From assembly GCA_003222195.1 (NCBI GenBank), contig QHVB01000030.1, positions 114,883-178,882 on the forward strand: DNA of 64,000 nucleotides. The letters are read 5' to 3'. The stretch is from Gemmatimonadota bacterium. GTDB lineage: Bacteria; Gemmatimonadota; Gemmatimonadetes; Gemmatimonadales; GWC2-71-9. This document shows, piece after piece, positions 1-64,000 of this stretch. The notes under the pieces were generated by a model. The model was not told where the DNA came from. It saw only the letters and a list, made by a program, of their open reading frames with translations, and ran no database searches. A program made the translations under genes and the position numbers. The first letter of the stretch is position 1. Each line of letters begins with the position of its first letter.

Positions 1-1497
1 ATCACTCCGCCGATCGTTCCCGCGGTGCAGATCGTGCCGCCGCGGTCGCCGACCGCCCTGATCGACACGGTCATCGTGGTCAACGGCCTCACGGTGCAGC
101 TCGCGGGTACGGGGACGATCGCCGACGCCATTTACAATGCCAATCTGCGTGAGCTCTACCTGACGAACCCCGGGCTCAATCGCGTGGACGTCTTCCAGGT
201 CGCGAACACGTCGTTCGTCGCGGGAGGCATCCCGACCGCCGGCGGGCAGCCGTGGGGCATCGCGCTCTGGCCGCGCGACACGCTCGGCGGCTACAAGGAT
301 ACGATCATCGTGGCCGATGCCGGCGGCTCGTACCTCGGCATCATCAACGTCGGTGCGGGTGGACCGCGCCAGATCATTTGGCGCCAGAGTCTGCCCGACT
401 TCATCATCCAGACGTACAAGGTCATCATACAGGCGGGCGGCGCGGTCGTGCACATCACCGACTATCACACGTCCGATCTGCCGCAGTACCTGGCGACGGT
501 CTGCCGGGTGGCGAGCGGGACCTCGGCCTGCCATGCGGATTCGGTATTCGCGATTTACTCCACAGCCCCGACCGGCGCGGAAACGCCGCCCTTCAACGGG
601 CGCGCCACGCTGCGGATGGAAAAACTGATCAACACGACGGATCCCAACCTGATGTTTGGCCACCTGTTCTGGGAAATCGGGACCCAGTCTTTCAACGAGA
701 CCACCGATACCCTGCGGATTTTCCTGAGTCGCGGCCGCAATTTCTCGAAGGTCATCCTGTCGGCGTGCGGCGGTGCGACGATCAACCTTGCCAGGATGGG
801 CTTGGGGGACCGCACATTCACGCGCAACACCGGGAACTTCACGCACGCCTTCATCGGGGAGGGCGGGAACATCACGGCGCAGTTTGCGCGAGTCATGTCG
901 TACGATGCGCGCAACCAGCTGCTCGTGGGAACAGCCGCAGGCTGCAGTACCGGCAACGCGACGCGCGACTCAGGACAAGTCGACATCGACTTCGGCATGT
1001 CACCGGGACGCGAGGTCAGCGACTTCATCGCCAACACCGGCATCAGGGTCGTGTCGGTCGCGACGAACTTCAACGGGCTCACGAATGCCGTGCGCGCGGA
1101 CTCGATCTACTATCTGGATCAGGACCTGCGGCGCATGGTGACGTCCGCGGCGCCGCCGGGGCCATCCCCGCTCACGCCCGGCATGGACATGAACTACTTC
1201 CACGACTTCGCTCCCACGGGACAATGTCCGCCGGGCAGCACGTTCTGCGGCGGCGGCACGGACAAGAACCAGCGGCTGATGTTCTCGGCGAGCCCGAGCG
1301 GCAACATCGACGTGTTCGACACGTTCTTCGGCGCGTTCCTCGGGTCGATACCGGTGCGTGATCCGATCATCGGGCCGCTGCGCGTCGCGCGCGATGCGGG
1401 CGGGAATCAGTTACTGTTCGGGGTGACGCCCACCGGGCTGCTGGTTGTGCAGCTGCCGCCGATCGTCAATCCGCTGCCGGTGCCGCCGCACCACTGA
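1..1497 (+). CDS. Large secreted/beta-propeller-like hypothetical protein, 5'-truncated by window edge
   Basis: Frame is open from base 1. High-GC codon usage; beta-strand-rich with YVTN/WD-like segments (ELYLTNPGLNRVDVF, GNIDVFDTF). Confidence 0.6.
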   Translation: MTPPIVPAVQIVPPRSPTALIDTVIVVNGLTVQLAGTGTIADAIYNANLRELYLTNPGLNRVDVFQVANTSFVAGGIPTAGGQPWGIALWPRDTLGGYKDTIIVADAGGSYLGIINVGAGGPRQIIWRQSLPDFIIQTYKVIIQAGGAVVHITDYHTSDLPQYLATVCRVASGTSACHADSVFAIYSTAPTGAETPPFNGRATLRMEKLINTTDPNLMFGHLFWEIGTQSFNETTDTLRIFLSRGRNFSKVILSACGGATINLARMGLGDRTFTRNTGNFTHAFIGEGGNITAQFARVMSYDARNQLLVGTAAGCSTGNATRDSGQVDIDFGMSPGREVSDFIANTGIRVVSVATNFNGLTNAVRADSIYYLDQDLRRMVTSAAPPGPSPLTPGMDMNYFHDFAPTGQCPPGSTFCGGGTDKNQRLMFSASPSGNIDVFDTFFGAFLGSIPVRDPIIGPLRVARDAGGNQLLFGVTPTGLLVVQLPPIVNPLPVPPHH

Positions 1498-1579
1498 GCG
1501 GGCGCTTACGGGTCCCCCCCCGCCGGGTGCGATACCATACGAGCCCGACCCCGGTCGGGCTCGGCTGTTATAGGGGGAT

Positions 1580-1607
1580 GTAGGGGCGCAGCATGCTGCG
1601 CCCGTAC
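1580..1607. repeat. GTAG-type REP-like palindrome, copy 1 (intergenic, one mismatch)
   Basis: GTAGGGGCGCAGCATGCTGCGCCCGTAC. Confidence 0.9.
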
Positions 1608-1620
1608 CAGGGGGTGAGGA

Positions 1621-2811
1621 ATGACATTCCGGTTCACGACGGCTGGCGAGTCACATGGCCGCGGCCTGGTGGGGATTCTCGAAGGTCTTCCCGCCGGCCT
1701 GCCCGTTTCCGCCGCCGACGTGGACCTGGAGCTCAAGCGCCGCCAGGGTGGCTACGGCCGCGGCGCCCGGATGAAGATCGAATCGGACCGCATCGAGTGG
1801 CTCTCCGGCGTGCGCGCGGGGGAGACCCTCGGCTCCCCCATCGCGATGCTCATCTGGAACCGCGACTGGGAGCACTGGCAGGACGTCATGGCGCCGGAGG
1901 CGGACGATCCCAAGAGCGAGCGGCGCCGCCAGGTCACCCGGCCCCGTCCAGGCCACGCCGATCTCGCCGGCTCGCTCAAGTATGATCGCATGGACGCCCG
2001 TGACATCCTGGAACGGGCCAGCGCGCGCGAGACCGTCGCGCGGGTCGCGTGCGGGGCGGTGTGCAAGAAGCTGCTCCGGGAATTCAGCATCGAGATAGGC
2101 TCCCACGTAGCGGAACTGGGTGGCGTGGTTGCGAAGGTAGGGGCGCAGCATGCTGCGCCCCTACCCGCCAATATGAACGCCGTGGCCGATCAAAGCCCCG
2201 TCCGTTGCCTTGATAAGGACGCGGAAGCCGAGATGATCCGCCGCATCGACGCCGCTAAAGCCGCGGGCGACACGCTTGGCGGCATCGTCGAGGTGATCGC
2301 GCTGGGGGTGCCGGTGGGACTGGGATCGCACGTGTCGTGGGACGCGAAGCTCGACGGCCGGCTCGCGCAGGCGCTGATGTCCATCCCCGCGGTCAAAGGG
2401 GTCGAGCTCGGCCTCGGTTTCGAGGCGGCGCGCCGCAAGGGCTCGGAGGTCCACGACGAAATCCTGCCCGGGTTTTCCCGCGCGACGAATCGCGCCGGCG
2501 GCACGGAAGGCGGGATGACGACGGGGGAGCCGCTCGTCGTCCGCGTGGCGATGAAGCCGATCTCCACCTTGATGTCCCCGCTGAAAACGGTCGATCTCAA
2601 GACGGGCGGCCCCGCGCAGGCGCAATCGGAGCGCTCGGATGTGACTGCCGTGCCGGCGATGGGGGTCATCGCCGAGGCGATGCTGGCGATCGTCGTGACC
2701 GGGGCGCTGCTCGAAAAGTTCGGCGGCGACGCCTTGAGCGAGCTCAAGCGCAACGTGGACGGCTATCTCGCGCAGGTGCGCGCGCGGACGCCGCGGGGTG
2801 CGGCATCGTGA
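1621..2811 (+). CDS. aroC: Chorismate synthase
   Basis: TAGESHG, RRQGGYGRG, RPRPGHAD, ERASARET and MKPIST motifs. Confidence 0.97.
   Translation: MTFRFTTAGESHGRGLVGILEGLPAGLPVSAADVDLELKRRQGGYGRGARMKIESDRIEWLSGVRAGETLGSPIAMLIWNRDWEHWQDVMAPEADDPKSERRRQVTRPRPGHADLAGSLKYDRMDARDILERASARETVARVACGAVCKKLLREFSIEIGSHVAELGGVVAKVGAQHAAPLPANMNAVADQSPVRCLDKDAEAEMIRRIDAAKAAGDTLGGIVEVIALGVPVGLGSHVSWDAKLDGRLAQALMSIPAVKGVELGLGFEAARRKGSEVHDEILPGFSRATNRAGGTEGGMTTGEPLVVRVAMKPISTLMSPLKTVDLKTGGPAQAQSERSDVTAVPAMGVIAEAMLAIVVTGALLEKFGGDALSELKRNVDGYLAQVRARTPRGAAS
2137..2164. repeat. REP-like palindrome copy 2, in-frame inside aroC
   Basis: Perfect GTAGGGGCGCAGCATGCTGCGCCCCTAC, read as VGAQHAAPL. Confidence 0.92.
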
Positions 2812-3326
2812 AACGGCACATCGTGCTCATCGGACTGCCGGGCGCGGGCAAGAGCACGGTAGGCAAGATGGTGGCGGAGCGGCTGCATACGGCGTTCGTG
2901 GACATCGACAGCATCTTGAATCGCAAAGAGGGTAAACCGATCTCGATGATCTTCGCCGAGAAGGGCGAGCCCGCGTTTCGGGAGATGGAGCGCAAGGAAG
3001 TCGCCGCCGCGCTGGCGAATGAACCGGCGGTGATCGCGCCGGGCGGCGGCTGGGCGGCGCAGCCCGGCGCGCTGGATTCCGCAAAACCTCGCGGGTACAT
3101 CGTCTATCTGAAGGCGCGCGCCGAGGTGGCAGCCGGCCGCGCCGAGCCGTCGGGAACCCGGCCCGTTTTGATGGGTGATGATCCGCTGGCACGCATGAAG
3201 GACCTCTTCACGCAGCGCGATCCATTCTACGCGAAAGCGGATGCGACGGTGCTCACGGAAGCCAAGAGTGCGGAAAACGTAGCTGCTGAGGTCGTAAAGC
3301 TTGCGCAAATGAGCGCCGGTTGGTAA
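2808..3326 (+). CDS. aroK: Shikimate kinase
   Basis: GTG start overlaps the aroC stop (GTGA). P-loop GLPGAGKS, GEPAFREME, GGG and RPVL motifs. Confidence 0.93.
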   Translation: MKRHIVLIGLPGAGKSTVGKMVAERLHTAFVDIDSILNRKEGKPISMIFAEKGEPAFREMERKEVAAALANEPAVIAPGGGWAAQPGALDSAKPRGYIVYLKARAEVAAGRAEPSGTRPVLMGDDPLARMKDLFTQRDPFYAKADATVLTEAKSAENVAAEVVKLAQMSAGW

Positions 3327-3361
3327 AGATGCAAGCCCGAAGGTTGAACTGAGGTTGATCG

Positions 3362-5752
3362 GTGACTGATAAAGAAGAAGAAGTGATACCAAAAAAGAAG
3401 CGGGCTCCGCGCAAAAAGGCCGCGGAGAATCCGCCGGCGGAGACCGAGGTGACCGACGCCGCTCCTGCAAAGGGCGGCGCACTCGTCATTGTCGAGTCCC
3501 CGACCAAGGCGAAAACGATCGGCAAGTACCTCGGCCGTGGCTACACGGTCAAGGCAACCGTCGGCCATCTGCGGGACCTCCCCAAGCGCGAGCTCGGCGT
3601 CGACGTCGAGAACGGGTTCACGCCGAAATACGTCACTATTAAGGAAAAGGCGAAGACCCTCGCCGAGATCAAGAAGGCGGCCAAGGCCGCCGATCGCGTG
3701 CTGCTCGCCACCGACCCGGACCGGGAAGGGGAGGCGATCGCCTGGCACGTCGCGTCGCAGCTCAATGGCGCCGGCAACGGCAAGATCCGCCGCGTCCTGT
3801 TCCATGAAATCACGAAAGACGCCGTCGCCGAGGCCCTGGCGAATCCGCTCGACATCGACCAACGCAAGGTCGACGCCCAGCAGGCCCGCCGGGTCCTGGA
3901 TCGCCTGGTCGGCTACAAGGCGTCGCCGGTGCTCTGGAAGAGCATCAAGACCGGTCTGTCGGCAGGTCGCGTGCAGACGGTCGCCCTGCGCCTGATCATC
4001 GAGCGCGAGGAGGAGATCCGGAAGTTCGCGCCGCAGGAGTACTGGACGATCGCCGCCGATCTCGAGAAGGACGGGCAGCCGTTCCAGGCGCGGCTGCAGA
4101 AGCTCGGCGGGCACAAGCCCGAGATCAAAACCGAGCAGGCGGCGCGCGACATCGTCGCCGAAGTCGAGAAGCTCCCGTTCGTCGTGACTTCGGTGGAGCG
4201 GGGAGAACGCCGCCGCAAGGCGCCGGCCCCGTTCACGACCAGCACGGTGCAGCAGGAAGCCGCGAAACAACTGGGCTTTTCCGCCGGGCGGACGATGCGC
4301 GCGGCGCAGAAGCTGTACGAGGGCGTAGAGCTCGGCGACCAGGGATCCGTGGGTCTGATCACCTACATGCGCACCGACTCCGTGCGGGTGTCGGACGCCG
4401 CGATCAAGCAGGCACGCGAGTACATCAACGCGCAGTTCGACAAGCGCTACCTGCCCGCTGAGCCGAATGTCCATAAAGGCGGACGGGGATCGAAGGTCCA
4501 GGATGCGCACGAAGCGATTCGGCCCACCGAAGTCGGCCTCAAGCCAGACGACGTGAAGAAGTACCTCGAGCGGGATCTCTTCAAGCTCTATCAGCTGATT
4601 TGGCGGCGGTTCCTGGCGTCGCAGATGTCGCCCGCGGTCTACGAGGCGACGAAGGTCGACTTCGACCTGGCCAACGGCCGGTTCCTGTTCCGCGCCACCG
4701 GCTCTCGCGTCCTGTTCGACGGCTACCACGCGCTCTTCAGCGAGGCGCACGAGGCGGAAGACGCGAAGACGCTCGACAGCCTCGAGCCGATTCCGCCGCT
4801 CAAGGAAGGCGACCGGGCCACGCTCAAGCAGGTCGCGCCCAGCCAACACTTTACCGAGCCGCCGCCGCGCTACAGCGAGGCGAGCCTGGTCAAGGAGCTG
4901 GAGCGGCTGGGCATCGGCCGGCCATCCACGTACGCCGCGATCATCTCGACGCTGCGCACACGCTGGTATGCGACCGCCAAAGACCGGCGTTTTCAGCCGA
5001 CGCCGCAGGGCGAGACGGTCTGGAAGGTGCTCAAGCGGTCATTCCCGGAGGTCTTCGAAGTCGGGTTCACCGCGCAGATGGAGAACGAGCTGGACAAGGT
5101 CGAGGAAGGGGATCTCGACTGGAAAGCGGTGCTCGGTGACTTCTGGGGGCCGTTCAATCGCGCGCTGGAAGCCGTGGACATCAACAAGATCATCCACGAA
5201 GTGCACGATCTCTCGGGCGTCGCCGCCGAGAAGTGCCCGAAGTGCGGCGCGCCGCTCGAGGTGAAGAGCGGCCGCTTCGGTCCCTACATCGCCTGCTCGC
5301 GCTACGCGTCGAAGGAGTGCGGCTACTCGCGATCCATCAAGAAGGACAAGGTGCCCGACCGGCCGTCGGATGAGATCTGCAAGGAATGCGGCGCGCCGAT
5401 GGTGATCAAGACGGGACGGTTTGGCGAGTTCCTGGCGTGCACGCGCTATCCCAAGTGCAAGTACACGCAGCCGGTGCCGCTCGGCATCAAGTGCCCCCAG
5501 TGCGGCGTGGGCGACCTCGCGGAACGGCGCACCAAGCGCGGCCGGACGTTCTATGGTTGCCTCCGCTATCCGGACTGCGATTATTCGACGTGGAACAAGC
5601 CGGTCCCCGTCCCCTGTCCCAACTGCGGGTTCGTCGGGATGGAGCAGCTCAAGTCCAAGACGACGGGAGAGACGACACGCAAGTGTCTCAAGTGCGGGCA
5701 CCAGATGGCAGTCGAGGAAGCAGCCCCCGAAGCGGAAGAGGTCGCATCGTAG
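3362..5752 (+). CDS. topA: DNA topoisomerase I (type IA) with C-terminal zinc ribbons
   Basis: IVESPTKAK, ATDPDREGEAI, SAGRVQ, ITYMRTD, GIGRPSTY and repeated CxxC ribbons. Confidence 0.97.
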   Translation: MTDKEEEVIPKKKRAPRKKAAENPPAETEVTDAAPAKGGALVIVESPTKAKTIGKYLGRGYTVKATVGHLRDLPKRELGVDVENGFTPKYVTIKEKAKTLAEIKKAAKAADRVLLATDPDREGEAIAWHVASQLNGAGNGKIRRVLFHEITKDAVAEALANPLDIDQRKVDAQQARRVLDRLVGYKASPVLWKSIKTGLSAGRVQTVALRLIIEREEEIRKFAPQEYWTIAADLEKDGQPFQARLQKLGGHKPEIKTEQAARDIVAEVEKLPFVVTSVERGERRRKAPAPFTTSTVQQEAAKQLGFSAGRTMRAAQKLYEGVELGDQGSVGLITYMRTDSVRVSDAAIKQAREYINAQFDKRYLPAEPNVHKGGRGSKVQDAHEAIRPTEVGLKPDDVKKYLERDLFKLYQLIWRRFLASQMSPAVYEATKVDFDLANGRFLFRATGSRVLFDGYHALFSEAHEAEDAKTLDSLEPIPPLKEGDRATLKQVAPSQHFTEPPPRYSEASLVKELERLGIGRPSTYAAIISTLRTRWYATAKDRRFQPTPQGETVWKVLKRSFPEVFEVGFTAQMENELDKVEEGDLDWKAVLGDFWGPFNRALEAVDINKIIHEVHDLSGVAAEKCPKCGAPLEVKSGRFGPYIACSRYASKECGYSRSIKKDKVPDRPSDEICKECGAPMVIKTGRFGEFLACTRYPKCKYTQPVPLGIKCPQCGVGDLAERRTKRGRTFYGCLRYPDCDYSTWNKPVPVPCPNCGFVGMEQLKSKTTGETTRKCLKCGHQMAVEEAAPEAEEVAS

Positions 5753-5776
5753 GGGCGCAGCATGCTGCGCCCCTAC
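5749..5776. repeat. REP-like palindrome copy 3 at the topA/trmFO junction
   Basis: Perfect 28-bp palindrome. Its TAG (5750-5752) is the topA stop, and its VGAQHAAPL frame is the trmFO frame. Confidence 0.92.
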
Positions 5777-7104
5777 AGGTAATTGGCGGCGGCCTCGCGG
5801 GCTGCGAAGCCGCCTGGGCCCTCGCCGAGCGAGGATTGCGTGTAACGCTGCACGAGATGCGCCCGATCAAGATGACGCCGGCGCATCAGACGGAGAGCCT
5901 CGCCGAGCTGGTCTGCAGCAACACTTTCAAATCGGTCGAACCCACGCATGCGCACGGCCTGCTCAAAGCCGAGATGCGCGCGCTCGGGAGCATCGTGCTG
6001 CAGTCGGCCGACGAGGCGCGGATTCCCGGCGGCAGCGCACTCGCGGTGGATCGCGTGGTGTTCTCGGCGCGGGTGCAGGAGCGCGTGCTCGGTCACCCCA
6101 ACATCACGCTGGTGCGCGGCGAGGTCACGGAGCTCCCCTCGCCGGGCATCGTCGCGACGGGACCGTTGACGTCCGACGCACTCGCGCAGGCGATCGGCGC
6201 ACGGCTCGGCGTCCAGTCGCTCGCGTTTTACGATGCGATCGCGCCGATCGTCGCGGCGGACTCGCTCGATTACACGCGACTCTTCAAGGCATCGCGGTAT
6301 GGCAAAGGCGGCGGCGACGATTACTGGAACGCGCCGCTCACACAAGCGGAGTACGAAGCATTCGTCGCCGCGCTGATCGCGGGCGAGCAGTACCTGCCGG
6401 CGGGCGGCCACGAATTCGACAAAGTCCCGTACTTCGAAGGCTGCCTGCCCGTCGAGGAGATGGCGCAGCGCGGGATCGAGACGCTCCGGTTTGGTCCGAT
6501 GAAACCCATCGGTCTGCCAGGGGACTCATATGCCGTGGTTCAGCTGAGGCAGGAAGACCGTGCCGCGCAGATGTGGAATCTCGTGGGCTTCCAGACCCGA
6601 CTGAAGACCGGGGCGCAGCAGCGCGTCTTTCGCACGATTCCCGGGCTCGAGCAGGCGGAGTTCCTGCGCTTCGGCTCGATTCACCGCAACAGCTACCTGA
6701 ATGCGCCCGCCGCGCTGACGCCGCACCTCGCCGCGAAAGCCGATCCGCAGCTGCTGTTTGCCGGCCAGCTCACCGGGGTCGAGGGCTACACCGAGTCCGC
6801 GGCGACGGGGATGCTGGCGGGAATCAACCTGGCGCGATTGCTCGCCGGGGACGAGCCGGTCCTGCCGCCGCCCACCACGATGCTCGGCGCGCTGTATCGC
6901 TATTTGCGCGAGACCGATCCGGCTCGCTTCCAGCCGATGAACGCGAACTTCGGGCTGCTGGAGCCGCTGGACGACCCGCCACGCGACAAGTTCAAGAAGA
7001 AGGAAGCGTTGGCGGAGCGGGCGCTGCGGGAGATGGAGAAGTTCTCGGGATCGCTCGGTTCTTCACAGGCTGAAGCACACCCTTCAGGGTGTGAACAATC
7101 ATGA
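5749..7104 (+). CDS. trmFO: FADH2-oxidizing tRNA (uracil-5-)-methyltransferase TrmFO (start codon uncertain)
   Basis: VIGGGLAGCEAA, ELVCSN, YFEGCLP, LRFGPMKP, GQLTGVEGY, FQPMNANFG. Conserved topA-trmFO-xerC-hslVU order. Confidence 0.93.
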   Translation, partial: VGAQHAAPLQVIGGGLAGCEAAWALAERGLRVTLHEMRPIKMTPAHQTESLAELVCSNTFKSVEPTHAHGLLKAEMRALGSIVLQSADEARIPGGSALAVDRVVFSARVQERVLGHPNITLVRGEVTELPSPGIVATGPLTSDALAQAIGARLGVQSLAFYDAIAPIVAADSLDYTRLFKASRYGKGGGDDYWNAPLTQAEYEAFVAALIAGEQYLPAGGHEFDKVPYFEGCLPVEEMAQRGIETLRFGPMKPIGLPGDSYAVVQLRQEDRAAQMWNLVGFQTRLKTGAQQRVFRTIPGLEQAEFLRFGSIHRNSYLNAPAALTPHLAAKADPQLLFAGQLTGVEGYTESAATGMLAGINLARLLAGDEPVLPPPTTMLGALYRYLRETDPARFQPMNANFGLLEPLDDPPRDKFKKKEALAERALREMEKFSGSLGSSQAEAHPSGCEQS

Positions 7105-7982
7105 ACGAGATCACCGAATTCGTCACGTTTCTGGCCAAGGAGCGCAACGACTCCCCCCATACCGTCAAAGCCTACGAGCGCGACGTCAGCGCCTTCGCCG
7201 CGTTCTGCCAGAACTACTACGGCGGCCCCTGGACGTGGGCGGGCGTGGACCGGTTGGCCATCCGCGGCTTTCTCGCGGCAGAGCAGCAGCGCGGCGTCGG
7301 CAAGCGCTCCGTGGCGCGGGCGCTGTCCGCGCTGCGCACCTTCTATCGCTTCCTGAACGCCACGCGCGGGCTCGAGGTGAATCCGGCCCGGGCGGCGCGC
7401 ACGCCAAAGATCGACCGCACGCTGCCGACATATCTGGACCGGCAGGAGACCGACGAGCTCTTCAATCACGCGGAGCAGCGCGCCGCAGCGGGTGGGTTCA
7501 CCGAGACGCGCGATCTGGCGATCCTCGAAATGTTCTATTCGACCGGCGTGCGTCTCTCTGAGCTCGCCGGGCTGAACGACGCCGATGTCGACCTCGTGTC
7601 GGATCAGGTGAAGGTGCGCGGGAAAGGCAAAAAGGAGCGCATCGTGCCGCTGGGATCTCATGCGAGCGGGACGCTGCGCACGTATCTGGCGAAACGTGGT
7701 CATGGCCGTGCGGTGTTCGTGAATCGCCGCGGCAAGCGGTTGAGTCCGCGCGGCATTCAGCTGGCCATGAAGCGGCTGTTCGAGACTCTCGCGCGGGGAA
7801 CCAATCTGCACGTGCACGCGTTGCGGCACTCGTTCGCTACGCACCTGCTGGACGCGGGCGCTGACCTCAGGGCGGTGCAGGAGCTGCTGGGGCATGCCTC
7901 GCTGGGGACCACGCAGGTGTATACTCATACGTCGGTGGAACGGTTGAAGAAGGTCTATCACCAGGCGCATCCAAGGGCATAA
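7101..7982 (+). CDS. xerC: Tyrosine recombinase XerC
   Basis: [55 protein letters not shown]-terminus; syntenic position. Confidence 0.93.
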
Positions 7983-7989
7983 GAAACGC

Positions 7990-8526
7990 ATGCTGCCAGT
8001 CATACATAGCACGACAATTCTCTGCGTCCGCCGCGACGGCAAAGTCGCCATCGGGGGCGACGGCCAGGTCACCGTCGGCGACACCGTGATGAAGGCCAAC
8101 GCCAACAAAGTGCGGACGCTGAAGGGCGGCAAGATTCTCGCGGGGTTCGCCGGCGCCGCGGCCGATGCCTTCACGCTGTTCGAGAAGTTCGAGGAGAAGC
8201 TCGAGCGGTATCCAACGAACTTGCCACGCGCCGCCGTCGAGCTGGCGAAAGACTGGCGCTCGGACCGGGTGCTGCGCCGGCTCGAGGCGCTGCTCGTCGT
8301 CGCGGACGAGGAGCACGGCTACGTCATCAGCGGCTCGGGCGAGCTGATCGAGCCTGATGACGGCGTGCTGGCGATCGGCTCGGGCGGCTCGTTTGCGCTC
8401 GCCGCGGCCCGCGCGCTGCTGGCCGCGACCAAGCTGTCGCCCACGGATATCGTGAAACGCGCGCTCGAGATTGCCGCCGAGATCTGCGTCTATACCAATA
8501 CCAACATCACTGTACTCGAGTTATAG
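7990..8526 (+). CDS. hslV: ATP-dependent protease subunit HslV
   Basis: [31 protein letters not shown]. Confidence 0.96.
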
Positions 8527-8527
8527 C

Positions 8528-10087
8528 ATGGCCAAGGCACCGGTTTCACACCCTCCAGAACCTCCCCCAACCTCCACCGACGCTCCTGCGGCCGCTGGAG
8601 CAGGGGTAGCCGCCGAGGAGACACTCCCCTGGCTGGAGGAGCTCCCGCCCAAGAAGATCGTCGCCGAGCTGGACCGCTACATCGTCGGGCAGGAGGCGGC
8701 CAAGAAGGCCGTCGCGATCGCGATCCGGAACCGCTGGCGGCGCGCCCAGGCGCCCGAAGAGATCCGGGACGAGATCATGCCGAACAACATCATCATGATC
8801 GGCCCGACGGGCGTGGGTAAGACCGAGATCGCGCGCCGTCTCGCGCGGCTCGCCGGCGCGCCGTTCCTGAAGGTCGAGGCTTCGAAGTTCACCGAGGTCG
8901 GCTACGTCGGCCGCGACGTCGAATCGATGGTGCGCGAGCTGGTCGACGTATCGATCAACATGGTTCGCTCCGAGCGCGAAGATGACGTCTACCCCATGGC
9001 GGAACAGCGTGCCGAGGAGCGCCTGTTGGACTTGCTCCTGCCGCCCCTCCCTTCGCCGCCCCCCGCCGCCTCCTCGTCGCCAGGATCACCGAGTCCGGAA
9101 GCGGGCTCCGGAGTCGCCGCCCGGCAGCTCTTCGTGGTCTCGTCGAAGGGTGACGTGCAGCCCAAGGTGCCCGAGGCCGAGACTGAGGCGCAGGAGCGGC
9201 GCCGGCGCACGCGGGAGAAGCTCCGCCAGCAATTGAAGGACGGGCAGCTGGAAGAGCGCGACGTCGAGATCGAGGTGCAGCAGCAGAACTTCCCGATGCT
9301 CGAGATGATGCAGCCGCCCCAGGGCATGGAAGGGCCGGACATCAATTTCGGCGAAATGATTCAGGAGCTGATCCCGAAGAAGAAAAAGCGCCGCACGGTG
9401 CATCTGCACGAGGCGCGTCGCATCCTGATCGACGAGGAGCTGAAGAAGCTGGTCGACATGGACGACGTGGTGAACGAGGCGCTGGACCGCGTCGAGAACC
9501 ACGGCGTCATCTTCATCGACGAGATCGACAAGATCACCGGGCAGCGCGGCCAGAGCACGGGCCCCGACGTCTCGCGCGAGGGCGTCCAGCGCGACCTCCT
9601 CCCTATCGTCGAGGGCTCGACGGTGCAGACGCGCTACGGCTATGTGCGCACCGATCACATCCTCTTCATCGCGGCGGGCGCATTCCATATCGCCAAGCCG
9701 AGCGACCTGATTCCGGAGCTGCAGGGCCGGTTCCCGATTCGCGTCGAGCTGTCGTCGCTGACCGAGGCCGACTTCGTGCGCATCATGACGGAGCCCGAGA
9801 ATGCGCTGACCAAGCAGTACGCGGCGCTGTGCGCGTCGGACGGGGCGACGCTTTCGTTCACGGCGGACGGTGTGAAGGAGATCGCGCGCATCGCGGCCAA
9901 GGTGAACGAGCGCATGGAAAACATCGGCGCCCGGCGGCTGCACACCGTGATGACGACGTTGCTCGAGGAAGTGATGTTCGAGCTGCCCGACTATCCTTCC
10001 AAGAACATCGTGTTCGACGGGCCCGCGGTACGGGAACGGCTGCTCCGGATCGTCGAGGACGAGGACCTGAGGAAATACATCCTGTAG
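8528..10087 (+). CDS. hslU: ATP-dependent protease ATPase subunit HslU
   Basis: [49 protein letters not shown]. Carries Pro/Ser-rich insertions. Confidence 0.96.
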
Positions 10088-10111
10088 ACAGCGGTTATGA
10101 CTTTTGGCGCG

Positions 10112-10145
10112 CGGCGTGCCCTTTTGGGGCACGCCGTTTCATTTT
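10112..10145 (+). terminator. Rho-independent terminator after hslU
   Basis: CGGCGTGCCC-TTTTG-GGGCACGCCG stem followed by TTTCATTTT. Confidence 0.7.
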
Positions 10146-10193
10146 GTGGGTAAGAAGTGCGATATAGGGGAGCCCACCGTACCGGAGGATGCT

Positions 10194-10616
10194 ATGAAGC
10201 GGATCCAGCGCTTGCTGGCCGTCTCAGCTGTCGCCGCCGTCGCCTGCTCCGACTCCTTCCAGCCCAGCGTCAGCAACGTCAGCGGCATCTACCAAGCCCA
10301 GTCGTTCACGACGACCGACAACGCCGGGACACATGACTGGATCGTCGCGGGCGCATCCCTCGAGCTGCTGCTCACGCCGCAGGGCACCAGCAGCGGACAG
10401 TTGGTTGTCCCCGACACGACAGCCAGCGGAGGATTCCTCATCGCCTTGTTGATCGGCTCATGGACGTTGACGGGGGACATCATCAAGTTCGATCAAGCCG
10501 TCGACACGTTTGTCCGCGACCTCGCCTGGATCGCCACCAAGGACCGGCTCACGGCCGACCAGACCCTCGGCACTGGGACACGAATCAAAGTCGTCCTGAC
10601 GCGGCAGCCGCTCTAG
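10194..10616 (+). CDS. Putative lipoprotein (lipocalin-like beta protein)
   Basis: GGAGG RBS; MKRIQRLLAVSAVAAVAC lipobox-like signal. Confidence 0.7.
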   Translation: MKRIQRLLAVSAVAAVACSDSFQPSVSNVSGIYQAQSFTTTDNAGTHDWIVAGASLELLLTPQGTSSGQLVVPDTTASGGFLIALLIGSWTLTGDIIKFDQAVDTFVRDLAWIATKDRLTADQTLGTGTRIKVVLTRQPL

Positions 10617-10683
10617 CCTCAGCCTTGTCCTTCCCGGGGCCCCCGGGTAAAATCCGACACACAAACCTGTCATTTTGACCGAC

Positions 10684-10724
10684 GTTCCCCCTCTCCAGTG
10701 GGGGAGGGGGTCAGGGGGTGAGGA
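10684..10724. repeat. Short palindromic element (CCCCCTCTCC...GGGGAGGGGGTCAGGGGGTGAGGA) directly upstream of argF
   Basis: Internal hairpin. Its 3' end CAGGGGGTGAGGA also occurs at 1608-1620 before aroC. Confidence 0.65.
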
Positions 10725-10725
10725 C

Positions 10726-11628
10726 TTGGCGAAGCGCGACTTCCTCCAAATCACCGATTTCAGCCGCAAAGAGATCGAGCAGCTGTTCGACCTCGCCAAG
10801 CGGATGAAGGCCCGTGCCTACCGGGAGACCCCCCTCGACGGCAAGACGCTGGCGATGATCTTCGCGAAGTCCTCCACGCGCACCCGCGTCTCCTTTGAGG
10901 TCGGCGCCTACCAGCTGGGAGGCCAGGCGCTGTTCCTCTCCAGCAGGGACATCCAGATCGGCCGGGGGGAGCCGATCCCCGATACCGCCCGGGTGCTGTC
11001 CCGCTACGTCGACGGCATCATGATCCGCACGTTTGACCACGCCGAAGTCGAGGAGCTGGCGCGGTTCTCGACGATTCCGGTGATCAACGGGCTCACCGAT
11101 CTGACCCATCCCTGCCAGGTGCTGGCCGACATCTTCACGGTCAAGGAGCACCTCGGCGGCTGGGAAGGGAAGCGGATTGCCTGGGTCGGCGACGGCAACA
11201 ACATGGCCAACGCCTGGCTCGAGGCGGCCGCCGTGCTGGGCTTCGAGCTTCGGCTCGCGTGCCCCGAGGCGTTCGAGCCCAACCGCGCCAAGTACGAAGC
11301 GGCGAAGCAGCACGGCTGCGTGATGGTCACCGAAGTCCCCGAAGAGGCCGTCGAGGGCGCGCACGTCGTGAACACCGACGTCTGGGCCTCGATGGGACAG
11401 GAAGCGGAAGCCGAGGCTCGGCGGAACGCGTTCAAGGGGTTCACGGTTGATGCGGAGCTGATGAGGCTCGCGGACCCGAAGGCCATCTTCCTGCATTGCT
11501 TGCCCGCCCATCGCGGCGAAGAAGTCACTGCCGACGTAATCGATGGGCCTCAATCTCGCGTCTGGGACGAAGCTGAGAACAGACTGCACGTGCAGAAGGC
11601 TCTCCTCGCCACTCTGATGGGCTCATGA
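10726..11628 (+). CDS. argF: Ornithine carbamoyltransferase
   Basis: SSTRTR, HPCQVLAD, GDGNN, FLHCLP, EAENRLH. TTG start giving MAKRDFL is inferred. Confidence 0.95.
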   Translation: MAKRDFLQITDFSRKEIEQLFDLAKRMKARAYRETPLDGKTLAMIFAKSSTRTRVSFEVGAYQLGGQALFLSSRDIQIGRGEPIPDTARVLSRYVDGIMIRTFDHAEVEELARFSTIPVINGLTDLTHPCQVLADIFTVKEHLGGWEGKRIAWVGDGNNMANAWLEAAAVLGFELRLACPEAFEPNRAKYEAAKQHGCVMVTEVPEEAVEGAHVVNTDVWASMGQEAEAEARRNAFKGFTVDAELMRLADPKAIFLHCLPAHRGEEVTADVIDGPQSRVWDEAENRLHVQKALLATLMGS

Positions 11629-12737
11629 CCACGACTCCCGAGACCCTAAAACGAACCCCGCTTCATGACGTGCACGTCGCCCTCGGCGCCAAGATGGTGC
11701 CGTTCGCCGGCTTCGAAATGCCCGTGACCTATCCCAGCGGCATCAACAGCGAGCACCGCGCCGTGCGTGAGGACGTCGGCGTGTTCGACGTCTCGCACAT
11801 GGGCGAGTTCGAGATCACCGGACCCGACCGGAATGCATTCGTGCAGCGTGTGACGTGCAATGATGTGAGCGCACTCAGCCCGGGTCAGGCACAGTATTCC
11901 GGCATCCTGACAAAGGACGGGACATTCGTCGACGACTGCCTCGTCTATCGCTTTGAAGACAAGCTGATGATGGTGGTGAACGCGTCGAACATTCAGAAGG
12001 ATTGGGACCACATCCTCGATCAGAAGGCCGGCGCGAACGTCCGCCTGCGCGACATCTCGGACGAAACCGCCCTCCTCGCGGTGCAGGGTCCCAAAGCCGA
12101 GGCACTCGTCGGCCAGCTCACAAGCATCGGCGTCGCCATGGTTCCGTATTACCACTTCGCGCAAGGCAAAGTCGCCGGCGTGCAGTGCTTCATCTCGCGC
12201 ACCGGCTACACGGGCGAGGACGGGTTCGAGCTGTACTGTCGCGCCGCCGATGTCGAGAAGCTCTGGCACGCGCTCGTCGGGGCGGGGCGGGCGGAGCCCG
12301 TCGGCCTGGGCGCGCGCGACACGCTGCGGCTGGAAGCCGGGCTGCCGCTGTACGGCAACGACATCGACGACACCACCACGCCGTACGAAGCGGGGCTCGC
12401 GTTCATCGTGAAGCTCGAGAAGGGGGCGCCGTTCACGGGCCTCGAGGCTCTGAAGCACCAGAAACTCGATGGGGTGAAGCGCCGGCTGATCGGCTTCAAG
12501 GTGACGGAGCCGAAAGCGATCGCGCGCCACGACTATCCCGTGTTCCTCGACGGCACGCAGGTGGACGTCGTGCGCAGCGGCACGGTCACGCCGACGGTGA
12601 ACGCCGCGATCGGCACGACGTATCTGCCGGCGGATCGGGCCAGGGCCGGCACCAAGATCGAAATCGACATCCGCGGCAAGATGGTGACCGCGGAAACGGT
12701 GAAGCTGCCGTTCGTGCCGCACAGGACGAAGAAGTGA
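11625..12737 (+). CDS. gcvT: Glycine cleavage system aminomethyltransferase T
   Basis: FDVSHMG, SRTGYTGEDGFE, GLGARDTLRLEAG. Confidence 0.95.
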   Translation: MTTTPETLKRTPLHDVHVALGAKMVPFAGFEMPVTYPSGINSEHRAVREDVGVFDVSHMGEFEITGPDRNAFVQRVTCNDVSALSPGQAQYSGILTKDGTFVDDCLVYRFEDKLMMVVNASNIQKDWDHILDQKAGANVRLRDISDETALLAVQGPKAEALVGQLTSIGVAMVPYYHFAQGKVAGVQCFISRTGYTGEDGFELYCRAADVEKLWHALVGAGRAEPVGLGARDTLRLEAGLPLYGNDIDDTTTPYEAGLAFIVKLEKGAPFTGLEALKHQKLDGVKRRLIGFKVTEPKAIARHDYPVFLDGTQVDVVRSGTVTPTVNAAIGTTYLPADRARAGTKIEIDIRGKMVTAETVKLPFVPHRTKK

Positions 12738-13232
12738 GAGTCGGCATCCTGACGATCTCGGATCTGGGCGCCGTGGGCCAGCGTGCCGACACGTCAGGCG
12801 ACGCGATTCTCGACTGGGCGGCAGAGCGCGGCTACGAGGTCGTGGTCCGCAGTATCGTCGCCGACGAGACCGACCGCATCGCGGGGAAACTGGCGCGCTG
12901 GGCCGATTCGAACGAGGTGGACGTCGTCCTGACGACGGGCGGCACCGGCCTCACCGAGCGCGATGTAACCCCAGAAGCGACCGCGGCCATCCTCGAGCGC
13001 GAGGCCGAGGGAATCGCGGAAGCCATCCGCGCGGCTTCAGGTCCGGGATTTCCTCGTGCATGGTTGTCGCGAGGCAGGGCAGGGACTCGGGGCAAGACGT
13101 TGATCGTGAACCTGCCAGGCTCCACGAACGGTGTTAACGAAGGGCTCGCAGTCCTGGCTCAATTCCTCGACCATGCCGTGGATCTTTTGCGCGGCGCTGA
13201 CACCGGGCACCAGGCACCTGAAACCGCTTCTC

Positions 13233-13240
<8 letters not shown>
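12734..13240 (+). CDS. MogA/MoaB molybdopterin adenylyltransferase family protein
   Basis: ILTISD, TTGGTG, RDVTPEA, SRGRAG, NLPGS; GTGA overlap with gcvT. Confidence 0.88.
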
Positions 13241-14780
<1,540 letters not shown>

Positions 14781-14861
14781 CCCCGCCCCAAAAACATCGC
14801 TCCCAGAGTCTCTAGCGCCCTGCTCGGAGCCCCCGGAGCCCTTGGAGCCGCTGGAGCACGC

Positions 14862-16571
14862 GTGGATTTTAGAATCGACCCCGAGTTGTGCGTCGCGTGC
14901 TTGGCGTGTGTGCGCGTCTGCCCCTCCGATGCCGTCGCGGTCGAAGGCGAAAGAGTCTGGATTGTGGACGAGGCCTGCACCCGCGTCGGCCTCTGCCTGC
15001 CTGCATGCCCCCACGAAGCCATCATTGCCGTCGGTGACGCGACACGGGCGCTGGAATTCGCGCTCAGCCGCCAGGCCGTGCTCATCCTCGCTGTCGAGTC
15101 GGCGGCCTGGTTCTATCCGGCAACGCCCGAGCAGGTCGTCAACGCCTGCTACGCCGCCGGCTTCGGCACTGTCCACCGCGGCGTGCTGGGGGACGAGCTG
15201 GTGGCCAAGCAATACCTCGACCTCTGGGCCGAGGAGGAGTGGGGGACGGGGGGGACGGTGATTCGCAGTACCTGTCCCGTCATCGTGGAGACGATCAAGA
15301 ACCAGTATCCCGAGCTGATCCCCTATCTCGCCCCGGTGGCGACCCCGATCGAGGCGGAGGCCCGGTATCTCAAGGCGCTGTACGGGGCGGATACCCCCAT
15401 CGTGTACGCCGGCGTCTGCCTGACGGAGGGGGGCGACGACGTGGATGCCGCCATCACGCTCAGCGAGCTGGAGGGGATCCTCAAGAAGCGGGGCGTTCGG
15501 GTCCAGGACCAGCCGTTGTTCTACAGCCGCATTCCGGAGGAGCGGCGCCGCTACTGGAGCACCGCGGGCGGCCTGCCGATCGAGTTATTAAAGGAAGAGC
15601 GGCAGTCGAGCCGCCGCTTCCGCAAGGTTCGGGGACTCGGGGCGCTGGAAGGGATCGCACGCGCGGTGGCCGTGGACCGCATCGACCTGGGCTTCGTCGA
15701 CATCCTGCCTTGCGAGGGCTGTCTCGACCATCCGCTGCTCGGCCCCAAAGAGGAGCTGTTCCGCCGCCGGGCGATCGTGGGGGCGACCGAGCCGCCGCGC
15801 GCGCTGGGGCCGGTGCTGGCCGACGGGATCGAGATCGACGTGGGCTCCGCGTTCGCGATCGCGGTGAACGGCGTGGCGCCGTCGGCCGAGTCGGTGGAGG
15901 ACATCCTGGAGCAGATCGGGCTCGCGCCCAACGGCCGCCCCTGGGATTCGGGCGCCTGCGGCTACGAGACCTGCCAGGACTTCGCGGTGGCGGCGGCGCA
16001 GGGGCGGACATCGCTGAAGTCGTGCCCGCGCTATCTCGAGCGGCAGGCGGCGCTGGCGCAGCAGCAGGCGGCGGTCGATGCGCTGACGGGTCTGGCGTCG
16101 TTCCGCGTGTTGCGCGACCGGTTGGCCAACGAGGTGGCGCGCTGTCACCGCAGCGGCGAGCATTTTGCCGTGCTGTTTCTGGACCTCGACAATTTCAAAC
16201 AGGTGAACGACCGGTTCGGGCACGAGGCGGGGAACGCGGTGCTGCGCGAGACGGCGCAACGGTGTACCGCCCACATCCGGTCGACCGACCTGGCGGGCCG
16301 CTATGGCGGCGACGAGTTCGTTGTGGTATTGGTAGGGACGGGTGTAGATGGAGCGCGCGGCGTCGCCGAGAAAGTGCGCGCGGCGGTCGAGGAAGCGGGG
16401 GTGGGGATGGGCTATCCGGCGGGCGTCGTGACGGCGAGCATTGGGGTCGCCGAGTACGGGCCGGACAAGAAGGACGAGGACGTGCTGGTCGCGGCGGACC
16501 GGGCGTTGTATCGGGCCAAGGCCGCGGGCCGCAATCAGGTTGCCACCAGTGAGGAGGAGCAAGCCACGTGA
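14862..16571 (+). CDS. Diguanylate cyclase with N-terminal 2x[4Fe-4S] ferredoxin, [FeFe]-hydrogenase-large-subunit-like domain and Fe-S linker
   Basis: CVACLACVRVCP/CTRVGLCLPACP; STCP, GVC and LPCEGC; DSGACGYETC...CP; DALTGL, DLDNFKQVNDRFGH, RSTD I-site, RYGGDEF. Confidence 0.85.
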   Translation: MDFRIDPELCVACLACVRVCPSDAVAVEGERVWIVDEACTRVGLCLPACPHEAIIAVGDATRALEFALSRQAVLILAVESAAWFYPATPEQVVNACYAAGFGTVHRGVLGDELVAKQYLDLWAEEEWGTGGTVIRSTCPVIVETIKNQYPELIPYLAPVATPIEAEARYLKALYGADTPIVYAGVCLTEGGDDVDAAITLSELEGILKKRGVRVQDQPLFYSRIPEERRRYWSTAGGLPIELLKEERQSSRRFRKVRGLGALEGIARAVAVDRIDLGFVDILPCEGCLDHPLLGPKEELFRRRAIVGATEPPRALGPVLADGIEIDVGSAFAIAVNGVAPSAESVEDILEQIGLAPNGRPWDSGACGYETCQDFAVAAAQGRTSLKSCPRYLERQAALAQQQAAVDALTGLASFRVLRDRLANEVARCHRSGEHFAVLFLDLDNFKQVNDRFGHEAGNAVLRETAQRCTAHIRSTDLAGRYGGDEFVVVLVGTGVDGARGVAEKVRAAVEEAGVGMGYPAGVVTASIGVAEYGPDKKDEDVLVAADRALYRAKAAGRNQVATSEEEQAT

Positions 16572-17290
16572 CTTCCAGTTTCGAGCCCGCGTCGGATCAG
16601 TCGTTGCCACTCGGCGGTGGAACGCCCGATCCGTGGGGGATGAAGCGGGTGGAGAATCTGATCACGGCACTGACGGGCGTCTTGTCGGCGCGCGTCGTCG
16701 TGACGCCGCTGGGCGAAGTGAGCGAGGTGCACGTCCTCACCAAGAGCGACATCCACCCCAAGCAGGTCGTCCGCAACATCGAGTCGGCGCTGATGGCGCA
16801 GCTCGGCTTCAAGATCGATCATCGCAAGATCAGCGTGGCGCAGACGGCGGATGTGCGGCCGATCGAGGCGCTGCAGGAAGAGGCGATCAGCGAGCGCTCC
16901 AAGCGGCGCGTCGTGGTGTTCAAGAGCCTCGAGGTGCGGCCGTCGGAGCGCCCGCAGCGCGTGCAGGTCCGCGTGAAGCTGGCGTTCGGCGACAAGGAGG
17001 CGCAGGCCGAGGAGGTGGGGACCGACACGACGCGCAATCGGGTGGAAGCGGCGGCGCGCGCCACGGCGAGCTGTCTCGACGATTTGCTGCCTGACAATTC
17101 GATCGCGCTCGAGGGCGCCCAGATCATCGATGCGTTCGATCGCAAATTCGTCCTCGTCGCTTGCCACGGCCTCGGCGGGCGCGAAGCGCAATTACTCACC
17201 GGAACCTGCGAGATTCGCGAATCGGCCGAGCGCAGCGCGGTGCTCGCGGTGCTCGATGCAACCAATCGCTGGGTCGACGCCAGGCGTTAA
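16568..17290 (+). CDS. Conserved hypothetical protein (EVHVLT...PKQVVRNIESALMA...IDHRKISVAQ family)
   Basis: GTGA overlap with the cyclase stop; strong host-like codon bias. Confidence 0.8.
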   Translation: MTSSFEPASDQSLPLGGGTPDPWGMKRVENLITALTGVLSARVVVTPLGEVSEVHVLTKSDIHPKQVVRNIESALMAQLGFKIDHRKISVAQTADVRPIEALQEEAISERSKRRVVVFKSLEVRPSERPQRVQVRVKLAFGDKEAQAEEVGTDTTRNRVEAAARATASCLDDLLPDNSIALEGAQIIDAFDRKFVLVACHGLGGREAQLLTGTCEIRESAERSAVLAVLDATNRWVDARR

Positions 17291-17327
17291 CTAGTTGTCT
17301 GTTTGCCACTTAGCGTCTTGGCGCCTC

Positions 17328-17350
17328 AGCGACCCGAAGTTCGGGTCGCT
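17328..17350. terminator. Hairpin after the hypothetical gene, possible terminator
   Basis: AGCGACCCGAA-G-TTCGGGTCGCT inverted repeat with a weak U-tract. Confidence 0.45.
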
Positions 17351-17424
17351 CCTTCCCGTAGTGGTTACGACTAGGGTCTAGTCCCATCTAGCGGACTTTC
17401 CGTTTTAGCAGTATTTCGGGTTTC

Positions 17425-18024
17425 GTGGCTCCTACTAGAACCAAGCGTTATTGGGGGACGCAGCGTGTGGCTCGCGTGCTGCAGGTGACGCCGGCTACGG
17501 TTGCGAACTGGATCGACCAGGGCCATTTGAAGGGGCATCGGACGCCGACGGGTCGCCGGCGCGTGGCGGCGGCGGATCTCGCCGAGTTTCTGCGGGCGCA
17601 CGGGATGGCGGTGCCCAATGAGCTGTCGACTGCGCGGGAGCGGCCGATCGTGGTGGTCGTCGAGGACGATCCCGGCTATCTGAAGGCGCTCGTCCGCATG
17701 GTGCAGCACGAGGCGCCGGAGGTGGAGGTCGTCGAAGCGATGACGGGCGTCGACGGGTTGCTCGAGATCGGCCGGGTGAGCCCCGATCTCGTTGTACTTG
17801 ACTATGCGTTGCCCGATTTGAACGCGGTGCAGATCGTGGAGCGGCTGGTAGACACGTCCAAACGACTGACTGCGCCCGTGATGATCGTCACGGGCGGAAT
17901 GCCGGCGAATGCCGAGCTTGATCTACGGCGGCTGGGCGTGCGGGCGATCGTGAACAAGGTGGACGGCATGGGGGTGGTTATCGAGGCAATGCGGCGTGTG
18001 TTGCAGGCGCGGAAGGTTGCGTAG
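17425..18024 (+). CDS. Response regulator with N-terminal excisionase-type HTH and C-terminal receiver domain
   Basis: VARVLQVTPATVANWIDQG..RTPTGRRRV; VVEDD, LVVLDYALP, IVTG, NK. Confidence 0.85.
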   Translation: MAPTRTKRYWGTQRVARVLQVTPATVANWIDQGHLKGHRTPTGRRRVAAADLAEFLRAHGMAVPNELSTARERPIVVVVEDDPGYLKALVRMVQHEAPEVEVVEAMTGVDGLLEIGRVSPDLVVLDYALPDLNAVQIVERLVDTSKRLTAPVMIVTGGMPANAELDLRRLGVRAIVNKVDGMGVVIEAMRRVLQARKVA

Positions 18025-18184
18025 TGGATTTTCCAAACGAATACAGGGGGCCCCGGGTCACCGCTAGCTAGAGCGGAGCGTAGCGAACAGTAGACGAGCG
18101 GAGCGTCGGGCACGCTATAGAGAGGCGTGCCACTCCTAGGCGAGGCTGTAACACTCGCTGGACCCAATAAGGGGGTGACGCTCA

Positions 18185-18259
18185 ATGTTGCAACTGCTCG
18201 CTTTTCTGTTCACAGCAGTCGCGAAGTTGTTTTTCGCAGATGGCACGGTTTCAATCTAG
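18185..18259 (+). CDS. Putative 24-aa hydrophobic peptide MLQLLAFLFTAVAKLFFADGTVSI (below ORF-track cutoff)
   Basis: AAGGGGGTGA RBS at 18169-18178, ATG at 18185, TAG at 18257-18259. Confidence 0.6.
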   Translation: MLQLLAFLFTAVAKLFFADGTVSI

Positions 18260-18332
18260 CGATGGCGTAGGGCCCCCTCGGTTTTCTTGGTCACGTGTCT
18301 CCTTGGTCGCGTGTCTCCTGGAAGGGATTTGG

Positions 18333-19703
18333 ATGGGCGAGAGTCAGCCCCGATTCGACCGATGGAGCTTTCGGCTGCTGCTCGTCGCGGTTGGCATGGC
18401 AGCGGTTTCGCTGCTATTCCTTAGCGACTGGTACATACCCCCTATCGCAAACACGGGATTCTGGAATGGTTTCGTAGCTTTCACACTGTTGGGGATTGCT
18501 AGCGACTCCGCGTTTCTTCCCGTCCCTCGGATTTCACAGGCTCGTGTTGGCTCATCCGTCGTATTCATTCCGTTTCTTGCCTCGGTGCTGTTATTTGCTC
18601 CACCGTGGCCCATGGTAATCGCTGGCACGACTGGGTTGGTTGCCCACTACGTAGTAAGACGCAAGAACTTGGTACGAGCAGCGTTTAACACGGCTCAATA
18701 CATGCTGTTTGTTGGATTGGGCGGTTTGGTATATACCGCACTGGGCGGTCATGTTGGATTCGATGCCGTTCATGTGAACTTCACCGCGTTTGCAGCTCTG
18801 GTCCTGGTTTTCTTTGTGGTAAATCAGGGAACCGTGGCTCTCGCGGTCTCGGCGAGTACTGACATTTCAATTCGTGAAGCTTGGACGCGAATCGCCGGGG
18901 ATTCGATTCTTTATGATCTTGTTTCCAGCTCGCTAGCAATCGCGCTCGCCTTTCTGTTCATCAGGTTACAAATAGTTGGGCTCGCGGTGCTTGTACTGCC
19001 GCTGTTCTTCGTGCGTCACATGTATCAGATGAACATTCGGGCAGAGCGCGCGAACAGGGAACTTCTTGAGCTCATGGTGAAAGCAATTGAAGCTCGAGAC
19101 CCTTACACCTCTGGGCACTCGGTACGCGTTGCAGAGTACGCGCGATCAATGGCGCGTGAACTGGGATTGCCGCCGAAACATGTCGATGATATCGCGACCG
19201 CTGCTCTCTTGCATGACGTTGGCAAGATTCACGAGGACTTTGCTCCACTTCTCCGAAAGGCTGGCCGCCTCACCCCCGAAGAACGAATGCTAATGCAGGC
19301 ACATCCCGTTCGTAGCGCGGACCTCGCAGGGACTATTGGAGAATTCCGTGGTAGGGTGCAAACAGACATTCGTAACCATCACGAGAACTATGATGGCACC
19401 GGCTATCCTGATGGTCTTGTGGGTGAGGGAATACCAATTGGTGCCCGAATCATCATGGTTGCGGACACGATCGATGCAATGACAACTGACCGTCCGTACA
19501 GAAAGGCACTTAGCCTTCAGAAGGCCTTGGAGGAAATGTTCAAGCATGCGGGTCGTCAGTTTGACCCGAAGCTAGTAGAACTTGTGACAAAGTCTCCAAG
19601 TATAAGGCGCCTGCTTGGGCCGCAACTGGTGTCGGAGCCACGAACAGTTCCCAGCATGGAGGCCCCTTCGAGAATTCGTGGGGGAACTCGCGCAGCTACC
19701 TGA
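18333..19703 (+). CDS. Membrane-bound HD-GYP cyclic dinucleotide phosphodiesterase
   Basis: About 7-8 hydrophobic N-terminal segments; EARDPYTSGHS, LLHDVGK, HHENYDGTGYPDGL, RPYR. Alternative upstream ATG at 18240. Confidence 0.9.
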   Translation: MGESQPRFDRWSFRLLLVAVGMAAVSLLFLSDWYIPPIANTGFWNGFVAFTLLGIASDSAFLPVPRISQARVGSSVVFIPFLASVLLFAPPWPMVIAGTTGLVAHYVVRRKNLVRAAFNTAQYMLFVGLGGLVYTALGGHVGFDAVHVNFTAFAALVLVFFVVNQGTVALAVSASTDISIREAWTRIAGDSILYDLVSSSLAIALAFLFIRLQIVGLAVLVLPLFFVRHMYQMNIRAERANRELLELMVKAIEARDPYTSGHSVRVAEYARSMARELGLPPKHVDDIATAALLHDVGKIHEDFAPLLRKAGRLTPEERMLMQAHPVRSADLAGTIGEFRGRVQTDIRNHHENYDGTGYPDGLVGEGIPIGARIIMVADTIDAMTTDRPYRKALSLQKALEEMFKHAGRQFDPKLVELVTKSPSIRRLLGPQLVSEPRTVPSMEAPSRIRGGTRAAT

Positions 19704-19868
19704 CCAACGCAGCGGACTGAAAATGCGTCCCTGGCTCGACACACCTCGATCCTTCTCGCGTTAACTCGTTGATTCTCGCCGCTGGTTCTGACCAAGCCGT
19801 CCCATGCTGTTCACGCTGTACCAAGCTGTTTCGAGTGTGAGTCCCGCTGTTTGTCCCGCTGTCGTGCC

Positions 19869-20405
19869 CTAGGGCTTCACGCGGAGGCCCTTCAGAAGGT
19901 CGTCGAGCCGTTTCAGTCGAGCATTCAGATCGGGGTCGTTAGTGTCCATCGTCCCACGCTCGTCGCGTTCCTTCGTCACAATGGCCATAGCAAAGAACAC
20001 CCTGACCACTTCCCGGGCTTCTCGGCGAAGGTCGCTGGAAGCTTGTGGGGCCTCACTGGCCATCGTCGTCAGCCAGGTGGCCATCAAATCCCCGGGTGTG
20101 GAACCCCTCATGGTCAGACGCCTCAAGAGCGTCTTCACGTCCTGGCCTTGGCGTTCCTGTTGAATTTGTAGCGACGCCTGCGTCGCCAGAGCGCGAATGT
20201 GGTCATCAATAGCCTTCGTTTCATCTCTGCGCTCGTCGCCGTGTCTGAAGTACTCCAGAGAACCAATGAGTACGGCAAGGACGACGGCCAGGTCCGCAAT
20301 GACGTGCAGCGTGTCGGGGATGACGTGCAGCAGGTCGGGGTGCAAGATGGCCGACACGACCACGAGCAAGAGCAAGGCGGCTGCTGCTATCAGAGCGCGG
20401 TTCAT
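19869..20405 (-). CDS. Hypothetical protein with two N-terminal TM helices
   Basis: 178-aa ORF with a hydrophobic N-terminus; no recognised motif. Confidence 0.55.
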   Translation of the reverse strand: MNRALIAAAALLLLVVVSAILHPDLLHVIPDTLHVIADLAVVLAVLIGSLEYFRHGDERRDETKAIDDHIRALATQASLQIQQERQGQDVKTLLRRLTMRGSTPGDLMATWLTTMASEAPQASSDLRREAREVVRVFFAMAIVTKERDERGTMDTNDPDLNARLKRLDDLLKGLRVKP

Positions 20406-20416
20406 GTCGGTGGCGC

Positions 20417-20590
20417 TTAGTCGTCGAGCTTCGCCTCTTGAGGCAACGTAGTCCGGATGGTCAACGTGAGCCGCTCAGATGCGGCGGCCAGCTTGGACTC
20501 TTCCCAGTCCCGTGAAGCACCACTCAGCGGTGCTGGTTCAAACGTCAACGGTGCGTGACAGATCGGACAGGACCGCTCTACGCCGCTCAC
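20417..20590 (-). CDS. Small hypothetical protein or fragment with a single CPIC motif
   Basis: GTG start overlaps the upstream stop (GTGA); only half of a zinc ribbon. Confidence 0.3.
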   Translation of the reverse strand: MSGVERSCPICHAPLTFEPAPLSGASRDWEESKLAAASERLTLTIRTTLPQEAKLDD

Positions 20591-21285
20591 TGACCACCCG
20601 CTTCCCGAACCTCGTAGTTGACGGTCGAGTTCTCGCGTTCCGCGTTTGCTGCCCTGACGGTGAGCATGAGCGGGTGCTTGCCCGGTCGTGTGCTGTTCTT
20701 GACCTTGCAGGCCAGGTCCACTTCCCACTTGTCGCCGCCATCTATCGTCGCCCGCTGCGCTCGCGCCTTTGACTTTTGAGGCGCAGAGAACGCACCGGCT
20801 GGCACCATCGACACCTCGACGTTGACCGCAGTCTTCTCGCCCATGTTGAACACGGCGGCATGGTAGCGTGCCTCGCCTCCGGGATACACGACTGCGGAGT
20901 ACCCACCAGCGAGACTGAGCCTCGCGGGCTTTAGTCGCTTCGACTTCGCCAGCCAGTGAAGCTCTCCCGTATCACTCACGGCCAAAAGTCCTACGCCGAG
21001 ACTGGCGGACAGAGCCAGCACGTCCTCCGACATGAAGACCTTCGGCCCGCAGACGTACATCTCGTCCACTTCAAAGAGACGAAGGAGCGCTTGGCTCTTG
21101 GTGAGATCGTCGAGCAACCCGCGAGCCGTGAACTTGACCTCGACGCCTTTCCGAACACCGTCCGCGACCGCAAGCATGTCGAGCCGGTGTCGGCTACCGA
21201 CCGGCACCTCGCGCTGAACATCGTGGCCCGCTTGATGGAGAGCCTTCTGCACGAAGTCTGCGAACTCACGCTCGTTGCGGAACAT
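20587..21285 (-). CDS. PD-(D/E)XK restriction-endonuclease-like domain fused to a C-terminal Ig-like beta domain
   Basis: EREF..VQREV..RLDML..GVEVK; C-terminal VYPGGE..VFNMGEKTAVNVEV..PGKHPLMLTV. Start could be 21336. Confidence 0.6.
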   Translation of the reverse strand: MFRNEREFADFVQKALHQAGHDVQREVPVGSRHRLDMLAVADGVRKGVEVKFTARGLLDDLTKSQALLRLFEVDEMYVCGPKVFMSEDVLALSASLGVGLLAVSDTGELHWLAKSKRLKPARLSLAGGYSAVVYPGGEARYHAAVFNMGEKTAVNVEVSMVPAGAFSAPQKSKARAQRATIDGGDKWEVDLACKVKNSTRPGKHPLMLTVRAANAERENSTVNYEVREAGGQ

Positions 21286-21770
21286 AGTCTGGGAATTATC
21301 GCTGCGAGCGGCGGCGATCACCAGCGACTCAAGCACGTCGATGTACCCTGAGGCGAGCTACCTCATTGCTGACAGGGCCGGCCAGCCACGCGGATCGCTA
21401 CCTTTTTAAGCGCCTCGCTCGTCCTGACGCACCTCTCCAGTAGCTCAGCGGCAACCGGCACCTCGGTCCCATCGAGCGGCTTGTCTCCGCGTTCGTCGAG
21501 GTAAGCCTGAACAGCCGGAAAAGCGGCATCGAGCGGAATGAGTACGACCTGCATGACTTTCAACGCTAGGACACTGCATCAACCAGTCGTCAACGCTACG
21601 CCTTCTTAGGCGGGCATTATTTGGCCGGGCTGGTTGTTTACGAACGCAGAATGGACCTAGCGCGTCTCCGAGCCGAGTACCACCTTGGCACGATCAAACG
21701 CCTACTGCTCACTAGGGGAGAATTTGAGGCGCCTTGAAGCCGTAGCCGATTTGGCAGAGATCGTCGGTAA

Positions 21771-22785
21771 ATGACGACGACGCCCGAGCAAATCGATCAG
21801 TGGCGCCAATCGCCCTCTGAACATGAGCGCCTAGAGTTCAAAGAGGCAAAGAACCAGTTCGACAACCGCAAGCTGTACGAGTACTGCGTGGCAATCGCCA
21901 ACGAGGGAGGTGGCCGCCTCCTGCTGGGCGTATCTAACGTGCCGCCTCGTCAGGTTGTCGGATCACAGGCTTTTAATGACGTAGTCGTCATGGCGGAAAA
22001 GGTCTTCCAGACGGTCGGGTTTCGCGTGGACATGGAGGAGGTCCAACACCCGGATGGCCGAGTCGTTGTCTGTCACGTTCCGTCCCGGCCCCGGGGGAGC
22101 GCCTACCACCTAGCGGGGAAGTACTTGATGCGTTCTGGAGAATCCCTCGTCCCTATGTCGGAAGACCGGCTCCGGGTGATTTTCGATGAAGGACGGCCAG
22201 ACTGGCTCACGGAAGCAGCGCGAACAGGTTTGGCAGATGCCGCTGTTGTCGACCTGCTCGATACGCAAGCCTATTTCGAACTGCTGAAGCTACCGTACCC
22301 CGCTACGCGTCAGGGCGTCATCGATCGTTTGATTCGGGAACATCTGATTCTGGACAATGGCGGCGCATTCACCATCACCAACCTTGGTGCACTCCTGTTC
22401 GCAAAGCGATTCGATGAATTCGGTGATCTTGCAAGGAAGCGGTATCGATAAAGTCGTGGATGCAGCCGAGGTCTTCCAGCTTCCAGCGCCCGAGTTTCGA
22501 GTGGACAACGTGAGGACAACTTGCGTCCTCTACGGCCAGCGATCCTTCGCCCGAATGAGCCGGGAGGACCGTATTCGGGCGTGCTACCAACACGCATGTT
22601 TGCGTTACGTTCTGCGGGATACGATGAGCAACCAGTCGCTGCGTAATCGGTTTGGCTTGCCCGATGAGAGAGCGGAGACGGTCTCGCGGATTCTCCGAGA
22701 CACACTGGATGCGCGGCTGGTCAAACTGGAGGACCCAGCGAGCGGTTCAAAAAAGTACGCTCGCTACGTGCCCTTCTGGGCTTGA
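21771..22785 (+). pseudogene. Schlafen/AlbA_2-domain ATP-binding protein with internal deletion and frameshift
   Basis: N-terminal EHERLEFKEAK..AIANEGGG in one frame; C-terminal GSGIDKV...RIRACYQHACL...YVPFWA in another. The frames join near 22432-22440. Confidence 0.75.
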
Positions 22786-23111
22786 CGATTATTTAGATTC
22801 GAACCTGTAACTAGCGGGTTCGGAAACCTAAGTGCTTATCTGTGAAGTAGATACATATTTTGGCCCATTTTGGTCATCGTTGGCTCACGCCGGACTGCTC
22901 CTCACTATCCTCGACAGAGTAAACATTACTTCGATTCGGGATGAGACCATTACAGAGGACCAGCGGTGACGATCTCAGTCGTTGAGATTCGGCCAGGACG
23001 TTGGGCCTACATGATCGACGGGAAGTTTTCCGCTGATCTCTACGCTGCCCACCTCGCTGCGGTGGCATAGCTGAGCAGGAGGGCTCGAACCCCCCTGCTT
23101 CTCTCTTCGAT

Positions 23112-24260
23112 ATGCCCAAGAGCGCGCCCGCCCTAATTGAGCCCGCCCTTCTGATATGGGGCCGGAAGGTTGCTCGATTGACGGTTGAGGACGCGGCTAA
23201 GAAGACTCACGTTAAGGCGGAGCAACTCGAAGCATGGGAGCGCGGCAAGGGTCACCCAACAGTCAAGCAGCTTAGGGCGCTCGCGCACGTCTATCAGCAA
23301 TCCTTCGCTGCCTTCTATCTACCTGTACCGCCCCTAGAAGAGGTAGCGGTTCCGCCTGACCGTCGTCGGCTCCCAAGTGACCAACTTGAGCAGCTATCTC
23401 CAGCCGCCGCTTTGGACCTCAGGACAGCTTGGGAGCACCGTGAAATAGTGCTCGAACTGCTTCGAGATCAAGGACAGACTCCGATAGCCGTTGAGGCCGT
23501 CGCTTCCACGGACGAGAACCCAGAAAGCGTTGGAGAGAAAGTTCGGAAGGTTCTCAGGATCAGCTACGAAGTGCAGAAGGAATGGCGAGACAAGCGAGTT
23601 GCGTTCAATGCGTGGCGAGACGCAGCGGGGGAGGCAGGCGTTCTCGTTTTTCAGGCCACTAATGTCCCTGTTGCCGAGTTGCGCGGCTATTCAATCAGCG
23701 TTGACCCTCTTCCGGTAGTTGTTGTCAATCGAAAGGACAGCTACGCCGGTCGTAGCTTCACCTTGCTACACGAGATGACGCATATCCTCCTTCGCTCGGG
23801 CGGACTATGTGATCTCGAAGGCGAGCAAGCAATAGAAATTTTCTGCAATCACGCGGCGGGTGCGGCACTGGTGCCGTCTGGGTCTCTCCTCAAGGAACAA
23901 ACCGTCCTGGCCCACGGGGAGAGCCCGGAGTGGGAAGACGAGGAAATTGAAATACTCGCGCAGACATACAGCGTCAGCGAAGAGGTATTGGTCAGGCGCC
24001 TTCTTACCCTGAGACTCACCACAAAGACCTTCTACGAAAAGAAGCGCCGTCAGTACCTTGACGAATTTGCGCGGCTCCCCAAGAAGAAGGGCTTCGTCTC
24101 CCCTGCCGTGGACGCGGTAAGCGCATTGGGCAAGCCCTACGTGCGGCTCGTTCTGGATGCGTTCCGATCCTTGAAACTGACTGCGAACGATGTGGCTGAC
24201 TATCTGGGCGTGCGACTCAAACACCTGGACGCGGTAGGTCACGCCGTCGAAGGTGAGTGA
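23112..24260 (+). CDS. XRE HTH + ImmA/IrrE-family zinc metallopeptidase
   Basis: N-terminal HTH (AWERGKGHPT), FTLLHEMTH (HExxH), EIFCNHAAG, VSEEVLVRRL. Confidence 0.88.
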   Translation: MPKSAPALIEPALLIWGRKVARLTVEDAAKKTHVKAEQLEAWERGKGHPTVKQLRALAHVYQQSFAAFYLPVPPLEEVAVPPDRRRLPSDQLEQLSPAAALDLRTAWEHREIVLELLRDQGQTPIAVEAVASTDENPESVGEKVRKVLRISYEVQKEWRDKRVAFNAWRDAAGEAGVLVFQATNVPVAELRGYSISVDPLPVVVVNRKDSYAGRSFTLLHEMTHILLRSGGLCDLEGEQAIEIFCNHAAGAALVPSGSLLKEQTVLAHGESPEWEDEEIEILAQTYSVSEEVLVRRLLTLRLTTKTFYEKKRRQYLDEFARLPKKKGFVSPAVDAVSALGKPYVRLVLDAFRSLKLTANDVADYLGVRLKHLDAVGHAVEGE

Positions 24261-24269
24261 TTCCACACC

Positions 24270-24746
24270 ATGGGGTCACTCTTCGCGAAATACATCGTGG
24301 ACACGTCTTCCTTCACATCACTGCAACGCACATACCCAAGAGACGTTCTCCCTGGCGTGTGGACACTCGTTGACAAACTCTCGCGGAACGGTGTGCTCCT
24401 ATCGGTCGAAGACGTGTTCGAGGAATTGAAGGGGCAGGACGATGAAGTCTTCAAGTGGGCGAAGAAGAATAAGTCAATCTTCTTACCACTCGACGAGGCC
24501 ATACAGGTACAGGCAAGGGCGATTCTAGCGGAGCGGCCTAATCTTGTGGACCTCAAGCGGAGAAAGTCAGGGGCCGATCCGTTTGTAATCGCCGCAGCCG
24601 CCGTCTATTCTTGCGCGGTCGTCACAGAGGAAAAACCGAGCGGAGGCCCTCCGAAGGTAAAGATTCCAGATGTGTGCAAGCACTTCAACATCGGGTGCAT
24701 CACGGTGCTGGACATGCTGCGAGACGAGGGCTTAAGACTCAAATGA
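24270..24746 (+). CDS. PIN-domain protein (DUF4411-like), putative toxin
   Basis: YIVDTSS, VFEEL, ADPFVIA, VVTEE, KIPDVC; directly after the XRE-ImmA gene. Confidence 0.82.
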   Translation: MGSLFAKYIVDTSSFTSLQRTYPRDVLPGVWTLVDKLSRNGVLLSVEDVFEELKGQDDEVFKWAKKNKSIFLPLDEAIQVQARAILAERPNLVDLKRRKSGADPFVIAAAAVYSCAVVTEEKPSGGPPKVKIPDVCKHFNIGCITVLDMLRDEGLRLK

Positions 24747-24852
24747 CAAGCCAAGGAGGCGCTTTGGAGAACCAACGAAGCGAACTGGGGCAACGGGGAC
24801 GCGACTCAGCTGGCGAGGAAGGGGATTATGACAAAAAAATGAGACGCCCGGC

Positions 24853-24900
24853 GTCATCCTGAGCGAGCGCGCGGCACGCGCGCGAAGCGAAGGATCTGCT
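24853..24900. repeat. GTCATCCTGAGC...AGCGAAGGATCT-type palindromic intergenic element
   Basis: ATCCT/AGGAT arms enclosing CGCGCG-GCA-CGCGCG; AGGATCTGCT is repeated at about 24907-24916. Confidence 0.6.
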
Positions 24901-24975
24901 TGTCGTAGGATCTGCTGGTCATAGGCCCGCGCCCAGAGAAGGATCTTGTTGGATCGCACACCACTTCTTCTGCTG

Positions 24976-25443
24976 CTAAGGCGTGGGGACCAGATTCCGC
25001 GCGATTTGGTCCGCATCAGCATCCTGGATGCCTGGTTTCGCGAACGTGCTAATGCGGGTCGGATATCCCAACTGCGGATCAAATTCTACGATCACGTCTC
25101 GCACCCAATCGTCGCGCTGGTAGCGCTCTATCCGGGCGAACAAGCCGTCTACCGTCGTAAACGAAGTCCAGTCTTGGGGCGAGAGCGCGGAGTCGTTGGC
25201 CACGCGAACAACCCCGACCACCTGCCCGTTGCTCACCGCAACTCGCGCCCATTGGCGCACGATGTCCGGGCACTCGCCGCAGCTTATCACGAAGTCGTAC
25301 GTGTATGCCTGGAACGGCCGAGCTGCCCAACGAGCCTTCGCCCTACCGAGGGCGAGAACCTCGCTATTGGATAACGGCGAGGAGCACGCCGCGAGCAGAC
25401 AGCTCAATACTCCGATTAGGAGAACCCGAGTGTGCCGCGGCAT
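24976..25443 (-). CDS. Putative lipoprotein (DUF6174-like)
   Basis: LLAAC lipobox; ARW...YTY...CGEC...TVDGLF...FDPQLGYPT. Confidence 0.7.
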   Translation of the reverse strand: MPRHTRVLLIGVLSCLLAACSSPLSNSEVLALGRAKARWAARPFQAYTYDFVISCGECPDIVRQWARVAVSNGQVVGVVRVANDSALSPQDWTSFTTVDGLFARIERYQRDDWVRDVIVEFDPQLGYPTRISTFAKPGIQDADADQIARNLVPTP

Positions 25444-25498
25444 GGCGCCCTGAATGAGAATCCGAACTAGATACCCTCGGCCCTACCCACCGGGTCAC

Positions 25499-26020
25499 CT
25501 AACGCGCCGCCTTCCGCAGCTCCCCAAATGCGTCAGTCAGCTCAGGCAGTTGATGATTGGCATTGAGGCCGCTGGGCTGAGGTAGCAACCACAACCGCGC
25601 CGGCCCGAGGCGCTCCGGCTGCGGACCGATCATGGCCCGCGGCCGCCCGAACGCCACGCGATACGCCCCGATCCCTACCACCGCCACCCACTTCGGCCGA
25701 TAGCGCTGCACCTTCCGTTCGAGCCGCCGCGCGCCGGCCACGAACTCCTCCCTGGCCAGCTCGGCCGCCGTCGCGGTCGCGCGCGCCACGAGATTCGTGA
25801 TCCCGTAGCCGCGCTCCAGCAGCTCCCGCTCTTCCCATGGCGCGAGCACGCGATCGGTGAACGCGGCGCGCTGCAGCACCGGCCAGAACCGGTTGCCAGG
25901 CCGTGCGAAGTGGTGACCGGTCGCGCCGGAGTAGAGACCGGGATTGATGCCGCAGAACAACACCCGCAACCCCCGCGCGATCACATCCGGCACCGTGCGA
26001 CCCGCCGCCGCGAGCACCAC
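25499..26020 (-). CDS. mug: G/U mismatch-specific DNA glycosylase
   Basis: VLFCGINPGLYS, HHFARPGNRFW, GITNLV, PSGLNA. Confidence 0.92.
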   Translation of the reverse strand: MVLAAAGRTVPDVIARGLRVLFCGINPGLYSGATGHHFARPGNRFWPVLQRAAFTDRVLAPWEERELLERGYGITNLVARATATAAELAREEFVAGARRLERKVQRYRPKWVAVVGIGAYRVAFGRPRAMIGPQPERLGPARLWLLPQPSGLNANHQLPELTDAFGELRKAAR

Positions 26021-26043
26021 GGCGCGGGTCGGACGCTCAGGGG

Positions 26044-26982
26044 CTATCGTGCCAGCGTGATGGTGAGATTGCGATACTCCACGGGCCCATGATCCCCCTG
26101 CAGCATGATCGGCCCCGGCGCCCCTTCCTTACTATCCAGCGCCCCGCCCGTCGGTCCCGGAATCTCCTGCTCAGAAATGATCCGCTTGCCGTTCAGCACG
26201 ACGGTCACGCGCCGGCCGACCAGCGTGACGTCGAGCATCTCCCACTTGCCGGCGCCCTTCGCCGCGTTCTGATTGGGGATGAGAAAGCCGTAAATTGCGC
26301 CGAGGCCGCCGGTGGCTTCCGCATCCGCGTTGGTTACGACGGAGTCTTCGACCTGCACCTCGTGCCGCCCGCGCAGATACACGCCGCTATTCCCCCTCGG
26401 CGGATACCGCACCTCCACGTGCAGCTTGAAATCGGTGTAGAGGGCGTCCGTCACCAGATTCGCGCCGCCCTTGGCGTTCGTGAGCACGCCGTTCACGGCG
26501 CTCCACTGGTTCGTGCCGCCGACGGTGTGCCAGCCCGTCAGATCCTTGCCGTTGAACAGCGGGAGCGACGCGGCCCATGTCGGGGCGGCGCGACGCAACG
26601 CGGGCGCCCGCACGGCGGTGAAGGGATACGGCGTGCCGTTCGGGTCGGTGATCGTGCCGCCAAGACCGTCGCCGGTGACGACGCCTGCGAATTGCAGATC
26701 GGCGGCGCCTCCTTCCCATTGCGGCGGAATCGCAAAGCGTAGAGTGTCGTTCGCGTACGTCAGCCGGGAAATCGGTCGGACGCTCCCCACGACACCCACG
26801 AACCGGCCCACCAGCACCCCGTTGCCAGACACGTGCACCTCGAGCCACGACGGCCGCGGACGGCCGTCACGCGCCGTGAGGGTCAGATCCCACGTGCCGA
26901 CCACCGGCGGGGGAGCCGGCTCCTGCGCGGCGAGCGAGGAAACAGCGAGTGCGGTCACGGCAACGATAGATGCGGGGCGCAT
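26044..26982 (-). CDS. Secreted DUF1080 (3-keto-disaccharide hydrolase-like) protein
   Basis: Signal peptide; LFNGKDLTGW, NSGVYLRG, GPIMLQGDHGPVEYRN. Confidence 0.85.
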   Translation of the reverse strand: MRPASIVAVTALAVSSLAAQEPAPPPVVGTWDLTLTARDGRPRPSWLEVHVSGNGVLVGRFVGVVGSVRPISRLTYANDTLRFAIPPQWEGGAADLQFAGVVTGDGLGGTITDPNGTPYPFTAVRAPALRRAAPTWAASLPLFNGKDLTGWHTVGGTNQWSAVNGVLTNAKGGANLVTDALYTDFKLHVEVRYPPRGNSGVYLRGRHEVQVEDSVVTNADAEATGGLGAIYGFLIPNQNAAKGAGKWEMLDVTLVGRRVTVVLNGKRIISEQEIPGPTGGALDSKEGAPGPIMLQGDHGPVEYRNLTITLAR

Positions 26983-27052
26983 TTTGAAACTCTCGAAGGA
27001 TTTGAACTGGAATACTACCGCCGGATGGCGATCTGGGTAGGGAAGTGGAGAG

Positions 27053-27496
27053 TCAGTACAAACAGGCCCAGCCACTGAAATCCGGCGCAGCTCCACGCAG
27101 GAGAGTGTAGGACTGGTAGTTGATCAGCGTGTCCGTCTGCGCGCCGTGGGGCGGCCAGACCGACGCAACCGAGAGCATCATCATCACACCGTTCTCGACC
27201 TTCCCGGACAACCGCAACAGCGTTGGCGCCGGTCCAGCCCAACTCACTTCCGTGACCCTGGCGGTGCCCTCGAAATGTCCCGAGCCGTCGATCAGCAGTG
27301 GCGGCGCAACTGCCTGGCTGCAGACGAAGATCAGGCGAACATCGGATGGGTGGGCATCCATTGCAATGAGGCGACCGCCCCATTGACCGCTGAGGCCCGT
27401 GTCGGGCTCGAGGAAACACCCGGCGAGGCCAACCGCGGCGGTGATCACACCGGCGAACCGGAGTGCTCTCAGCGGGGCCTCCGGCAAATCGGACAC
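27053..27496 (-). CDS. Putative lipoprotein, paralogue of the upstream gene
   Basis: GLAGC lipobox; GQWGG, DGSGHFEG. Start uncertain. Confidence 0.55.
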   Translation of the reverse strand: MSDLPEAPLRALRFAGVITAAVGLAGCFLEPDTGLSGQWGGRLIAMDAHPSDVRLIFVCSQAVAPPLLIDGSGHFEGTARVTEVSWAGPAPTLLRLSGKVENGVMMMLSVASVWPPHGAQTDTLINYQSYTLLRGAAPDFSGWACLY

Positions 27497-27894
27497 GGTC
27501 CCATCCGCGGCTCCTTGCCGTAGGCCAGCAGCACCGGACCGAGCGTCACCGTGGTATCGGTGAGCGTGACCGTCAGCGTCATGGTGCCCGCGATCACTCG
27601 CCCGGCAAACCGCGCCGGATGCAGGATGCCCCGATCGACGGGATGCGCCGTGATGTTGTGCTCGCCGGGCACGTCGAACCGCCCGTTCGCGTCGGGAACG
27701 ATCTGCTGATGGATGTTGCCGTAGGTGCAACCGATGTGGACGTGCGCGCTCGTGTCGTCCGCAATGAGCGCCGCGTTGTCACCGCCCCACGTGCCGGCGA
27801 GATCCTTGGGGGGCCGAACCCCCGTCGGATCGCACGGGCCGAGCACCGCGGTCGCGGCAGCGAGTACCACAACGGCTTTGGTGAGCATCGTCAA
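27469..27894 (-). CDS. Putative secreted/lipoprotein
   Basis: Signal-like N-terminus; GTWGG, DANGRFDVPG, C-terminal PCPIC. Confidence 0.7.
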   Translation of the reverse strand: MTMLTKAVVVLAAATAVLGPCDPTGVRPPKDLAGTWGGDNAALIADDTSAHVHIGCTYGNIHQQIVPDANGRFDVPGEHNITAHPVDRGILHPARFAGRVIAGTMTLTVTLTDTTVTLGPVLLAYGKEPRMGPCPICRRPR

Positions 27895-27953
27895 CCTCTC
27901 GTCCGCATGAGTTCTCCTTACGAATCTACCCTCCCCCGGCGACCTTAGGTCAC

Positions 27954-28598
27954 ATGTCCCCGCCCGCGCTGCGCGGCTTCGGCCCGCTCGGCCTCGCCGC
28001 CATCGCCCTGATCCTCGCCGGCAACTTCCTCTTCGCGCCGCTCAGCGCACTGCTCGTGCTCGCGTGGGCGTATGGCTCGGAAACCCCTTGGCACGAGCTC
28101 GGCTTCGTCCGGCCCCGGAGCTGGACCAAAAGTCTCGTGATCGGGATTGCGTTCGGCGCGCTCTTCAAGCTCGCCATGAAAGCGATCGTGATGCCGCTGC
28201 TCGGCGCCCCACCCCTCAACACGCACTACCACTTTCTCGCCGGCAACACCGCCGCGCTGCCGGGGATGCTCTACGCCGTAATCATCGGCGCCGGTTTCGG
28301 CGAGGAGACCCTCTACCGCGGCTACATGTTCGAGCGACTCGGCAAACTCCTCGGCCGGAGCAGAGCCGCCAAGATCGGCATCGTGCTCATCACGACGACG
28401 CTGTTCGCCGCGGCGCATTACCCGGATCAGGGCATCCCCGGCGTCGAGCAGGCGGTGTTCACGGGGCTCGTGTTCGGCGGGATCTTCGCGGTGACCGGCG
28501 AGCTGTTCATGCTGATGGTCGCGCACGCCACCTTCGACGTCGTCGCGCTCGCGCTGATCTACTGGAATCTCGAAGCGAAGGTAATTTTGTGGCCATGA
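27954..28598 (+). CDS. CPBP (CAAX/Abi) intramembrane metalloprotease
   Basis: EETLYRG, FAAAH, AHATFD; multiple TM helices. Confidence 0.88.
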   Translation: MSPPALRGFGPLGLAAIALILAGNFLFAPLSALLVLAWAYGSETPWHELGFVRPRSWTKSLVIGIAFGALFKLAMKAIVMPLLGAPPLNTHYHFLAGNTAALPGMLYAVIIGAGFGEETLYRGYMFERLGKLLGRSRAAKIGIVLITTTLFAAAHYPDQGIPGVEQAVFTGLVFGGIFAVTGELFMLMVAHATFDVVALALIYWNLEAKVILWP

Positions 28599-30085
28599 AC
28601 CTCCTCCCCCTGCTGTTGGTCCTGGCGCAGCAACAGCCGCTCGCCGGCCTCGATCCCTACATCACGCAAGCGATCAAGGATTGGCGCGTGCCGGGGCTCG
28701 CCATCGTCGTCGTCAAGGACGACTCGGTCGTCTTTATGAAGGGCTACGGCGTGCGCGAGCTGGGCAAACCCGATCCCGTGACCGTGCACACGCGCTTCGG
28801 CAACATGTCCACGACCAAGGCGTTCACCGCGATGCTGGTGGCGATGCTGGCCGACTCGGGCCGCGTGGCGTTCGACGACCCCGTCACGAAATACGAGCCG
28901 GCGGTGCAGTTCGCCGATCCGTACGTCACGCGCGAGATCGCGGTCCGCGACCTGCTGACGCATCGCGTGGGGTTCGGTGATCCCGACTATCTGTGGGGGA
29001 CGAGCGGGCTCGATTTCGCGACCATCGCGCATCGCCTGCGCTACGTGCCCACGCAGACGAGCTTCCGCTCACGCTTTCAGTACAACAATGTCACTTACGC
29101 ACTCGCCGGCGATGTCGCCGCGCGCGCCGCCGGCACGACCTGGCAGGCGCTGCTCCACGCGCGGATCCTCGGCCCGCTCGGTATGACGGAGACCGTCGCC
29201 GACGCGAGCGAGCTGCGCACGGCCGGTATCACCGATGTCACCGCGCCGCACGGCATCGTGCGCGACACGGTGCGCGTGCTGCCCGCGCCGCTCGACGGCA
29301 TCGATGCTATCGCGCCGGCCGGCGCGATCCTCTCGACCGCGACCGACATGGCCAAATGGCTGCGCTTCCTGCTCGACAGCGGGCGAGTCGCCGGCCGCCG
29401 GCTTGTCAGCGCGCAGAACTTCGCGCAGCTGTTTCGGCCGCAGCAGATCGTGCAGCGCCCGTTCTATCCCACCGCCACGTTGACCCACCCGCACTTCCAG
29501 GCGTACGGCCTGGGCTGGATCCTGCAGGATTATCGCGGCGAGTTCATCGCGATCCACACCGGCAGCATCGAAGGACGCTCGGCCATCGTCGGCCTGATTC
29601 CGGATCGGCGCCTTGGGCTCGCGATCTTCACAAATCTCGACCACTCCGAGCTGCGCCACGCGCTCATGTACACCGTCTTCGATCGGTTCATTGGCCCCGC
29701 ATACGCGGGGGGAGGGCACGATTGGAGCGCCGAGATGCGCGTGATGTACAAGCGGCTCGCGGACAGCACGCGCGCGGCGCGGCAGGTGCAGGAGAGCAAG
29801 CGCATCACCGGCACGCATCCCACCCTGCCGCTCGATCGCTATACCGGCACCTACGCGGACAGCCTGTTCGGAACCGCGACCCTTGGTATGAGCGACGGCC
29901 GGTTGACGCTGCAGGCGGGGACCGCGAAGGGCCAGCTGGAGCACTGGCAGTACGACGTCTTCCGAGTCACGTGGCAGGATCCGTTCTGGGACCCGACGTA
30001 CGTCACGTTCGGGATCGATCCCGATGGCTCCGTCGGAGAGGTGCGGGTCGTCGAGGGGGACCAGGTGTATCGGCGCGTGAAGTAA
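28595..30085 (+). CDS. Serine hydrolase (class C beta-lactamase family) with DUF3471-like C-terminus
   Basis: STTK, LLTH, YNN and HTG motifs; signal peptide. Confidence 0.88.
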   Translation: MNLLPLLLVLAQQQPLAGLDPYITQAIKDWRVPGLAIVVVKDDSVVFMKGYGVRELGKPDPVTVHTRFGNMSTTKAFTAMLVAMLADSGRVAFDDPVTKYEPAVQFADPYVTREIAVRDLLTHRVGFGDPDYLWGTSGLDFATIAHRLRYVPTQTSFRSRFQYNNVTYALAGDVAARAAGTTWQALLHARILGPLGMTETVADASELRTAGITDVTAPHGIVRDTVRVLPAPLDGIDAIAPAGAILSTATDMAKWLRFLLDSGRVAGRRLVSAQNFAQLFRPQQIVQRPFYPTATLTHPHFQAYGLGWILQDYRGEFIAIHTGSIEGRSAIVGLIPDRRLGLAIFTNLDHSELRHALMYTVFDRFIGPAYAGGGHDWSAEMRVMYKRLADSTRAARQVQESKRITGTHPTLPLDRYTGTYADSLFGTATLGMSDGRLTLQAGTAKGQLEHWQYDVFRVTWQDPFWDPTYVTFGIDPDGSVGEVRVVEGDQVYRRVK

Positions 30086-30112
30086 TCCCATTTGGCCAGC
30101 GAGCCGCTCACA

Positions 30113-30568
30113 TTATGGCGTGGTTCGAGCCACTACTACGTTGAACCGCGCGCTGTCGCGCGGGCTTCCGTCGTGGACGCGGAATTCGACGCTGGCTCGG
30201 AACTCCGCAGTATCGCTGGGTTGATTCGCATTCGAGCCTGGAGTGATGATCACGAGGAAACACCGAGCCGTGTGAGGTGAGTACAGCGAGCTGATAAGTA
30301 TCCGCCGATGACCGCTCGAGTCCGCACGATTCGGACCTGACCCACCGCGGAAATCCAGCCCGCATACCTCCAAGAACGAGCGCACGTCGATATCCACACC
30401 CGCGATCGGCTGGTTAGCGGAGTCACGGACAAAGACGTGCGCCACGGCCGTAGTTCTGCAGGGGTCGCAACCCATGGGGTCGCCACAATGGGCAGCGAGC
30501 ACGATCGCCGCGCTGCAACCAATGACTGTGATCGGTCGCATGTGCGAGTGGACTATGAGCCGAGACAT
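30113..30568 (-). CDS. Hypothetical secreted protein
   Basis: Hydrophobic stretch followed by Cys; beta-rich; atypical codon usage. Start uncertain. Confidence 0.45.
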   Translation of the reverse strand: MSRLIVHSHMRPITVIGCSAAIVLAAHCGDPMGCDPCRTTAVAHVFVRDSANQPIAGVDIDVRSFLEVCGLDFRGGSGPNRADSSGHRRILISSLYSPHTARCFLVIITPGSNANQPSDTAEFRASVEFRVHDGSPRDSARFNVVVARTTP

Positions 30569-30590
30569 GCCCGCCCGCCTGCCTAGCCGT

Positions 30591-31349
30591 TCAGCGGTGC
30601 CAGTGCGGCACGTCGCTCCACTTCGCAGCCACAAAGAACTCGGCGGGCAACGCGACGTTGCCGCGCCAGTCGCTGTACTGCTCCTTCTGAATGACCTGGC
30701 CGCCGTGCATGATCTCGACCCGCACCGCGAGCCAGCCGCCCGCCACCGGCCTGTAGTCTTCGAGCCGAATGTCGGCCACGTCGGTGGGTGTGGCGGGATT
30801 CAGCGGCACGATCATCCGAACGACGATCAGGCGCTCCCGGTCGACCCAGAATTGCGGTGACGTCGTGTCGCTCGCGGACTGGCTGCCGGCGACCTCGGTC
30901 GCACGGCCCTCCCAGGTCGTCGTGTAGAGTTTGGACAGATCGAACTTGTAGGCGCTGATCTGCCGCAACGTCGTCTCGATCGTTTGATCGTACACGCCCG
31001 CGACAAATGGCAGGAAGGGATTCCCCGAAGCGGCGGTGCGCGTGATCTTGCCGCCCCGGACGGCGTACAGCGAATCGGCCGTGTAGAGGACGCCGTTGCC
31101 GTCTTTGGGGTCGCCGAAATCGATGCGCAACCGGTCCGGCGACTTGAGTGCCTCGTACCAGGTCGATGTGTCGGTCACGCCCTTGCGGGTCTGCGTGGTC
31201 TGCTGGACGAACGTGACGGTCTTGAACCACTTGCCCAGGTACGCCGCGCGCATCCGTTCGAGCAGCGCGCGGCCATCCTGCGGCGCGCGCTCGGTGGCGA
31301 AGCCGGTCAGGACGACGGCGAGTGCGAGCAGGGTTACTTTGGCTGCCAC
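30591..31349 (-). CDS. Secreted protein, LolA-like/outer-membrane-sorting fold
   Basis: Signal peptide; TFVQQT, WYEAL..RLRID, QFWVDRERLIVVR. Confidence 0.7.
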   Translation of the reverse strand: MAAKVTLLALAVVLTGFATERAPQDGRALLERMRAAYLGKWFKTVTFVQQTTQTRKGVTDTSTWYEALKSPDRLRIDFGDPKDGNGVLYTADSLYAVRGGKITRTAASGNPFLPFVAGVYDQTIETTLRQISAYKFDLSKLYTTTWEGRATEVAGSQSASDTTSPQFWVDRERLIVVRMIVPLNPATPTDVADIRLEDYRPVAGGWLAVRVEIMHGGQVIQKEQYSDWRGNVALPAEFFVAAKWSDVPHWHR

Positions 31350-32371
31350 CGGGCCTCCTTGAGCAACTGCGCGATGATGTCCGCGGCCGTCCGCCCCGCC
31401 GCTTCGGCGGCAAAATTGATCACGATCCGGTGCGTGAGCACCGTCGGCGCGACCAGGCGCACGTCGTCCTCGTCCGCCATCGGCCGGCCATCCAGCGCCG
31501 CTCGCGCCTTGGCGCCGAGGATCAGATACTGCGATGCGCGGGGCCCGGCGCCCCAGGAGATGTACTCCTTAATGAAGGGAGGCGAGGCTTCCTCCGGCGG
31601 GCGCGACATCCGCACCAGCGCGACGGCCGCTTTCACGAGCGCCTGGGAAACCGGGATCCGACGCACCAGATGCTGCATCGCGACCACATCGTCGGAGGTG
31701 AGCACCGGACTGACGTCCGCCAGCGCGTCGCCGGTCGTCGAAGCGACGATCGCCTCTTCTTCCTCTTGCGAGGGATAGCTCACCCGCAGCTCGAACATGA
31801 AGCGGTCGAGCTGTGCTTCCGGCAGCGGATACGTCCCCTCCTGCTCGATCGGATTCTGCGTCGCGAGGACGAAGAACGGCGCCGGCAGGCGGTACGTCTG
31901 ACCGGCGGCGGAGACCTGATGCTCCTGCATCGCCTGGAGCAGCGCGGCCTGCGTCTTGGGTGGCGTGCGATTGACCTCGTCGGCGAGCACGATGTTGGCG
32001 AACACCGGCCCGCGCACGAACCGAAAGCCGCGCTTGCCGGTGGCGAGATCCTCCTCGATGATCTCGGTGCCGGTGATGTCGGAGGGCATCAGGTCGGGCG
32101 TGAACTGAATCCGGTTGAAGGCGAGGTCGAGCGTCTCGGCAACCGTCTGGACCATCATCGTCTTGGCGAGTCCCGGCACGCCGACCAGGAGCGCGTGACC
32201 ACCCGCGAAGACTGCCGTGAGAATCCCGTCCAACACGTCGCGCTGGCCCACGATGCGCTGCCCGACTTGCGTGAGCAGATCGCGCCGCGCGGCGGCGAGG
32301 CGCTCGAGGAGCTCGACGTCGCCGGAAACCGGGGAAGAGGGACGGGGGAGGGGGGAAGGGTTTGACGCCAT
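31334..32371 (-). CDS. MoxR family AAA+ ATPase
   Basis: GVPGLAKT, RIQFTPDLMPSDITG, LADEVNRTPPKTQ, ATQNPIEQEGTYPLPEAQLDRF. Confidence 0.93.
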   Translation of the reverse strand: MASNPSPLPRPSSPVSGDVELLERLAAARRDLLTQVGQRIVGQRDVLDGILTAVFAGGHALLVGVPGLAKTMMVQTVAETLDLAFNRIQFTPDLMPSDITGTEIIEEDLATGKRGFRFVRGPVFANIVLADEVNRTPPKTQAALLQAMQEHQVSAAGQTYRLPAPFFVLATQNPIEQEGTYPLPEAQLDRFMFELRVSYPSQEEEEAIVASTTGDALADVSPVLTSDDVVAMQHLVRRIPVSQALVKAAVALVRMSRPPEEASPPFIKEYISWGAGPRASQYLILGAKARAALDGRPMADEDDVRLVAPTVLTHRIVINFAAEAAGRTAADIIAQLLKEARWQPK

Positions 32372-32435
32372 TGCAGCGAAGGTAATCAGTCCCTACCCTC
32401 AAACGCCACATAGCGTTGCATGTCTGACGATTTGC

Positions 32436-32464
32436 TTGCGAAAAATTTCACAAGCGTCTAGGTT
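32436..32464 (+). promoter_or_regulatory. Sigma70-like promoter of the atp operon overlapped by a Rex-type operator
   Basis: TTGCGA-N17-TAGGTT. TTGCGAA-AAAT-TTCACAA (32436-32453) is one mismatch from the Rex box TTGTGAA-N4-TTCACAA. Confidence 0.65.
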
Positions 32465-32478
32465 TCCCGGCGCAACAC

Positions 32479-32742
32479 ATGACTCCCGCACAAAAAGACG
32501 ACGGCAGCTCCGGCTATGGGCAGGGCTACGCGTACTTCGGGATGGCGCTCAACTTCACGATCGCCATTCTCCTGTTCGGTGCGGGCGGCTGGTTCTTGGA
32601 CGGTTGGGTGCACACGCTGCCCCTGTTCACGATCATCGGTGCGTTCGTCGGCGGATTCGCGGGGTTCATGAGCATCTACTATCGGGTGAAAAGAGACACG
32701 GCGGCGCGGGGCGGCGCGGGGCGGCGAACGGGCGGCGAGTGA
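32479..32742 (+). CDS. AtpZ/AtpI family protein
   Basis: Two TM helices, GGWFLDGW..T.PLF; first gene of the atp cluster. Confidence 0.8.
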   Translation: MTPAQKDDGSSGYGQGYAYFGMALNFTIAILLFGAGGWFLDGWVHTLPLFTIIGAFVGGFAGFMSIYYRVKRDTAARGGAGRRTGGE

Positions 32743-33047
32743 GAAACCTGGCGGTTCTCGCCGGGCTTGGGATTGGATTGGTTGTCGCAGCGACGCTGCT
32801 CGGTGGTAAGCCTGCGGCCATCGGTGGCGGGGTGGCACTGCTCGCGCAGCTCTGGGCCGTCGCGCTCCTCCGGCCGAGGATGCGAGCCCCGAATCCCGAG
32901 TTCATGGCCCGCTGGCTCGGCGGGATGGGGATCCGGTTGTTGGGGGTTGGGGTCGTGCTCATCGTCTCAGCGACGCTGCCCGCGTTGCTCGGCTATCTTG
33001 GCGTCCTGTTGCCGCTCCTGTTCCTGGAGACGAGGTTTTTGCGATGA
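32739..33047 (+). CDS. ATP synthase protein I-like membrane protein
   Basis: Four hydrophobic helices; overlaps neighbours at both ends; sits before atpB. Confidence 0.65.
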   Translation: MRNLAVLAGLGIGLVVAATLLGGKPAAIGGGVALLAQLWAVALLRPRMRAPNPEFMARWLGGMGIRLLGVGVVLIVSATLPALLGYLGVLLPLLFLETRFLR

Positions 33048-33880
33048 TGCAAGCGCCCGACATCGGCAAGGTGATCCTCGAGCACACGGCGGACAGCCAT
33101 GTGATCGAGCTGCCGTTCGGGCTGGGCGAGTGGCAATTGCCAGGGCCGTGGTACATCCCCGGAACGCACATCGACGTCGCGCCGACGAAGCACGTCGTAT
33201 TCATGATCCTCGCCGCGGTGCTGGTCTTCCTGACGATCTGGTTTGCCGGGCGTCAGGTAGCGCGGCGCCATCGCGAAGGGAAAGGCCCGAGCGGTTTCGG
33301 CGCCGCAGTCGAGGCGATGGTGCTGTTCGTGCGCGACGACGTTGCGATCGCCAGCATCGGGCACGGCGGCGAGAAGTTCGTGCCGCTGATCGAGACCCTC
33401 TTCTTCTTCATTCTCTACTGCAACCTGCTCGGCCTTTTCCCCTGGGGTGCGACGCCGACCGGCAACCTCGCCGTCACCGGCGGACTGGCACTGATCGCGT
33501 TCCTGGTGATCGAGATCTCCGGCTTCCGCGCCCTCGGCCCGAAGGGCTATCTCAAGACGATCGTGATGGTACCCGCCGGCATGACGGGCTTCGGCGCCGT
33601 GATCATGGCGGTGATCATGACCCCGGTCGAATTGATCGGGAAAATCGTGAAGCCGTTCGCGCTCTGCCTGCGACTGTTCGCGAACATGACGGCCGGGCAC
33701 TTCGTCATCCTCTCGCTCCTGGGACTCATCTTTCTCTTTGCGAACTGGTTCATCGCGGGCGGCACGGTGTTGTTCGTGCTGTTCATGATGTGTCTCGAGC
33801 TGCTGGTCGCGTTTCTGCAGGCATATATCTTTGCGCTCCTTACGTCCGTCTTCATCGGACTCATGCAACACGAACACTAG
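33044..33880 (+). CDS. atpB: F0F1 ATP synthase subunit a
   Basis: NLLGLFP, LRLFANMTAGH, LELLVAFLQAYIF. Confidence 0.95.
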   Translation: MMQAPDIGKVILEHTADSHVIELPFGLGEWQLPGPWYIPGTHIDVAPTKHVVFMILAAVLVFLTIWFAGRQVARRHREGKGPSGFGAAVEAMVLFVRDDVAIASIGHGGEKFVPLIETLFFFILYCNLLGLFPWGATPTGNLAVTGGLALIAFLVIEISGFRALGPKGYLKTIVMVPAGMTGFGAVIMAVIMTPVELIGKIVKPFALCLRLFANMTAGHFVILSLLGLIFLFANWFIAGGTVLFVLFMMCLELLVAFLQAYIFALLTSVFIGLMQHEH

Positions 33881-34715
<835 letters not shown>

Positions 34716-34719
<4 letters not shown>

Positions 34720-35240
34720 AAAGCATCACGATCGCGCGCAATTACGCCGAGGCGCTGTTCGCCGCGGGCGACCGGTTCAATGAGATCCTCGACGCCATGG
34801 CGGGCGCTATCGAGGCGGACGAGCGGATCAAGACCGTGCTCCAATCGCCCCGCGTCTCGAAGGCTGCCAAGGGCAAGATCCTGGAGCGTGCGTTGAAAGG
34901 CGAGGCGCCGGTGGAGTTTGTCCGGTTCCTGCAAGCGGTTGTGCGGCGCGGCCGTCAGGGTCTACTGCCCGAGATAGCGCAGGAATACCAGGTGCTGTTA
35001 GATGAAAAGCTGAATCGCGTACACGCCGGCGTCACGCTGGCGGACGAGCCCGATGCGAGCACGCAGAAGCAGGTGATCGATCGGCTCACGAAGGTGCTGG
35101 GGCGGGAGGTGCGGGCCTACTTCCGGTCCGATCCCAAGATCCTCGGCGGGGTAGTGGTACGCGTCGGCGACCGTATCTTCGATGGCTCGGTTCGCCGGCG
35201 GCTCACCGCGTTGCAACGGAGAATGCTTACAGGGGAGTGA
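34716..35240 (+). CDS. atpH: F0F1 ATP synthase subunit delta
   Basis: ARNYAEALF, DPKILGGVVVRVGDRIFDGS. Confidence 0.93.
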
Positions 35241-36244
35241 CTATGAAAAGCCTCGCGTTGCTGGGTTTGCTCGCTGTCGCAGTTCCTTTCGTCGATAAGC
35301 CTCCAGTCATCAAAGAATGGCCTGTACCCTGGGCGGACACGCGCCCGCGCGACCCGTTCCTCGATCCGACCACGAACCGCATCTGGTTCTGCGGCCAGGC
35401 GGGCAACTACATCGCCTATTTCGTCCCGGCGACCGGAGCGTTCAAGAAATACGATCTGCCGCCCGGCAGCGGCCCGCATAACCTGATCGTCGACAAGTCG
35501 GGATTCGTGTGGTTCTCGGGCAATCTCGCGGGATACATCGGCCGGCTCGATCCGAAGGACGGCAGCGTCAAGCAGTATCCGATTCCCGATCGGATGGTGC
35601 GCGATCCGCACACCCTCGTGTTCGACAAGAACGGCGACATCTGGTTCACGGCGCAAGGCGGCAACGCGGTCGGACACCTCACGGTGTCGACCGGCGCGAT
35701 CCGGCTGATCAAGGTGCCGACCGAGAACGCGCGCCCGTACGGCATCAAGCTGGATTCGAAGGGCCGTCCCTGGTTCATGGAGTTCGGCACGAACAAGATC
35801 GCCACCGTGGATCCCGCGACGCTGCAACTCCGCGAAATCACGCTGCCGCGCCCGGAGACCCGCCCGCGGCGGATGGAAATCACGTCCGACGACAAGATCT
35901 GGTACGGCGACTACGCGGGCGGCATGCTCGGCCGCTACGATCCTGCCACAGGCAAGGTCGACGAGTGGCAGCTGCCGGGCGGCGCGGACGCGCGGCCCTA
36001 CGCGATGGTGCGCGACGATGAGGACCGCGTCTGGGTGGTCGAGACGTCGCGGCCCAATCGGTTCGTCTCGTTCGATTCGCGCACGCTACAGTTCTCGGCC
36101 GAGACGCCGGTGCCGAGTGGCGGCGGGGTGGTGCGGCACATGTTCTACGATCCCGCGACGAAGGCAATCTGGTTCGGCACGGACAACAACACCTTGGGTC
36201 AGGCGATCGTGCCGCCGCGGACCCCGACGCCGCAGACGCCGTAG
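35237..36244 (+). CDS. Secreted Vgb (streptogramin lyase)-like beta-propeller protein
   Basis: Signal peptide; repeated GPH/DPH/RPY..D..G.IWF blades. Confidence 0.8.
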   Translation: MTMKSLALLGLLAVAVPFVDKPPVIKEWPVPWADTRPRDPFLDPTTNRIWFCGQAGNYIAYFVPATGAFKKYDLPPGSGPHNLIVDKSGFVWFSGNLAGYIGRLDPKDGSVKQYPIPDRMVRDPHTLVFDKNGDIWFTAQGGNAVGHLTVSTGAIRLIKVPTENARPYGIKLDSKGRPWFMEFGTNKIATVDPATLQLREITLPRPETRPRRMEITSDDKIWYGDYAGGMLGRYDPATGKVDEWQLPGGADARPYAMVRDDEDRVWVVETSRPNRFVSFDSRTLQFSAETPVPSGGGVVRHMFYDPATKAIWFGTDNNTLGQAIVPPRTPTPQTP

Positions 36245-36271
36245 GGGCGCAGCATGCTGCGCCGCCCCTAC
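36241..36271. repeat. REP-like palindrome copy 4 (3-nt internal duplication), supplies the TAG stop
   Basis: GTAGGGGCGCAGCATGCTGCGCCGCCCCTAC; TAG at 36242-36244 ends the Vgb-like gene. Confidence 0.88.
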
Positions 36272-36328
36272 CTTCCCGGCGGGGGCCGGATATAATAGCG
36301 GCTCACTTCAATCCGAGAGCCGCTGTCC

Positions 36329-39300
36329 ATGTCCGTCCTCCGCCGTCTGTGTGTCGCCGGGTGTTTGCTCACACTCGCGAACCCTGCCACAGCCCAACGT
36401 CGCACCCGTCCCGCGTCCCCCGTCCCTTCTCCCGCTTTTGATACATCGCTCTACAACGCCCTCGAGTGGCGCGAGATCGGGCCGTTCCGCGGCGGGCGCG
36501 TCACCGCGGTGGCGGGTCACGCCGCGCAGCCGCTGACGTTCTACTTTGGCGGAACCGGCGGCGGCGTGTGGAAGACGACCGACGGCGGCGTCACCTGGAC
36601 GCCGATCTCGGACAAGGTCTTCCGCGCCGGATCGATCGGGGCGATCGAGGTCGCGCCGTCCGATCCCAACGTGATCTACGTCGGCACCGGCGAGTCGCCC
36701 ATTCGCGGCAACGTGTCGCCCGGCAACGGCGTGTACAAGTCCACGGACGAGGGGAAGACGTGGACCCACGTCGGGCTCCCCAACGCCGGCCAGATCGGCG
36801 CCATCAGGGTCCACCCGACCAACGCCGACCTGGTCTACGTCGCGGTACTCGGCCACGCCTTCGGTCCCAATCCCGATCGCGGCGTGTTCCGCTCGAAAGA
36901 CGGCGGCAAGACGTGGGAGAAAGTGCTGTTCCGGTCGGACTCCGCCGGCGCGGTCGATCTCGCGCTGGACCCCGCCAATCCTCGCATCCTCTACGCGGCG
37001 TTCTGGCAGGCGCGCCGCGGGCCGTGGTACATGTCGAGCGGCGGGCCCGGCTCCGGGCTGTTCAAGTCCACCGACGGCGGCGACACGTGGAAGGAGCTCA
37101 CCCGCAATGAGGGTCTCCCGAAAGGCGTGATCGGGAAGATCGGCGTCACCGTGTCCGCCAATCACGACCGCGTGTGGGCGATCGTGGAGGCGGATTCAGG
37201 CGGCGTGTTCCGCTCCGACGACGGCGGCGAGACGTGGCGACGGACGAACGAGGAGCGCAATCTCCGCCAGCGCGCCTGGTACTACTCCCACATCCACGCC
37301 GATCCCAAAGATCCCGAGACGGTCTACGTGTTGAACACGGGGATGTATCGCTCGGTGGACGGCGGCCGGACGTTCACGCAGCTGCGCGCGCCCCACGGCG
37401 ACCACCATGGCCTGTGGATCGCGCCCAACGATCCGGCCCGGATGATCAACAGCAACGACGGCGGCGCGAACATCAGCTACAACGGCGGCGCGACGTGGAC
37501 GTCCCAGGACAACCAGCCGACCGCCCAGTTCTATCACGTCATCGCCACCACGCACGTCCCCTATAAGGTTTGCGGGTCGCAGCAGGACAACAGCACCGTG
37601 TGCATCGCGAGCCGCACCGATGGGGGGACCATCGGCGAGAAGGACTGGTACGAGGTGGGCGGCGGCGAGAGCGGCTGGATCGCGGCGCGCGCCGACGATC
37701 CCGACATCGTCTACGCGGGCAGTTACAGCTATCTCTCGCGACTCGACGTCCGGACCGGCCAGGAGCGGAACATCTTCCCCTGGCCGGACAACCCCATGGG
37801 CTGGGGCGCCGGCGACCTCAAGTACCGCTTCCAGTGGACGTTCCCCGTCGTGCTGTCGCCGTTCAATCCCAGCGTGCTCTACGTGGGCGCCAATGTGGTC
37901 TTCCGCAGCACGAACGAAGGCCAGAGCTGGGAGGCGATCTCAGCAGACCTGACCCGAAGCGATAAATCGAAAGAAGGTCCCTCCGGCGGGCCGATCACGA
38001 AGGACAACACGAGCGTCGAGTACTACAACACCGTCTTCGTGATCGCGCCAAGCCCCAAGGACTCCGGGTTGATCTGGGCCGGGAGCGACGACGGCTTGGT
38101 GCACGTGACGCGGGACGGCGGGAAGACGTGGACCAACGTGACGCCGCCCGCGCGCGACCTTCCCGACTGGTCGCTGATTTCGTCCATTGAGCCATCACCC
38201 CACGACGCGGGGACCGCCTACATCGCGGCGACGCGGTACAAGCTCGACGACTTCAAGCCATACATCTTCAAGACTCAGGACTACGGCCGAACCTGGCGTG
38301 CGATCACCGGCGGGATCCCGGACGGCCACTTCATTCGGGTGGTGCGCGAGGATCCCGCGCGGCGCGGCCTGCTCTATGCCGGCGGCGAGTTCGGCGTGTA
38401 TGTGTCGTTCGACGAGGGCAGCAGTTGGCAGTCGTTGCAGCGCAACCTCCCCGTCGTGCCGATTCACGACCTGGTGGTCAAAGACAACGACCTCGTCGCG
38501 GCGACCCACGGGCGGGCGTTCTGGATCCTCGATGACGTGACGCCGCTGCAACAGCTCGCCGACTCGGTCGCGCGCGCGACACGCTTCGTCTACACGCCGC
38601 GCACGGCGTATCGTAGGGGTTTGGGAGGGGGATTCGGGGGTGGCGGTGGCGGTCAGGTCGGGGGCGGACGCAATCCACCAGGCGGGGCTGTCGTCTTCTT
38701 CTATCTCAAGACCGCTCCTGATTCAGCGACCAACGTAAGCCTCGACGTTCTGGACAGCCGCGATTCCCTGGTCCGGAGGTTTACTCCCAAGCCCCGAGCG
38801 CCGAGCCCCGATTCCCTCAAAGTGCGCGCCGGGATGAACCGGTTCGTGTGGAACCTGCGCTACCCCGACGCCAGTCGCTTCCAGGGGATGATCTACTGGG
38901 CGGGGGGTACGGCAGGGCCGGTGGCGATGCCGGGCACTTACAAGGTCAGGCTGACGGTGGGCGATTGGTCGCAGACGCGCGTGTTCACGGTGCGGCCCGA
39001 TCCGCGCCTTAAGACGACGCCGGAGGAATATCAGCGCCAGTTCGACCTGCTCATGAAGATCTCGGGCCGCGTGAGCGCGGCGAACGACGCCGTCCGGCGG
39101 ATTCGCGAGGTGCGCGAGCAGCTCGACGGCGCGGCCACCCGCGCTAAGGGACTCCCGGGTGATGCCGCCAAGCGCATCGCGCAGCAGGTCGACTCGATCA
39201 AGGGACGGCTCGCCGCGGTCGAGGAGGCGATTTATCAGGTGAAGAACCGCTCGAGCCAGGATCCGCTCAATTATCCGATCCGGTTGAACAACAAGATCGC

Positions 39301-39487
39301 GTCGCTGGCGGGCGTCGTGGCGGGCGCCGAGGCCGCGCCGACGGCGCAGGCGGTTCAGGTGTTCGACGAGCTGTCGACGGCGCTGCAGGTGCAGCTCGAC
39401 CGGTTGAAGACCGTCCTCGACACGGACATCCCGGCGTTCAACCGGCTCGTGAAGGAGAGCGACGTCCCGGCGATCATCTTGCGGTGA
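36329..39487 (+). CDS. Secreted BNR/Asp-box repeat (VPS10/sortilin-like) glycosyl hydrolase
   Basis: WREIGPFRGGR, many S/T-x-D-G-G-x-T-W Asp boxes, C-terminal coiled coil. Confidence 0.88.
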   Translation: MSVLRRLCVAGCLLTLANPATAQRRTRPASPVPSPAFDTSLYNALEWREIGPFRGGRVTAVAGHAAQPLTFYFGGTGGGVWKTTDGGVTWTPISDKVFRAGSIGAIEVAPSDPNVIYVGTGESPIRGNVSPGNGVYKSTDEGKTWTHVGLPNAGQIGAIRVHPTNADLVYVAVLGHAFGPNPDRGVFRSKDGGKTWEKVLFRSDSAGAVDLALDPANPRILYAAFWQARRGPWYMSSGGPGSGLFKSTDGGDTWKELTRNEGLPKGVIGKIGVTVSANHDRVWAIVEADSGGVFRSDDGGETWRRTNEERNLRQRAWYYSHIHADPKDPETVYVLNTGMYRSVDGGRTFTQLRAPHGDHHGLWIAPNDPARMINSNDGGANISYNGGATWTSQDNQPTAQFYHVIATTHVPYKVCGSQQDNSTVCIASRTDGGTIGEKDWYEVGGGESGWIAARADDPDIVYAGSYSYLSRLDVRTGQERNIFPWPDNPMGWGAGDLKYRFQWTFPVVLSPFNPSVLYVGANVVFRSTNEGQSWEAISADLTRSDKSKEGPSGGPITKDNTSVEYYNTVFVIAPSPKDSGLIWAGSDDGLVHVTRDGGKTWTNVTPPARDLPDWSLISSIEPSPHDAGTAYIAATRYKLDDFKPYIFKTQDYGRTWRAITGGIPDGHFIRVVREDPARRGLLYAGGEFGVYVSFDEGSSWQSLQRNLPVVPIHDLVVKDNDLVAATHGRAFWILDDVTPLQQLADSVARATRFVYTPRTAYRRGLGGGFGGGGGGQVGGGRNPPGGAVVFFYLKTAPDSATNVSLDVLDSRDSLVRRFTPKPRAPSPDSLKVRAGMNRFVWNLRYPDASRFQGMIYWAGGTAGPVAMPGTYKVRLTVGDWSQTRVFTVRPDPRLKTTPEEYQRQFDLLMKISGRVSAANDAVRRIREVREQLDGAATRAKGLPGDAAKRIAQQVDSIKGRLAAVEEAIYQVKNRSSQDPLNYPIRLNNKIASLAGVVAGAEAAPTAQAVQVFDELSTALQVQLDRLKTVLDTDIPAFNRLVKESDVPAIILR

Positions 39488-39490
39488 GCG

Positions 39491-40096
39491 TTAGAGCCGG
39501 TAGCGCAGGCCGAGTCCGATGCCGTAGCGCCAGGTGACTCGCCGCTCCAATTCGGACGGCAAGTCACCTGGTTCGAACCACGATTTCGAAAGCATGCCCT
39601 CGAGCCGAATCGCGCCCGAGAAGCGACTCGCGATCGGCCATTCGTACGCCGTTGCGACCACGACGCCGGCGCGGGATCGGGTCTCGTCGTCGGACTTCCA
39701 GAGGTGGAGGGAGGGTCCTAGTTCCGCTCGTATCGCTCCGCTCGACCCTATCCCCACCACCTGGAAGTTGAGCAGCAGTTGGCCTTCGAGTACCTCACCG
39801 GACGAATTGTCGGTCAGCGTCAAGTCGGGAGCCGCGGCCGTAAGGCCGACGGTTGCGTACGATACCTGTAGTCCCAGACGTGCCCGGCCCCCGCCAATCG
39901 CGCGATCCACGCGCACCCCGAACGTAGTAGCATTGGCGGGCCGAACCGTCGTTGGGCCGCTACTCTCATTCGCGGCGCCGGACGATCCACGATAGTGGGT
40001 GGCATTGATCTCGAATCCCACATTCCATTGCGCTGCAGCGGGGACGGCGATCACCGTGATGAACACCAGTACCGCTGCTTGAACACGCATAGTCAC
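39491..40096 (-). CDS. Putative outer-membrane beta-barrel protein
   Basis: Signal peptide; alternating beta strands; C-terminal YGIGLGLRYRL. Confidence 0.6.
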   Translation of the reverse strand: MTMRVQAAVLVFITVIAVPAAAQWNVGFEINATHYRGSSGAANESSGPTTVRPANATTFGVRVDRAIGGGRARLGLQVSYATVGLTAAAPDLTLTDNSSGEVLEGQLLLNFQVVGIGSSGAIRAELGPSLHLWKSDDETRSRAGVVVATAYEWPIASRFSGAIRLEGMLSKSWFEPGDLPSELERRVTWRYGIGLGLRYRL

Positions 40097-40102
40097 AAGC
40101 CC

Positions 40103-41317
40103 TCAGTACATGACCAGGTTGATCCAGCCATTCGTGATGTTGTTGTCGCCCTTGACGAACCAGTTGTAGCCGGGATATGAGGCGCCAACGATGTCGTCTT
40201 CCACAGCGGTACCGACCAGGTCGTCATTGGTTCTGAAGAACGAAGCAATCGCCTGCCAGAGATTCTTGCCGGCTTTGGCGTACTTATATGCTTTCGAGAC
40301 CGGGCCACTGGAGTCGTTGCCGGCGGTGAGCTGGCGGTACAGGCTGTCCACGACCTGAAAGAGTCGCTCCGCACGTCCCACGTCGGTCTTGATCTGGCAG
40401 GCGGTGTCGTCGTCCTCGACGACGAACACGCGGAGGTTCTGCTGCGGGTGCGCAGCATTGTATTGATCGAGCTGTGTCTTCGAGAACAGCAACACGTTTC
40501 CTGACCAGTCGAGGTCGTTCTGATCGAAGGTGTACGGACCGCCGGCGTGCTCGCCCGCGCATTGGTAGTCATAGAGGGAGTCGCTCTGGCCCTTTTGTCC
40601 CAGCATGTGTACTTCAAATTCGGGTGAGCCTTTCAACCAGCCTTCAAAGTCTTGCACGAAATGGCTTTTGGTCATGTACAGACCGGGGGACGGCGGAGGT
40701 GGGGGAACGACGTCCCCGATCGGGCCTCCGCCGCCGCCGCTGCAATCGACAATGCATTCCTCGACGCGGCTCGGCGTCTGCGAGAAGTCCGTTTCGACGG
40801 GCACGACAGCCAGCACGGGTATTGTCGGTGGCGCTTTGGGATCGAGCACCTGGCGGCGCCCCTTCGCATCGAACGCGATGGGTGGGTCGTCGTCGGTCAA
40901 GGCCGTTGCGACGAGGATGTTCTCATCCCCGGTCCATAACGCTCGGTGGGCGGGGACGGGGATGTAGACCTCGAGCTCGATCGCCGCCTTCGCCTGCTCG
41001 GCGATGGACTCTTCGGTCTCGCCGCTCTCGCTCGCGATTTGGCGCAGGGCGTGGCCGTTATTGGCGGCAAGGAAGGTCTGGAATTGGAGCTTGTGCTCGC
41101 GATACGGCGACGCATCGAGCTGGGCTTTCAGGTACGCGCGGAACGCCGCGTTCCTGAGCCCCTTCGCCACGATCTTCGCGAGCGCCTCGGGCCGCTTCGA
41201 CAGATTCGCGAGCGAGGCGGCGGCCGGGGCACCGCCGTCCGGCTCGGTCACGGGAGCGCGGTCGGCGCAGCCCAGAGCGGCCGTGAATGCGGCAATGGCA
41301 AGGATACGGTGCAACAT
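40103..41317 (-). CDS. Putative lipoprotein (DUF3103-like)
   Basis: AALGC lipobox; AFDAKGRRQVLDPKAPP..PVLAV, EGWLKGSPEF. Family call is from memory. Confidence 0.6.
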   Translation of the reverse strand: MLHRILAIAAFTAALGCADRAPVTEPDGGAPAAASLANLSKRPEALAKIVAKGLRNAAFRAYLKAQLDASPYREHKLQFQTFLAANNGHALRQIASESGETEESIAEQAKAAIELEVYIPVPAHRALWTGDENILVATALTDDDPPIAFDAKGRRQVLDPKAPPTIPVLAVVPVETDFSQTPSRVEECIVDCSGGGGGPIGDVVPPPPPSPGLYMTKSHFVQDFEGWLKGSPEFEVHMLGQKGQSDSLYDYQCAGEHAGGPYTFDQNDLDWSGNVLLFSKTQLDQYNAAHPQQNLRVFVVEDDDTACQIKTDVGRAERLFQVVDSLYRQLTAGNDSSGPVSKAYKYAKAGKNLWQAIASFFRTNDDLVGTAVEDDIVGASYPGYNWFVKGDNNITNGWINLVMY

Positions 41318-41420
41318 GAGCCCTCCTGGTGAGAGTGGAGGCTCATTGTGTGGGGAGGGGCCAGGAATTCATCGCCGTTTCCTTGCGACTCGGCCCCAAA
41401 ACACGCGAGATTCCCGGGCC

Positions 41421-44312
41421 ATGCTCGCACTTGCGGTCGATTCGACGTACTGGCAACAACGCGTCGCCTACGAGATCGTCGCCTCGGTCGACGAACCGAG
41501 CGGCGTGCTGAGCGGCCATGTCCGGATCACGTACGTCAATCAGTCGCCCGACACGCTCCGCGACTTCTCCGTCCACCAGTACCTGAACGCGTTTCGTCCC
41601 GGCTCGCGCTGGGCCGCGGCCGATTCCGCGGAGCAGCGTGTACGCTTTCAGCACATGCAGGATCCCGACTATGCGTTCGAGCGGATCACGACGGCGACGG
41701 TGATGGGAGAGCGGCGCGCGCCGGACTATCCGTACGCCCCCGATTCGACGATCGCGCATTGGCGGTTGCCGCGACCTCTCGCGCCCGGCGATTCGCTCGT
41801 CGTCGACATCGCGTGGCAGGCGCGTCCCTCGACCCTGCCGCGACGTCAAGGACGACAGGGGCGCCGCTTCGATTTCGCGCAGTGGTATCCGAAGGTCGTC
41901 GTGTACGACAAGTACGGCTGGGAAGACCATCCGCTCTATCCCGCGGGCGAGTTCTACGGCGAGTTCGCGAGCTACGACGTGATGCTCGATCTGACTGCGG
42001 ACCAGGTGGTTGGGGCGACAGGTGTGCCGGTTGAGGGTGATCCTGGTTGGGAAAAAGCGGTGGTCGGGGCGGTCGCCGGCGGTGCGATCGACTATCAGCG
42101 GAATTATTACGGGCGGTCGGGCGGTCAAAACCGATGCGGCCCAGTCGCCGCGGGACGAAAATGTGTCCGGTTTTATGCAGAGTTGGTCCACCACTTCGCA
42201 TTGTCGCTCAACCCCGAGTACCGCTACGAGCAGGGGCGCTACAAGGACGTCGTCGTGCACGTGCTCTACCAGCCTGGCGATAGCGCAACGTGGGGGAAGG
42301 GGATCGCGGTCCAGCGCACGGAGGCCGCGCTCGCCTGGCTCGACTCGCTATATGGCAAGTTCGCGTGGCCGCAGATCACGAACGTCCACCGCATCGAAGG
42401 CGGTGGCACCGAATTCCCCATGATGATCATGGACGGCAGCGCTGGTCTCGGCCTCATCATCCACGAGCTGGGGCACAACTACACGATGGGGATCCTCGCG
42501 AACAATGAGTGGCGCGAGGGCTATCTCGACGAAGGTTTCACGAGCTTTCAGACCGGTTGGTTTTTCGAAGCGCATGGGATGGGATCCCAATATTCCGGCC
42601 TTGAAAGCGAGATTCTGTTGTGGGATCTGGACCGGTGGAGCCAGCCGGTGTCGATGATCAGCGAGCGCTACCGCGACTTCGCGACCTACAACACGATGAT
42701 CTACGAGAAGGGCCAGCTCTTTTATGAGCAGCTGCGATACATCGTGGGCGACGACGTCATGCGCCAGATCCTCCGGACCTACTACGCCCGCTACCGCCTG
42801 AGGCATGTGGACGAGGATGCGTTCCGCAGCGTCGCAGAAGAAGTGTCACACCGCGATCTGCGATGGCTCTTCGGCCAGTGGCTGCATGGGACGCCGCTGA
42901 TCGATTATCGACTGGACAAGGTCCAGCGACGCCGGCTCGCTGATGGCCGCTGGCTGACCGCGGTCACGATCAGCCGGCAAGGCGATGGCTGGATGCCGGT
43001 CGAAGTCGGCGATAAGGACACGATCTACGCGCGCTCGACCGGCCAGCCCGAGCGCGAGCGCGTGGAGTTCGTCTCGACGCGCAAGCCGGGACGCTTGATG
43101 CTCGATCCGCGCCAGCGCGCGCACGACTGGAACGCGCTGAACAACTACGAAAAGCGCGGGCTGATCGGCTCACGCGGGAAGGATGCTGTGCGCCTCGACA
43201 ATCCGACGCGCCAAGTGTCGCGGCGCGATCGGACCGTGACCGCCTTGCTGCCGCTCGTCTGGTACAACGACTACGGGGGTGTTACCGGAGCCCTGCAGTC
43301 GCGCTCGAACTACCTCGGCCGGTTCGAAAAGAACGTCGCGGCATATTCGTACGCGTTCGACTCCAACGCAACGCACCGCGAGGGCTTCTATTTCCGCCTC
43401 GCCAATCCGGTGAGCCACCCGATCCCGCGGACCGAAGCTAGCGCCGCGGGTTGGAGCCTCGAGGGACGGTCCGGCATCGCCTTGCACGCCGACCGCTCGC
43501 TGCGCGAGCACCCGACCTTCGGCGCCGATCGCCACGCGGGCTTCGACGCCAACTGGATGACGGTCAGCGACCTCGGCTACGTGGACCAGCGCCTCTGGGA
43601 CAACGCGGGGACGATCGAGGCTGGGCCCTGGGGCTCGGTCACGAGTCGTCGGGGGGACCAGGTGTGGCGGGCGCGGGCCGCTGTGCGCGGCGGCATCGTG
43701 TACCGCAATCCCGGCCCAGGCCAGCAGGCGTCGACGCGCTACGACGTCGAGGGGTTTGCGCGCGCCACGGGTGACGTGAGCGTACGGACGCGGTACCTCG
43801 GTGCTCATCTGTTCGCAGGGACCTACCTGGCTCCAACGGCGCCGCCGCTGCAACGTCGCATCATGCTGGCCGGCGCCGACCCCTACCAGACATTCACGAA
43901 TCCCTTGCTGCGCAGCCGCGGTGCGCTGCTCGTCCGTCCCGATTTCCATTATCAGGCGCCGGGCGACGCCAACCTCCGTGCGTTCCGGCCCGACCTGGGT
44001 GGCCGCTGGGCCGTCGCGCTGAACCTCGAGGGTACCAAGACGCTCCTGAAGAAACCCGAGGTCGCGCTCGAGGCCTTTGTGGATGCCGGCCTCGTGGACC
44101 CACGGGCCGTGCCGCCATCCACGGCGGGTCAATCGTACACCACGTTGTACGACGGCGGATTCGGCATCGTCGCGCGGCCGCACATCAACGAGCTGGCGTG
44201 GACGATGCGATTCGAGGTGCCCTTTGTCGTCAATCGCTGGGACTACGCAGCCGATGGCACCGACAAGCGGGTACAATTCCGGTGGCAAGTGAGCCTGGAG
44301 CCGAGCTTTTGA
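41421..44312 (+). CDS. M1 family metallopeptidase with long beta-rich C-terminal extension
   Basis: YWQQRVAY, AQWYPK, GGTEFP, HELGH-x18-E (LDEG), YEKG. Confidence 0.85.
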   Translation: MLALAVDSTYWQQRVAYEIVASVDEPSGVLSGHVRITYVNQSPDTLRDFSVHQYLNAFRPGSRWAAADSAEQRVRFQHMQDPDYAFERITTATVMGERRAPDYPYAPDSTIAHWRLPRPLAPGDSLVVDIAWQARPSTLPRRQGRQGRRFDFAQWYPKVVVYDKYGWEDHPLYPAGEFYGEFASYDVMLDLTADQVVGATGVPVEGDPGWEKAVVGAVAGGAIDYQRNYYGRSGGQNRCGPVAAGRKCVRFYAELVHHFALSLNPEYRYEQGRYKDVVVHVLYQPGDSATWGKGIAVQRTEAALAWLDSLYGKFAWPQITNVHRIEGGGTEFPMMIMDGSAGLGLIIHELGHNYTMGILANNEWREGYLDEGFTSFQTGWFFEAHGMGSQYSGLESEILLWDLDRWSQPVSMISERYRDFATYNTMIYEKGQLFYEQLRYIVGDDVMRQILRTYYARYRLRHVDEDAFRSVAEEVSHRDLRWLFGQWLHGTPLIDYRLDKVQRRRLADGRWLTAVTISRQGDGWMPVEVGDKDTIYARSTGQPERERVEFVSTRKPGRLMLDPRQRAHDWNALNNYEKRGLIGSRGKDAVRLDNPTRQVSRRDRTVTALLPLVWYNDYGGVTGALQSRSNYLGRFEKNVAAYSYAFDSNATHREGFYFRLANPVSHPIPRTEASAAGWSLEGRSGIALHADRSLREHPTFGADRHAGFDANWMTVSDLGYVDQRLWDNAGTIEAGPWGSVTSRRGDQVWRARAAVRGGIVYRNPGPGQQASTRYDVEGFARATGDVSVRTRYLGAHLFAGTYLAPTAPPLQRRIMLAGADPYQTFTNPLLRSRGALLVRPDFHYQAPGDANLRAFRPDLGGRWAVALNLEGTKTLLKKPEVALEAFVDAGLVDPRAVPPSTAGQSYTTLYDGGFGIVARPHINELAWTMRFEVPFVVNRWDYAADGTDKRVQFRWQVSLEPSF

Positions 44313-44860
44313 ACGACCGGCGCGCATTCTTCCAGAGCACGATCGGGAAGCTGCTCCAGGAGGTCGCGAGGCGCACCGAGGAGCGGGTCGCGCCGAAGCG
44401 CTGGTTCCGTCCGCCCGGCGCGGCGCCCGAAGTGGCGTTTGTGGCGGCATGCACGCGCTGCGGCGACTGCATCGACGTCTGCCCGGTGCACGCTATCCTC
44501 AAGATGCCGGCGAACGGCAGCGGTCTGGCAGCCGGAACGCCCTATCTCGACCCCACCACGCGCGCCTGCATCGCCTGCGAGGACATGCCGTGTGCCGCCG
44601 CGTGCCAGACGGGCGCCCTCACGCGCGTGCCGTGGGAGCAGGTGCACATGGGCATCCTCGAGCTGGACCCGCAGCGCTGCATCACGTTTCAGGGTGCGGA
44701 ATGCGGCGTGTGCGCGCGCGCCTGCCCGATCGGTGAGCGCGCCCTCGCGCTCGACGACCGCGGTCGTCCCGTGCTGAAGCCGGAAGGGTGCGTCGGTTGC
44801 GGCGTATGTGTGACGGCATGCGTCACGATCCCATCATCGCTGAAGCTGAGGCTCGCGTGA
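44309..44860 (+). CDS. 4Fe-4S multicluster ferredoxin (NapF/MauM-like)
   Basis: RPPGA, CTRCGDCIDVCP, CIACEDMPC, CVGCGVCVTAC. Confidence 0.85.
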   Translation: MNDRRAFFQSTIGKLLQEVARRTEERVAPKRWFRPPGAAPEVAFVAACTRCGDCIDVCPVHAILKMPANGSGLAAGTPYLDPTTRACIACEDMPCAAACQTGALTRVPWEQVHMGILELDPQRCITFQGAECGVCARACPIGERALALDDRGRPVLKPEGCVGCGVCVTACVTIPSSLKLRLA

Positions 44861-45210
44861 GCGATCTGCCGTATCGAGTAGAAAAGCCGTGGGGATACGA
44901 GGTCATCTGGGCGAAGGCCGACCGCTACGTCGGGAAGATTCTCCATATCGAGCCCGGACACGTGCTGTCGCTGCAATATCACAACAAGAAGGATGAATCG
45001 ATTTACGTCCTGTCGGGCGAAATCATCCTGCGAATTCAGCAGGGTGAGAGGGTGATGGAGCGGCGCGTGCGCGCCGGCGAGGCATTCCACGTTCCCCCCA
45101 AACAGATCCATCAATTCGAGGCCGTCGTGGTGACCGATCTCCTGGAAGCTTCCACTCCCGAGCTGGATGACGTCGTCCGGCTCAAAGACCGCTACGGACG
45201 TGTGCCATGA
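44857..45210 (+). CDS. Cupin domain protein (mannose-6-phosphate isomerase-like)
   Basis: VEKPWGYE, LSLQYH..KDE, EASTPELDDVVR. Confidence 0.85.
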   Translation: MSDLPYRVEKPWGYEVIWAKADRYVGKILHIEPGHVLSLQYHNKKDESIYVLSGEIILRIQQGERVMERRVRAGEAFHVPPKQIHQFEAVVVTDLLEASTPELDDVVRLKDRYGRVP

Positions 45211-46199
45211 AGGTGATCATGCCGATGGCAGGGAAGGGCACGCGGCTCCTGCCGCTGACCAAGCGCGTGCCCAAGCCGCTCCTGAATGTCGCGGGCCGGC
45301 CCGTGATGGACTACGTCATGGACGCGTTGGGGCGCGCGGGACAGCTCGACGAGCTGATCATCATCACCGGCCACTTGAAGGAGAAAGTCGAAGAGTACGT
45401 CCGAAAGCATTACGACATTCCCGCGCGCTTCATCGAGCAGAAAGTGCTCGACGGGACGGCCGGTGCGGTGAATCTGGCCCGGCCGTACGTCGACGGACCG
45501 GTGATCGTGATCTTCGTCGACACGCTCTTCGACGCCGACTTGTCGATCGTGAAGACCACGAAAGCCGACGGCATCATCTGGACGAAGGAAGTAGAGGACT
45601 ACCAGCGGTTCGGCGTCGTCGTGACTGATCAGCAAGGTCACATGACCAAGATCGTGGAGAAGCCGAGTACGCCGATCTCGCGGCGCGCCAACATCGGACT
45701 GCAGTACGTAAGAGACTGGCGCACGCTGTTCGAGGGGATCGAGTACGTCCTCAAGAGCCCGCCGGGGAAGGGGGGCGAGTTTTACCTGACCGACGCCTTC
45801 CAGTACATGGTGGATAAAGGAAAGAAGCTGTTCGTCAGCGAGGTCGGCGGCTGGTACGACTGCGGCAAAGTCGACACGCTGCTCGAGACGAACGAGCATC
45901 TGCTCACGCACGGCCGCGGCAGGCGACCGGCGAAGCTGCCGGCCGGCGTGCAGATCAAGGATCCCGTCTACATCGAGGACGGCGTGACGCTGAAGGATTC
46001 GACCATTGGTCCCAACGTCGCCGTCGAATCAGGCAGCACGATCGAAGGTAGCACGCTCGCCAACAGCATCCTCGGCAAGGGCGTCCGTGTGAAGAATGCC
46101 AAGGTCTACGGCTCCGTGATCGGTGACAAGCAGGCGATCGAGGGTCGGGAGGTGAAGGACTCCGTGATGGACGCCGGAGAGCTGGCGGCCGCCCGGTAG
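45207..46199 (+). CDS. Sugar-phosphate nucleotidyltransferase with C-terminal beta-helix
   Basis: PMAGKGTRLLP..PKPLL, VEKP, EFYLTDA, WYDCG. Confidence 0.88.
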   Translation: MKVIMPMAGKGTRLLPLTKRVPKPLLNVAGRPVMDYVMDALGRAGQLDELIIITGHLKEKVEEYVRKHYDIPARFIEQKVLDGTAGAVNLARPYVDGPVIVIFVDTLFDADLSIVKTTKADGIIWTKEVEDYQRFGVVVTDQQGHMTKIVEKPSTPISRRANIGLQYVRDWRTLFEGIEYVLKSPPGKGGEFYLTDAFQYMVDKGKKLFVSEVGGWYDCGKVDTLLETNEHLLTHGRGRRPAKLPAGVQIKDPVYIEDGVTLKDSTIGPNVAVESGSTIEGSTLANSILGKGVRVKNAKVYGSVIGDKQAIEGREVKDSVMDAGELAAAR

Positions 46200-46201
46200 T
46201 T

Positions 46202-46690
46202 GTGAACGAGTTGCTCGAGCTGTTCGCGTTCAACGCCTGGGCGAACCGCATCATCTTCGACGCGGTCGCTCCCCTGCCGGAGGAGCAGTACCTCCGCGAT
46301 CTGAAAAGCAGCTTCGGCGGCATTCATGGCACGCTCGCCCATATCGTGTGGGCGGAGCAGTTGTGGCTGCACCGGTGGCTGGGGAAGCCCAATCCGCCGG
46401 TGGCGCAGGGAGCCGACCTCCGCACGCTGGCGGACGTGCGGAGCCGGTGGGAGCAGGTCGAGCGGGAGCGGGCGGCCTTCGTAGCCGATTTGAACGATGT
46501 TCGGCTCGCCGAGACGCGCGTCGTAAAGCCTTCCACCGGTGGCGAATACGTTCATTCGTTCCGGCAGATGTTCCGGCATTTCGTCAATCACTCCTCCTAC
46601 CATCGCGGCCAGATCGTCGTCTTTCTGCGCCAACTGGGCGTTCCGGCTCCGAACACCGATCTGATCCGATTTTATCGGCAGAGGGGTTGA
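46202..46690 (+). CDS. DinB family protein
   Basis: FNAWAN, SFGGIHGTLAHI, NHSSYHRGQ. Confidence 0.88.
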   Translation: MNELLELFAFNAWANRIIFDAVAPLPEEQYLRDLKSSFGGIHGTLAHIVWAEQLWLHRWLGKPNPPVAQGADLRTLADVRSRWEQVERERAAFVADLNDVRLAETRVVKPSTGGEYVHSFRQMFRHFVNHSSYHRGQIVVFLRQLGVPAPNTDLIRFYRQRG

Positions 46691-46705
46691 CCCAGGCGGG
46701 AACCT

Positions 46706-46739
46706 AAAGTTACTTACTGACCGTTCAGTTAGTAACTTT
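46706..46739. promoter_or_regulatory. TetR-type operator palindrome upstream of the efflux operon
   Basis: AAAGTTACT-TACTGACCGTTCAGTT-AGTAACTTT inverted repeat; TTGACC at 46687 as a possible -35. Confidence 0.75.
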
Positions 46740-46751
46740 TGGAGACCCCCA

Positions 46752-47405
46752 ATGCCCGCAACTGCTGTCAAACGTCGTTCCTCCCGTGCCGCGCGCCCGC
46801 GCTGGCACCGCCGCAAGGACGCCCGTCCCGACGAGATCCTGGCTGCCGCCCTCGAGGTCTTCTCAGATCGCGGTTTCGCTGCGACCAAGCTCGAAGACAT
46901 CGCGCGCCGGGCCGGCGTGACCAAAGGGACCATCTACCTCTACTTCGCGAATAAAGAGGCGCTGTTCAAAGCGCTCATCCGCGAGACCATCGTCCAGGTC
47001 ATCGCCCAAGGCGAGGCCCTCGCGCAGTCGTTCACCGGGAGCGCGCGCGACCTCCTGGAGCGCCTGGTGCGGGAGTACTGGCGTCTCGTCGGTGAAACGT
47101 CGCTGGTCGGCATCCCCAAACTCATGATGGCGGAAGCGGGGAACTTCCCCGAGTTAGCTCGCTTCTACTACGAAGAAGTCGTCACGCGGGGGCATCGGCT
47201 CATGGCCGGCGTCATCCAGCGGGGTATCAAAGCCGGCGAGTTTCGTCCGGTGAACGTCATGGTCGCGGCGAAGCTGGCGATGTCGCCGCTCATGCACGCG
47301 GTCGTCGCCCGTAAGGCCTTCTCGGCGTGCATGCCCGAAGGCTTCAACGTCGCCAACTATCTCGACACTCACATCGATCTCTATCTCCATGGCATCAGCA
47401 AGTAG
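46752..47405 (+). CDS. TetR/AcrR family transcriptional regulator
   Basis: ILAAALEVF..RGF..IARRAGVTKGTIYLYFANKEALF. Confidence 0.92.
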   Translation: MPATAVKRRSSRAARPRWHRRKDARPDEILAAALEVFSDRGFAATKLEDIARRAGVTKGTIYLYFANKEALFKALIRETIVQVIAQGEALAQSFTGSARDLLERLVREYWRLVGETSLVGIPKLMMAEAGNFPELARFYYEEVVTRGHRLMAGVIQRGIKAGEFRPVNVMVAAKLAMSPLMHAVVARKAFSACMPEGFNVANYLDTHIDLYLHGISK

Positions 47406-48741
47406 GACCCAGATCGCACTGCTCGTTGCGCTGAGTGGCGCGGCTTCGCTGCGGGCGCAAACGCCCCCCCCCGCTCCCCTGCGTCTCTCATTCGTCGACG
47501 CGGTGCGCCATGCGTCGGGTGCGAGCCTCGACACCGCGCCGCCGGCCGTCACGATCGCCGGGTTTCGCAGCGACGCCGCCGGCGCGCGCGTGCGCGAGGC
47601 ACGCGCCGCGCTGTTGCCGAATCTGGCCTTCACGGGCTCGTGGGTGAACCGCACCTTCAATCCCCAGACGCTCGGATTCAAGATCCCCGGGTTCAGCCTC
47701 CCCTCGCTGGTTCCGCCGTTCAACGCCTATGACGGCCGGGCGCGCGTCACGCAGACGCTGTTCGACCTGTCGAGCTTGAGTCGCATCAGCGCCGCGCGCG
47801 GTCAGCTCAACGCAGCGAATGCGGAGCGGACCGCGGTCATCGAGACCGCCGTGCAAAACGTCGCGCTGGCGTATGCGCGCGCCGCACGTGCCCAGGCCGT
47901 GGTCGAGGCCCGTCATGCCGATTCGGTGCTTGCCGCCGAATTGGTCGGTCTCGCCGTCGCGCAGCAGCAGGCGGGCGTGAGCGCATCGATCGACGTGACC
48001 CGCGCGCGGACGCAGCTGGCCGACGCGGCCGGCGCTCTCGTTGTCGCCGCCAATCAGCTCGATCGCGCGAAGATCGATCTCGCGCGCGCCCTGGGCATCG
48101 ATCCGAACACACCCATCACCCTGGCCGACAGCCTCAGCGCGGAGCTTGGCGCCGCCGACGTGCCCGCTGACCGCGGCACGGCCGTGACGCAGGCGGTCGC
48201 GACGCGTCCCGATCTGCTCGCCGAGCAGGCGCGTGGCCGGGCGGCGCAGCAGGCGGCGAGCGCGATCTCGGCCGAGCGGCTGCCCCGTCTCGACGTCGAG
48301 GCCGACTACGGGTTCAGTGGCCTGCGCGTCCCCGACGCCGTGGGTACGCGGCAGGTGGCGGTCGAGGTCACGTTGCCCATTCTCGACGGTTTCCGGCGCG
48401 AGGGGCGGCGGGCCGAGCAGCAGGCCGTGGTGCGCGAGTCCGATGTGCGCGTGCGTGACCTCCGCCAGCAGGTGTCTGCCGACGTCGATGGGGCGCTGCT
48501 CGACCTGCGCTCGGCCGGCGCCCAGCAGCAAATCGCCGTGGAGCGGCTGCAGCTGGCCGCGCAGGAGGTTTCGGAGGCCCGCCAGCGTTTCAAAGCAGGC
48601 GTCGCCGGCAATATCGAAGTCATCAACGCCCAGTCTTCACTGCTCCGCGCGCGTGACGCGGACATCGATGCGCGCTTCGCGGCAGTATCGGCGCGCATTG
48701 CGCTGGCCCGTTCGGTGGGCAGCGCGCGGACCCTGCATTAA
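47389..48741 (+). CDS. TolC family outer-membrane efflux protein
   Basis: Signal peptide, helical repeats, LPRLDV and TLPILDG; operon context. Confidence 0.88.
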   Translation: MASASRTQIALLVALSGAASLRAQTPPPAPLRLSFVDAVRHASGASLDTAPPAVTIAGFRSDAAGARVREARAALLPNLAFTGSWVNRTFNPQTLGFKIPGFSLPSLVPPFNAYDGRARVTQTLFDLSSLSRISAARGQLNAANAERTAVIETAVQNVALAYARAARAQAVVEARHADSVLAAELVGLAVAQQQAGVSASIDVTRARTQLADAAGALVVAANQLDRAKIDLARALGIDPNTPITLADSLSAELGAADVPADRGTAVTQAVATRPDLLAEQARGRAAQQAASAISAERLPRLDVEADYGFSGLRVPDAVGTRQVAVEVTLPILDGFRREGRRAEQQAVVRESDVRVRDLRQQVSADVDGALLDLRSAGAQQQIAVERLQLAAQEVSEARQRFKAGVAGNIEVINAQSSLLRARDADIDARFAAVSARIALARSVGSARTLH

Positions 48742-48752
48742 GGAACAGGACA

Positions 48753-49793
48753 ATGGCAACGACGATGGAACCGACAGAAACCAGGACTCGGCCCACACCC
48801 GCGGCGCCTCCGGCCGCCCCGCAGAAGCCGGCCCCCAAAAGCTCCCGGCGGACCGTCTTCCTCATCATGGGCGTGATCCTGGCCGGGCTGCTCCTCTTTG
48901 GCGTACGGAAATGGTGGTTCAGCCGGTCGCACGTGTCGACCGACAACGCCCAGGTGGACGGCCACATCGTGCCGATCCTGCCCAAGGTCGGCGGCTACGT
49001 CGCGGAGGTGCGCGTCGAGGAGAACCACACGGTGAAGGCCGGCGACACACTGGTCGTGCTGGATGACCGCGACTTCCGCGCTCGCCTCGCCCAGACAGAA
49101 GCGGATCTCGCCGCGCTATTGGCCACGGTCAGCTCGCGGACGCGGGTGGGGCAGGCTGAGGCCGCCGTCGCCCAGGCGCAGGGGAACGCACTCAAGGCCA
49201 CCGCCGATCTGGCGCGCATCGAGCCGCTCGCGCTTCAGAACGTCGTGAGCCAGCAGCAGCTCGATGGGGTGCGCGCCGCCGCCACGGCGGCGCAGGCGCA
49301 GCTTGCCGCGGCGCAGGCGATGCTCGTCGGCGCCGATGCTCGTGTCGCGGCGGCCCGCGCGTCGCGCGATCAGGCCGCGCTACAGCTCTCCTATACGCGC
49401 GTGATCGCGCCGTCCAACGGCGTCGTCTCGAAGAAGACCGTCGAGCTGGGGCAGCTCGTGCAGCCGGGCCAGCCGCTGATGAGCGTCGTGCCGCTCGAAG
49501 ACGTCTGGGTGACGGCGAACTTGAAGGAGACGGAGACGGCCGACGTCACGCCGGGCGACTCGGCCGACGTCACCGTCGATGCGTACAAGGGGGTCCACTT
49601 CCGCGGCCACGTCGAGAGCCTGGCGCCTGCGACTGGCGCGAAGTTCTCGCTGCTGCCGCCCGACAATGCCACCGGCAACTTCACCAAGGTCGTGCAGCGC
49701 ATTCCCGTACGGATTCACTTGGATAGCGCTCCCGACCCCATGCATCCGCTGCGACCCGGCATGAGCGTCGTCGCGACCATCAAGACGCACTAG
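48753..49793 (+). CDS. HlyD/EmrA family membrane fusion protein
   Basis: STDNAQV, SLLPPDNATGNFTKVVQRIPVRI. Confidence 0.92.
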   Translation: MATTMEPTETRTRPTPAAPPAAPQKPAPKSSRRTVFLIMGVILAGLLLFGVRKWWFSRSHVSTDNAQVDGHIVPILPKVGGYVAEVRVEENHTVKAGDTLVVLDDRDFRARLAQTEADLAALLATVSSRTRVGQAEAAVAQAQGNALKATADLARIEPLALQNVVSQQQLDGVRAAATAAQAQLAAAQAMLVGADARVAAARASRDQAALQLSYTRVIAPSNGVVSKKTVELGQLVQPGQPLMSVVPLEDVWVTANLKETETADVTPGDSADVTVDAYKGVHFRGHVESLAPATGAKFSLLPPDNATGNFTKVVQRIPVRIHLDSAPDPMHPLRPGMSVVATIKTH

Positions 49794-49794
49794 G

Positions 49795-51372
49795 ATGACC
49801 GCCGCCGCGTTACCGCTGTCCGCTGCGGCGGACCGCTATCGCTTCAAGTACATCATCGCGATAACGGTGTCGCTCGCGTCGGTGCTGGAGCTACTCGATA
49901 CCAGCATCGTGAACGTGGCGATTCCGCACATGATGGGAAATCTGGGGGCGACGCTCGATCAGATCGCCTGGGTGTCGACCGGATACATCGTCGCGAACGT
50001 GATCGTGCTGCCTATCACGGGATGGCTGTCGGCGTATTTCGGCCGGCGCCGCTATTTCGCCGGCTCGATCGCGCTCTTCACGCTCGCGTCGTTCCTGTGC
50101 GGCAACGCCGGGTCGCTGGGAGCGCTGATCTTCTGGCGCATCGTGCAAGGGCTGGGTGGAGGCGCACTCCTCTCGACTTCGCAAGCGATTCTATACGAAG
50201 AGTTTCCGCGCGAAGAGTACGGCACGGCGATGGCTATCTTCGGCGTCGGCGTCATGGTTGGCCCGACGCTTGGGCCAACCGTTGGCGGGTGGATCACCGA
50301 CACATACGGCTGGCCGTGGATCTTCTACATCAACATCCCCTTCGGCATGCTCGCCTTGGCGCTGACGATGTCGTTCATCAACGACTCGCGGCACCAGGAG
50401 CGGTCCACGCGAGTGGACTTCGTGGGCCTCGGTCTGCTGGCCGTTGGAATCGGTGCCTTGCAGACGATGCTCGAGCGCGGCGAGCGGCTCGACTGGTGGT
50501 CGTCGGGGCAGGTACGGTTGCTGGCCATCACCAGCGCGCTGTCGCTGATCACGTTTATCTGGCACGAACTGCGCACGGAAGACCCGGTCGTCGACCTACG
50601 AATTCTGAAGAGTCGGCAGCTTGCGGTGGGGGTGGTGTTCGGACTTGTGCTGGGCGTCTGCCTGTACGCGACGGTGTTCGTGCTACCGGTCTATCTCCAG
50701 AACATTCGCAACTTCACGGCGAATCAAACCGGTTTGGTGATTCTGCCGGGCGCCCTCGCGAGCGCGTTTACGATGGCGGTGATGGGCCGAACTACCGGGA
50801 AATTTGACGCACGATTGTCGATCACCGCCGGCGTCGGGATCTTTGCGCTCTCGATGTGGAAGCACGCGCACTTCACCACCGAAAGCGGCATGTCCGACTT
50901 CTTCTGGCCGCTCATTTTCCGCGGCGTGGGACTCGGCCTGATCTTTGTACCGCTGACGAACCTCGCGCTCGCCGATCTGCCGATGTCGAAGATCCCGAAC
51001 GGGACGGGGCTCTTCAACCTGATGCGGCAGCTGGGCGGCAGCATCGGGATCGCGCTGTCGGCGACCCTGTTGCAGCGGTTCACGGCGATTCACCGGGCCG
51101 ATCTCGCCGCCAACATCACGCCGTACGCTGAGGCGACCCGTGAGCGGCTCGCGGCGATTACCCAGACATTGATTGCACGCGGCGAGGTGCCGGCGATCGC
51201 CCAAACGAAGGCGATCGGATTCTTGAACGCTATCGTGACGAAGCAGGCGATGATGCTGTCGTTCGAGCAGCTGTTCCTGTTGTTCGGAATGGTGTTCGTG
51301 CTGTCGCTGGCGCTGCTGCCGCTGATGCACAAGAGTCGCGGCGTGGGCTCGGCGGGAGCGGGGGCCCATTGA
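49795..51372 (+). CDS. DHA2 family MFS efflux permease (EmrB-like)
   Basis: LDTSIVNVA, WVSTGY, GPTLGPTVGG, WPWIFYINIP, RQLGGSIG. Confidence 0.92.
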   Translation: MTAAALPLSAAADRYRFKYIIAITVSLASVLELLDTSIVNVAIPHMMGNLGATLDQIAWVSTGYIVANVIVLPITGWLSAYFGRRRYFAGSIALFTLASFLCGNAGSLGALIFWRIVQGLGGGALLSTSQAILYEEFPREEYGTAMAIFGVGVMVGPTLGPTVGGWITDTYGWPWIFYINIPFGMLALALTMSFINDSRHQERSTRVDFVGLGLLAVGIGALQTMLERGERLDWWSSGQVRLLAITSALSLITFIWHELRTEDPVVDLRILKSRQLAVGVVFGLVLGVCLYATVFVLPVYLQNIRNFTANQTGLVILPGALASAFTMAVMGRTTGKFDARLSITAGVGIFALSMWKHAHFTTESGMSDFFWPLIFRGVGLGLIFVPLTNLALADLPMSKIPNGTGLFNLMRQLGGSIGIALSATLLQRFTAIHRADLAANITPYAEATRERLAAITQTLIARGEVPAIAQTKAIGFLNAIVTKQAMMLSFEQLFLLFGMVFVLSLALLPLMHKSRGVGSAGAGAH

Positions 51373-52481
51373 ACAGGCTGCAGTTTGTGGCGCGCCTGGG
51401 AATCGTGGGCGGGCTGTGGACGTTGCTCAACGTTTACGTTGGCGCGCACCTGCTCGGCCCCGCGCCCCTCGCCGGCCTGCCGCGCCTGCTCGCCTGGGGC
51501 GCCGTGGTGATAGTCGCCTGGCTGCCCCTGGTGGCGCTCGCGACCGCGCGTCGTGAGACCGACGGGAGTCATCACCGCGGGTCTTTGATACGGCTGCTCG
51601 ACTGGGCGGCCTACACGATGATGGGGCTGTCGTCGTTGCTGATCGTGGCCTTCTTCGTCACCGATCTCCTCCGCCTGCCCGCCAGCGCCAGGGTGGTCCT
51701 GGTCGTCGTGAGCGGCGCCGCGCTGCTGACGCTCGTCGGCATCGTGCTTGCGCGCCGGCCGCGCGTGGTTCGCGTGACGGTACCGATCGCTGATCTCCCC
51801 AGCGACCTCGCCGGATTTCGGATTCTCCAGCTCAGCGATCTGCACATCGGACCCACGATCCGGCGCCGGTTCGTGGACGCAGTTGTCGACCGGGCAAACG
51901 CGTTACGGCCGGATCTCGTTGCGGTGACGGGCGACGTCGCCGATGGGCTCGTGCCGGAGCTGCGCGAGCATGTGGCCCCGCTCGGCCGCCTCCACGCGCC
52001 GTACGGCTCGTACTTCGTGACGGGCAATCACGAGTACTACTGGGATGTGCGCGGCTGGATCGCTGAGCTGCGGCGACTCGGGATGGAAGTTCTCTCGAAT
52101 GAACATCGGATCGTGCAGCGTGGGGCGGGGCGCCTGCTGCTTGCCGGCGTCACCGACCTCTCAGCCGCGTCCGATCCGGCCGGTGCCGTGGCTGGGGCGC
52201 CGCCGAGCGACGTGCGCGTGTTGCTGGCGCACCAGCCGCGCAGCGCATTCGCCGCCCAGGCAGCGGGCTACGACCTGCAACTGTCAGGGCACACGCACGG
52301 CGGCCAGTACTTTCCCTTCAATCTGCTCGTGCGGCTGTTTCAACCGTTTGTCGCCGGACTGCATCGTCTGGAGTCGATGTGGCTCTATGTGAGCCGGGGA
52401 ACCGGCTACTGGGGTCCGCCGCTCCGGCTCGGCGCGCCGGCTGAGATCACGCTGCTCGAGCTTCAGCCATCGCCGCGGTGA
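51369..52481 (+). CDS. Membrane-anchored metallophosphoesterase
   Basis: SDLH, TGD, GNHE, LAHQP, SGHTHGGQ. Confidence 0.9.
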   Translation: MNRLQFVARLGIVGGLWTLLNVYVGAHLLGPAPLAGLPRLLAWGAVVIVAWLPLVALATARRETDGSHHRGSLIRLLDWAAYTMMGLSSLLIVAFFVTDLLRLPASARVVLVVVSGAALLTLVGIVLARRPRVVRVTVPIADLPSDLAGFRILQLSDLHIGPTIRRRFVDAVVDRANALRPDLVAVTGDVADGLVPELREHVAPLGRLHAPYGSYFVTGNHEYYWDVRGWIAELRRLGMEVLSNEHRIVQRGAGRLLLAGVTDLSAASDPAGAVAGAPPSDVRVLLAHQPRSAFAAQAAGYDLQLSGHTHGGQYFPFNLLVRLFQPFVAGLHRLESMWLYVSRGTGYWGPPLRLGAPAEITLLELQPSPR

Positions 52482-53670
52482 CCAACAGGGCGCGCACGAT
52501 GCCGAGCGCGCCCTTGTCGTTTTCGTACCACTCGGTCGGCAGATGGGCATCGCCCGCTCGACCTCCCGCTCCCAGCGCGACAGCCGGGACTCCGAGCGCG
52601 ATCGGGATATTGGCGTCGGTGGAGGCGCACGCGAGCTGATGCTCGTGGCCGACGGCTCGGGTCGCGGCGACGGCGGTCTGCACGAGCGGGTGAGTGCGCG
52701 GCGTCAGACCCGAGGGCCGGTCGCCGACGCGCTGGACCTCCATCGTCAGTGGAGCCGTACCGGGAAGCCGGTGCCGATTTTCCTCGTCGCGCGCGTCCGC
52801 AACCACCGCCTGCAGCGTCTCATCGATTCGCTGGAGCGAGCGCGGATCCTCGCTGCGCAGATCGATCTCGAACCACGCGACCTGTGGTATTGAGTTGAGA
52901 CTCGTGCCCCCGCCGAGGCGCGTCACGGCGCAGGTACTGCGCGGTGAGTGTTGTGCGGGGAGATCGGCCAACAGGGCGGTTGCCCGTCCTACCGCGTTTG
53001 CTGGATTGGCCACGCCAAAGGCCGCCCACGAGTGTCCACCGGGCCCCGTGTACGTGATCCGGTAGCGTCGAGCCCCGAGCGCGCGGTGGACGATGCGTTC
53101 GATGCCGGCGCCGTCCAGCGCGATGAAGGCATGCGGGCGAATGCGGCCGTCGAGCAGGTGACGCACGCCGCGGAGATCTCCCGATCCTTCCTCGCCCACG
53201 GTCGCTGCAAAGAGGATGGGACGTTCCGTGGCCACTCGAGCGCGGGTGAGTGCTTCACCGAGCGACACCAGCGCCGCGAGACCGCGCGCGTTGTCGGCGA
53301 TGCCAGGTCCTTCGAGACGTGGCCCACGCCGCGCCACGGAGACGTCCAGCTCGGGGCCAAAGACGGTGTCGAGGTGCGCGGTTACCACGACACATCCGTG
53401 GTGTAGGGGCGCAGCATGCTGCGCCCCTACTCCGTCGCTGGAACCGGTTCGATACCAACCCCGCACATTCCCAACTTCATCCATCTCGACATTCTTCAGG
53501 CCCGCCTCGCACAACATTTCAGCCACGCGCGCCCCGCGTGCGGCCTCCGCACCCGTGGGTGCCGGGATCGCCGACAGCGCTGCCTGGCGGGCGAGCGTCA
53601 CCTCGTCCGAATGCTCGATGTGTGCTCGGGCTGCACGGATCCGGTCATTGGCGAGAAGCGCGGCAATCAC
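52447..53670 (-). CDS. M20/M25/M40 family metallo-hydrolase
   Basis: AHLDTV, GIADN, VGEEG, GGHSW, STDAN, AHLPTEW. Confidence 0.88.
   Translation of the reverse strand: MIAALLANDRIRAARAHIEHSDEVTLARQAALSAIPAPTGAEAARGARVAEMLCEAGLKNVEMDEVGNVRGWYRTGSSDGVGAQHAAPLHHGCVVVTAHLDTVFGPELDVSVARRGPRLEGPGIADNARGLAALVSLGEALTRARVATERPILFAATVGEEGSGDLRGVRHLLDGRIRPHAFIALDGAGIERIVHRALGARRYRITYTGPGGHSWAAFGVANPANAVGRATALLADLPAQHSPRSTCAVTRLGGGTSLNSIPQVAWFEIDLRSEDPRSLQRIDETLQAVVADARDEENRHRLPGTAPLTMEVQRVGDRPSGLTPRTHPLVQTAVAATRAVGHEHQLACASTDANIPIALGVPAVALGAGGRAGDAHLPTEWYENDKGALGIVRALLVTAAMAEARAA
53403..53430. repeat. REP-like palindrome copy 5, in-frame inside the M20 hydrolase
   Basis: Perfect 28-mer, read as VGAQHAAPL on the minus strand. 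Confidence 0.92.
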
Positions 53671-53742
53671 GGTGCCAAACTATGATGTCGTATGGCGCGG
53701 GTGCAACTTGACCTGGATTGTAGCGGGGGCGACACTAAACCC

Positions 53743-54972
53743 ATGGAGGAGCGGCAGCTCATCTACGACTGGAACAGCGCCGGCGGTACAGACGGTCACT
53801 TCGATTGGACGCGAGCCCGGGTTGACCTGAACGACGAGACGCTGCGCGACGGACTGCAGTCGCCGTCGGTCACGGATCCGTCGCTCGAGGTCAAGAAGCG
53901 GCTGCTGCACCTGATGGCCGACCTCGGGATCGTCGCGGCAGACATCGGCTTACCGGGTGCCGGCCCGCGGGTCGTCGAGCAGGTGCGCGCGCTGGCGCGG
54001 GAAATCCGTGATCACAAGCTTCCGATCGCCCCGAACTGTGCCGCCCGTACCGTGCTCGCGGACGTGGAGCCGATCGTGCGAATCTCGGACGAAGTCGGCA
54101 TCAAGATCGAAGCGGCCACGTTCATCGGCTCCTCGCCGATTCGGCAGTACACGGAGGACTGGACGCTCGACCGGATCGTCGCCGCGACCGAGGAGGCGGT
54201 GACCTATGCGGTCAAGCATGGCCTGCCGGTCATGTATGTCACCGAAGATACGACGCGGGCTCGCCCTGAGACGCTCAAGGCATTGTACAGCACCGCGATC
54301 GAGTGTGGCGCGGGTCGAATCTGCCTGGCCGACACGGTCGGGCATGCGACACCGGACGGCGTAAAGGCGTTAGTGAACTTCGTCAAAAAAGAAATCGTCA
54401 AACAGAACAACGTAAAAGTAGACTGGCATGGGCATCGTGATCGGGGGATGGGGCTCATCAACTGTCTCGCGGCGATCGAGGCGGGAGTGGATCGCGTGCA
54501 TGCCACCGCCCTTGGCGTCGGCGAGCGGGTCGGCAACGCCGAGATGGATCTCCTGATCGTCAACCTGAAGCTGTTGGGCGCGCATCAGGGGGATATTCGT
54601 AAGCTGCCGGAGTACTGCCGCCTGGTCGCTGATGCCGTTGGGGTGCCGATCCCCGTGAACTACCCGGTCATCGGAACGGATGCGTTTCGGACCGGTACCG
54701 GCGTCCACGCCGCGGCGATTATCAAGGCGAAGAAAAAGGGCCACACCTGGCTTGCCGATCGGGTGTACAGCTCCGTCCCGGCCGAGGAGTTCGGCTTCGA
54801 GCAGCGCATCGAGATCTCTCCGGTGTCGGGCATCTCGAACGTGAAGTATTGGCTCGAGCATCATGGCTACGATCCCGACGACGAAGCGGCCTGCCGCACG
54901 CTGTTCGACGCGGCGAAGCGAACCGATCGGGTGTTGTCCGACGAGGAGTGCCACCGGTTGCTGAGCTCATGA
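53743..54972 (+). CDS. LeuA-family (DRE-TIM) 2-isopropylmalate/homocitrate synthase-like enzyme lacking the regulatory domain
   Basis: DETLRDGLQ, LADTVG, HGHRDRG, GERVGN. Confidence 0.85.
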   Translation: MEERQLIYDWNSAGGTDGHFDWTRARVDLNDETLRDGLQSPSVTDPSLEVKKRLLHLMADLGIVAADIGLPGAGPRVVEQVRALAREIRDHKLPIAPNCAARTVLADVEPIVRISDEVGIKIEAATFIGSSPIRQYTEDWTLDRIVAATEEAVTYAVKHGLPVMYVTEDTTRARPETLKALYSTAIECGAGRICLADTVGHATPDGVKALVNFVKKEIVKQNNVKVDWHGHRDRGMGLINCLAAIEAGVDRVHATALGVGERVGNAEMDLLIVNLKLLGAHQGDIRKLPEYCRLVADAVGVPIPVNYPVIGTDAFRTGTGVHAAAIIKAKKKGHTWLADRVYSSVPAEEFGFEQRIEISPVSGISNVKYWLEHHGYDPDDEAACRTLFDAAKRTDRVLSDEECHRLLSS

Positions 54973-56582
54973 GTTTCCGGGACATCGAGAAGTCGTTTTT
55001 CGATCTCTACTGGCACATGGATCCGGTCGCCGCGACCCAGGCCGGCGTCCCCGGCGGAGGCTATGACGATCGCTACGGGCGCTTCAGTCCCGCCGCACTC
55101 GCCCCCCACCTTGCCGCGCTCAAGTCCATCGCCACGGCACTCGAAGGGGTGAACGCGGCCGATCTGGACGAGGAGATCGACCGCACGGCGCTGCTCAACG
55201 AGGTCCGCGTCATGCTGCGCCGGTTCGAGAAGCTCAAGCCCCAAGCCAAGAATCCGGAGTTCTGGCTCTCGCATCTGCTGGGGGGACTGCACCACCTGCT
55301 GCTCTCCGCCGACCGCACGCCTGCCGAGAAGGCGGCGGCGGCGATCGGGCGGTTGGAAGACATCCCCAATTTCCTCGAGGATCTCAAGACCTCGCTCGAG
55401 GAACCGGTGCGCGTCTTTGTCGAGACGGCGGTTCGCATGACCGAAGGTGGCCGCTTGCTCATCAAGGAGATGGCCGCCGCGCTCGGCGCGCAGGCCCCGA
55501 TGCACGCCGCCCGGCTCGCGGCGGCGGCGGAGCAGGCGAGGGATGCGCTCCTCAAGTTCGATACGAATCTCGCGCGTTGGCTCGAAATGGGGACGGAGCA
55601 GTTCGCGATCGGCGAAGAGGCATTCAACTTCCTGCTGCACTATCAGCACGCGCTGCGCGACACGGCGCCGGAGTTGTGGCGCTACGGCCTGCGCCTCAAG
55701 GAAGAGATCGAGGCGGATCTGGTGCGGCTCGCTACGCGGCTCGACGGCAAGCCCTGGCCGGAGCTGGTCGACAAGCTCCGCGCCGATCATCCTGGTCCGA
55801 GCGAGCTGGTGGACGCGTACTCCAAAGAGATGGCGCGCGCGCGCGACTTCGTGGCCGAGCGCAAGCTCGCGCCGATTCCGAACGCGCCGTTGGGAGTGAT
55901 TCCCACACCGGCGTTCATGCGGCCGGTCATTCCATACGCCGCCTACGACAGCCCCGGCGCCTATAGTCGCAACCGGACCGGCTGGTTCTACGTCACCGTC
56001 CCCGACTCGCGGTTGCCCACGGCGCAGCAGGAGCGCATTCTGCGCGATCACTGCCGCTACGAGCTCGCTGCCACCGCGCTGCATGAGGGTTATCCCGGCC
56101 ATCATCTGCAGCTCGTCATCGCGAAAGAGCTCCCGTCACACGTCAGGAAGAACCTGTGGACGCCGCTGACGGTCGAAGGCTGGGCGCTGTACTGCGAAGA
56201 CATGATGGGTGAGGAGGGCTTCTACGCCTCCGACCAGGAGCTGTTCTTCCAGCGCGTGCACCTGCTGTGGCGCGCGATGCGCATTCTGCTGGACGTCGGC
56301 CTTCATACGCGCGGCATGACCCGCGAGCAGGCGGTCGATCAGATGGTGAACGAGCTGCACGTGGAGCGCGGCAATGCGGAGGCGGAAGTACGGCGCTACT
56401 GCGCCTGGCCCGCCTATCAGCTCTGCTACGCCGTCGGGCGGCGCGAGCTGCTCCGGCTGCGCGACGATTTTCGGAAGGCGAGAGGCAACCACTTCTCGCT
56501 GCGCGCTTTCCACGACGCCGTCCTGCCGTACGGCGGTCTCCCCGTCACGCTGATCCGCTGGGGACTCGGCCTGGGTGAGTAA
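54969..56582 (+). CDS. DUF885 family protein
   Basis: HEGYPGHHLQ, EGWALYCE, EVRRY..P.Q. Confidence 0.88.
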   Translation: MSFRDIEKSFFDLYWHMDPVAATQAGVPGGGYDDRYGRFSPAALAPHLAALKSIATALEGVNAADLDEEIDRTALLNEVRVMLRRFEKLKPQAKNPEFWLSHLLGGLHHLLLSADRTPAEKAAAAIGRLEDIPNFLEDLKTSLEEPVRVFVETAVRMTEGGRLLIKEMAAALGAQAPMHAARLAAAAEQARDALLKFDTNLARWLEMGTEQFAIGEEAFNFLLHYQHALRDTAPELWRYGLRLKEEIEADLVRLATRLDGKPWPELVDKLRADHPGPSELVDAYSKEMARARDFVAERKLAPIPNAPLGVIPTPAFMRPVIPYAAYDSPGAYSRNRTGWFYVTVPDSRLPTAQQERILRDHCRYELAATALHEGYPGHHLQLVIAKELPSHVRKNLWTPLTVEGWALYCEDMMGEEGFYASDQELFFQRVHLLWRAMRILLDVGLHTRGMTREQAVDQMVNELHVERGNAEAEVRRYCAWPAYQLCYAVGRRELLRLRDDFRKARGNHFSLRAFHDAVLPYGGLPVTLIRWGLGLGE

Positions 56583-57750
56583 TCGGCTCCCCAGGCAGGT
56601 CAAGCTGTTCGGTGCAGTCTCCCTTCTCAATGACTTCGCGAGCGAGATGGTGTACCCGCTGCTGCCGGCGTTCGTCACCGGCGTGCTGGGCGGCGGGGCG
56701 GCCGCGCTCGGCGCGCTGGATGGCGCCGCGGATGCCGCGGCCGCGTTTGTAAAGCTCATCGCCGGTCGGCTCGCCGATCGCCCCGAGCGGCGCGGGCCAC
56801 TGATCGTGATCGGCTACTTCGTCGCGGCTGCCGTGCGGCCCATCATCGCGGTGACGGCCGCGGCGTGGCAGGTCATCGGCCTGCGCGTCATCGATCGGCT
56901 TGGGAAGGGCCTGCGCACCCCGCCGAGAGACGCGCTGATCGGGGATGTGACCCCGGCCCCGCTGGTCGGGCGTGCGTTCGGGCTGCAGCGGGGACTCGAT
57001 CATGTGGGCGCGGTGATTGGGCCGCTGATTGCCTGGTGGATGCTGTCCACGGGCGCAGACGTGCGAAAAGTGATCGTCGCGAGCCTCATTCCAGGTGTCC
57101 TGGTCCTGGTACTGGCGATATGGGCGGCGAGGGGCGCCGAGGGGCGGCGAGGGGCGGCGAACGACTTGAGGCCTGAGGGTTCGCCACCCTCCGCCGCCTT
57201 CCGCCGCCCTTCGCCGCCCGTGATTGCCATCGCGATTTTCTACCTGATCCGAATGCCCGAGACGCTCATGATCCTTCGGGCGCAGCGATTAGGCATCGCG
57301 GTCGCCGTCGTGCCGCTGTTGTGGGCGGCGTTGCACGTCGTCCGCTCTTCGACCTCGTTTGTGGGCGGCGCGTTGTCGGACCGGATCGGCCCGTCGCGGA
57401 CCATGTGGATCGGCTGGCTCAGCTACGTCGTCCTTGCTGGTGGAATGGCGTTGGCGGCCACTCCGCTCGCGGCCTGGCTCGTGTTTCTTGCGCTCGGGGT
57501 GGTCGCCGGTCTGACAGAAAGTCCCGAGCGCGCGCTCGTGTCAGCGGCAACGGGAGGTCATCGCGGTAGTGGGTTTGGCGTCTATCATGCGCTTACGGGT
57601 GTGGCGGCGTTGGTTGGCGGAATCGCGCTGGGCCTGGTTTTTCAGCGCATCAGTGGGGCGACGGCGTTTCTCGTAAGTGCTGCTGGCGCCTTGGGTTTGG
57701 TGATCCTCTGGCCTTTCTGGAGCCGCTCGCATAGGGTTCCCCCGCCATGA
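56575..57750 (+). CDS. MFS transporter
   Basis: NDFASEMVYPLLP, DRLGKGLRTPPRDALI; about 12 TM helices. Confidence 0.88.
   Translation: MSNRLPRQVKLFGAVSLLNDFASEMVYPLLPAFVTGVLGGGAAALGALDGAADAAAAFVKLIAGRLADRPERRGPLIVIGYFVAAAVRPIIAVTAAAWQVIGLRVIDRLGKGLRTPPRDALIGDVTPAPLVGRAFGLQRGLDHVGAVIGPLIAWWMLSTGADVRKVIVASLIPGVLVLVLAIWAARGAEGRRGAANDLRPEGSPPSAAFRRPSPPVIAIAIFYLIRMPETLMILRAQRLGIAVAVVPLLWAALHVVRSSTSFVGGALSDRIGPSRTMWIGWLSYVVLAGGMALAATPLAAWLVFLALGVVAGLTESPERALVSAATGGHRGSGFGVYHALTGVAALVGGIALGLVFQRISGATAFLVSAAGALGLVILWPFWSRSHRVPPP
57127..57218. repeat. Inverted arrays of 10-nt repeats (GAGGGGCGGC / CCGCCGCCTT) in the MFS central loop
   Basis: CGAGGGGCGCCGAGGGGCGGCGAGGGGCGGCGAA ... TTCGCCACCCTCCGCCGCCTTCCGCCGCCCTTCGCCGCC. 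Confidence 0.7.
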
Positions 57751-59669
57751 GCGCCCCTCTCGCTCCTCAAAATCCCCATCCGACCGCCACGCCAGCCCAT
57801 CCGCGAGGGCGGTACCTCGCGCGCCTGTCCTTGCTGGCGCTCGGCGTGGTGTACGGCGACATCGGGACCAGCCCGCTGTACGCGCTGCGGGAGGCATTTC
57901 ACGGACAGCACGGGATTCCGGTGACGCCGTTCAACGTGCTGGGTGTGCTGTCGCTCATTTTCTGGTCGCTGCTGCTCATCGTGACGGTGAAGTATCACGT
58001 GGTGATCATACGCGCCGACAACAAGGGTGAAGGCGGTGTGCTTGCGTTGATGGCGCTGGTGAACGGCAGCCGGTTGGCGCGGGGACTCACGCCGCGGCGT
58101 CTGATGATCGTCCTCGGCATCTTCGGGGCGGCGTTGCTGTACGCCGATGGCGCGCTGACGCCGGCGATCTCGGTGCTCTCCGCGGTCGAGGGTGTTGAGA
58201 TTGCGACACCCCAGCTCCAGCACTGGGTCATCTGGATTACGCTCGCCATCCTGATCGGTCTGTTCATGTTCCAGAGCCGCGGCACAGCGGGGGTGGGCGC
58301 GGTGTTCGGGCCGGTCATGCTTGTCTGGTTCGCCACGATCGCCGTGCTGGGGGTCAGCGGCATTCTCAAGAATCCCGCCGTCGTCGGTGCGGTATTACCG
58401 ACCCACGCCATTCGGTTCCTTGCGGAGGATCCTGGACGCGGCCTGCTCGTACTGGGGGCGGTCTTTCTGGTCGTGACCGGCGGCGAAGCGCTGTATGCCG
58501 ACCTTGGTCACTTCGGCCACACGGCGATCCAACTCGCGTGGTTCACAATTCCGCTGCCTGCGCTGCTGCTCAACTATTTCGGCCAGGGCGCCCTGTTGCT
58601 GACGAATCCCGCGGCGGCGGCCAACCCCTTCTATCTTCTGGCCCCAGCAAAGCTGCTGCTTCCGCTCATCCCGCTGGCGACGTTAGCCGCGATCATCGCC
58701 TCCCAGGCCGTCATTTCCGGCGCGTTCTCGCTCACGCGGCAGGCGGTACAGCTCGGCTACATCCCGCGGATGGACATCGAACACACGTCGTCGCGCGAGA
58801 TCGGGCAGATCTACGTCCCGACGGTGAACAAGATGCTGGCGGTGCTCACGATTGCGCTGGTCCTGTATTTCCAAACCTCGAGCAACCTCGCGGGCGCCTA
58901 CGGGGTCGCGCTGTCGACGCTCATGGCGTTGACCACCGTGATGTTTTACGTCATGAGCCGGGAGGTGTGGGGCTGGAGCATTATCAAGGCGGCGGCGGTT
59001 TCCGGCTCGTTCCTCATCGTCGACCTGACGTTCCTCGTGGCGAATGCGCTCAAAATCTGGCACGGAGGGTGGGTGCCGCTGGCGATCGCGATCGCGCTGT
59101 ACTTCGTGATGATTACCTGGAAGCGCGGGCGGGAGATTCTCTCCAAGCGCATGATGGAGAAGACGGTGCCGCTGAAGCTGCTGCTCGCGGACCTGGCAGC
59201 CGAGCCGCCGACGCGCGTGCCGGGGACGGCGGTCTTCATGTATGGCAGCCCCGACGGCACGCCGCCCGCGCTGGTGCTGAATCTCACGCACAACAAGGTG
59301 CTGCATGAGAAGATCGTGTTTCTCACGATCATCACCGAGGACGTCCCGCACGTGGGGGCCGAGCGGCGTGTGACGGTGAAGCGCAGCGGCAAAGGCTTCC
59401 ACAGCGTCACGGCGCGCTACGGGTTTATGCAGGATCCCGATATCGACGAGGTGCTGGCGGCGTGTAAGGAGAACGGCCTGAGTATCCCCCTCGAGGGGAC
59501 GACGTTCTTTCTGGGCCGGGAAACGCTGATTGCTTCGGATCGGCCGGGAATGGCGATGTGGCGGGAGCGCCTGTTCTCCTTCATGTCGCGCAATGCGCTC
59601 CGCGCGACGGCGTTCTTCAAGATTCCGCCGAATCAGGTGTTTGAAGTCGGGGCGTACGTCGAGCTCTGA
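57747..59669 (+). CDS. kup: Potassium transporter Kup
   Basis: GVVYGDIGTSPLY, ADNKGEGG, TPAISVLSAVEG, GGEALYADLGHFG, GQIYVP, YGFMQ. Confidence 0.96.
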   Translation: MSAPLAPQNPHPTATPAHPRGRYLARLSLLALGVVYGDIGTSPLYALREAFHGQHGIPVTPFNVLGVLSLIFWSLLLIVTVKYHVVIIRADNKGEGGVLALMALVNGSRLARGLTPRRLMIVLGIFGAALLYADGALTPAISVLSAVEGVEIATPQLQHWVIWITLAILIGLFMFQSRGTAGVGAVFGPVMLVWFATIAVLGVSGILKNPAVVGAVLPTHAIRFLAEDPGRGLLVLGAVFLVVTGGEALYADLGHFGHTAIQLAWFTIPLPALLLNYFGQGALLLTNPAAAANPFYLLAPAKLLLPLIPLATLAAIIASQAVISGAFSLTRQAVQLGYIPRMDIEHTSSREIGQIYVPTVNKMLAVLTIALVLYFQTSSNLAGAYGVALSTLMALTTVMFYVMSREVWGWSIIKAAAVSGSFLIVDLTFLVANALKIWHGGWVPLAIAIALYFVMITWKRGREILSKRMMEKTVPLKLLLADLAAEPPTRVPGTAVFMYGSPDGTPPALVLNLTHNKVLHEKIVFLTIITEDVPHVGAERRVTVKRSGKGFHSVTARYGFMQDPDIDEVLAACKENGLSIPLEGTTFFLGRETLIASDRPGMAMWRERLFSFMSRNALRATAFFKIPPNQVFEVGAYVEL

Positions 59670-59701
59670 AACGGAGTACCGCAGCACAGTAACAAGGACA
59701 T

Positions 59702-59735
59702 GCGCCCGGGGACTTGCATCCCGGGCGCGTCTTTT
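59702..59735 (+). terminator. Rho-independent terminator after kup
   Basis: GCGCCCGGG...CCCGGGCGC stem followed by TCTTTT. Confidence 0.65.
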
Positions 59736-59749
59736 GTTAGGTAGTGGCC

Positions 59750-59880
59750 GCAAGCCGAGTCCCGCTACCGAAGCGGGAACGGGGGACCCAGGTAATTGGG
59801 GCGCAGCGCCGTAAGGCGCAGGGCAGTCAGTCTCTTCCGCCCGAGCCCGTCAGCTAACCCCGTAGGCTTCGGAGGAGAGA
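59750..59880 (+). ncRNA. Cyclic di-AMP (ydaO/yuaA) riboswitch
   Basis: GCCGAGTCC..GGAACGGGGGACCC..TTGGGGCGCA..AGGG..CCCGAGCCCGTCAGCTAACCCCGTAGGC matches the ydaO consensus; lies upstream of an APC transporter. Confidence 0.9.
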
Positions 59881-59883
59881 CCG

Positions 59884-61920
59884 ATGTCGTCCCCCACCGC
59901 GGGATTCCCCGATCTCGGGGAGCCGTGGACTGCCCGTATGAAGCGCGTCCTGCTTGGCAGGAAGCGCGAGCTCCAGCCGAACGTATTCCACAAAGTCTCC
60001 CTCATCGCGCTGCTCGCGTGGGTCGGCCTCGGGGCGGACGGTCTGTCATCATCCGCGTATGGGCCGGAGGAGGCGTTCAAAACCCTCGGCACACATACCT
60101 ACCTCGCGGTTGGCTTGGCGTTGGCGACGGCGTTCACCGTGCTCGTCATCTCCTACGCGTATAGCAGGATCATCGAGCAGTTCCCGCTCGGTGGCGGCGG
60201 CTACGTCGTGGCTTCGCGGCTCCTGGGGCAGAAGGCCGGCGTCGTGTCGGGGTCGGCGCTGGTTGTCGACTATGTGCTCACGATCTCCATTTCGATTGCG
60301 GCGGCGGGCGACGCGATTTTCAGTTTTCTCCCGCCTGGATGGACGAGCGCGGTGCTGCTCGGCGTACTGCCGGTCAAGCTGCTCGTGGAGCTCGCGGCCA
60401 TCGGCTTCCTCATCCTCTTGAATCTTCGGGGCGTGAAGGAATCGGTGATCGCGCTCGCGCCGCTCTTCATGGTTTTCCTGATCAGTCACGCGATCCTCAT
60501 CGGCGGCGTGATCATCGGACGGCTCGGCGATATCCCGGCCGTATTCGCTGAGGTGCATCGGGGATTCGCGCAGGGCCTTCAGGCGCCTCCCATCGGGCTC
60601 GGTCTCGCCGGGATGATGGCGCTGTTCGTCCGCGCATACGCCCTCGGCGGCGGGACGTACACCGGAATCGAAGCCGTGTCGAACGGGCTATCGATCATGC
60701 GTGAGCCGAAAGTCCAGACGGGAAAGCGGACGATGGCTTTGATGGCCGTCTCACTCGCCGTGACCGCCGGTGGGCTTATCCTGGCCTACTTGCTCGTACA
60801 TGCGACGCCGGCTCCCGGCCGCACGATGAACGCCGTGCTCGCAAATCAGTTCGCGGGCGGTTGGGCCGGGATCGGCGCCCTGTTTGTGTTTGTCGCGCTG
60901 CTGTCGGAAGCGCTGCTCCTCATCGTCGCGGGCCAGACGGGATTCATCGACGGTCCGCGCGTGATGGCGAACATGGCCGTCGACTCGTATATGCCGCACC
61001 GCTTCAGCCAGCTCTCCGATCGTCTGACGATGTCGTACGGCGTGCTCCTGATCGGTGGCGCGTCGCTGCTCGCGCTCGTCTATACGGGCGGCAACGTGAC
61101 GCACCTGGTGGTGCTGTATTCGATCAACGTCTTTCTGACGTTCTCGCTCTCAGAGCTGGCGATGTGCCGGTTCTGGGTGCGGGAGCGGAAGAAGCATCCC
61201 GATTGGCGGAAGCACATCTCCGTGCATCTGACCGGCCTCACACTCTGCGTCTTCATCCTTACCGTGACGGTCTACGAGAAGTTCGGGGAAGGGGGATGGG
61301 TGACGCTCGCGCTGACCGGCGGATTGATCGCGGGCTGTTTCCTGATTCGCCGGCACTATCGCAGGGTCCACGACAAGCTCCGGCGGCTCGATGGGATTCT
61401 CACGGCTCTGCCGGCTGGCGTCGCACCGCCGCCGGCCCAGTCGCACGATCCCGCCGCGCCCACTGCGGTGCTGCTGGTCGGCGGATATAGCGGGCTAGGT
61501 ATCCATTCACTGCTCGCGGTGCAGCGCTTGTTCCCCGGCTACTTCAAGAACTTCGTATTCGTCTCGGTAGGCGTGATCGATTCGGCGAGCTTCGTGAATG
61601 TCGAGGCAGTCGACGAGGTCCGCGACCGTACTGCCGCCGATCTGCGCCGCTACGTCGAGCTCGCTACGGGGCTCGGGCTCGCCGCGGACTCGCGCATGGC
61701 GGTGGGCACCGAGGCTGTCGCAACCGCCGCCGACCTGTGCGTACAGATCGCCGCCGAATTCCCGCGGTCCCTCTTTTTTGCCGGCAAGCTGATCTTCGAA
61801 CGGGAACGTTGGTACCAGCGGCTGCTGCACAACGAGACTGCTTACCAACTGCAGCGCCGGCTCCAATTCGCCGGGCTCAACGCCATGGTGCTCCCTGTTC
61901 GGGTGACGGAGGCTGCATGA
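59884..61920 (+). CDS. APC-family potassium transporter, KimA/YdaO-like
   Basis: ADGLSSSAYGPEE, GGGGYVV, VDYVLT, TGIEAVSNG, LYSINVF; preceded by the c-di-AMP riboswitch. Confidence 0.85.
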   Translation: MSSPTAGFPDLGEPWTARMKRVLLGRKRELQPNVFHKVSLIALLAWVGLGADGLSSSAYGPEEAFKTLGTHTYLAVGLALATAFTVLVISYAYSRIIEQFPLGGGGYVVASRLLGQKAGVVSGSALVVDYVLTISISIAAAGDAIFSFLPPGWTSAVLLGVLPVKLLVELAAIGFLILLNLRGVKESVIALAPLFMVFLISHAILIGGVIIGRLGDIPAVFAEVHRGFAQGLQAPPIGLGLAGMMALFVRAYALGGGTYTGIEAVSNGLSIMREPKVQTGKRTMALMAVSLAVTAGGLILAYLLVHATPAPGRTMNAVLANQFAGGWAGIGALFVFVALLSEALLLIVAGQTGFIDGPRVMANMAVDSYMPHRFSQLSDRLTMSYGVLLIGGASLLALVYTGGNVTHLVVLYSINVFLTFSLSELAMCRFWVRERKKHPDWRKHISVHLTGLTLCVFILTVTVYEKFGEGGWVTLALTGGLIAGCFLIRRHYRRVHDKLRRLDGILTALPAGVAPPPAQSHDPAAPTAVLLVGGYSGLGIHSLLAVQRLFPGYFKNFVFVSVGVIDSASFVNVEAVDEVRDRTAADLRRYVELATGLGLAADSRMAVGTEAVATAADLCVQIAAEFPRSLFFAGKLIFERERWYQRLLHNETAYQLQRRLQFAGLNAMVLPVRVTEAA

Positions 61921-62207
61921 ACACTCGGACGGTTTCCCTCTACGTGGTGAGCCTCGGCGCAGTCGGCGGCTACCTGCTATGGCAGGGGCACGAGCGCCGC
62001 CGGATGGTGCAGGATCTTCGCGGGGCCGATCGACAAGCAGTCTACGAGAGCACGATTACGGGCTTCAAGAAGCTCTGCGTGGATCGAGGCGGCGAGGCCT
62101 TTGAGAAGTACTGTGACGCGCAACGCGATTTCCTGGAGCTTTTCCCGGAGTGTGATACCGGCTGTGCGCGGCTGCTTGCGAAGGCGGAGCAACTGCCGAC
62201 GCGGTAG
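61917..62207 (+). CDS. Small membrane-anchored hypothetical protein with 4 Cys
   Basis: ATGA overlap with the transporter stop; N-terminal TM; C..YC..FPECDTGC. Confidence 0.65.
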   Translation: MNTRTVSLYVVSLGAVGGYLLWQGHERRRMVQDLRGADRQAVYESTITGFKKLCVDRGGEAFEKYCDAQRDFLELFPECDTGCARLLAKAEQLPTR

Positions 62208-62224
62208 GACGGTCTAGCAACGAG

Positions 62225-62497
62225 CTACAGCTTCAGGAGGGCGATTAGTGTACCCAAAGTCCCGACCCAGAAGACAAACATCCAGCGGATCACTTTCGTC
62301 TCGAGACGCGCAAGGTCGGCTCGCACTTCGGCAACCGCCTGCGCCAGCCTAGACTCAAACCGCGCCCAGTTCAGGTCACTGGTCTCACGCAGCTCGGACC
62401 GGTACGTCGCGTCCACCTGGTTGAACCACTCCACGAGCTCGTTGGTGAGGTCGTCTCCGAACCTCTCGTAGAACTTGTGAGAGAGCTTGACGGTCAC
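62225..62497 (-). CDS. Small coiled-coil protein with C-terminal TM (DUF1640-like)
   Basis: ELVEWFNQVDATYRSEL...VIRWMFVFWVG. Confidence 0.65.
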   Translation of the reverse strand: MTVKLSHKFYERFGDDLTNELVEWFNQVDATYRSELRETSDLNWARFESRLAQAVAEVRADLARLETKVIRWMFVFWVGTLGTLIALLKL

Positions 62498-62591
62498 CGG
62501 GATCGCGAGCCCATGGAGGATCCGGTGACAGGATCAGCATACGCTCGGCGTTCTTGATAATCAATGCATCGCGACCGACATCATTCGACCG

Positions 62592-64000
62592 CTAGTCGCC
62601 TGCGACCAATGTCGTGGGGATGTACGGCGCCTCATGCACCATGGCGGGCTTGCGGCGCGACAGCACCAGCCACCACTCCCGTGCCGACGTGATCACGAGC
62701 ATTGCAACGACGGCCATGAAGAACAGCGTGATCCCCGCGTCGAGGTAGAAGTTCGCGATCCGTAGGCCGGCGCTCGGATCGGCCGAACCCACCAGCACCG
62801 CGGCGCGCGCGAAGAATCCGAGCTTGGGATCGGCAGAGAACACGAGCTGCGTGCCCGCCGTCATCGTGACCGTGATGATCCACGCCAGCGGGCCGAGTGT
62901 GACCCACGCGTACCGCTGCTTTCCCATCTTGATGAGGATGGTGGTGGCGACGCAAAGCGCGACGGCCGCCAGCAGTTGATTCGCGATCCCGAACAAGGGC
63001 CAGAGGGCATTGATGCCGCCGTAGGGATCCACCACACCCTGCCACAGGAAGTACCCCCACGCCGCGCACACCGCGGCGCTCGAGATCACCACGCTGGGCA
63101 GCCACGAGGTTCCGGCGAACTTGGGCCAGGCGTGGCCGACGATCTCCTGGAGCATGAACCGGCCGACGCGCGTCCCGGTGTCGATCGTGGTCAGGATGAA
63201 CAGCGCCTCGAACATGATGGCGAAGTGATACCAGAGTGCGGACAGCGTCTTGCCGCCGATGGCGCTGGTCAGTCCAGAGAAGATGTGCGCGATGCCCACC
63301 GCCAGTGACGGCGCGCCACCCGTCCGCGCGATCAGCGTCTGCTCCCCCATCTGCGCCGCCAGCGCCTGCATGTACTGCGGCGTGACGACGAAGCCCGCCT
63401 GGTTCAGCACATCCGATGCCCCGGCCAGCGCGGCGGGCGTCGTGTTCATCGCGAAATACACGCCGGGATCGAGCGTGCAGGCCGCGATCATCGCCATGAT
63501 GCCCACGAACGATTCCATGATCATCCCGCCGTAGCCGATCAGCCGCGCGTCGGTCTCGCGCGTGATCATTTTCGGCGTGGTGCCCGACGCGACCAGCGAG
63601 TGGAAGCCCGAAATGGCACCGCAGGCGATCGTGATGAACGCGAAGGGGAACAGCTTGCCGGCAAAGACCGGCCCCTCGCCGGCCGTGGCGAACGGCGTCA
63701 GCGCCGGCATTCGGAGTGGCGGCAGGATGATCAGGATCGCGACGCCCAGCAAAACCACGGTCGTGATTTTGAGGAAGGTCGAGAGGTAGTCCCGCGGGCA
63801 CAGCAACATCCAGACGGGCAGCACAGACGCGATGAAGCCATACGCGATCATCATCCCCGCGAGGGACGTGCCGCTGTGCGTGAACGCCGCCGCGAGACCA
63901 GGATGGCTCGCGACGCTGCCGCCCGCGACCAGAGCGACGAGCAAGAGCAGCGCGCCGATGATCGACGCCTCGGCCACTCTGCCGGGGCGCCAGCGCTTCA
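62592..64000 (-). CDS. cstA: Carbon starvation protein A (5' part outside window)
   Basis: LPVWMLLCPRDYLS, FITIACGAISGFH, SGTTPK, DTGTRVGRF, LWPLFGIANQLL. Confidence 0.95.
   Translation of the reverse strand, partial: KRWRPGRVAEASIIGALLLLVALVAGGSVASHPGLAAAFTHSGTSLAGMMIAYGFIASVLPVWMLLCPRDYLSTFLKITTVVLLGVAILIILPPLRMPALTPFATAGEGPVFAGKLFPFAFITIACGAISGFHSLVASGTTPKMITRETDARLIGYGGMIMESFVGIMAMIAACTLDPGVYFAMNTTPAALAGASDVLNQAGFVVTPQYMQALAAQMGEQTLIARTGGAPSLAVGIAHIFSGLTSAIGGKTLSALWYHFAIMFEALFILTTIDTGTRVGRFMLQEIVGHAWPKFAGTSWLPSVVISSAAVCAAWGYFLWQGVVDPYGGINALWPLFGIANQLLAAVALCVATTILIKMGKQRYAWVTLGPLAWIITVTMTAGTQLVFSADPKLGFFARAAVLVGSADPSAGLRIANFYLDAGITLFFMAVVAMLVITSAREWWLVLSRRKPAMVHEAPYIPTTLVAGD

What the first reader, a model, noticed from the sequence alone, without database searches (positions are those of the whole stretch)
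1580..53430. 28-bp GTAG palindrome that writes itself into proteins and supplies stop codons
Seen: GTAGGGGCGCAGCATGCTGCGCCCCTAC occurs 5 times (1580, 2137, 5749, 36241, 53403). Three copies lie in coding frames (aroC, start of trmFO, M20 hydrolase on the minus strand). All three read VGAQHAAPL and never use the other open frame RGAACCAPT. Two copies supply the TAG stop (topA, Vgb-like gene), and only one is purely intergenic. Known: GTAG-terminated REPs are mobilised by RAYT (TnpA-REP) HUH transposases and are usually extragenic; in-frame palindromic insertions are best known from Rickettsia RPEs. Inference: a recently active REP family remodelling the proteome, with selection on reading frame.
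Basis: partly seen in the sequence, partly recalled or inferred. Interest (0 to 1): 0.75.

Follow-up and report, generated by a model that had tools for sequence, protein, structure and literature searches.

The report
REP hairpin repeats written into genes
A 28-base DNA hairpin of a known mobile kind (a REP element with its own transposase gene) occurs about 58 times in this Gemmatimonadota genome, is read in frame inside about a quarter of its host sites, and mostly sits beside TAG stop codons that were already there instead of creating them.

Summary
The repeat is real: 5 copies in the window (3 exact, one with 1 mismatch, one with a 3-nt insertion) and 58 in the 3.5-Mb genome. It is a GTAG-type "double-foot" REP. 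The genome's only RAYT-like gene (contig C67) is flanked by two exact copies.

Of the 58 copies, 15 are in frame in real genes, in variable loops, linkers or termini: 14 read VGAQHAAPL and 1 reads RGAACCAPT. Eight overlap a TAG stop. Of the 31 intergenic copies, none lies between divergent genes.

- **Not shown to be recently active.** All 10 copies compared across about 30 congeners are shared with other species. The palindrome stays almost unchanged while flanking synonymous sites have diverged 43-51%.
- **Stops mostly pre-existed.** At both window stop sites (topA, Vgb-like) the stop stood at the same position in repeat-free relatives. At topA the filled state is exactly +24 nt after a host GTAG.
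- **Frame bias may not be peptide selection.** A 24-nt (8-codon) unit landing beside host GTAG/CTAC predicts 71% VGAQHAAPL frame, so peptide selection is not required (residual p = 0.04).

Stop overlap, intragenic REPs and double-foot REPs are already published, and this scan has noted the same kind of element on other genomes. This is a new member of a known kind.

The parts
1580..1607 (.). REP copy with 1 mismatch (CCCGTAC). Intergenic: 82 nt after the upstream gene's stop and 13 nt before the aroC ATG.
   Evidence: The orthologous site is filled in G016 and G004, degenerate in G015, and in G012 is empty with GTAG retained.
1621..2811 (+). aroC (chorismate synthase), host of an in-frame copy
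   Evidence: Pfam Chorismate_synt, 404.8 bits
2137..2164 (.). Exact REP copy read in frame as VGAQHAAPL (AroC residues 173-181)
   Evidence: Present in 8 of 23 congener loci and absent from 15. It lies in a variable loop.
3362..5752 (+). topA. Its TAG stop is bases 2-4 of the repeat.
   Evidence: The stop stands at the same position in the repeat-free relatives.
5749..5776 (.). Exact REP copy at the topA/trmFO junction. Relative to empty alleles it is GTAG (host) plus 24 inserted nt.
5779..7104 (+). trmFO (GIDA family). The start codon is unresolved. The repeat is in the same frame upstream of VIGGGLAG.
   Evidence: Pfam GIDA, 310 bits; start analysis
35237..36244 (+). Vgb_lyase-family gene whose TAG stop lies in the repeat
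   Evidence: The same C-terminus ...QTP* occurs in the 8 repeat-free loci.
36241..36271 (.). 31-bp REP variant (3-nt insertion in the right arm)
52447..53670 (-). M20/M28-family peptidase, host of an in-frame copy
   Evidence: Pfam Peptidase_M20, M20_dimer, Peptidase_M28
53403..53430 (.). Exact REP copy read on the minus strand as VGAQHAAPL (residues 81-89), between GNVRGW and CVV..AHLDTV

Best explanation
The palindrome is a GTAG-type, 'double-foot' REP element. It is the cognate DNA hairpin of a REP-associated tyrosine (HUH) transposase, RAYT, encoded once in this genome outside the window at G000:C67:3613-4188, between two exact copies.

Shown:
- There are 58 copies, and the strand folds into a 12-bp-stem hairpin.
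- Copies sit just after stop codons or in frame in indel-tolerant loops, linkers and termini of real genes.
- Copies are old and vertically shared among species.
- The palindrome is kept nearly unchanged while flanking synonymous sites diverge.
- Each RAYT clade in the genus carries its own REP variant.

Inferred:
- The mobile unit is 24 nt: the 20-nt core GGGCGCAGCATGCTGCGCCC plus one 4-nt foot.
- It is joined next to a host (G/N)TAG, by analogy with IS200/IS605 elements, which insert 3' of a tetranucleotide that is not part of the element.
- Eight codons never shift the frame, which explains tolerated in-frame copies.
- Because the target contains TAG, copies pile up on existing TAG stops.
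- The phase of host GTAG/CTAC in codons favours the VGAQHAAPL frame. Selection against the Cys-Cys frame may add to this.
- Resident copies are overwritten or re-seeded in place by whichever RAYT/REP family is active.
For: Census:
- 54 copies at up to 3 mismatches, 29 of them exact; 58 copies at up to 2 mismatches in the 22-nt core.
- Classes: 15 intragenic, 12 overlapping gene ends, 31 intergenic. None of the 31 lies between divergent genes.
- Hairpin -15.5 kcal/mol, z = -5.5.

RAYT:
- 3 Y1_Tnp hits in the genome. Only the C67 protein scores best as REP_Tyr_transpos (61 bits, against 17 for IS200). It has HVH and RYIRDNP motifs.
- Exact 28-mers lie 54 nt and 158 nt from its ends.
- Orthologous RAYTs in G010, G016, G011 and G003 are flanked by the same 28-mer.

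Gene hosts:
- Of the 15 spanning ORFs plus the PPDK ORF, 15 of 16 hit Pfam families. The exception (C24:33386) was re-read on the other strand as transaldolase/PGI.

Loop insertions:
- AroC, M20 and S58 alignments.

24-nt unit:
- At topA/trmFO, empties read TCGTAG+ag/ac+GTC. Filled alleles read TCGTAG + 24 nt + the same ag/ac.
- C87:98439 is +24 relative to the 4-nt-overlap empties.
- Single-foot 24-nt units occur in an Acidobacteriota chromosome.

Pre-existing stops:
-.

Target phases:
- 1075+737 sites give frame A, against 230+508 for frame C.

Conservation:
- Third-position pairwise divergence is 0.163 in the repeat against 0.511 in the flanks (aroC), and 0.032 against 0.428 (S58).

Family switching at one site:
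-.
Against: - Only two sites give a clean +24 comparison. AroC (+12 net), S58 (+3 to +9, and +30 for a second event) and M20 are replacements in hypervariable loops, not clean insertions.
- At C17:102946 one clade has an extra codion-sized insertion (one extra codon) before the TAG. At C87:87339 the repeat does give the minus-strand gene a new stop and a changed C-terminus.
- At C87:98439, empties with TAGCTA would imply +20, not +24.
- NCBIfam places the RAYT below the equivalog cut-off (61 against 80 bits), and Pfam only at the cut-off (23.6 against 23).
- RAYT homologues were found in only 12 of 31 genus genomes, although more than that are repeat-rich. MAG incompleteness may explain this.
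- Gene calls are from my own crude caller. It made at least one strand error.
- No transposition was observed.
Confidence: 0.8

Rival explanations
1. The frame bias is produced by selection on the encoded peptide. Insertions land in any phase. Those read as RGAACCAPT (two cysteines, an AGG codon) are purged, and VGAQHAAPL is tolerated.
For: - 14 A to 1 C, p = 0.0005 against 50:50. A residual remains against the target-phase null (p = 0.042).
- The single frame-C copy (Y-family polymerase, C18:209822) was absent from all 4 relatives resolved, so it may be young.
- In-frame copies inside RAYT genes of other families also use frame A: VGARHVVPLH and VGARHAVPLH.
- In Di Nocera's supplementary table 3, O. 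terrae GTAG-18 inserts all read VGPALA(A/G)G.
Against: - The host GTAG/CTAC phase distribution alone predicts 71% A.
- In the Acidobacteriota chromosome my crude calls gave 5 A and 5 C. Four of the C-frame copies sit in C-terminal tails, so frame C is not forbidden.
Confidence: 0.35
2. The copies are host-beneficial hairpins (3'-end mRNA stabilisers, terminator-like structures or protein-binding sites) kept by purifying selection. They are essentially immobile today, and the RAYT is a domesticated maintenance enzyme.
For: - 0 of 31 intergenic copies lie between divergent genes, and nearly all are 0-30 nt after a stop.
- The palindrome is conserved 3- to 13-fold better than flanking synonymous sites.
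- In repeat-free relatives the same post-stop positions carry other hairpin-forming repeats.
- The persistence and domestication view is published (abstracts listed).
Against: - Different REP families occupy the same site in different species at 5 of 10 sites. This needs templated replacement or re-insertion, not only conservation.
- Intragenic copies have no obvious use for a hairpin.
- There is no T-run for intrinsic termination.
Confidence: 0.3
3. A recent burst of transposition in this genome created most copies, as the first reader proposed with 'recently active'.
For: 29 of 54 copies are exact and 18 have one mismatch.
Against: All 10 copies compared across congeners are shared with 1 to 10 other species whose flanking DNA is 13-30% diverged.
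Confidence: 0.1

Closest known systems
GTAG-tagged REPs (Di Nocera, De Gregorio and Rocco 2013, PMC3733652; passages and supplementary table 3 read)
   Same: - A GTAG foot on a short GC-rich hairpin.
- Location after genes.
- The TAG of the foot coinciding with stop codons.
- Copies wholly inside known genes encoding 7-10 residues.
- RAYT genes flanked by the repeat.
   Different: - Gemmatimonadota is not mentioned in the main text (0 occurrences).
- The paper says the REP termini 'provide' the stop. Here relatives show that the stop usually pre-existed.
- In the passages I read there is no statement on reading-frame preference or on a host GTAG target.
'Double foot' REPs of TnpA_REP subclass 2.4 (Quentin, Siguier, Chandler and Fichant 2018, PMC6006769; passages read)
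   Same: - A 5' GT[AG]G foot and its reverse complement at the 3' end.
- A patchy, many-phyla distribution.
- REP copies in frame inside the tnpA_REP gene between HuH and Y, seen here in congeners G050, G051 and G048 and in the Acidobacteriota locus.
   Different: - The RAYT of this genome has no internal REP.
- Subclass membership was not tested.
- They propose that double feet arise by central deletion of an inverted dimer. The filled/empty pairs here suggest one foot is host sequence.
REPIN-RAYT systems of Pseudomonas (Bertels and Rainey; abstracts only) and the 'orthoswitch' of Nunvar et al. 2013 (PMC3686654; passages)
   Same: - A single-copy RAYT.
- Long vertical persistence.
- RAYT clades each with their own REP variant.
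- Novel variants partly replacing older ones.
   Different: - Copies here are single 28-mers, not inverted doublets. One close pair among 58 is the exception.
- Variant replacement is seen here at individual orthologous sites away from the RAYT.
IS200/IS605 transposition (IS608; recalled, only seen as reference-list titles)
   Same: - A Y1 HUH enzyme.
- A hairpin substrate.
- Insertion 3' of a tetranucleotide that is not part of the element, with no target duplication. This matches the +24 after GTAG at topA.
   Different: - There is no transposase inside the mobile unit.
- A single hairpin would have to serve as both ends.
- This is mechanistic analogy only and was not tested.
Rickettsia palindromic elements (RPE; mentioned in PMC3733652)
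   Same: Palindromic repeats inserted in frame in functional genes.
   Different: No Rickettsia element was compared here. That RPEs are several times longer and lack a linked RAYT is recalled and comes from no call.

Membership tests
GTAG-type REP / REPtron | 5' GT[AG]G tetranucleotide at the foot of a GC-rich hairpin | tested here: met
   GTAG plus a 12-bp stem, -15.5 kcal/mol, z = -5.5
GTAG-type REP / REPtron | Many copies, mainly extragenic, after genes and not between divergent genes | tested here: met
   58 copies. Of 31 intergenic copies, 0 lie between divergent genes. 8 overlap stops.
GTAG-type REP / REPtron | A RAYT gene flanked by the same REP | tested here: met
   C67 RAYT lies between exact copies at C67:3531 and C67:4347. 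The same arrangement holds in G016 and G011, and on one side in G010 and G003.
GTAG-type REP / REPtron | The RAYT protein belongs to the REP-associated tyrosine transposase family (HUH and Y motifs) | tested here: inconclusive
   HVH and RYIRDNP are present. NCBIfam REP_Tyr_transpos is the best hit but scores 61 bits against a cut-off of 80. Pfam Y1_Tnp scores 23.6 against 23. Homologues are named RayT by JGI.
GTAG-type REP / REPtron | RAYT binds and cleaves or mobilises the REP | not testable with these tools
   Needs biochemistry or genetics
Double-foot REP of TnpA_REP subclass 2.4 | A foot at both ends (GTAG ... CTAC) | tested here: met
   Perfect 28-nt palindrome
Double-foot REP of TnpA_REP subclass 2.4 | REP copies in frame inside the tnpA_REP gene | tested here: not met
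   None inside the G000 RAYT ORF. Present in other RAYT clades of the genus and in the Acidobacteriota locus L177.
Double-foot REP of TnpA_REP subclass 2.4 | The RAYT falls in subclass 2.4 by the authors' profiles or tree | not tested
   No subclass profiles are on hand
REPIN (inverted REP doublet) | Two REPs in inverted orientation at a fixed short spacing as the replicating unit | tested here: not met
   Copies are singlets. Only C87:159190 and C87:159273 lie within 100 nt of each other. Doublets of 24-nt units do occur in the Acidobacteriota genome.
CRISPR array | Repeats separated by unique spacers of similar length | tested here: not met
   Copies are dispersed. The only array seen (L361, other phylum) is a 116-nt tandem unit 98% identical including the 'spacers'.

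The most novel reading that the evidence does not exclude
The REP is a minimal IS200/IS605-like transposon of exactly 24 nt (8 codons): one hairpin plus one foot. The RAYT joins it 3' of a host NTAG.

This single rule would explain four things:
- why the element never frameshifts genes;
- why it homes to existing TAG stop codons, including the CTAG overlaps of convergent genes;
- why one reading frame dominates;
- why the finished product is a 'double-foot' palindrome.

Occupied sites would then be re-written in place by whichever RAYT/REP family is active. That gives concerted evolution of copies at orthologous positions, and the same 28-mer in at least a dozen phyla.
Probability: 0.35. Interest if true: 0.7.

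Novelty: new member of a known kind. Interest (0 to 1): 0.42.

Why it matters
How REPs spread is still described as unresolved in the literature I read (PMC8266576, passages). This genus offers many natural filled and empty alleles at the same sites. At least two are clean +24-nt events beside a host TAG-containing tetranucleotide, and different REP families occupy the same site in different species. That makes the insertion rule directly testable.

For annotation, the case is a warning in three ways:
- Identical repeat copies need not be young.
- A stop codon inside a repeat need not have been brought by it.
- Repeat-derived peptides such as VGAQHAAPL are real parts of housekeeping proteins in loops.

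Otherwise the element itself is ordinary.

Tried and rejected
- **Gene caller.** My own codon-usage caller (3197 genes, 92.7% coding) called C24:33386 on the wrong strand. This was corrected with ORFs, scores and NCBIfam. N-terminal cases (amylase aa12, amidase aa1, DUF6807 aa16, PD40 aa12) depend on start-codon choice and are less certain.
- **Frame bias in other phyla.** Acidobacteriota gave 5 A and 5 C by crude calls, mostly within 20 codons of a start or in C-terminal tails, with only one robust internal copy (A). Planctomycetota gave 1 A. Chloroflexia gave 2 A, one in a weak 56-aa ORF. The replication is inconclusive. The caller also made 9 ORFs start at the repeat's own ATG, probably an artefact.
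- **Clean insertion footprints.** I sought them in the AroC, M20 and S58 loops and did not find them. The 'empty' alleles carry other G-rich fillers of similar length.
- **AlphaFold2 model of AroC from 17 sequences.** Poor, with mean pLDDT 60.8. It only shows the repeat in a coil between strand 158-166 and helix 185-189.
- **trmFO start codon.** Not resolved.
- **Literature and earlier notes.** A full-text search for the 28-mer, its core and the peptide found 0 papers. The scan's earlier notes found nothing by sequence.
- **CRISPR reading** of the 116-bp-spaced copies in L361. Rejected.
- **RAYT presence against repeat richness in the genus.** Only partly correlated. RAYT homologues were found in 12 of 31 genomes, and in none of the 8 repeat-poor genomes, that is the 8 with 7 or fewer matches.
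Full report
**Observation.** The pattern search finds five matches at 1580, 2137, 5749, 36241 and 53403, against none in 100 shuffles. Three are exact. The copy at 1580 has one mismatch. The copy at 36241 is a 31-bp version with three extra bases in the right arm.

Reading the sequence confirms most of the frame claims:
- The copy at 2137 is in frame in aroC as VGAQHAAPL.
- The copy at 53403 is in frame on the minus strand in an M20 peptidase, as the same peptide.
- The TAG of the copy at 5749 ends topA.
- The TAG of the copy at 36241 ends a Vgb_lyase-family gene.

Gene identities come from Pfam. The copy at 5749 is also open in the trmFO frame. However, the nearest canonical start upstream is GTG at 5692, in a stretch that scores as non-coding in that frame. 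In 27 congeners the spacer between the topA stop and the VIGGG codons is always 2 modulo 3. This hints at translation through the region but does not prove it.

**Census.** The window is G000:C48:114883-178882, in a 3.51-Mb, 95-contig, 65.7% GC genome. There are 54 copies with up to 3 mismatches (29 exact, 18 with one, 6 with two, 1 with three). Allowing 2 mismatches in the 22-nt core gives 58 copies. Flanks are not conserved.

With my own codon-usage gene caller, the 58 copies fall into three groups:
- 15 lie inside coding sequences.
- 12 overlap a gene end. Eight of these overlap by 4 nt, so that TAG is the stop. Three overlap by 1-3 nt. One has the repeat's ATG as the predicted start of a PPDK gene.
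- 31 are intergenic. Of these, 10 and 8 lie between same-direction genes, 11 lie between convergent genes, 2 flank the RAYT, and none lies between divergent genes. Almost all are 0-30 nt after a stop.

Of the 15 spanning ORFs plus the PPDK ORF, 15 of 16 hit Pfam families. The exception, C24:33386, was a strand error. The real gene is a minus-strand transaldolase/phosphoglucose isomerase (379 bits) that reads the repeat in frame A.

The final frame tally is 14 VGAQHAAPL-type and 1 RGAACCAPT. The single frame-C copy is in a Y-family polymerase, C18:209822. The in-frame positions are:
- linkers (ECF sigma between regions 2 and 4; altronate dehydratase between SAF and its second domain; BatD);
- loops (AroC, M20, S58 peptidase, amidohydrolase, PGI);
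- N-terminal or signal-peptide regions (4 cases, dependent on start choice);
- one C-terminal tail (RuvC).

**RAYT.** Three Y1_Tnp hits exist in the genome. Two are IS200/IS605 transposases (130 and 61 bits on NF033573). Only the C67 protein scores best as REP_Tyr_transpos: 61 bits, below the 80-bit equivalog cut-off, against 17 bits for IS200. It is 191 aa, has HVH and RYIRDNP motifs, and lies between exact 28-mers 54 and 158 nt from its ends. It has 1361 database relatives, some named RayT by JGI.

**Orthologues of the intragenic copies.**
- AroC: the peptide is present in 8 of 23 congener loci and absent from 15. Outgroup genera also lack it. The segment is a variable loop, with a net difference of +4 residues.
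- M20: 11 loci carry this family, 2 carry sister families and 14 carry none. The loop between GNVRGW and CVV..AHLDTV varies from about 8 to 17 residues.
- S58 peptidase: 8 of 25 loci are filled. One of them (G048) is an independent insertion at another point of the same loop, again in frame A.
- The frame-C copy is missing from all 4 relatives resolved.

The 'empty' loops are not bare. They hold G-rich fillers of similar length, so these three sites do not give clean footprints.

**Stops.**
- topA: every repeat-free relative ends at the same codion position (same codon position), with TAG or TAA.
- Vgb-like gene: the 8 repeat-free loci end ...QTP* at the same place.
- C48:58817: the ending ...EQL* is shared by filled and empty alleles.
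- C17:102946: the ending is ...GW*, with one extra codon in one clade.
- C87:98439: two convergent genes overlapped at CTAA/CTAG in 'empty' genomes, and both keep their stop positions.
- C87:87339: only here does the repeat clearly give the minus-strand gene a new stop and a different C-terminus.

Empty alleles carry GTAG exactly at the junction at topA, the Vgb-like gene, C48:58817 and C17:102946. Only 8.5% of called genes end in GTAG.

**Unit and target (inference).** At topA, empties read TCGTAG-ag/ac-GTC. Filled alleles read TCGTAG-[24 nt GGGCGCAGCATGCTGCGCCC(C/G)TAC]-ag/ac-GTC. The placement is unambiguous. C87:98439 is +24 relative to the 4-nt-overlap empties, although +20 relative to TAGCTA empties. 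Upstream of aroC, G012 keeps GATGTAG directly abutting the Shine-Dalgarno region where G000, G016 and G004 have the repeat.

In an Acidobacteriota chromosome the same core occurs as single-foot 24-nt units, often as inverted pairs, and six of them surround and invade a RAYT gene. I therefore propose that the mobile unit is 24 nt and that one foot of the 28-mer is host sequence, as with the target tetranucleotide of IS200/IS605 elements (recalled). A 24-nt unit is eight codons, so it can never shift a frame.

**Frame bias.** Host GTAG or CTAC in called coding sequences lies in phases that would give:
- frame A at 1075+737 sites;
- frame C at 230+508 sites;
- an internal stop at 8837 sites;
- 222 existing GTAG stops.

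The expected share of frame A is therefore 71%. Observing 14 of 15 has p = 0.0005 against 50:50, but p = 0.042 against 71:29. Target phase explains most of the bias, and selection against the Cys-Cys frame may add to it. In-frame copies in RAYT genes of sister families also use frame A. The O. terrae peptides tabulated by Di Nocera et al. show the same habit.

**Age, conservation, switching.** All 10 G000 copies compared across about 30 congeners are shared with 1 to 10 other species. Among species sharing the copy, third-codon-position pairwise divergence inside the repeat is 41 of 252 (0.163) against 716 of 1400 (0.511) in the flanks for aroC. For S58 it is 6 of 189 (0.032) against 449 of 1050 (0.428).

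The genus holds at least four sister families that differ by compensated changes in the upper stem. Each sits next to its own RAYT clade, and the clades are 40-47% identical to one another.

At 5 of the 10 sites another family occupies the same position in another species:
- topA: family 2 in G051, family 3 in G007.
- M20: family 2 in G051, family 3 in G017.
- C87:98439: family 3 in G019.
- C17:102946: family 2 in G051.
- C48:58817: family 3 in G048 and G007.

In the M20 loop, G051 (family 2) and G047 (family 1) share the derived GGAG foot and the following CAA. This points to replacement of the core in place, or to re-insertion at a retained target. High copy identity is therefore not evidence of recent activity.

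**Wider distribution.** The exact 28-mer occurs in MAGs labelled with at least 12 phylum-level names among the 80 rows printed. Copy numbers at up to 2 mismatches are:
- 35 in a closed 7.05-Mb Acidobacteriota chromosome;
- 15 in a Chloroflexia MAG;
- 15 in a cyanobacterial MAG, mostly a compensated variant;
- 9 in a Planctomycetota MAG;
- 2 in a Binatia MAG.

The Acidobacteriota RAYT surrounded by this core is only 43% identical to the G000 RAYT. RAYT relatives above about 60% identity may all be Gemmatimonadota, but the sources give no names. Why so divergent enzymes keep one hairpin sequence is unexplained.

**What is known.**
- Di Nocera et al. 2013 report GTAG REP termini coinciding with TAG stops and REPs inside genes.
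- Quentin et al. 2018 describe double-foot REPs, a patchy multi-phylum RAYT subclass, and in-frame REPs inside tnpA_REP.
- Nunvar et al. 2013 describe RAYT/REP co-diversification and partial replacement of variants.
- Corneloup et al. [quoted passage not shown]

I found no statement of a frame preference or of a host GTAG target in the passages read, or in searches. These covered only the held library. This scan has noted GTAG REPs in frame in genes on many other genomes (465 notes).

**Caveats.**
- Gene calls are my own.
- Relatives are MAGs.
- Kin are not independent, so the p-values for divergence overstate.
- G009 and G017 are unpublished genomes. They contribute rows to the counts.
- The aroC conservation figure includes G009.
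- 'Family 3 at the M20 site' and the family 3 copy number in G017 rest on G017 alone.
- No other conclusion depends on these two genomes.

Noticed in passing
L003:1147-1459 (G000:C67:3358-3670), beside and overlapping the RAYT 3' end: Two tandem arrays abut the downstream REP copy of the RAYT: a 20-nt unit CAGAGAATCAGGTACGGACG x9.1, ending in the REP, and a 16-nt unit CCTGCGTTTTCACCTG x6.1 just after it.
   Followed up: partly
Loci L237, L244, L253, L256 (M20 loop) and L324, L327, L333 (S58 loop) of congeners: Repeat-free alleles of both loops carry the same G-rich heptamer-like filler (CGGGAAACGGGAAACG...) or GGGGAC/GGGAGCA runs. These loops are shared hot spots for several kinds of short repeats.
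   Followed up: no
L129, L136, L149 upstream of aroC; L427, L432, L433, L439 after the stop at the C48:58817 site: Other palindromic repeat families occupy the very positions that hold the REP in G000. One is CCCCCTCTCCC...GGGAGAGGGGG. The others are long palindromes built of CTATCGG-type heptamers.
   Followed up: no
window 1530-1575: A conserved terminator-like hairpin GAGCCCGAC...GTCGGGCTC followed by TGTTAT lies between the upstream gene and the REP copy. It is present in nearly all congeners.
   Followed up: no
window 5746-5790 and L183-L209: trmFO has no canonical start codon near its VIGGGLAG motif in many congeners (GTC/GTA/GTT/ATT in the position where others have GTG). A conserved ATC preceded by GAAGAGG overlaps the topA stop. 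Spacer lengths are all 2 modulo 3.
   Followed up: partly
L361:1416-1881 (Acidobacteriota chromosome G042): Four exact 28-mers spaced 116 nt apart belong to a 116-nt tandem repeat x4.0 that is 98% identical. It is not a CRISPR array.
   Followed up: yes
G019 contigs C294 and C271: aroC of this congener is split over two contig ends, one piece ending at residue 172 of the G000 protein, directly before the repeat (residues 173-181), and the other beginning at residue 212. The repeat may break short-read assemblies.
   Followed up: no
G000:C27:105008 (L172, L225): The ATG inside the repeat (frame TAG...ATG CTG CGC CCC TAC = MLRPY) is the predicted start of a 902-aa pyruvate phosphate dikinase. 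In the Acidobacteriota genome 9 ORFs were called this way. Whether any really starts there was not checked.
   Followed up: no
G000:C87:288667, C87:441769, C95:121112: Three in-frame copies are followed by the same residues (…VGAQHAAPLHAQ…). Two of them lie in predicted N-terminal signal-peptide-like segments of a DUF6807 protein and a PD40 peptidase.
   Followed up: no

Follow-up and report, generated by a model that had tools for sequence, protein, structure and literature searches.

A GGDEF protein of soil Gemmatimonadota with a sensor derived from [FeFe]-hydrogenases and a probable redox or oxygen signal

The gene, its neighbours and its origin

The window analysed here is a 64,000 nt stretch of DNA from a soil Gemmatimonadales bacterium (genome 99.79% complete, 95 contigs). 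It carries a gene in which an iron-sulfur sensor resembling [FeFe]-hydrogenases is fused to a GGDEF domain. A GGAG lies 7 nt 5' of its GTG start. The gene and its neighbours are as follows.

13233-14780, + strand: sigma-54 enhancer-binding protein (Pfam Sigma54_activat), upstream of the cyclase gene
14862-16571, + strand: fused hydrogenase-like Fe-S sensor and GGDEF gene, 569 aa, GTG start
16568-17290, + strand: conserved partner gene of no known family (orf240, 240 aa); its GTG start overlaps the cyclase stop by 4 nt
17425-18024, + strand: response regulator with HTH_17 and receiver domains (Pfam)
18240-19703, + strand: third gene of the module, MASE9 membrane domain and HD-GYP phosphodiesterase (Pfam MASE9; HD_5 E 2.3e-41)

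The Pfam search placed four domains in order on the 569-aa protein: a ferredoxin-like domain (residues 4-54; Fer4 E 1.6e-9, Fer4_10 E 6e-9), an [FeFe]-hydrogenase H-domain (Fe_hyd_lg_C PF02906, residues 87-288; E 9.3e-17, 61.9 bits against a cut-off of 22.1, spanning profile positions 25-242 of 245), an Fe-S motif (FeS PF04060, residues 364-389; E 3.9e-7, 30.1 bits against a cut-off of 23) and a GGDEF domain (PF00990, residues 403-559; E 1.4e-41; TIGR00254 159.5 bits). No PAS domain was found by Pfam after the C-terminal Fe-S motif, and GGDEF follows directly. Relatives with intact motifs reach 96-188 bits with PF02906, compared with 61.9 bits here, and the NCBIfam hydrogenase model TIGR04105 remained below threshold (108.2 bits against a cut-off of 450). 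In Foldseek, the AF2 model of the protein (pLDDT 88.0) matched apo-CbA5H (9f46_B; E 4.4e-14 over 400 aligned columns), as well as HydAB variants of Desulfovibrio desulfuricans. Whole-protein matches in the PDB were weak (query residues 60-400; 7qv7_D E 0.049, 8a6t_A E 0.32) and served for motif alignment only. A preliminary description of this DNA had proposed a hydrogenase-like domain fused to GGDEF. The motifs it quoted, namely CVACLACVRVCP (C10-C20), STCP (136-139), GVCLTEG (184-190), DILPCEGC (280-287) and DSGACGYETC (362-371), are all present in the translation, the four Pfam matches are significant, and the AF2 model with its CbA5H match supports a hydrogenase fold for the middle domain.

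The cyclase, orf240 and HD-GYP genes form a conserved module, which the preliminary description had overlooked. The 240-aa gene lies directly downstream of the cyclase in 21/21 orthologous loci, and the HD-GYP gene, whose translation contains the HD and GYP motifs, follows in all 16 loci that reach far enough. The response regulator is an insert in the genus of the query and two related genera (only L022, L023, L037 and L038). Conserved neighbours of the module are gcvT, a molybdopterin-binding protein gene and the sigma-54 activator, the latter upstream in 19 of 21 loci. We found no match to a -24/-12 sigma-54 promoter in 14781-14861, and the window-wide number of such matches (41) was below the shuffle mean (61.6); there is thus no evidence that the upstream activator drives the cyclase gene.

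All 5119 homologs of the 240-aa protein are named hypothetical, and the ESM Atlas returned only hypothetical proteins of Gemmatimonadota. None of the 26 members searched gave a Pfam family at a useful E-value (best: TonB_C, 0.011, in five). Foldseek related the AF2 model (pLDDT 83) to the regulatory domains of LeuA and citramalate synthase. A predicted complex of the cyclase with the 240-aa protein scored 0.29 and 0.28 (mark 0.32), which counts neither way on binding.

Soil metatranscriptome contigs match the cyclase gene at 92-99% identity and one of them bridges the cyclase/orf240 junction (two runs), a weak hint of expression. The two runs cover the stretch patchily, with for example 15792-15973 and 16702-17400 uncovered, and three short matches (31-33 nt) within the GGDEF region, whose contigs diverge from the stretch beyond, were ignored. 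The gene stretch is present in soil metagenome runs of 16 studies.

Residue conservation was counted in two sets: the 120 closest clusters listed, all with 85-97% identity, and 22 orthologs from other genera, of which 21 belong to the family of the query (f1) and one to family f6 (L053). A 264-aa, 32%-identical match that lacks the neighbouring genes (L054, genome G033, family f2) was omitted from the ortholog table and the tree.

Fe_hyd_lg_C was detected in 55 of 58 representative relatives scanned, and their outputs are GGDEF (19), histidine kinase (19), sigma-54 (10), MCP (1) and PAS or no output (6). In the tree, built without the fragmentary representatives P0133, P0137 and P0138, the 569-aa protein groups with sensory-hydrogenase relatives in a GGDEF-linked clade (SH-aLRT 100, 38 rows). 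A branch of length 0.98 leads to the degenerate subclade, which comprises 27 rows. The sensory hydrogenases TmHydS (Thermotoga maritima, group C, M2f) and TamHydS (Thermoanaerobacter mathranii, group D, M2e) have the same module order, with an N-terminal ferredoxin-like domain, an H-domain, a Cx2Cx4Cx16C-type Fe-S motif and a signalling part (PMC8163306; this and the other papers are cited from excerpts). As output, HydS proteins have PAS (M2f) or nothing, whereas the 569-aa protein has GGDEF. Since layout, fold and tree placement match, we conclude that the first 400 residues derive from putative sensory [FeFe]-hydrogenases of the HydS type (group C/D-like). The likeness to group C/D proteins, noted earlier from the layout, thus holds for the domain order of published HydS and for the signalling outputs of the relatives.

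The H-domain and the iron-sulfur sites

The following features of the sensor part are referred to below.

14871-15023, + strand: ferredoxin-like domain, residues 4-54 (Fer4/Fer4_10), with C10, C13, C16, C20, C39, C45 and C49
14985-14987, + strand: Val42 codon, site of the missing eighth ferredoxin cysteine (CxxCGxC in relatives)
15120-15725, + strand: degenerate [FeFe]-hydrogenase H-domain, residues 87-288 (PF02906 61.9 bits, Foldseek)
15267-15278, + strand: P1 remnant S-T-C-P, residues 136-139; Thr137 for the proton-relay Cys, ligand Cys138 kept
15411-15431, + strand: P2 remnant G-V-C-L-T-E-G, residues 184-190; Cys186 kept, Met-Pro replaced by Gly-Val185 and Lys by Glu189
15699-15722, + strand: P3 remnant D-I-L-P-C-E-G-C, residues 280-287; Cys284 and Cys287 kept as Cx2C, followed by DHPLLGP and not GGGxP
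15945-16028, + strand: C-terminal Fe-S motif D-S363-x2-C366-x4-C371-x16-C388 (PF04060), Ser in place of the first Cys
16026-16070, + strand: helix 389-403 between the C-terminal Fe-S motif and GGDEF (DSSP on the AF2 model), candidate signalling helix

HMMER paired the three remnants with 'FTSCCPAW', 'MPCIGKK' and 'EVMTCpEGC' of the weak whole-protein matches 7qv7_D and 8a6t_A. Alignment to a true hydrogenase from the same phylum, in which the P2 remnant corresponds to MPCTAKKFE, agrees on the positional homology of P1, P2 and P3. The four cysteines of the H-domain [4Fe-4S] cluster (C138, C186, C284 and C287) are retained in 120/120 closest clusters, as is T137, and in all 12 orthologs of the subclade of the query (55-89% identity). 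The missing proton-relay Cys is shared with HydS, and the Cx2C spacing of P3 is common to most relatives.

The residues of the diiron pocket, in contrast to the cysteines, have been replaced: K by E189, MP by GV185, M by L282, APS by AVE79 (A-V78-E79) and GGGxP by DHPLLGP. Position 189 is Glu in 114 of the 120 closest clusters, Lys in five and Gln in one. The P2 Lys presumably contacts the distal CN ligand, and for other pocket residues, too, we assume the usual roles. In part, the roles are taken from the excerpts of PMC8163306. Together, the replacements strongly support the view that the 569-aa protein no longer has the diiron subcluster or the pocket for it, which would make H2 activation impossible.

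The maturation genes are consistent with this view. In a profile search of the whole genome, HydE, HydF and HydG all remained under their curated cut-offs (best scores: HydF 96.5 against 325.55 bits; HydG 20.2 against 312.15; HydE 32.2 against 254.6), and among the controls Bacteroides thetaiotaomicron and Thermotoga maritima alone exceeded them. HydG was found in none of 124 sampled genomes of the query's family, 113 of which have the 569-aa protein family. Within that scan it is confined to four genomes of family f10, those with true hydrogenases of 316-323 bits (three above the cut-off, one truncated). The genome of the query has a single Fe_hyd_lg_C match, no large subunit of a [NiFe]-hydrogenase was found in it, and it encodes a heme-copper oxidase for aerobic respiration. 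The 569-aa protein thus differs from HydS in lacking the diiron pocket, and its host in lacking the maturases. The host is an aerobe without hydrogenases, whereas HydS genes often lie beside group A hydrogenase genes (PMC8163306), an arrangement of which a different family of the phylum provides a bona fide case (L025).

These results carry further what the preliminary description had claimed for the H-domain. It had called the P1, P2 and P3 signatures degenerate and a full H-cluster improbable, and we find the cysteines kept, the pocket residues replaced and the maturases missing. It had seen no hydE, hydF or hydG in the window, and their absence extends to the whole genome. Its view that the protein does not sense H2 is now strongly supported, because the pocket is replaced and HydEFG are missing, in the genome as well as for HydG in the 124 family genomes, and no [NiFe]-hydrogenase was found. 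The eukaryotic hydrogenase-like proteins Nar1/NARFL, which have the H-domain fold with [4Fe-4S] clusters only, no diiron site and no HydEFG, may be a parallel; they act in cytosolic Fe-S assembly and cluster delivery, have another N-terminal module and carry no GGDEF.

Outside the H-domain, two Fe-S sites are one cysteine short. The ferredoxin domain has seven of the usual eight cysteines, all seven kept in 120/120 closest clusters. Compared with the two N-terminal [4Fe-4S] motifs of HydS, Val42 stands at the second Cys of motif 2, so that CTRVGLCLPACP is one cysteine short of the usual four, which had been overlooked. Position 42 is Val in 102 of the closest clusters, Ala in 11 and Cys in seven; among the orthologs it is Cys in 14/22. 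The C-terminal motif aligns with the [4Fe-4S] motif of CFeSP 4djd_C, and with Sx2Cx4Cx16C has three of the four cysteines of the HydS motif. Ser363 is present in 120/120 closest clusters, while 18 of the 22 orthologs from other genera have Cys there; C366 and C371 are kept in 21/21 f1 rows and C388 in 22/22 ortholog rows. Neither three-Cys site is clade-wide: Ser363 is specific to the genus and the change at position 42 to part of the family. In total, 15 cysteines and Ser363 are invariant in 120/120 closest clusters, and this conservation indicates that the cluster ligands are under selection.

The best explanation of the sequence is that up to four ordinary Fe-S sites remain in the 569-aa protein. 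Ferredoxin site 1 would be an all-Cys cluster on C10, C13, C16 and C49, and ferredoxin site 2 a three-Cys site on C39, C45 and C20, where Val42 takes the fourth place. C138, C186, C284 and C287 would make up the site of the former [4Fe-4S]H cubane, and the C-terminal site would use Ser363, C366, C371 and C388. Ser363 is the exact equivalent of TamHydS C379 (379+25 = 404; 363+25 = 388), which the preliminary description had overlooked. The TamHydS C379A variant is a stable protein with a [3Fe-4S] C-terminal cluster, for which its authors expect a more positive potential (PMC13104023). In both proteins the first Cys of the motif is lost and the preceding Asp kept (D378-C379 and D362-S363). However, the variant has Ala, whereas the natural change is to Ser, which could ligate iron, and it is fixed in 120/120 close clusters. 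By analogy with C379A, each of the two three-Cys sites probably carries either a [3Fe-4S] cluster or a [4Fe-4S] cluster that lacks full ligation, and we infer that such clusters would have a higher potential and be more labile.

The H-domain cluster is not kept throughout. In subclade A of the query's family all four H-domain cysteines are gone (9/9 rows), which had also been overlooked, and they are likewise gone in a separate sister group (P0124, P0142, P0145, P0160 and L053). Overall, the site is lost in 10/22 orthologs, where residue 138 is Asp (nine f1 rows) or Ser (the f6 row). The proteins of both groups are still full-length and their genomic rows keep the gene order. Since the module is kept without these cysteines, the H-domain cluster cannot be the universal sensing site. 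In the f6 ortholog L053 most ligands of the ferredoxin and C-terminal sites are gone as well, but the cyclase-orf240-HD-GYP module persists; not every copy of the module can therefore depend on Fe-S sensing.

The GGDEF domain and its specificity position

The output domain has the following features.

16068-16538, + strand: GGDEF domain, residues 403-559 (PF00990, TIGR00254 and PDB GGDEF matches)
16233-16235, + strand: Asn458 at the nucleotide-specificity position (PleD D344, GacA S348), 'GHEAGN' compared with 'GHQAGD' and 'GHNIGD'
16278-16319, + strand: I-site R473-x-x-D476 and active-site motif G482-G-D-E-F486, present in 120/120 closest clusters

Motif alignment also locates D441, N449, R480, K553 and R557 in this domain, which we take to be the metal- and phosphate-binding residues of GGDEF enzymes. 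The enzyme had been described as a diguanylate cyclase. The GGDEF domain and the mapped catalytic residues are intact, but the guanine-specificity Asp is Asn458, which makes the label uncertain. In GGDEF enzymes this position (PleD D344) sets guanine recognition (PMC9140294, PMC6456294). It is Asn in all 119 closest clusters with a residue there and in 21 of the 22 orthologs, the other having Ser (L044); the other GGDEF domains of the genome have Asp (8) or Ser (1). The product would be a cyclic dinucleotide, with c-di-GMP as the default assumption; Asn458 leaves alternatives, and the product may be not only c-di-GMP.

As in the Hypr GGDEF enzymes (Geobacter GacA, Bdellovibrio Bd0367), the PleD D344-type Asp is replaced and the motif is GGDEF rather than GGEEF, a pairing in line with what has been published for Ser/Thr variants. 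The Hypr rule, however, combines Ser/Thr at the specificity position with GGDE[F/Y] (PMC6456294, PMC9140294). The 569-aa protein has Asn458 instead, and the Hypr Ser was found solely in ortholog L044. The excerpts of the two papers cover Asn in neither case, and the sensors are unrelated (a receiver domain in GacA). In the literature searched, with subscription journals outside its scope, we found no account of GGDEF proteins that resemble hydrogenases, nor of an Asn as specificity residue. A fixed Asn there may mark an unrecognised class of GGDEF enzymes.

Proposed function, alternatives and significance

On balance we favour, with moderate confidence, the view that the 569-aa protein is a soluble, hydrogenase-derived, diiron-less cyclase gated by the redox or O2 state of its Fe-S clusters. 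As the H2-splitting metal site is lost, the sensor most likely reports redox or oxygen state, the signal we infer here, through ordinary Fe-S clusters. The preliminary description had proposed O2, NO or iron as candidate signals. The integrity of the clusters, or their redox state, would depend on O2 and the reducing power of the cell. The C-terminal cluster would count most because it lies directly ahead of helix 389-403, through which cluster state would reach a parallel dimer and decide whether two GGDEF half-sites meet. A comparable sensor is found in DosC, whose GGDEF domain (4zve) was among the PDB matches and which likewise has a cofactor-bearing sensor N-terminal to GGDEF. DosC is globin-coupled and senses O2 through heme, whereas the 569-aa protein would use Fe-S clusters as cofactor, housed in a fold inherited from hydrogenases. 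In the AF2 model of TamHydS, the C-terminal cluster lies beside the N-terminal ferredoxin domain, and a parallel dimer is predicted along the C-terminal helix (PMC13104023). Against a C-terminal relay, this cluster of TamHydS did not respond to H2, and the authors infer that signalling via its redox state is unlikely (PMC13104023).

Downstream of the sensor, the RxxD I-site would supply product feedback, the 240-aa protein would probably read or control the cyclic dinucleotide, and the neighbouring HD-GYP enzyme would probably degrade it. We tentatively suggest a stronger version, which we hold to be possible without expecting it: the cyclase, orf240 and HD-GYP would form a self-contained circuit, in which an Fe-S-gated Asn-type GGDEF makes, instead of c-di-GMP or alongside it, a dinucleotide like 3',3'-cGAMP or c-di-AMP, orf240 with its LeuA-like ligand-binding repeats is the receptor or allosteric controller and HD-GYP the dedicated degrader. 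If true, Asn would join Asp and Ser/Thr as a third natural option at the GGDEF specificity position, and in one family of soil Gemmatimonadota a non-canonical messenger would be linked to redox state.

The Fe-S sites could instead be structural leftovers of a fossil scaffold, with control exerted by I-site inhibition, the 240-aa partner or transcription. The loss of the H-domain cysteines in subclade A and the sister group and of most ligands in L053, all described above, fits such a scaffold, as does the 240-aa partner, which is present in 21/21 loci and resembles the allosteric domains of LeuA and citramalate synthase in its fold. Moreover, one N-terminal cluster of TamHydS is required for structural integrity (PMC13104023). 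We nevertheless consider this unlikely: the H-domain cysteines are kept in the 12 subclade orthologs and the 120 close clusters, and at the C-terminal site C366 and C371 are kept in 21/21 f1 rows and C388 in 22/22 rows. In addition, both cysteine losses of the genus hit single ligand positions and not whole sites, which looks like tuning and not decay.

It is also conceivable, if rather improbable, that the labile three-Cys clusters report nitric oxide or iron/Fe-S supply and not O2 or redox state. NsrR, IscR and aconitase/IRP1 sense NO or iron with such clusters, and the 569-aa protein has incompletely Cys-ligated sites at Val42 and Ser363. However, Pfam searches of the neighbours in orthologous loci revealed no NO-detoxification or iron-uptake genes adjoining the module, and the three-Cys sites occur only within the genus (Ser363) or in some members of the family (position 42). 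A true H2 sensor with a complete, HydS-like H-cluster, for which the four retained cysteines (bridging position included) and the loss of the proton-relay Cys, normal in sensory hydrogenases (PMC8163306), could be adduced, was rejected as extremely improbable and close to refuted, given the missing maturases, the change of the P2 Lys to Glu or Asp and of all the Met, Pro-Ser and GGGxP positions, the lack of another hydrogenase to regulate and the aerobic respiration of the host.

Sensory [FeFe]-hydrogenases are still 'putative' sensors, and the exit route of their signal is unknown (PMC8924675, PMC13104023). In the literature searched, the 569-aa protein is unstudied. The gated cyclase proposed here belongs to a clade that amounts to a natural experiment, in which the H2-activating site is gone and the accessory clusters and an assayable enzymatic output are combined in one soluble polypeptide. 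Related genera offer ready-made variants with and without the H-domain cluster, with Cys or Val at position 42 and with Cys or Ser at position 363. Considering that the protein is near-universal in the family (113/124 genomes) and occurs in soil metagenomes of 16 studies, it is likely to be a main route by which abundant, little-cultured soil Gemmatimonadota couple redox or O2 state to lifestyle.

Domain architecture and descent from sensory hydrogenases

The gene encodes 569 amino acids, starts with GTG and carries GGAG 7 nt upstream. A preliminary description had proposed a ferredoxin, a hydrogenase-like domain, an Fe-S motif and GGDEF, in that order. All motifs it quoted were found in the translation, and Pfam, AF2 and Foldseek confirmed the layout, the Fe_hyd_lg_C, FeS and GGDEF profiles all being above cut-off or significant:

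14862..16571, + strand: hydrogenase-like GGDEF protein
Residues 4-54: ferredoxin-like domain (Pfam Fer4 and Fer4_10)
Residues 87-288: H-domain, Fe_hyd_lg_C (Pfam, E 9.3e-17; score 61.9 bits, cut-off 22.1)
Residues 364-389: 'FeS' motif, PF04060 (Pfam, E 3.9e-7)
Residues 403-559: GGDEF domain (Pfam, E 1.4e-41)

The NCBIfam GGDEF model TIGR00254 agreed with Pfam (159.5 bits), and the NCBIfam hydrogenase model TIGR04105 stayed below threshold (108 bits against a cut-off of 450). In HMMER alignments, the motifs paired position for position with the H-cluster signatures P1, P2 and P3 of solved hydrogenases, with weak whole-protein matches, and the C-terminal motif aligned to the [4Fe-4S] motif of the corrinoid/Fe-S protein 4djd_C. 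The AF2 model (67 input sequences) had a mean pLDDT of 88.0. Its first ~400 residues matched apo-CbA5H (9f46_B; Foldseek, E 4.4e-14, 400 columns) and likewise Desulfovibrio desulfuricans HydAB variants, the middle domain taking the hydrogenase fold, and its last third matched GGDEF domains. Databases name the relatives 'diguanylate cyclase' or 'hypothetical protein'.

Residues 1-400 were searched against 1.84 billion cluster representatives (HMMER), which gave 2943 matches at E<=1e-3 and 118 at E<=1e-30. Pfam scanning of 58 representatives (Fe_hyd_lg_C threshold 1e-5) detected the H-domain in 55, usually beside Fer4 and PF04060. Their C-terminal outputs were GGDEF (19/58), HisKA/HATPase (19/58), a sigma-54 activator module (10/58) or an MCP domain (1/58); six had PAS or no output domain and three were fragments, one with an H-domain match. 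This variety of signalling outputs bears out the suggested likeness to sensory group C/D hydrogenases, and the relatives are the family described as putative sensory hydrogenases in the available parts of PMC8163306 and PMC8924675.

A quick maximum-likelihood tree of the N-terminal ~400 residues (65 rows, SH-aLRT support only, rooted on six PAS-only rows) placed the protein inside a GGDEF-linked clade (38 rows, support 100) with IRSTCP as its shared P1 reading. Nested within it on a long branch (0.98) was a 27-row clade (support 100) of Gemmatimonadota proteins and a few unnamed representatives; the P2 lysine was lost on that branch. Two other GGDEF fusions, P0187 and P0212, arose separately within the kinase/sigma-54 group. 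We conclude that the protein descends from sensory hydrogenases.

Loss of the diiron site and conservation of cluster ligands

The H-domain was aligned to L025:838-2556, a true hydrogenase that belongs to a different family of the phylum and reads MPCTAKKFE at P2 and EVMTCPGGCVGGGGQP at P3. Two further alignments gave the same picture.

H-domain sites aligned to the L025 hydrogenase (site: canonical; this protein)
Four cubane ligands: Cys; kept, C138, C186, C284, C287
P2 Lys: K; Glu189
P2 Met-Pro: MP; Gly184-Val185
P3 Met: M; Leu282
Stretch after P3: GGGxP; DHPLLGP
Ala-Pro-Ser stretch: APS; Ala-Val78-Glu79
Proton-relay Cys: C; Thr137

Absence of the proton-relay Cys is by itself normal for sensory hydrogenases, according to the available part of PMC8163306. 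The genome (3.5 Mb, 95 contigs, 99.79% complete) has a single Fe_hyd_lg_C match, the gene itself. Profile searches of the 95 contigs found no maturase at cut-off, the best matches being 96.5 bits for HydF (cut-off 325.55), 20.2 for HydG (312.15) and 32.2 for HydE (254.6). A [NiFe]-hydrogenase large subunit was not found in this genome; a heme-copper oxidase is present.

We also scanned 301 genomes of the phylum for Fe_hyd_lg_C and HydG. In the bacterial family of the window (f1), 113/124 genomes, including the unpublished G085, matched Fe_hyd_lg_C weakly (about 22-81 bits), most of the listed matches lying within an open frame of about 560-640 amino acids, and HydG was found in 0/124. Hydrogenases at 316-323 bits occurred in only four genomes, all of family f10, and HydG in the same four (three over cut-off, one truncated at 259 bits); family f6 gave one sub-threshold HydG match. 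The scan is a clean internal control. With its pocket residues replaced and the maturases absent at cut-off, the protein has lost the diiron site, and the earlier wording 'probably without a full H-cluster' can be made firmer.

The f10 genomes with true [FeFe]-hydrogenases are G042 (locus L025, G042:C13:25370-29224), G044, G057 and G061. A sensory-type paralog adjoins the true hydrogenase in f10, the contig also carries HydG at a short distance in G042, G044 and G057, and P1 of L025 reads TSCSPGW in place of TSCCPxW.

Ligand conservation was followed in 21 orthologs from 17 genera (16 of f1, one of f6), 22 rows with the protein itself; L054, only a partial match (32%), was left out.

Cluster-site positions in the 22 rows
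Seven ferredoxin Cys: kept in f1, sole exception L037 (Ser13)
Position 42 (eighth ferredoxin Cys): Cys in 14, Val/Ala/Ser in 8; Val in the protein's genus
Four H-domain Cys: complete set in 12 rows, site lost from the other 10
Position 363: Cys in 18, gap in L053, Ser confined to the protein's own genus (three rows)
C366 and C371: kept in 21/21 f1 rows
C388: kept in 22/22 rows

In the ten site-less rows, position 138 is Asp (nine f1 rows) or Ser (the f6 row). Retention of the H-domain cysteines agrees with the branching order: they are present in subclade B (12 rows, support 94), were lost in subclade A (9 rows, support 99), and were lost independently in the sister group holding the f6 ortholog. 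The 120 cluster representatives nearest to the protein, at 85-97% identity, share the full set of 15 cysteines and Ser363 (120/120), so selection acts on the H-domain cubane site in this genus. At position 42 they carry Val (102), Ala (11) or Cys (7), and at position 189 Glu (114), Lys (5) or Gln (1). Two further cluster sites of the protein are each one ligand short in the genus.

Cyclase output and a conserved three-gene module

The cyclase core is intact: GGDEF (482-486) and an RxxD I-site (473-476) are present, as are the remaining conserved catalytic residues apart from the one at the Watson-Crick face of the bound base. In the available parts of PMC9140294 and PMC6456294, the Watson-Crick-face residue (Asp344 in PleD) is conserved in strict c-di-GMP synthases, and Hypr enzymes, 0.17% of GGDEF domains, have Ser or Thr there and make cGAMP. 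Alignment of 'GHEAGN' with 'GHQAGD' and 'GHNIGD' of solved cyclases puts Asn458 at this position. Asn is found in 119/119 closest clusters having a residue there and in 21/22 orthologs, and Asp in none of the latter; the sole exception, L044:4790-6466 (G087), has Ser. The central motif is GGDEF, not GGEEF, in all 22 rows except L053 (GGDEL), which fits the rule published for Ser/Thr variants (PMC6456294, in its available part). Representatives with an intact H-domain have Asp in eight rows and Asn in one (P0166). Because an amide both donates and accepts hydrogen bonds, we infer that Asn458 could accept adenine as well as guanine; that the product is not only c-di-GMP is a tentative suggestion, rather doubtful at present. 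No paper on Asn at this position was found in the literature searched.

Other GGDEF domains of the genome have Asp in eight cases and Ser in one. The latter (G000:C48:215244-215699, ~36 kb past the window end) combines Ser ('GHLAGS') with GGDEF and, by sequence, bears the published cGAMP-forming Hypr signature.

The surroundings of the gene include:

13233-14780: sigma-54 activator; N-terminal ~130 residues without a Pfam match, no receiver, GAF or PAS
16568-17290: orf240, 240 amino acids, GTG start, 4-nt overlap with the cyclase stop codon
18001-26000: G+C dip (0.55-0.61 vs about 0.66 elsewhere), beginning at the HD-GYP gene
52447-53670, - strand: M20/M28 peptidase ORF
53663-53677, - strand: sole perfect sigma-54 -24/-12 consensus of the window (TGGCAC-N5-TTGC), at the 5' end of the peptidase ORF and facing an HMGL-like gene on the other strand

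The GTG start of orf240 is supported by its conserved N-terminal motif PDPWG, which precedes the first internal ATG. This gene lies directly 3' of the cyclase gene in 21/21 orthologous loci, and an HD-GYP gene follows in 16/16 loci reaching far enough, five stopping at a contig end before it. The three genes form a conserved module, into which a helix-turn-helix/receiver gene is inserted between orf240 and HD-GYP only in the protein's genus and two related genera. Upstream of the cyclase in 19/21 loci, not always adjacent, are gcvT, a molybdopterin-binding protein gene and the sigma-54 activator; a sigma-54 promoter ahead of the cyclase gene was looked for and not found. HD-GYP is the least conserved module gene in the genus (identity 44% and 78% in two genomes vs 83-90% for the cyclase).

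The 240-aa protein has 5119 homologs; the 120 listed all lack a Pfam domain and are named only 'hypothetical protein'. Its AF2 model (pLDDT 83) consists of a small alpha/beta domain and two beta-beta-beta-alpha repeats, which resemble the leucine-binding regulatory domain of M. tuberculosis LeuA (Foldseek, E 2.6e-6) and the citramalate synthase regulatory domain 3f6g (TM 0.54 on target).

Cyclase orthologs occur in 19/24 other genomes of the genus, 17 full length; this count includes the unpublished G009 and G017, and the misses include incomplete assemblies. The window stretch is present in soil-metagenome runs of 16 studies, with at least half of the sampled words in 18 runs, three of which may be the source of the window DNA. 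Contigs from two soil metatranscriptome runs match parts of the cyclase gene at 92-99% identity; one (239 nt) bridges the cyclase/orf240 junction and another (454 nt) covers the upstream intergenic region. Given possible DNA carry-over, they are a weak hint of transcription in soil. In the activator-cyclase spacer at 14835, 9 nt are missing from one such contig, which comes from a close relative.

Ser363 and a candidate signalling mechanism

The C-terminal motif begins D362-S363, followed by C366, C371 and C388. The available part of a 2026 study (PMC13104023) concerns TamHydS, the putative sensory [FeFe]-hydrogenase (group D) of Thermoanaerobacter mathranii, in which C379 and C404 bind a cluster, each with an Asp ahead of it, and C379 was exchanged for Ala. 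As 379+25 = 404, C379 is the first Cys of Cx2Cx4Cx16C, and the same spacing (363+25 = 388) sets Ser363 exactly at its position, where TamHydS carries an engineered Ala. According to that text, the C379A variant is stable, [3Fe-4S] largely replaces the [4Fe-4S] cluster, and a more positive potential is expected. In the AF2 model of TamHydS given there, the C-terminal cluster neighbours the N-terminal ferredoxin domain; by analogy, such proximity would account for the retention of both sets of ligands in lineages that lack the H-domain cubane. The model also predicts a parallel dimer along the C-terminal helix, which makes helix 389-403 of our model the natural signal route to a GGDEF dimer.

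We think it somewhat probable that the protein is a cyclase gated by Fe-S redox state or O2. Fe-S clusters would be assembled in it, both three-Cys sites would hold [3Fe-4S] or labile [4Fe-4S] clusters, O2 or redox poise would be sensed, and the signal would pass through helix 389-403 to the GGDEF dimer. Against signalling via the C-terminal cluster stands its unresponsiveness to H2 in TamHydS, whose authors consider its redox state an unlikely carrier of the H2 signal (PMC13104023, in its available part).

That the hydrogenase-like part is a vestigial scaffold seems unlikely to us; ten orthologs lack the H-domain site, and every close representative keeps it. NO or iron as the signal, named beside O2 in the preliminary description, is a slightly weaker candidate again. 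An H2 sensor with a complete H-cluster, already disfavoured there, has next to no probability left, given the replaced pocket residues, maturases below cut-off, HydG missing from all f1 genomes and no hydrogenase in the host cell for it to regulate.

In the literature searched, nothing was found on GGDEF-fused or H-cluster-less bacterial hydrogenase-like sensors. Added here for an Fe-S-gated cyclase, which we favour, are the Ser363/Val42 pair, which is specific to the genus and has its counterpart in the C379A experiment, the subclade split in the H-domain cysteines, and a family-wide control in which the protein is present while HydG is absent.
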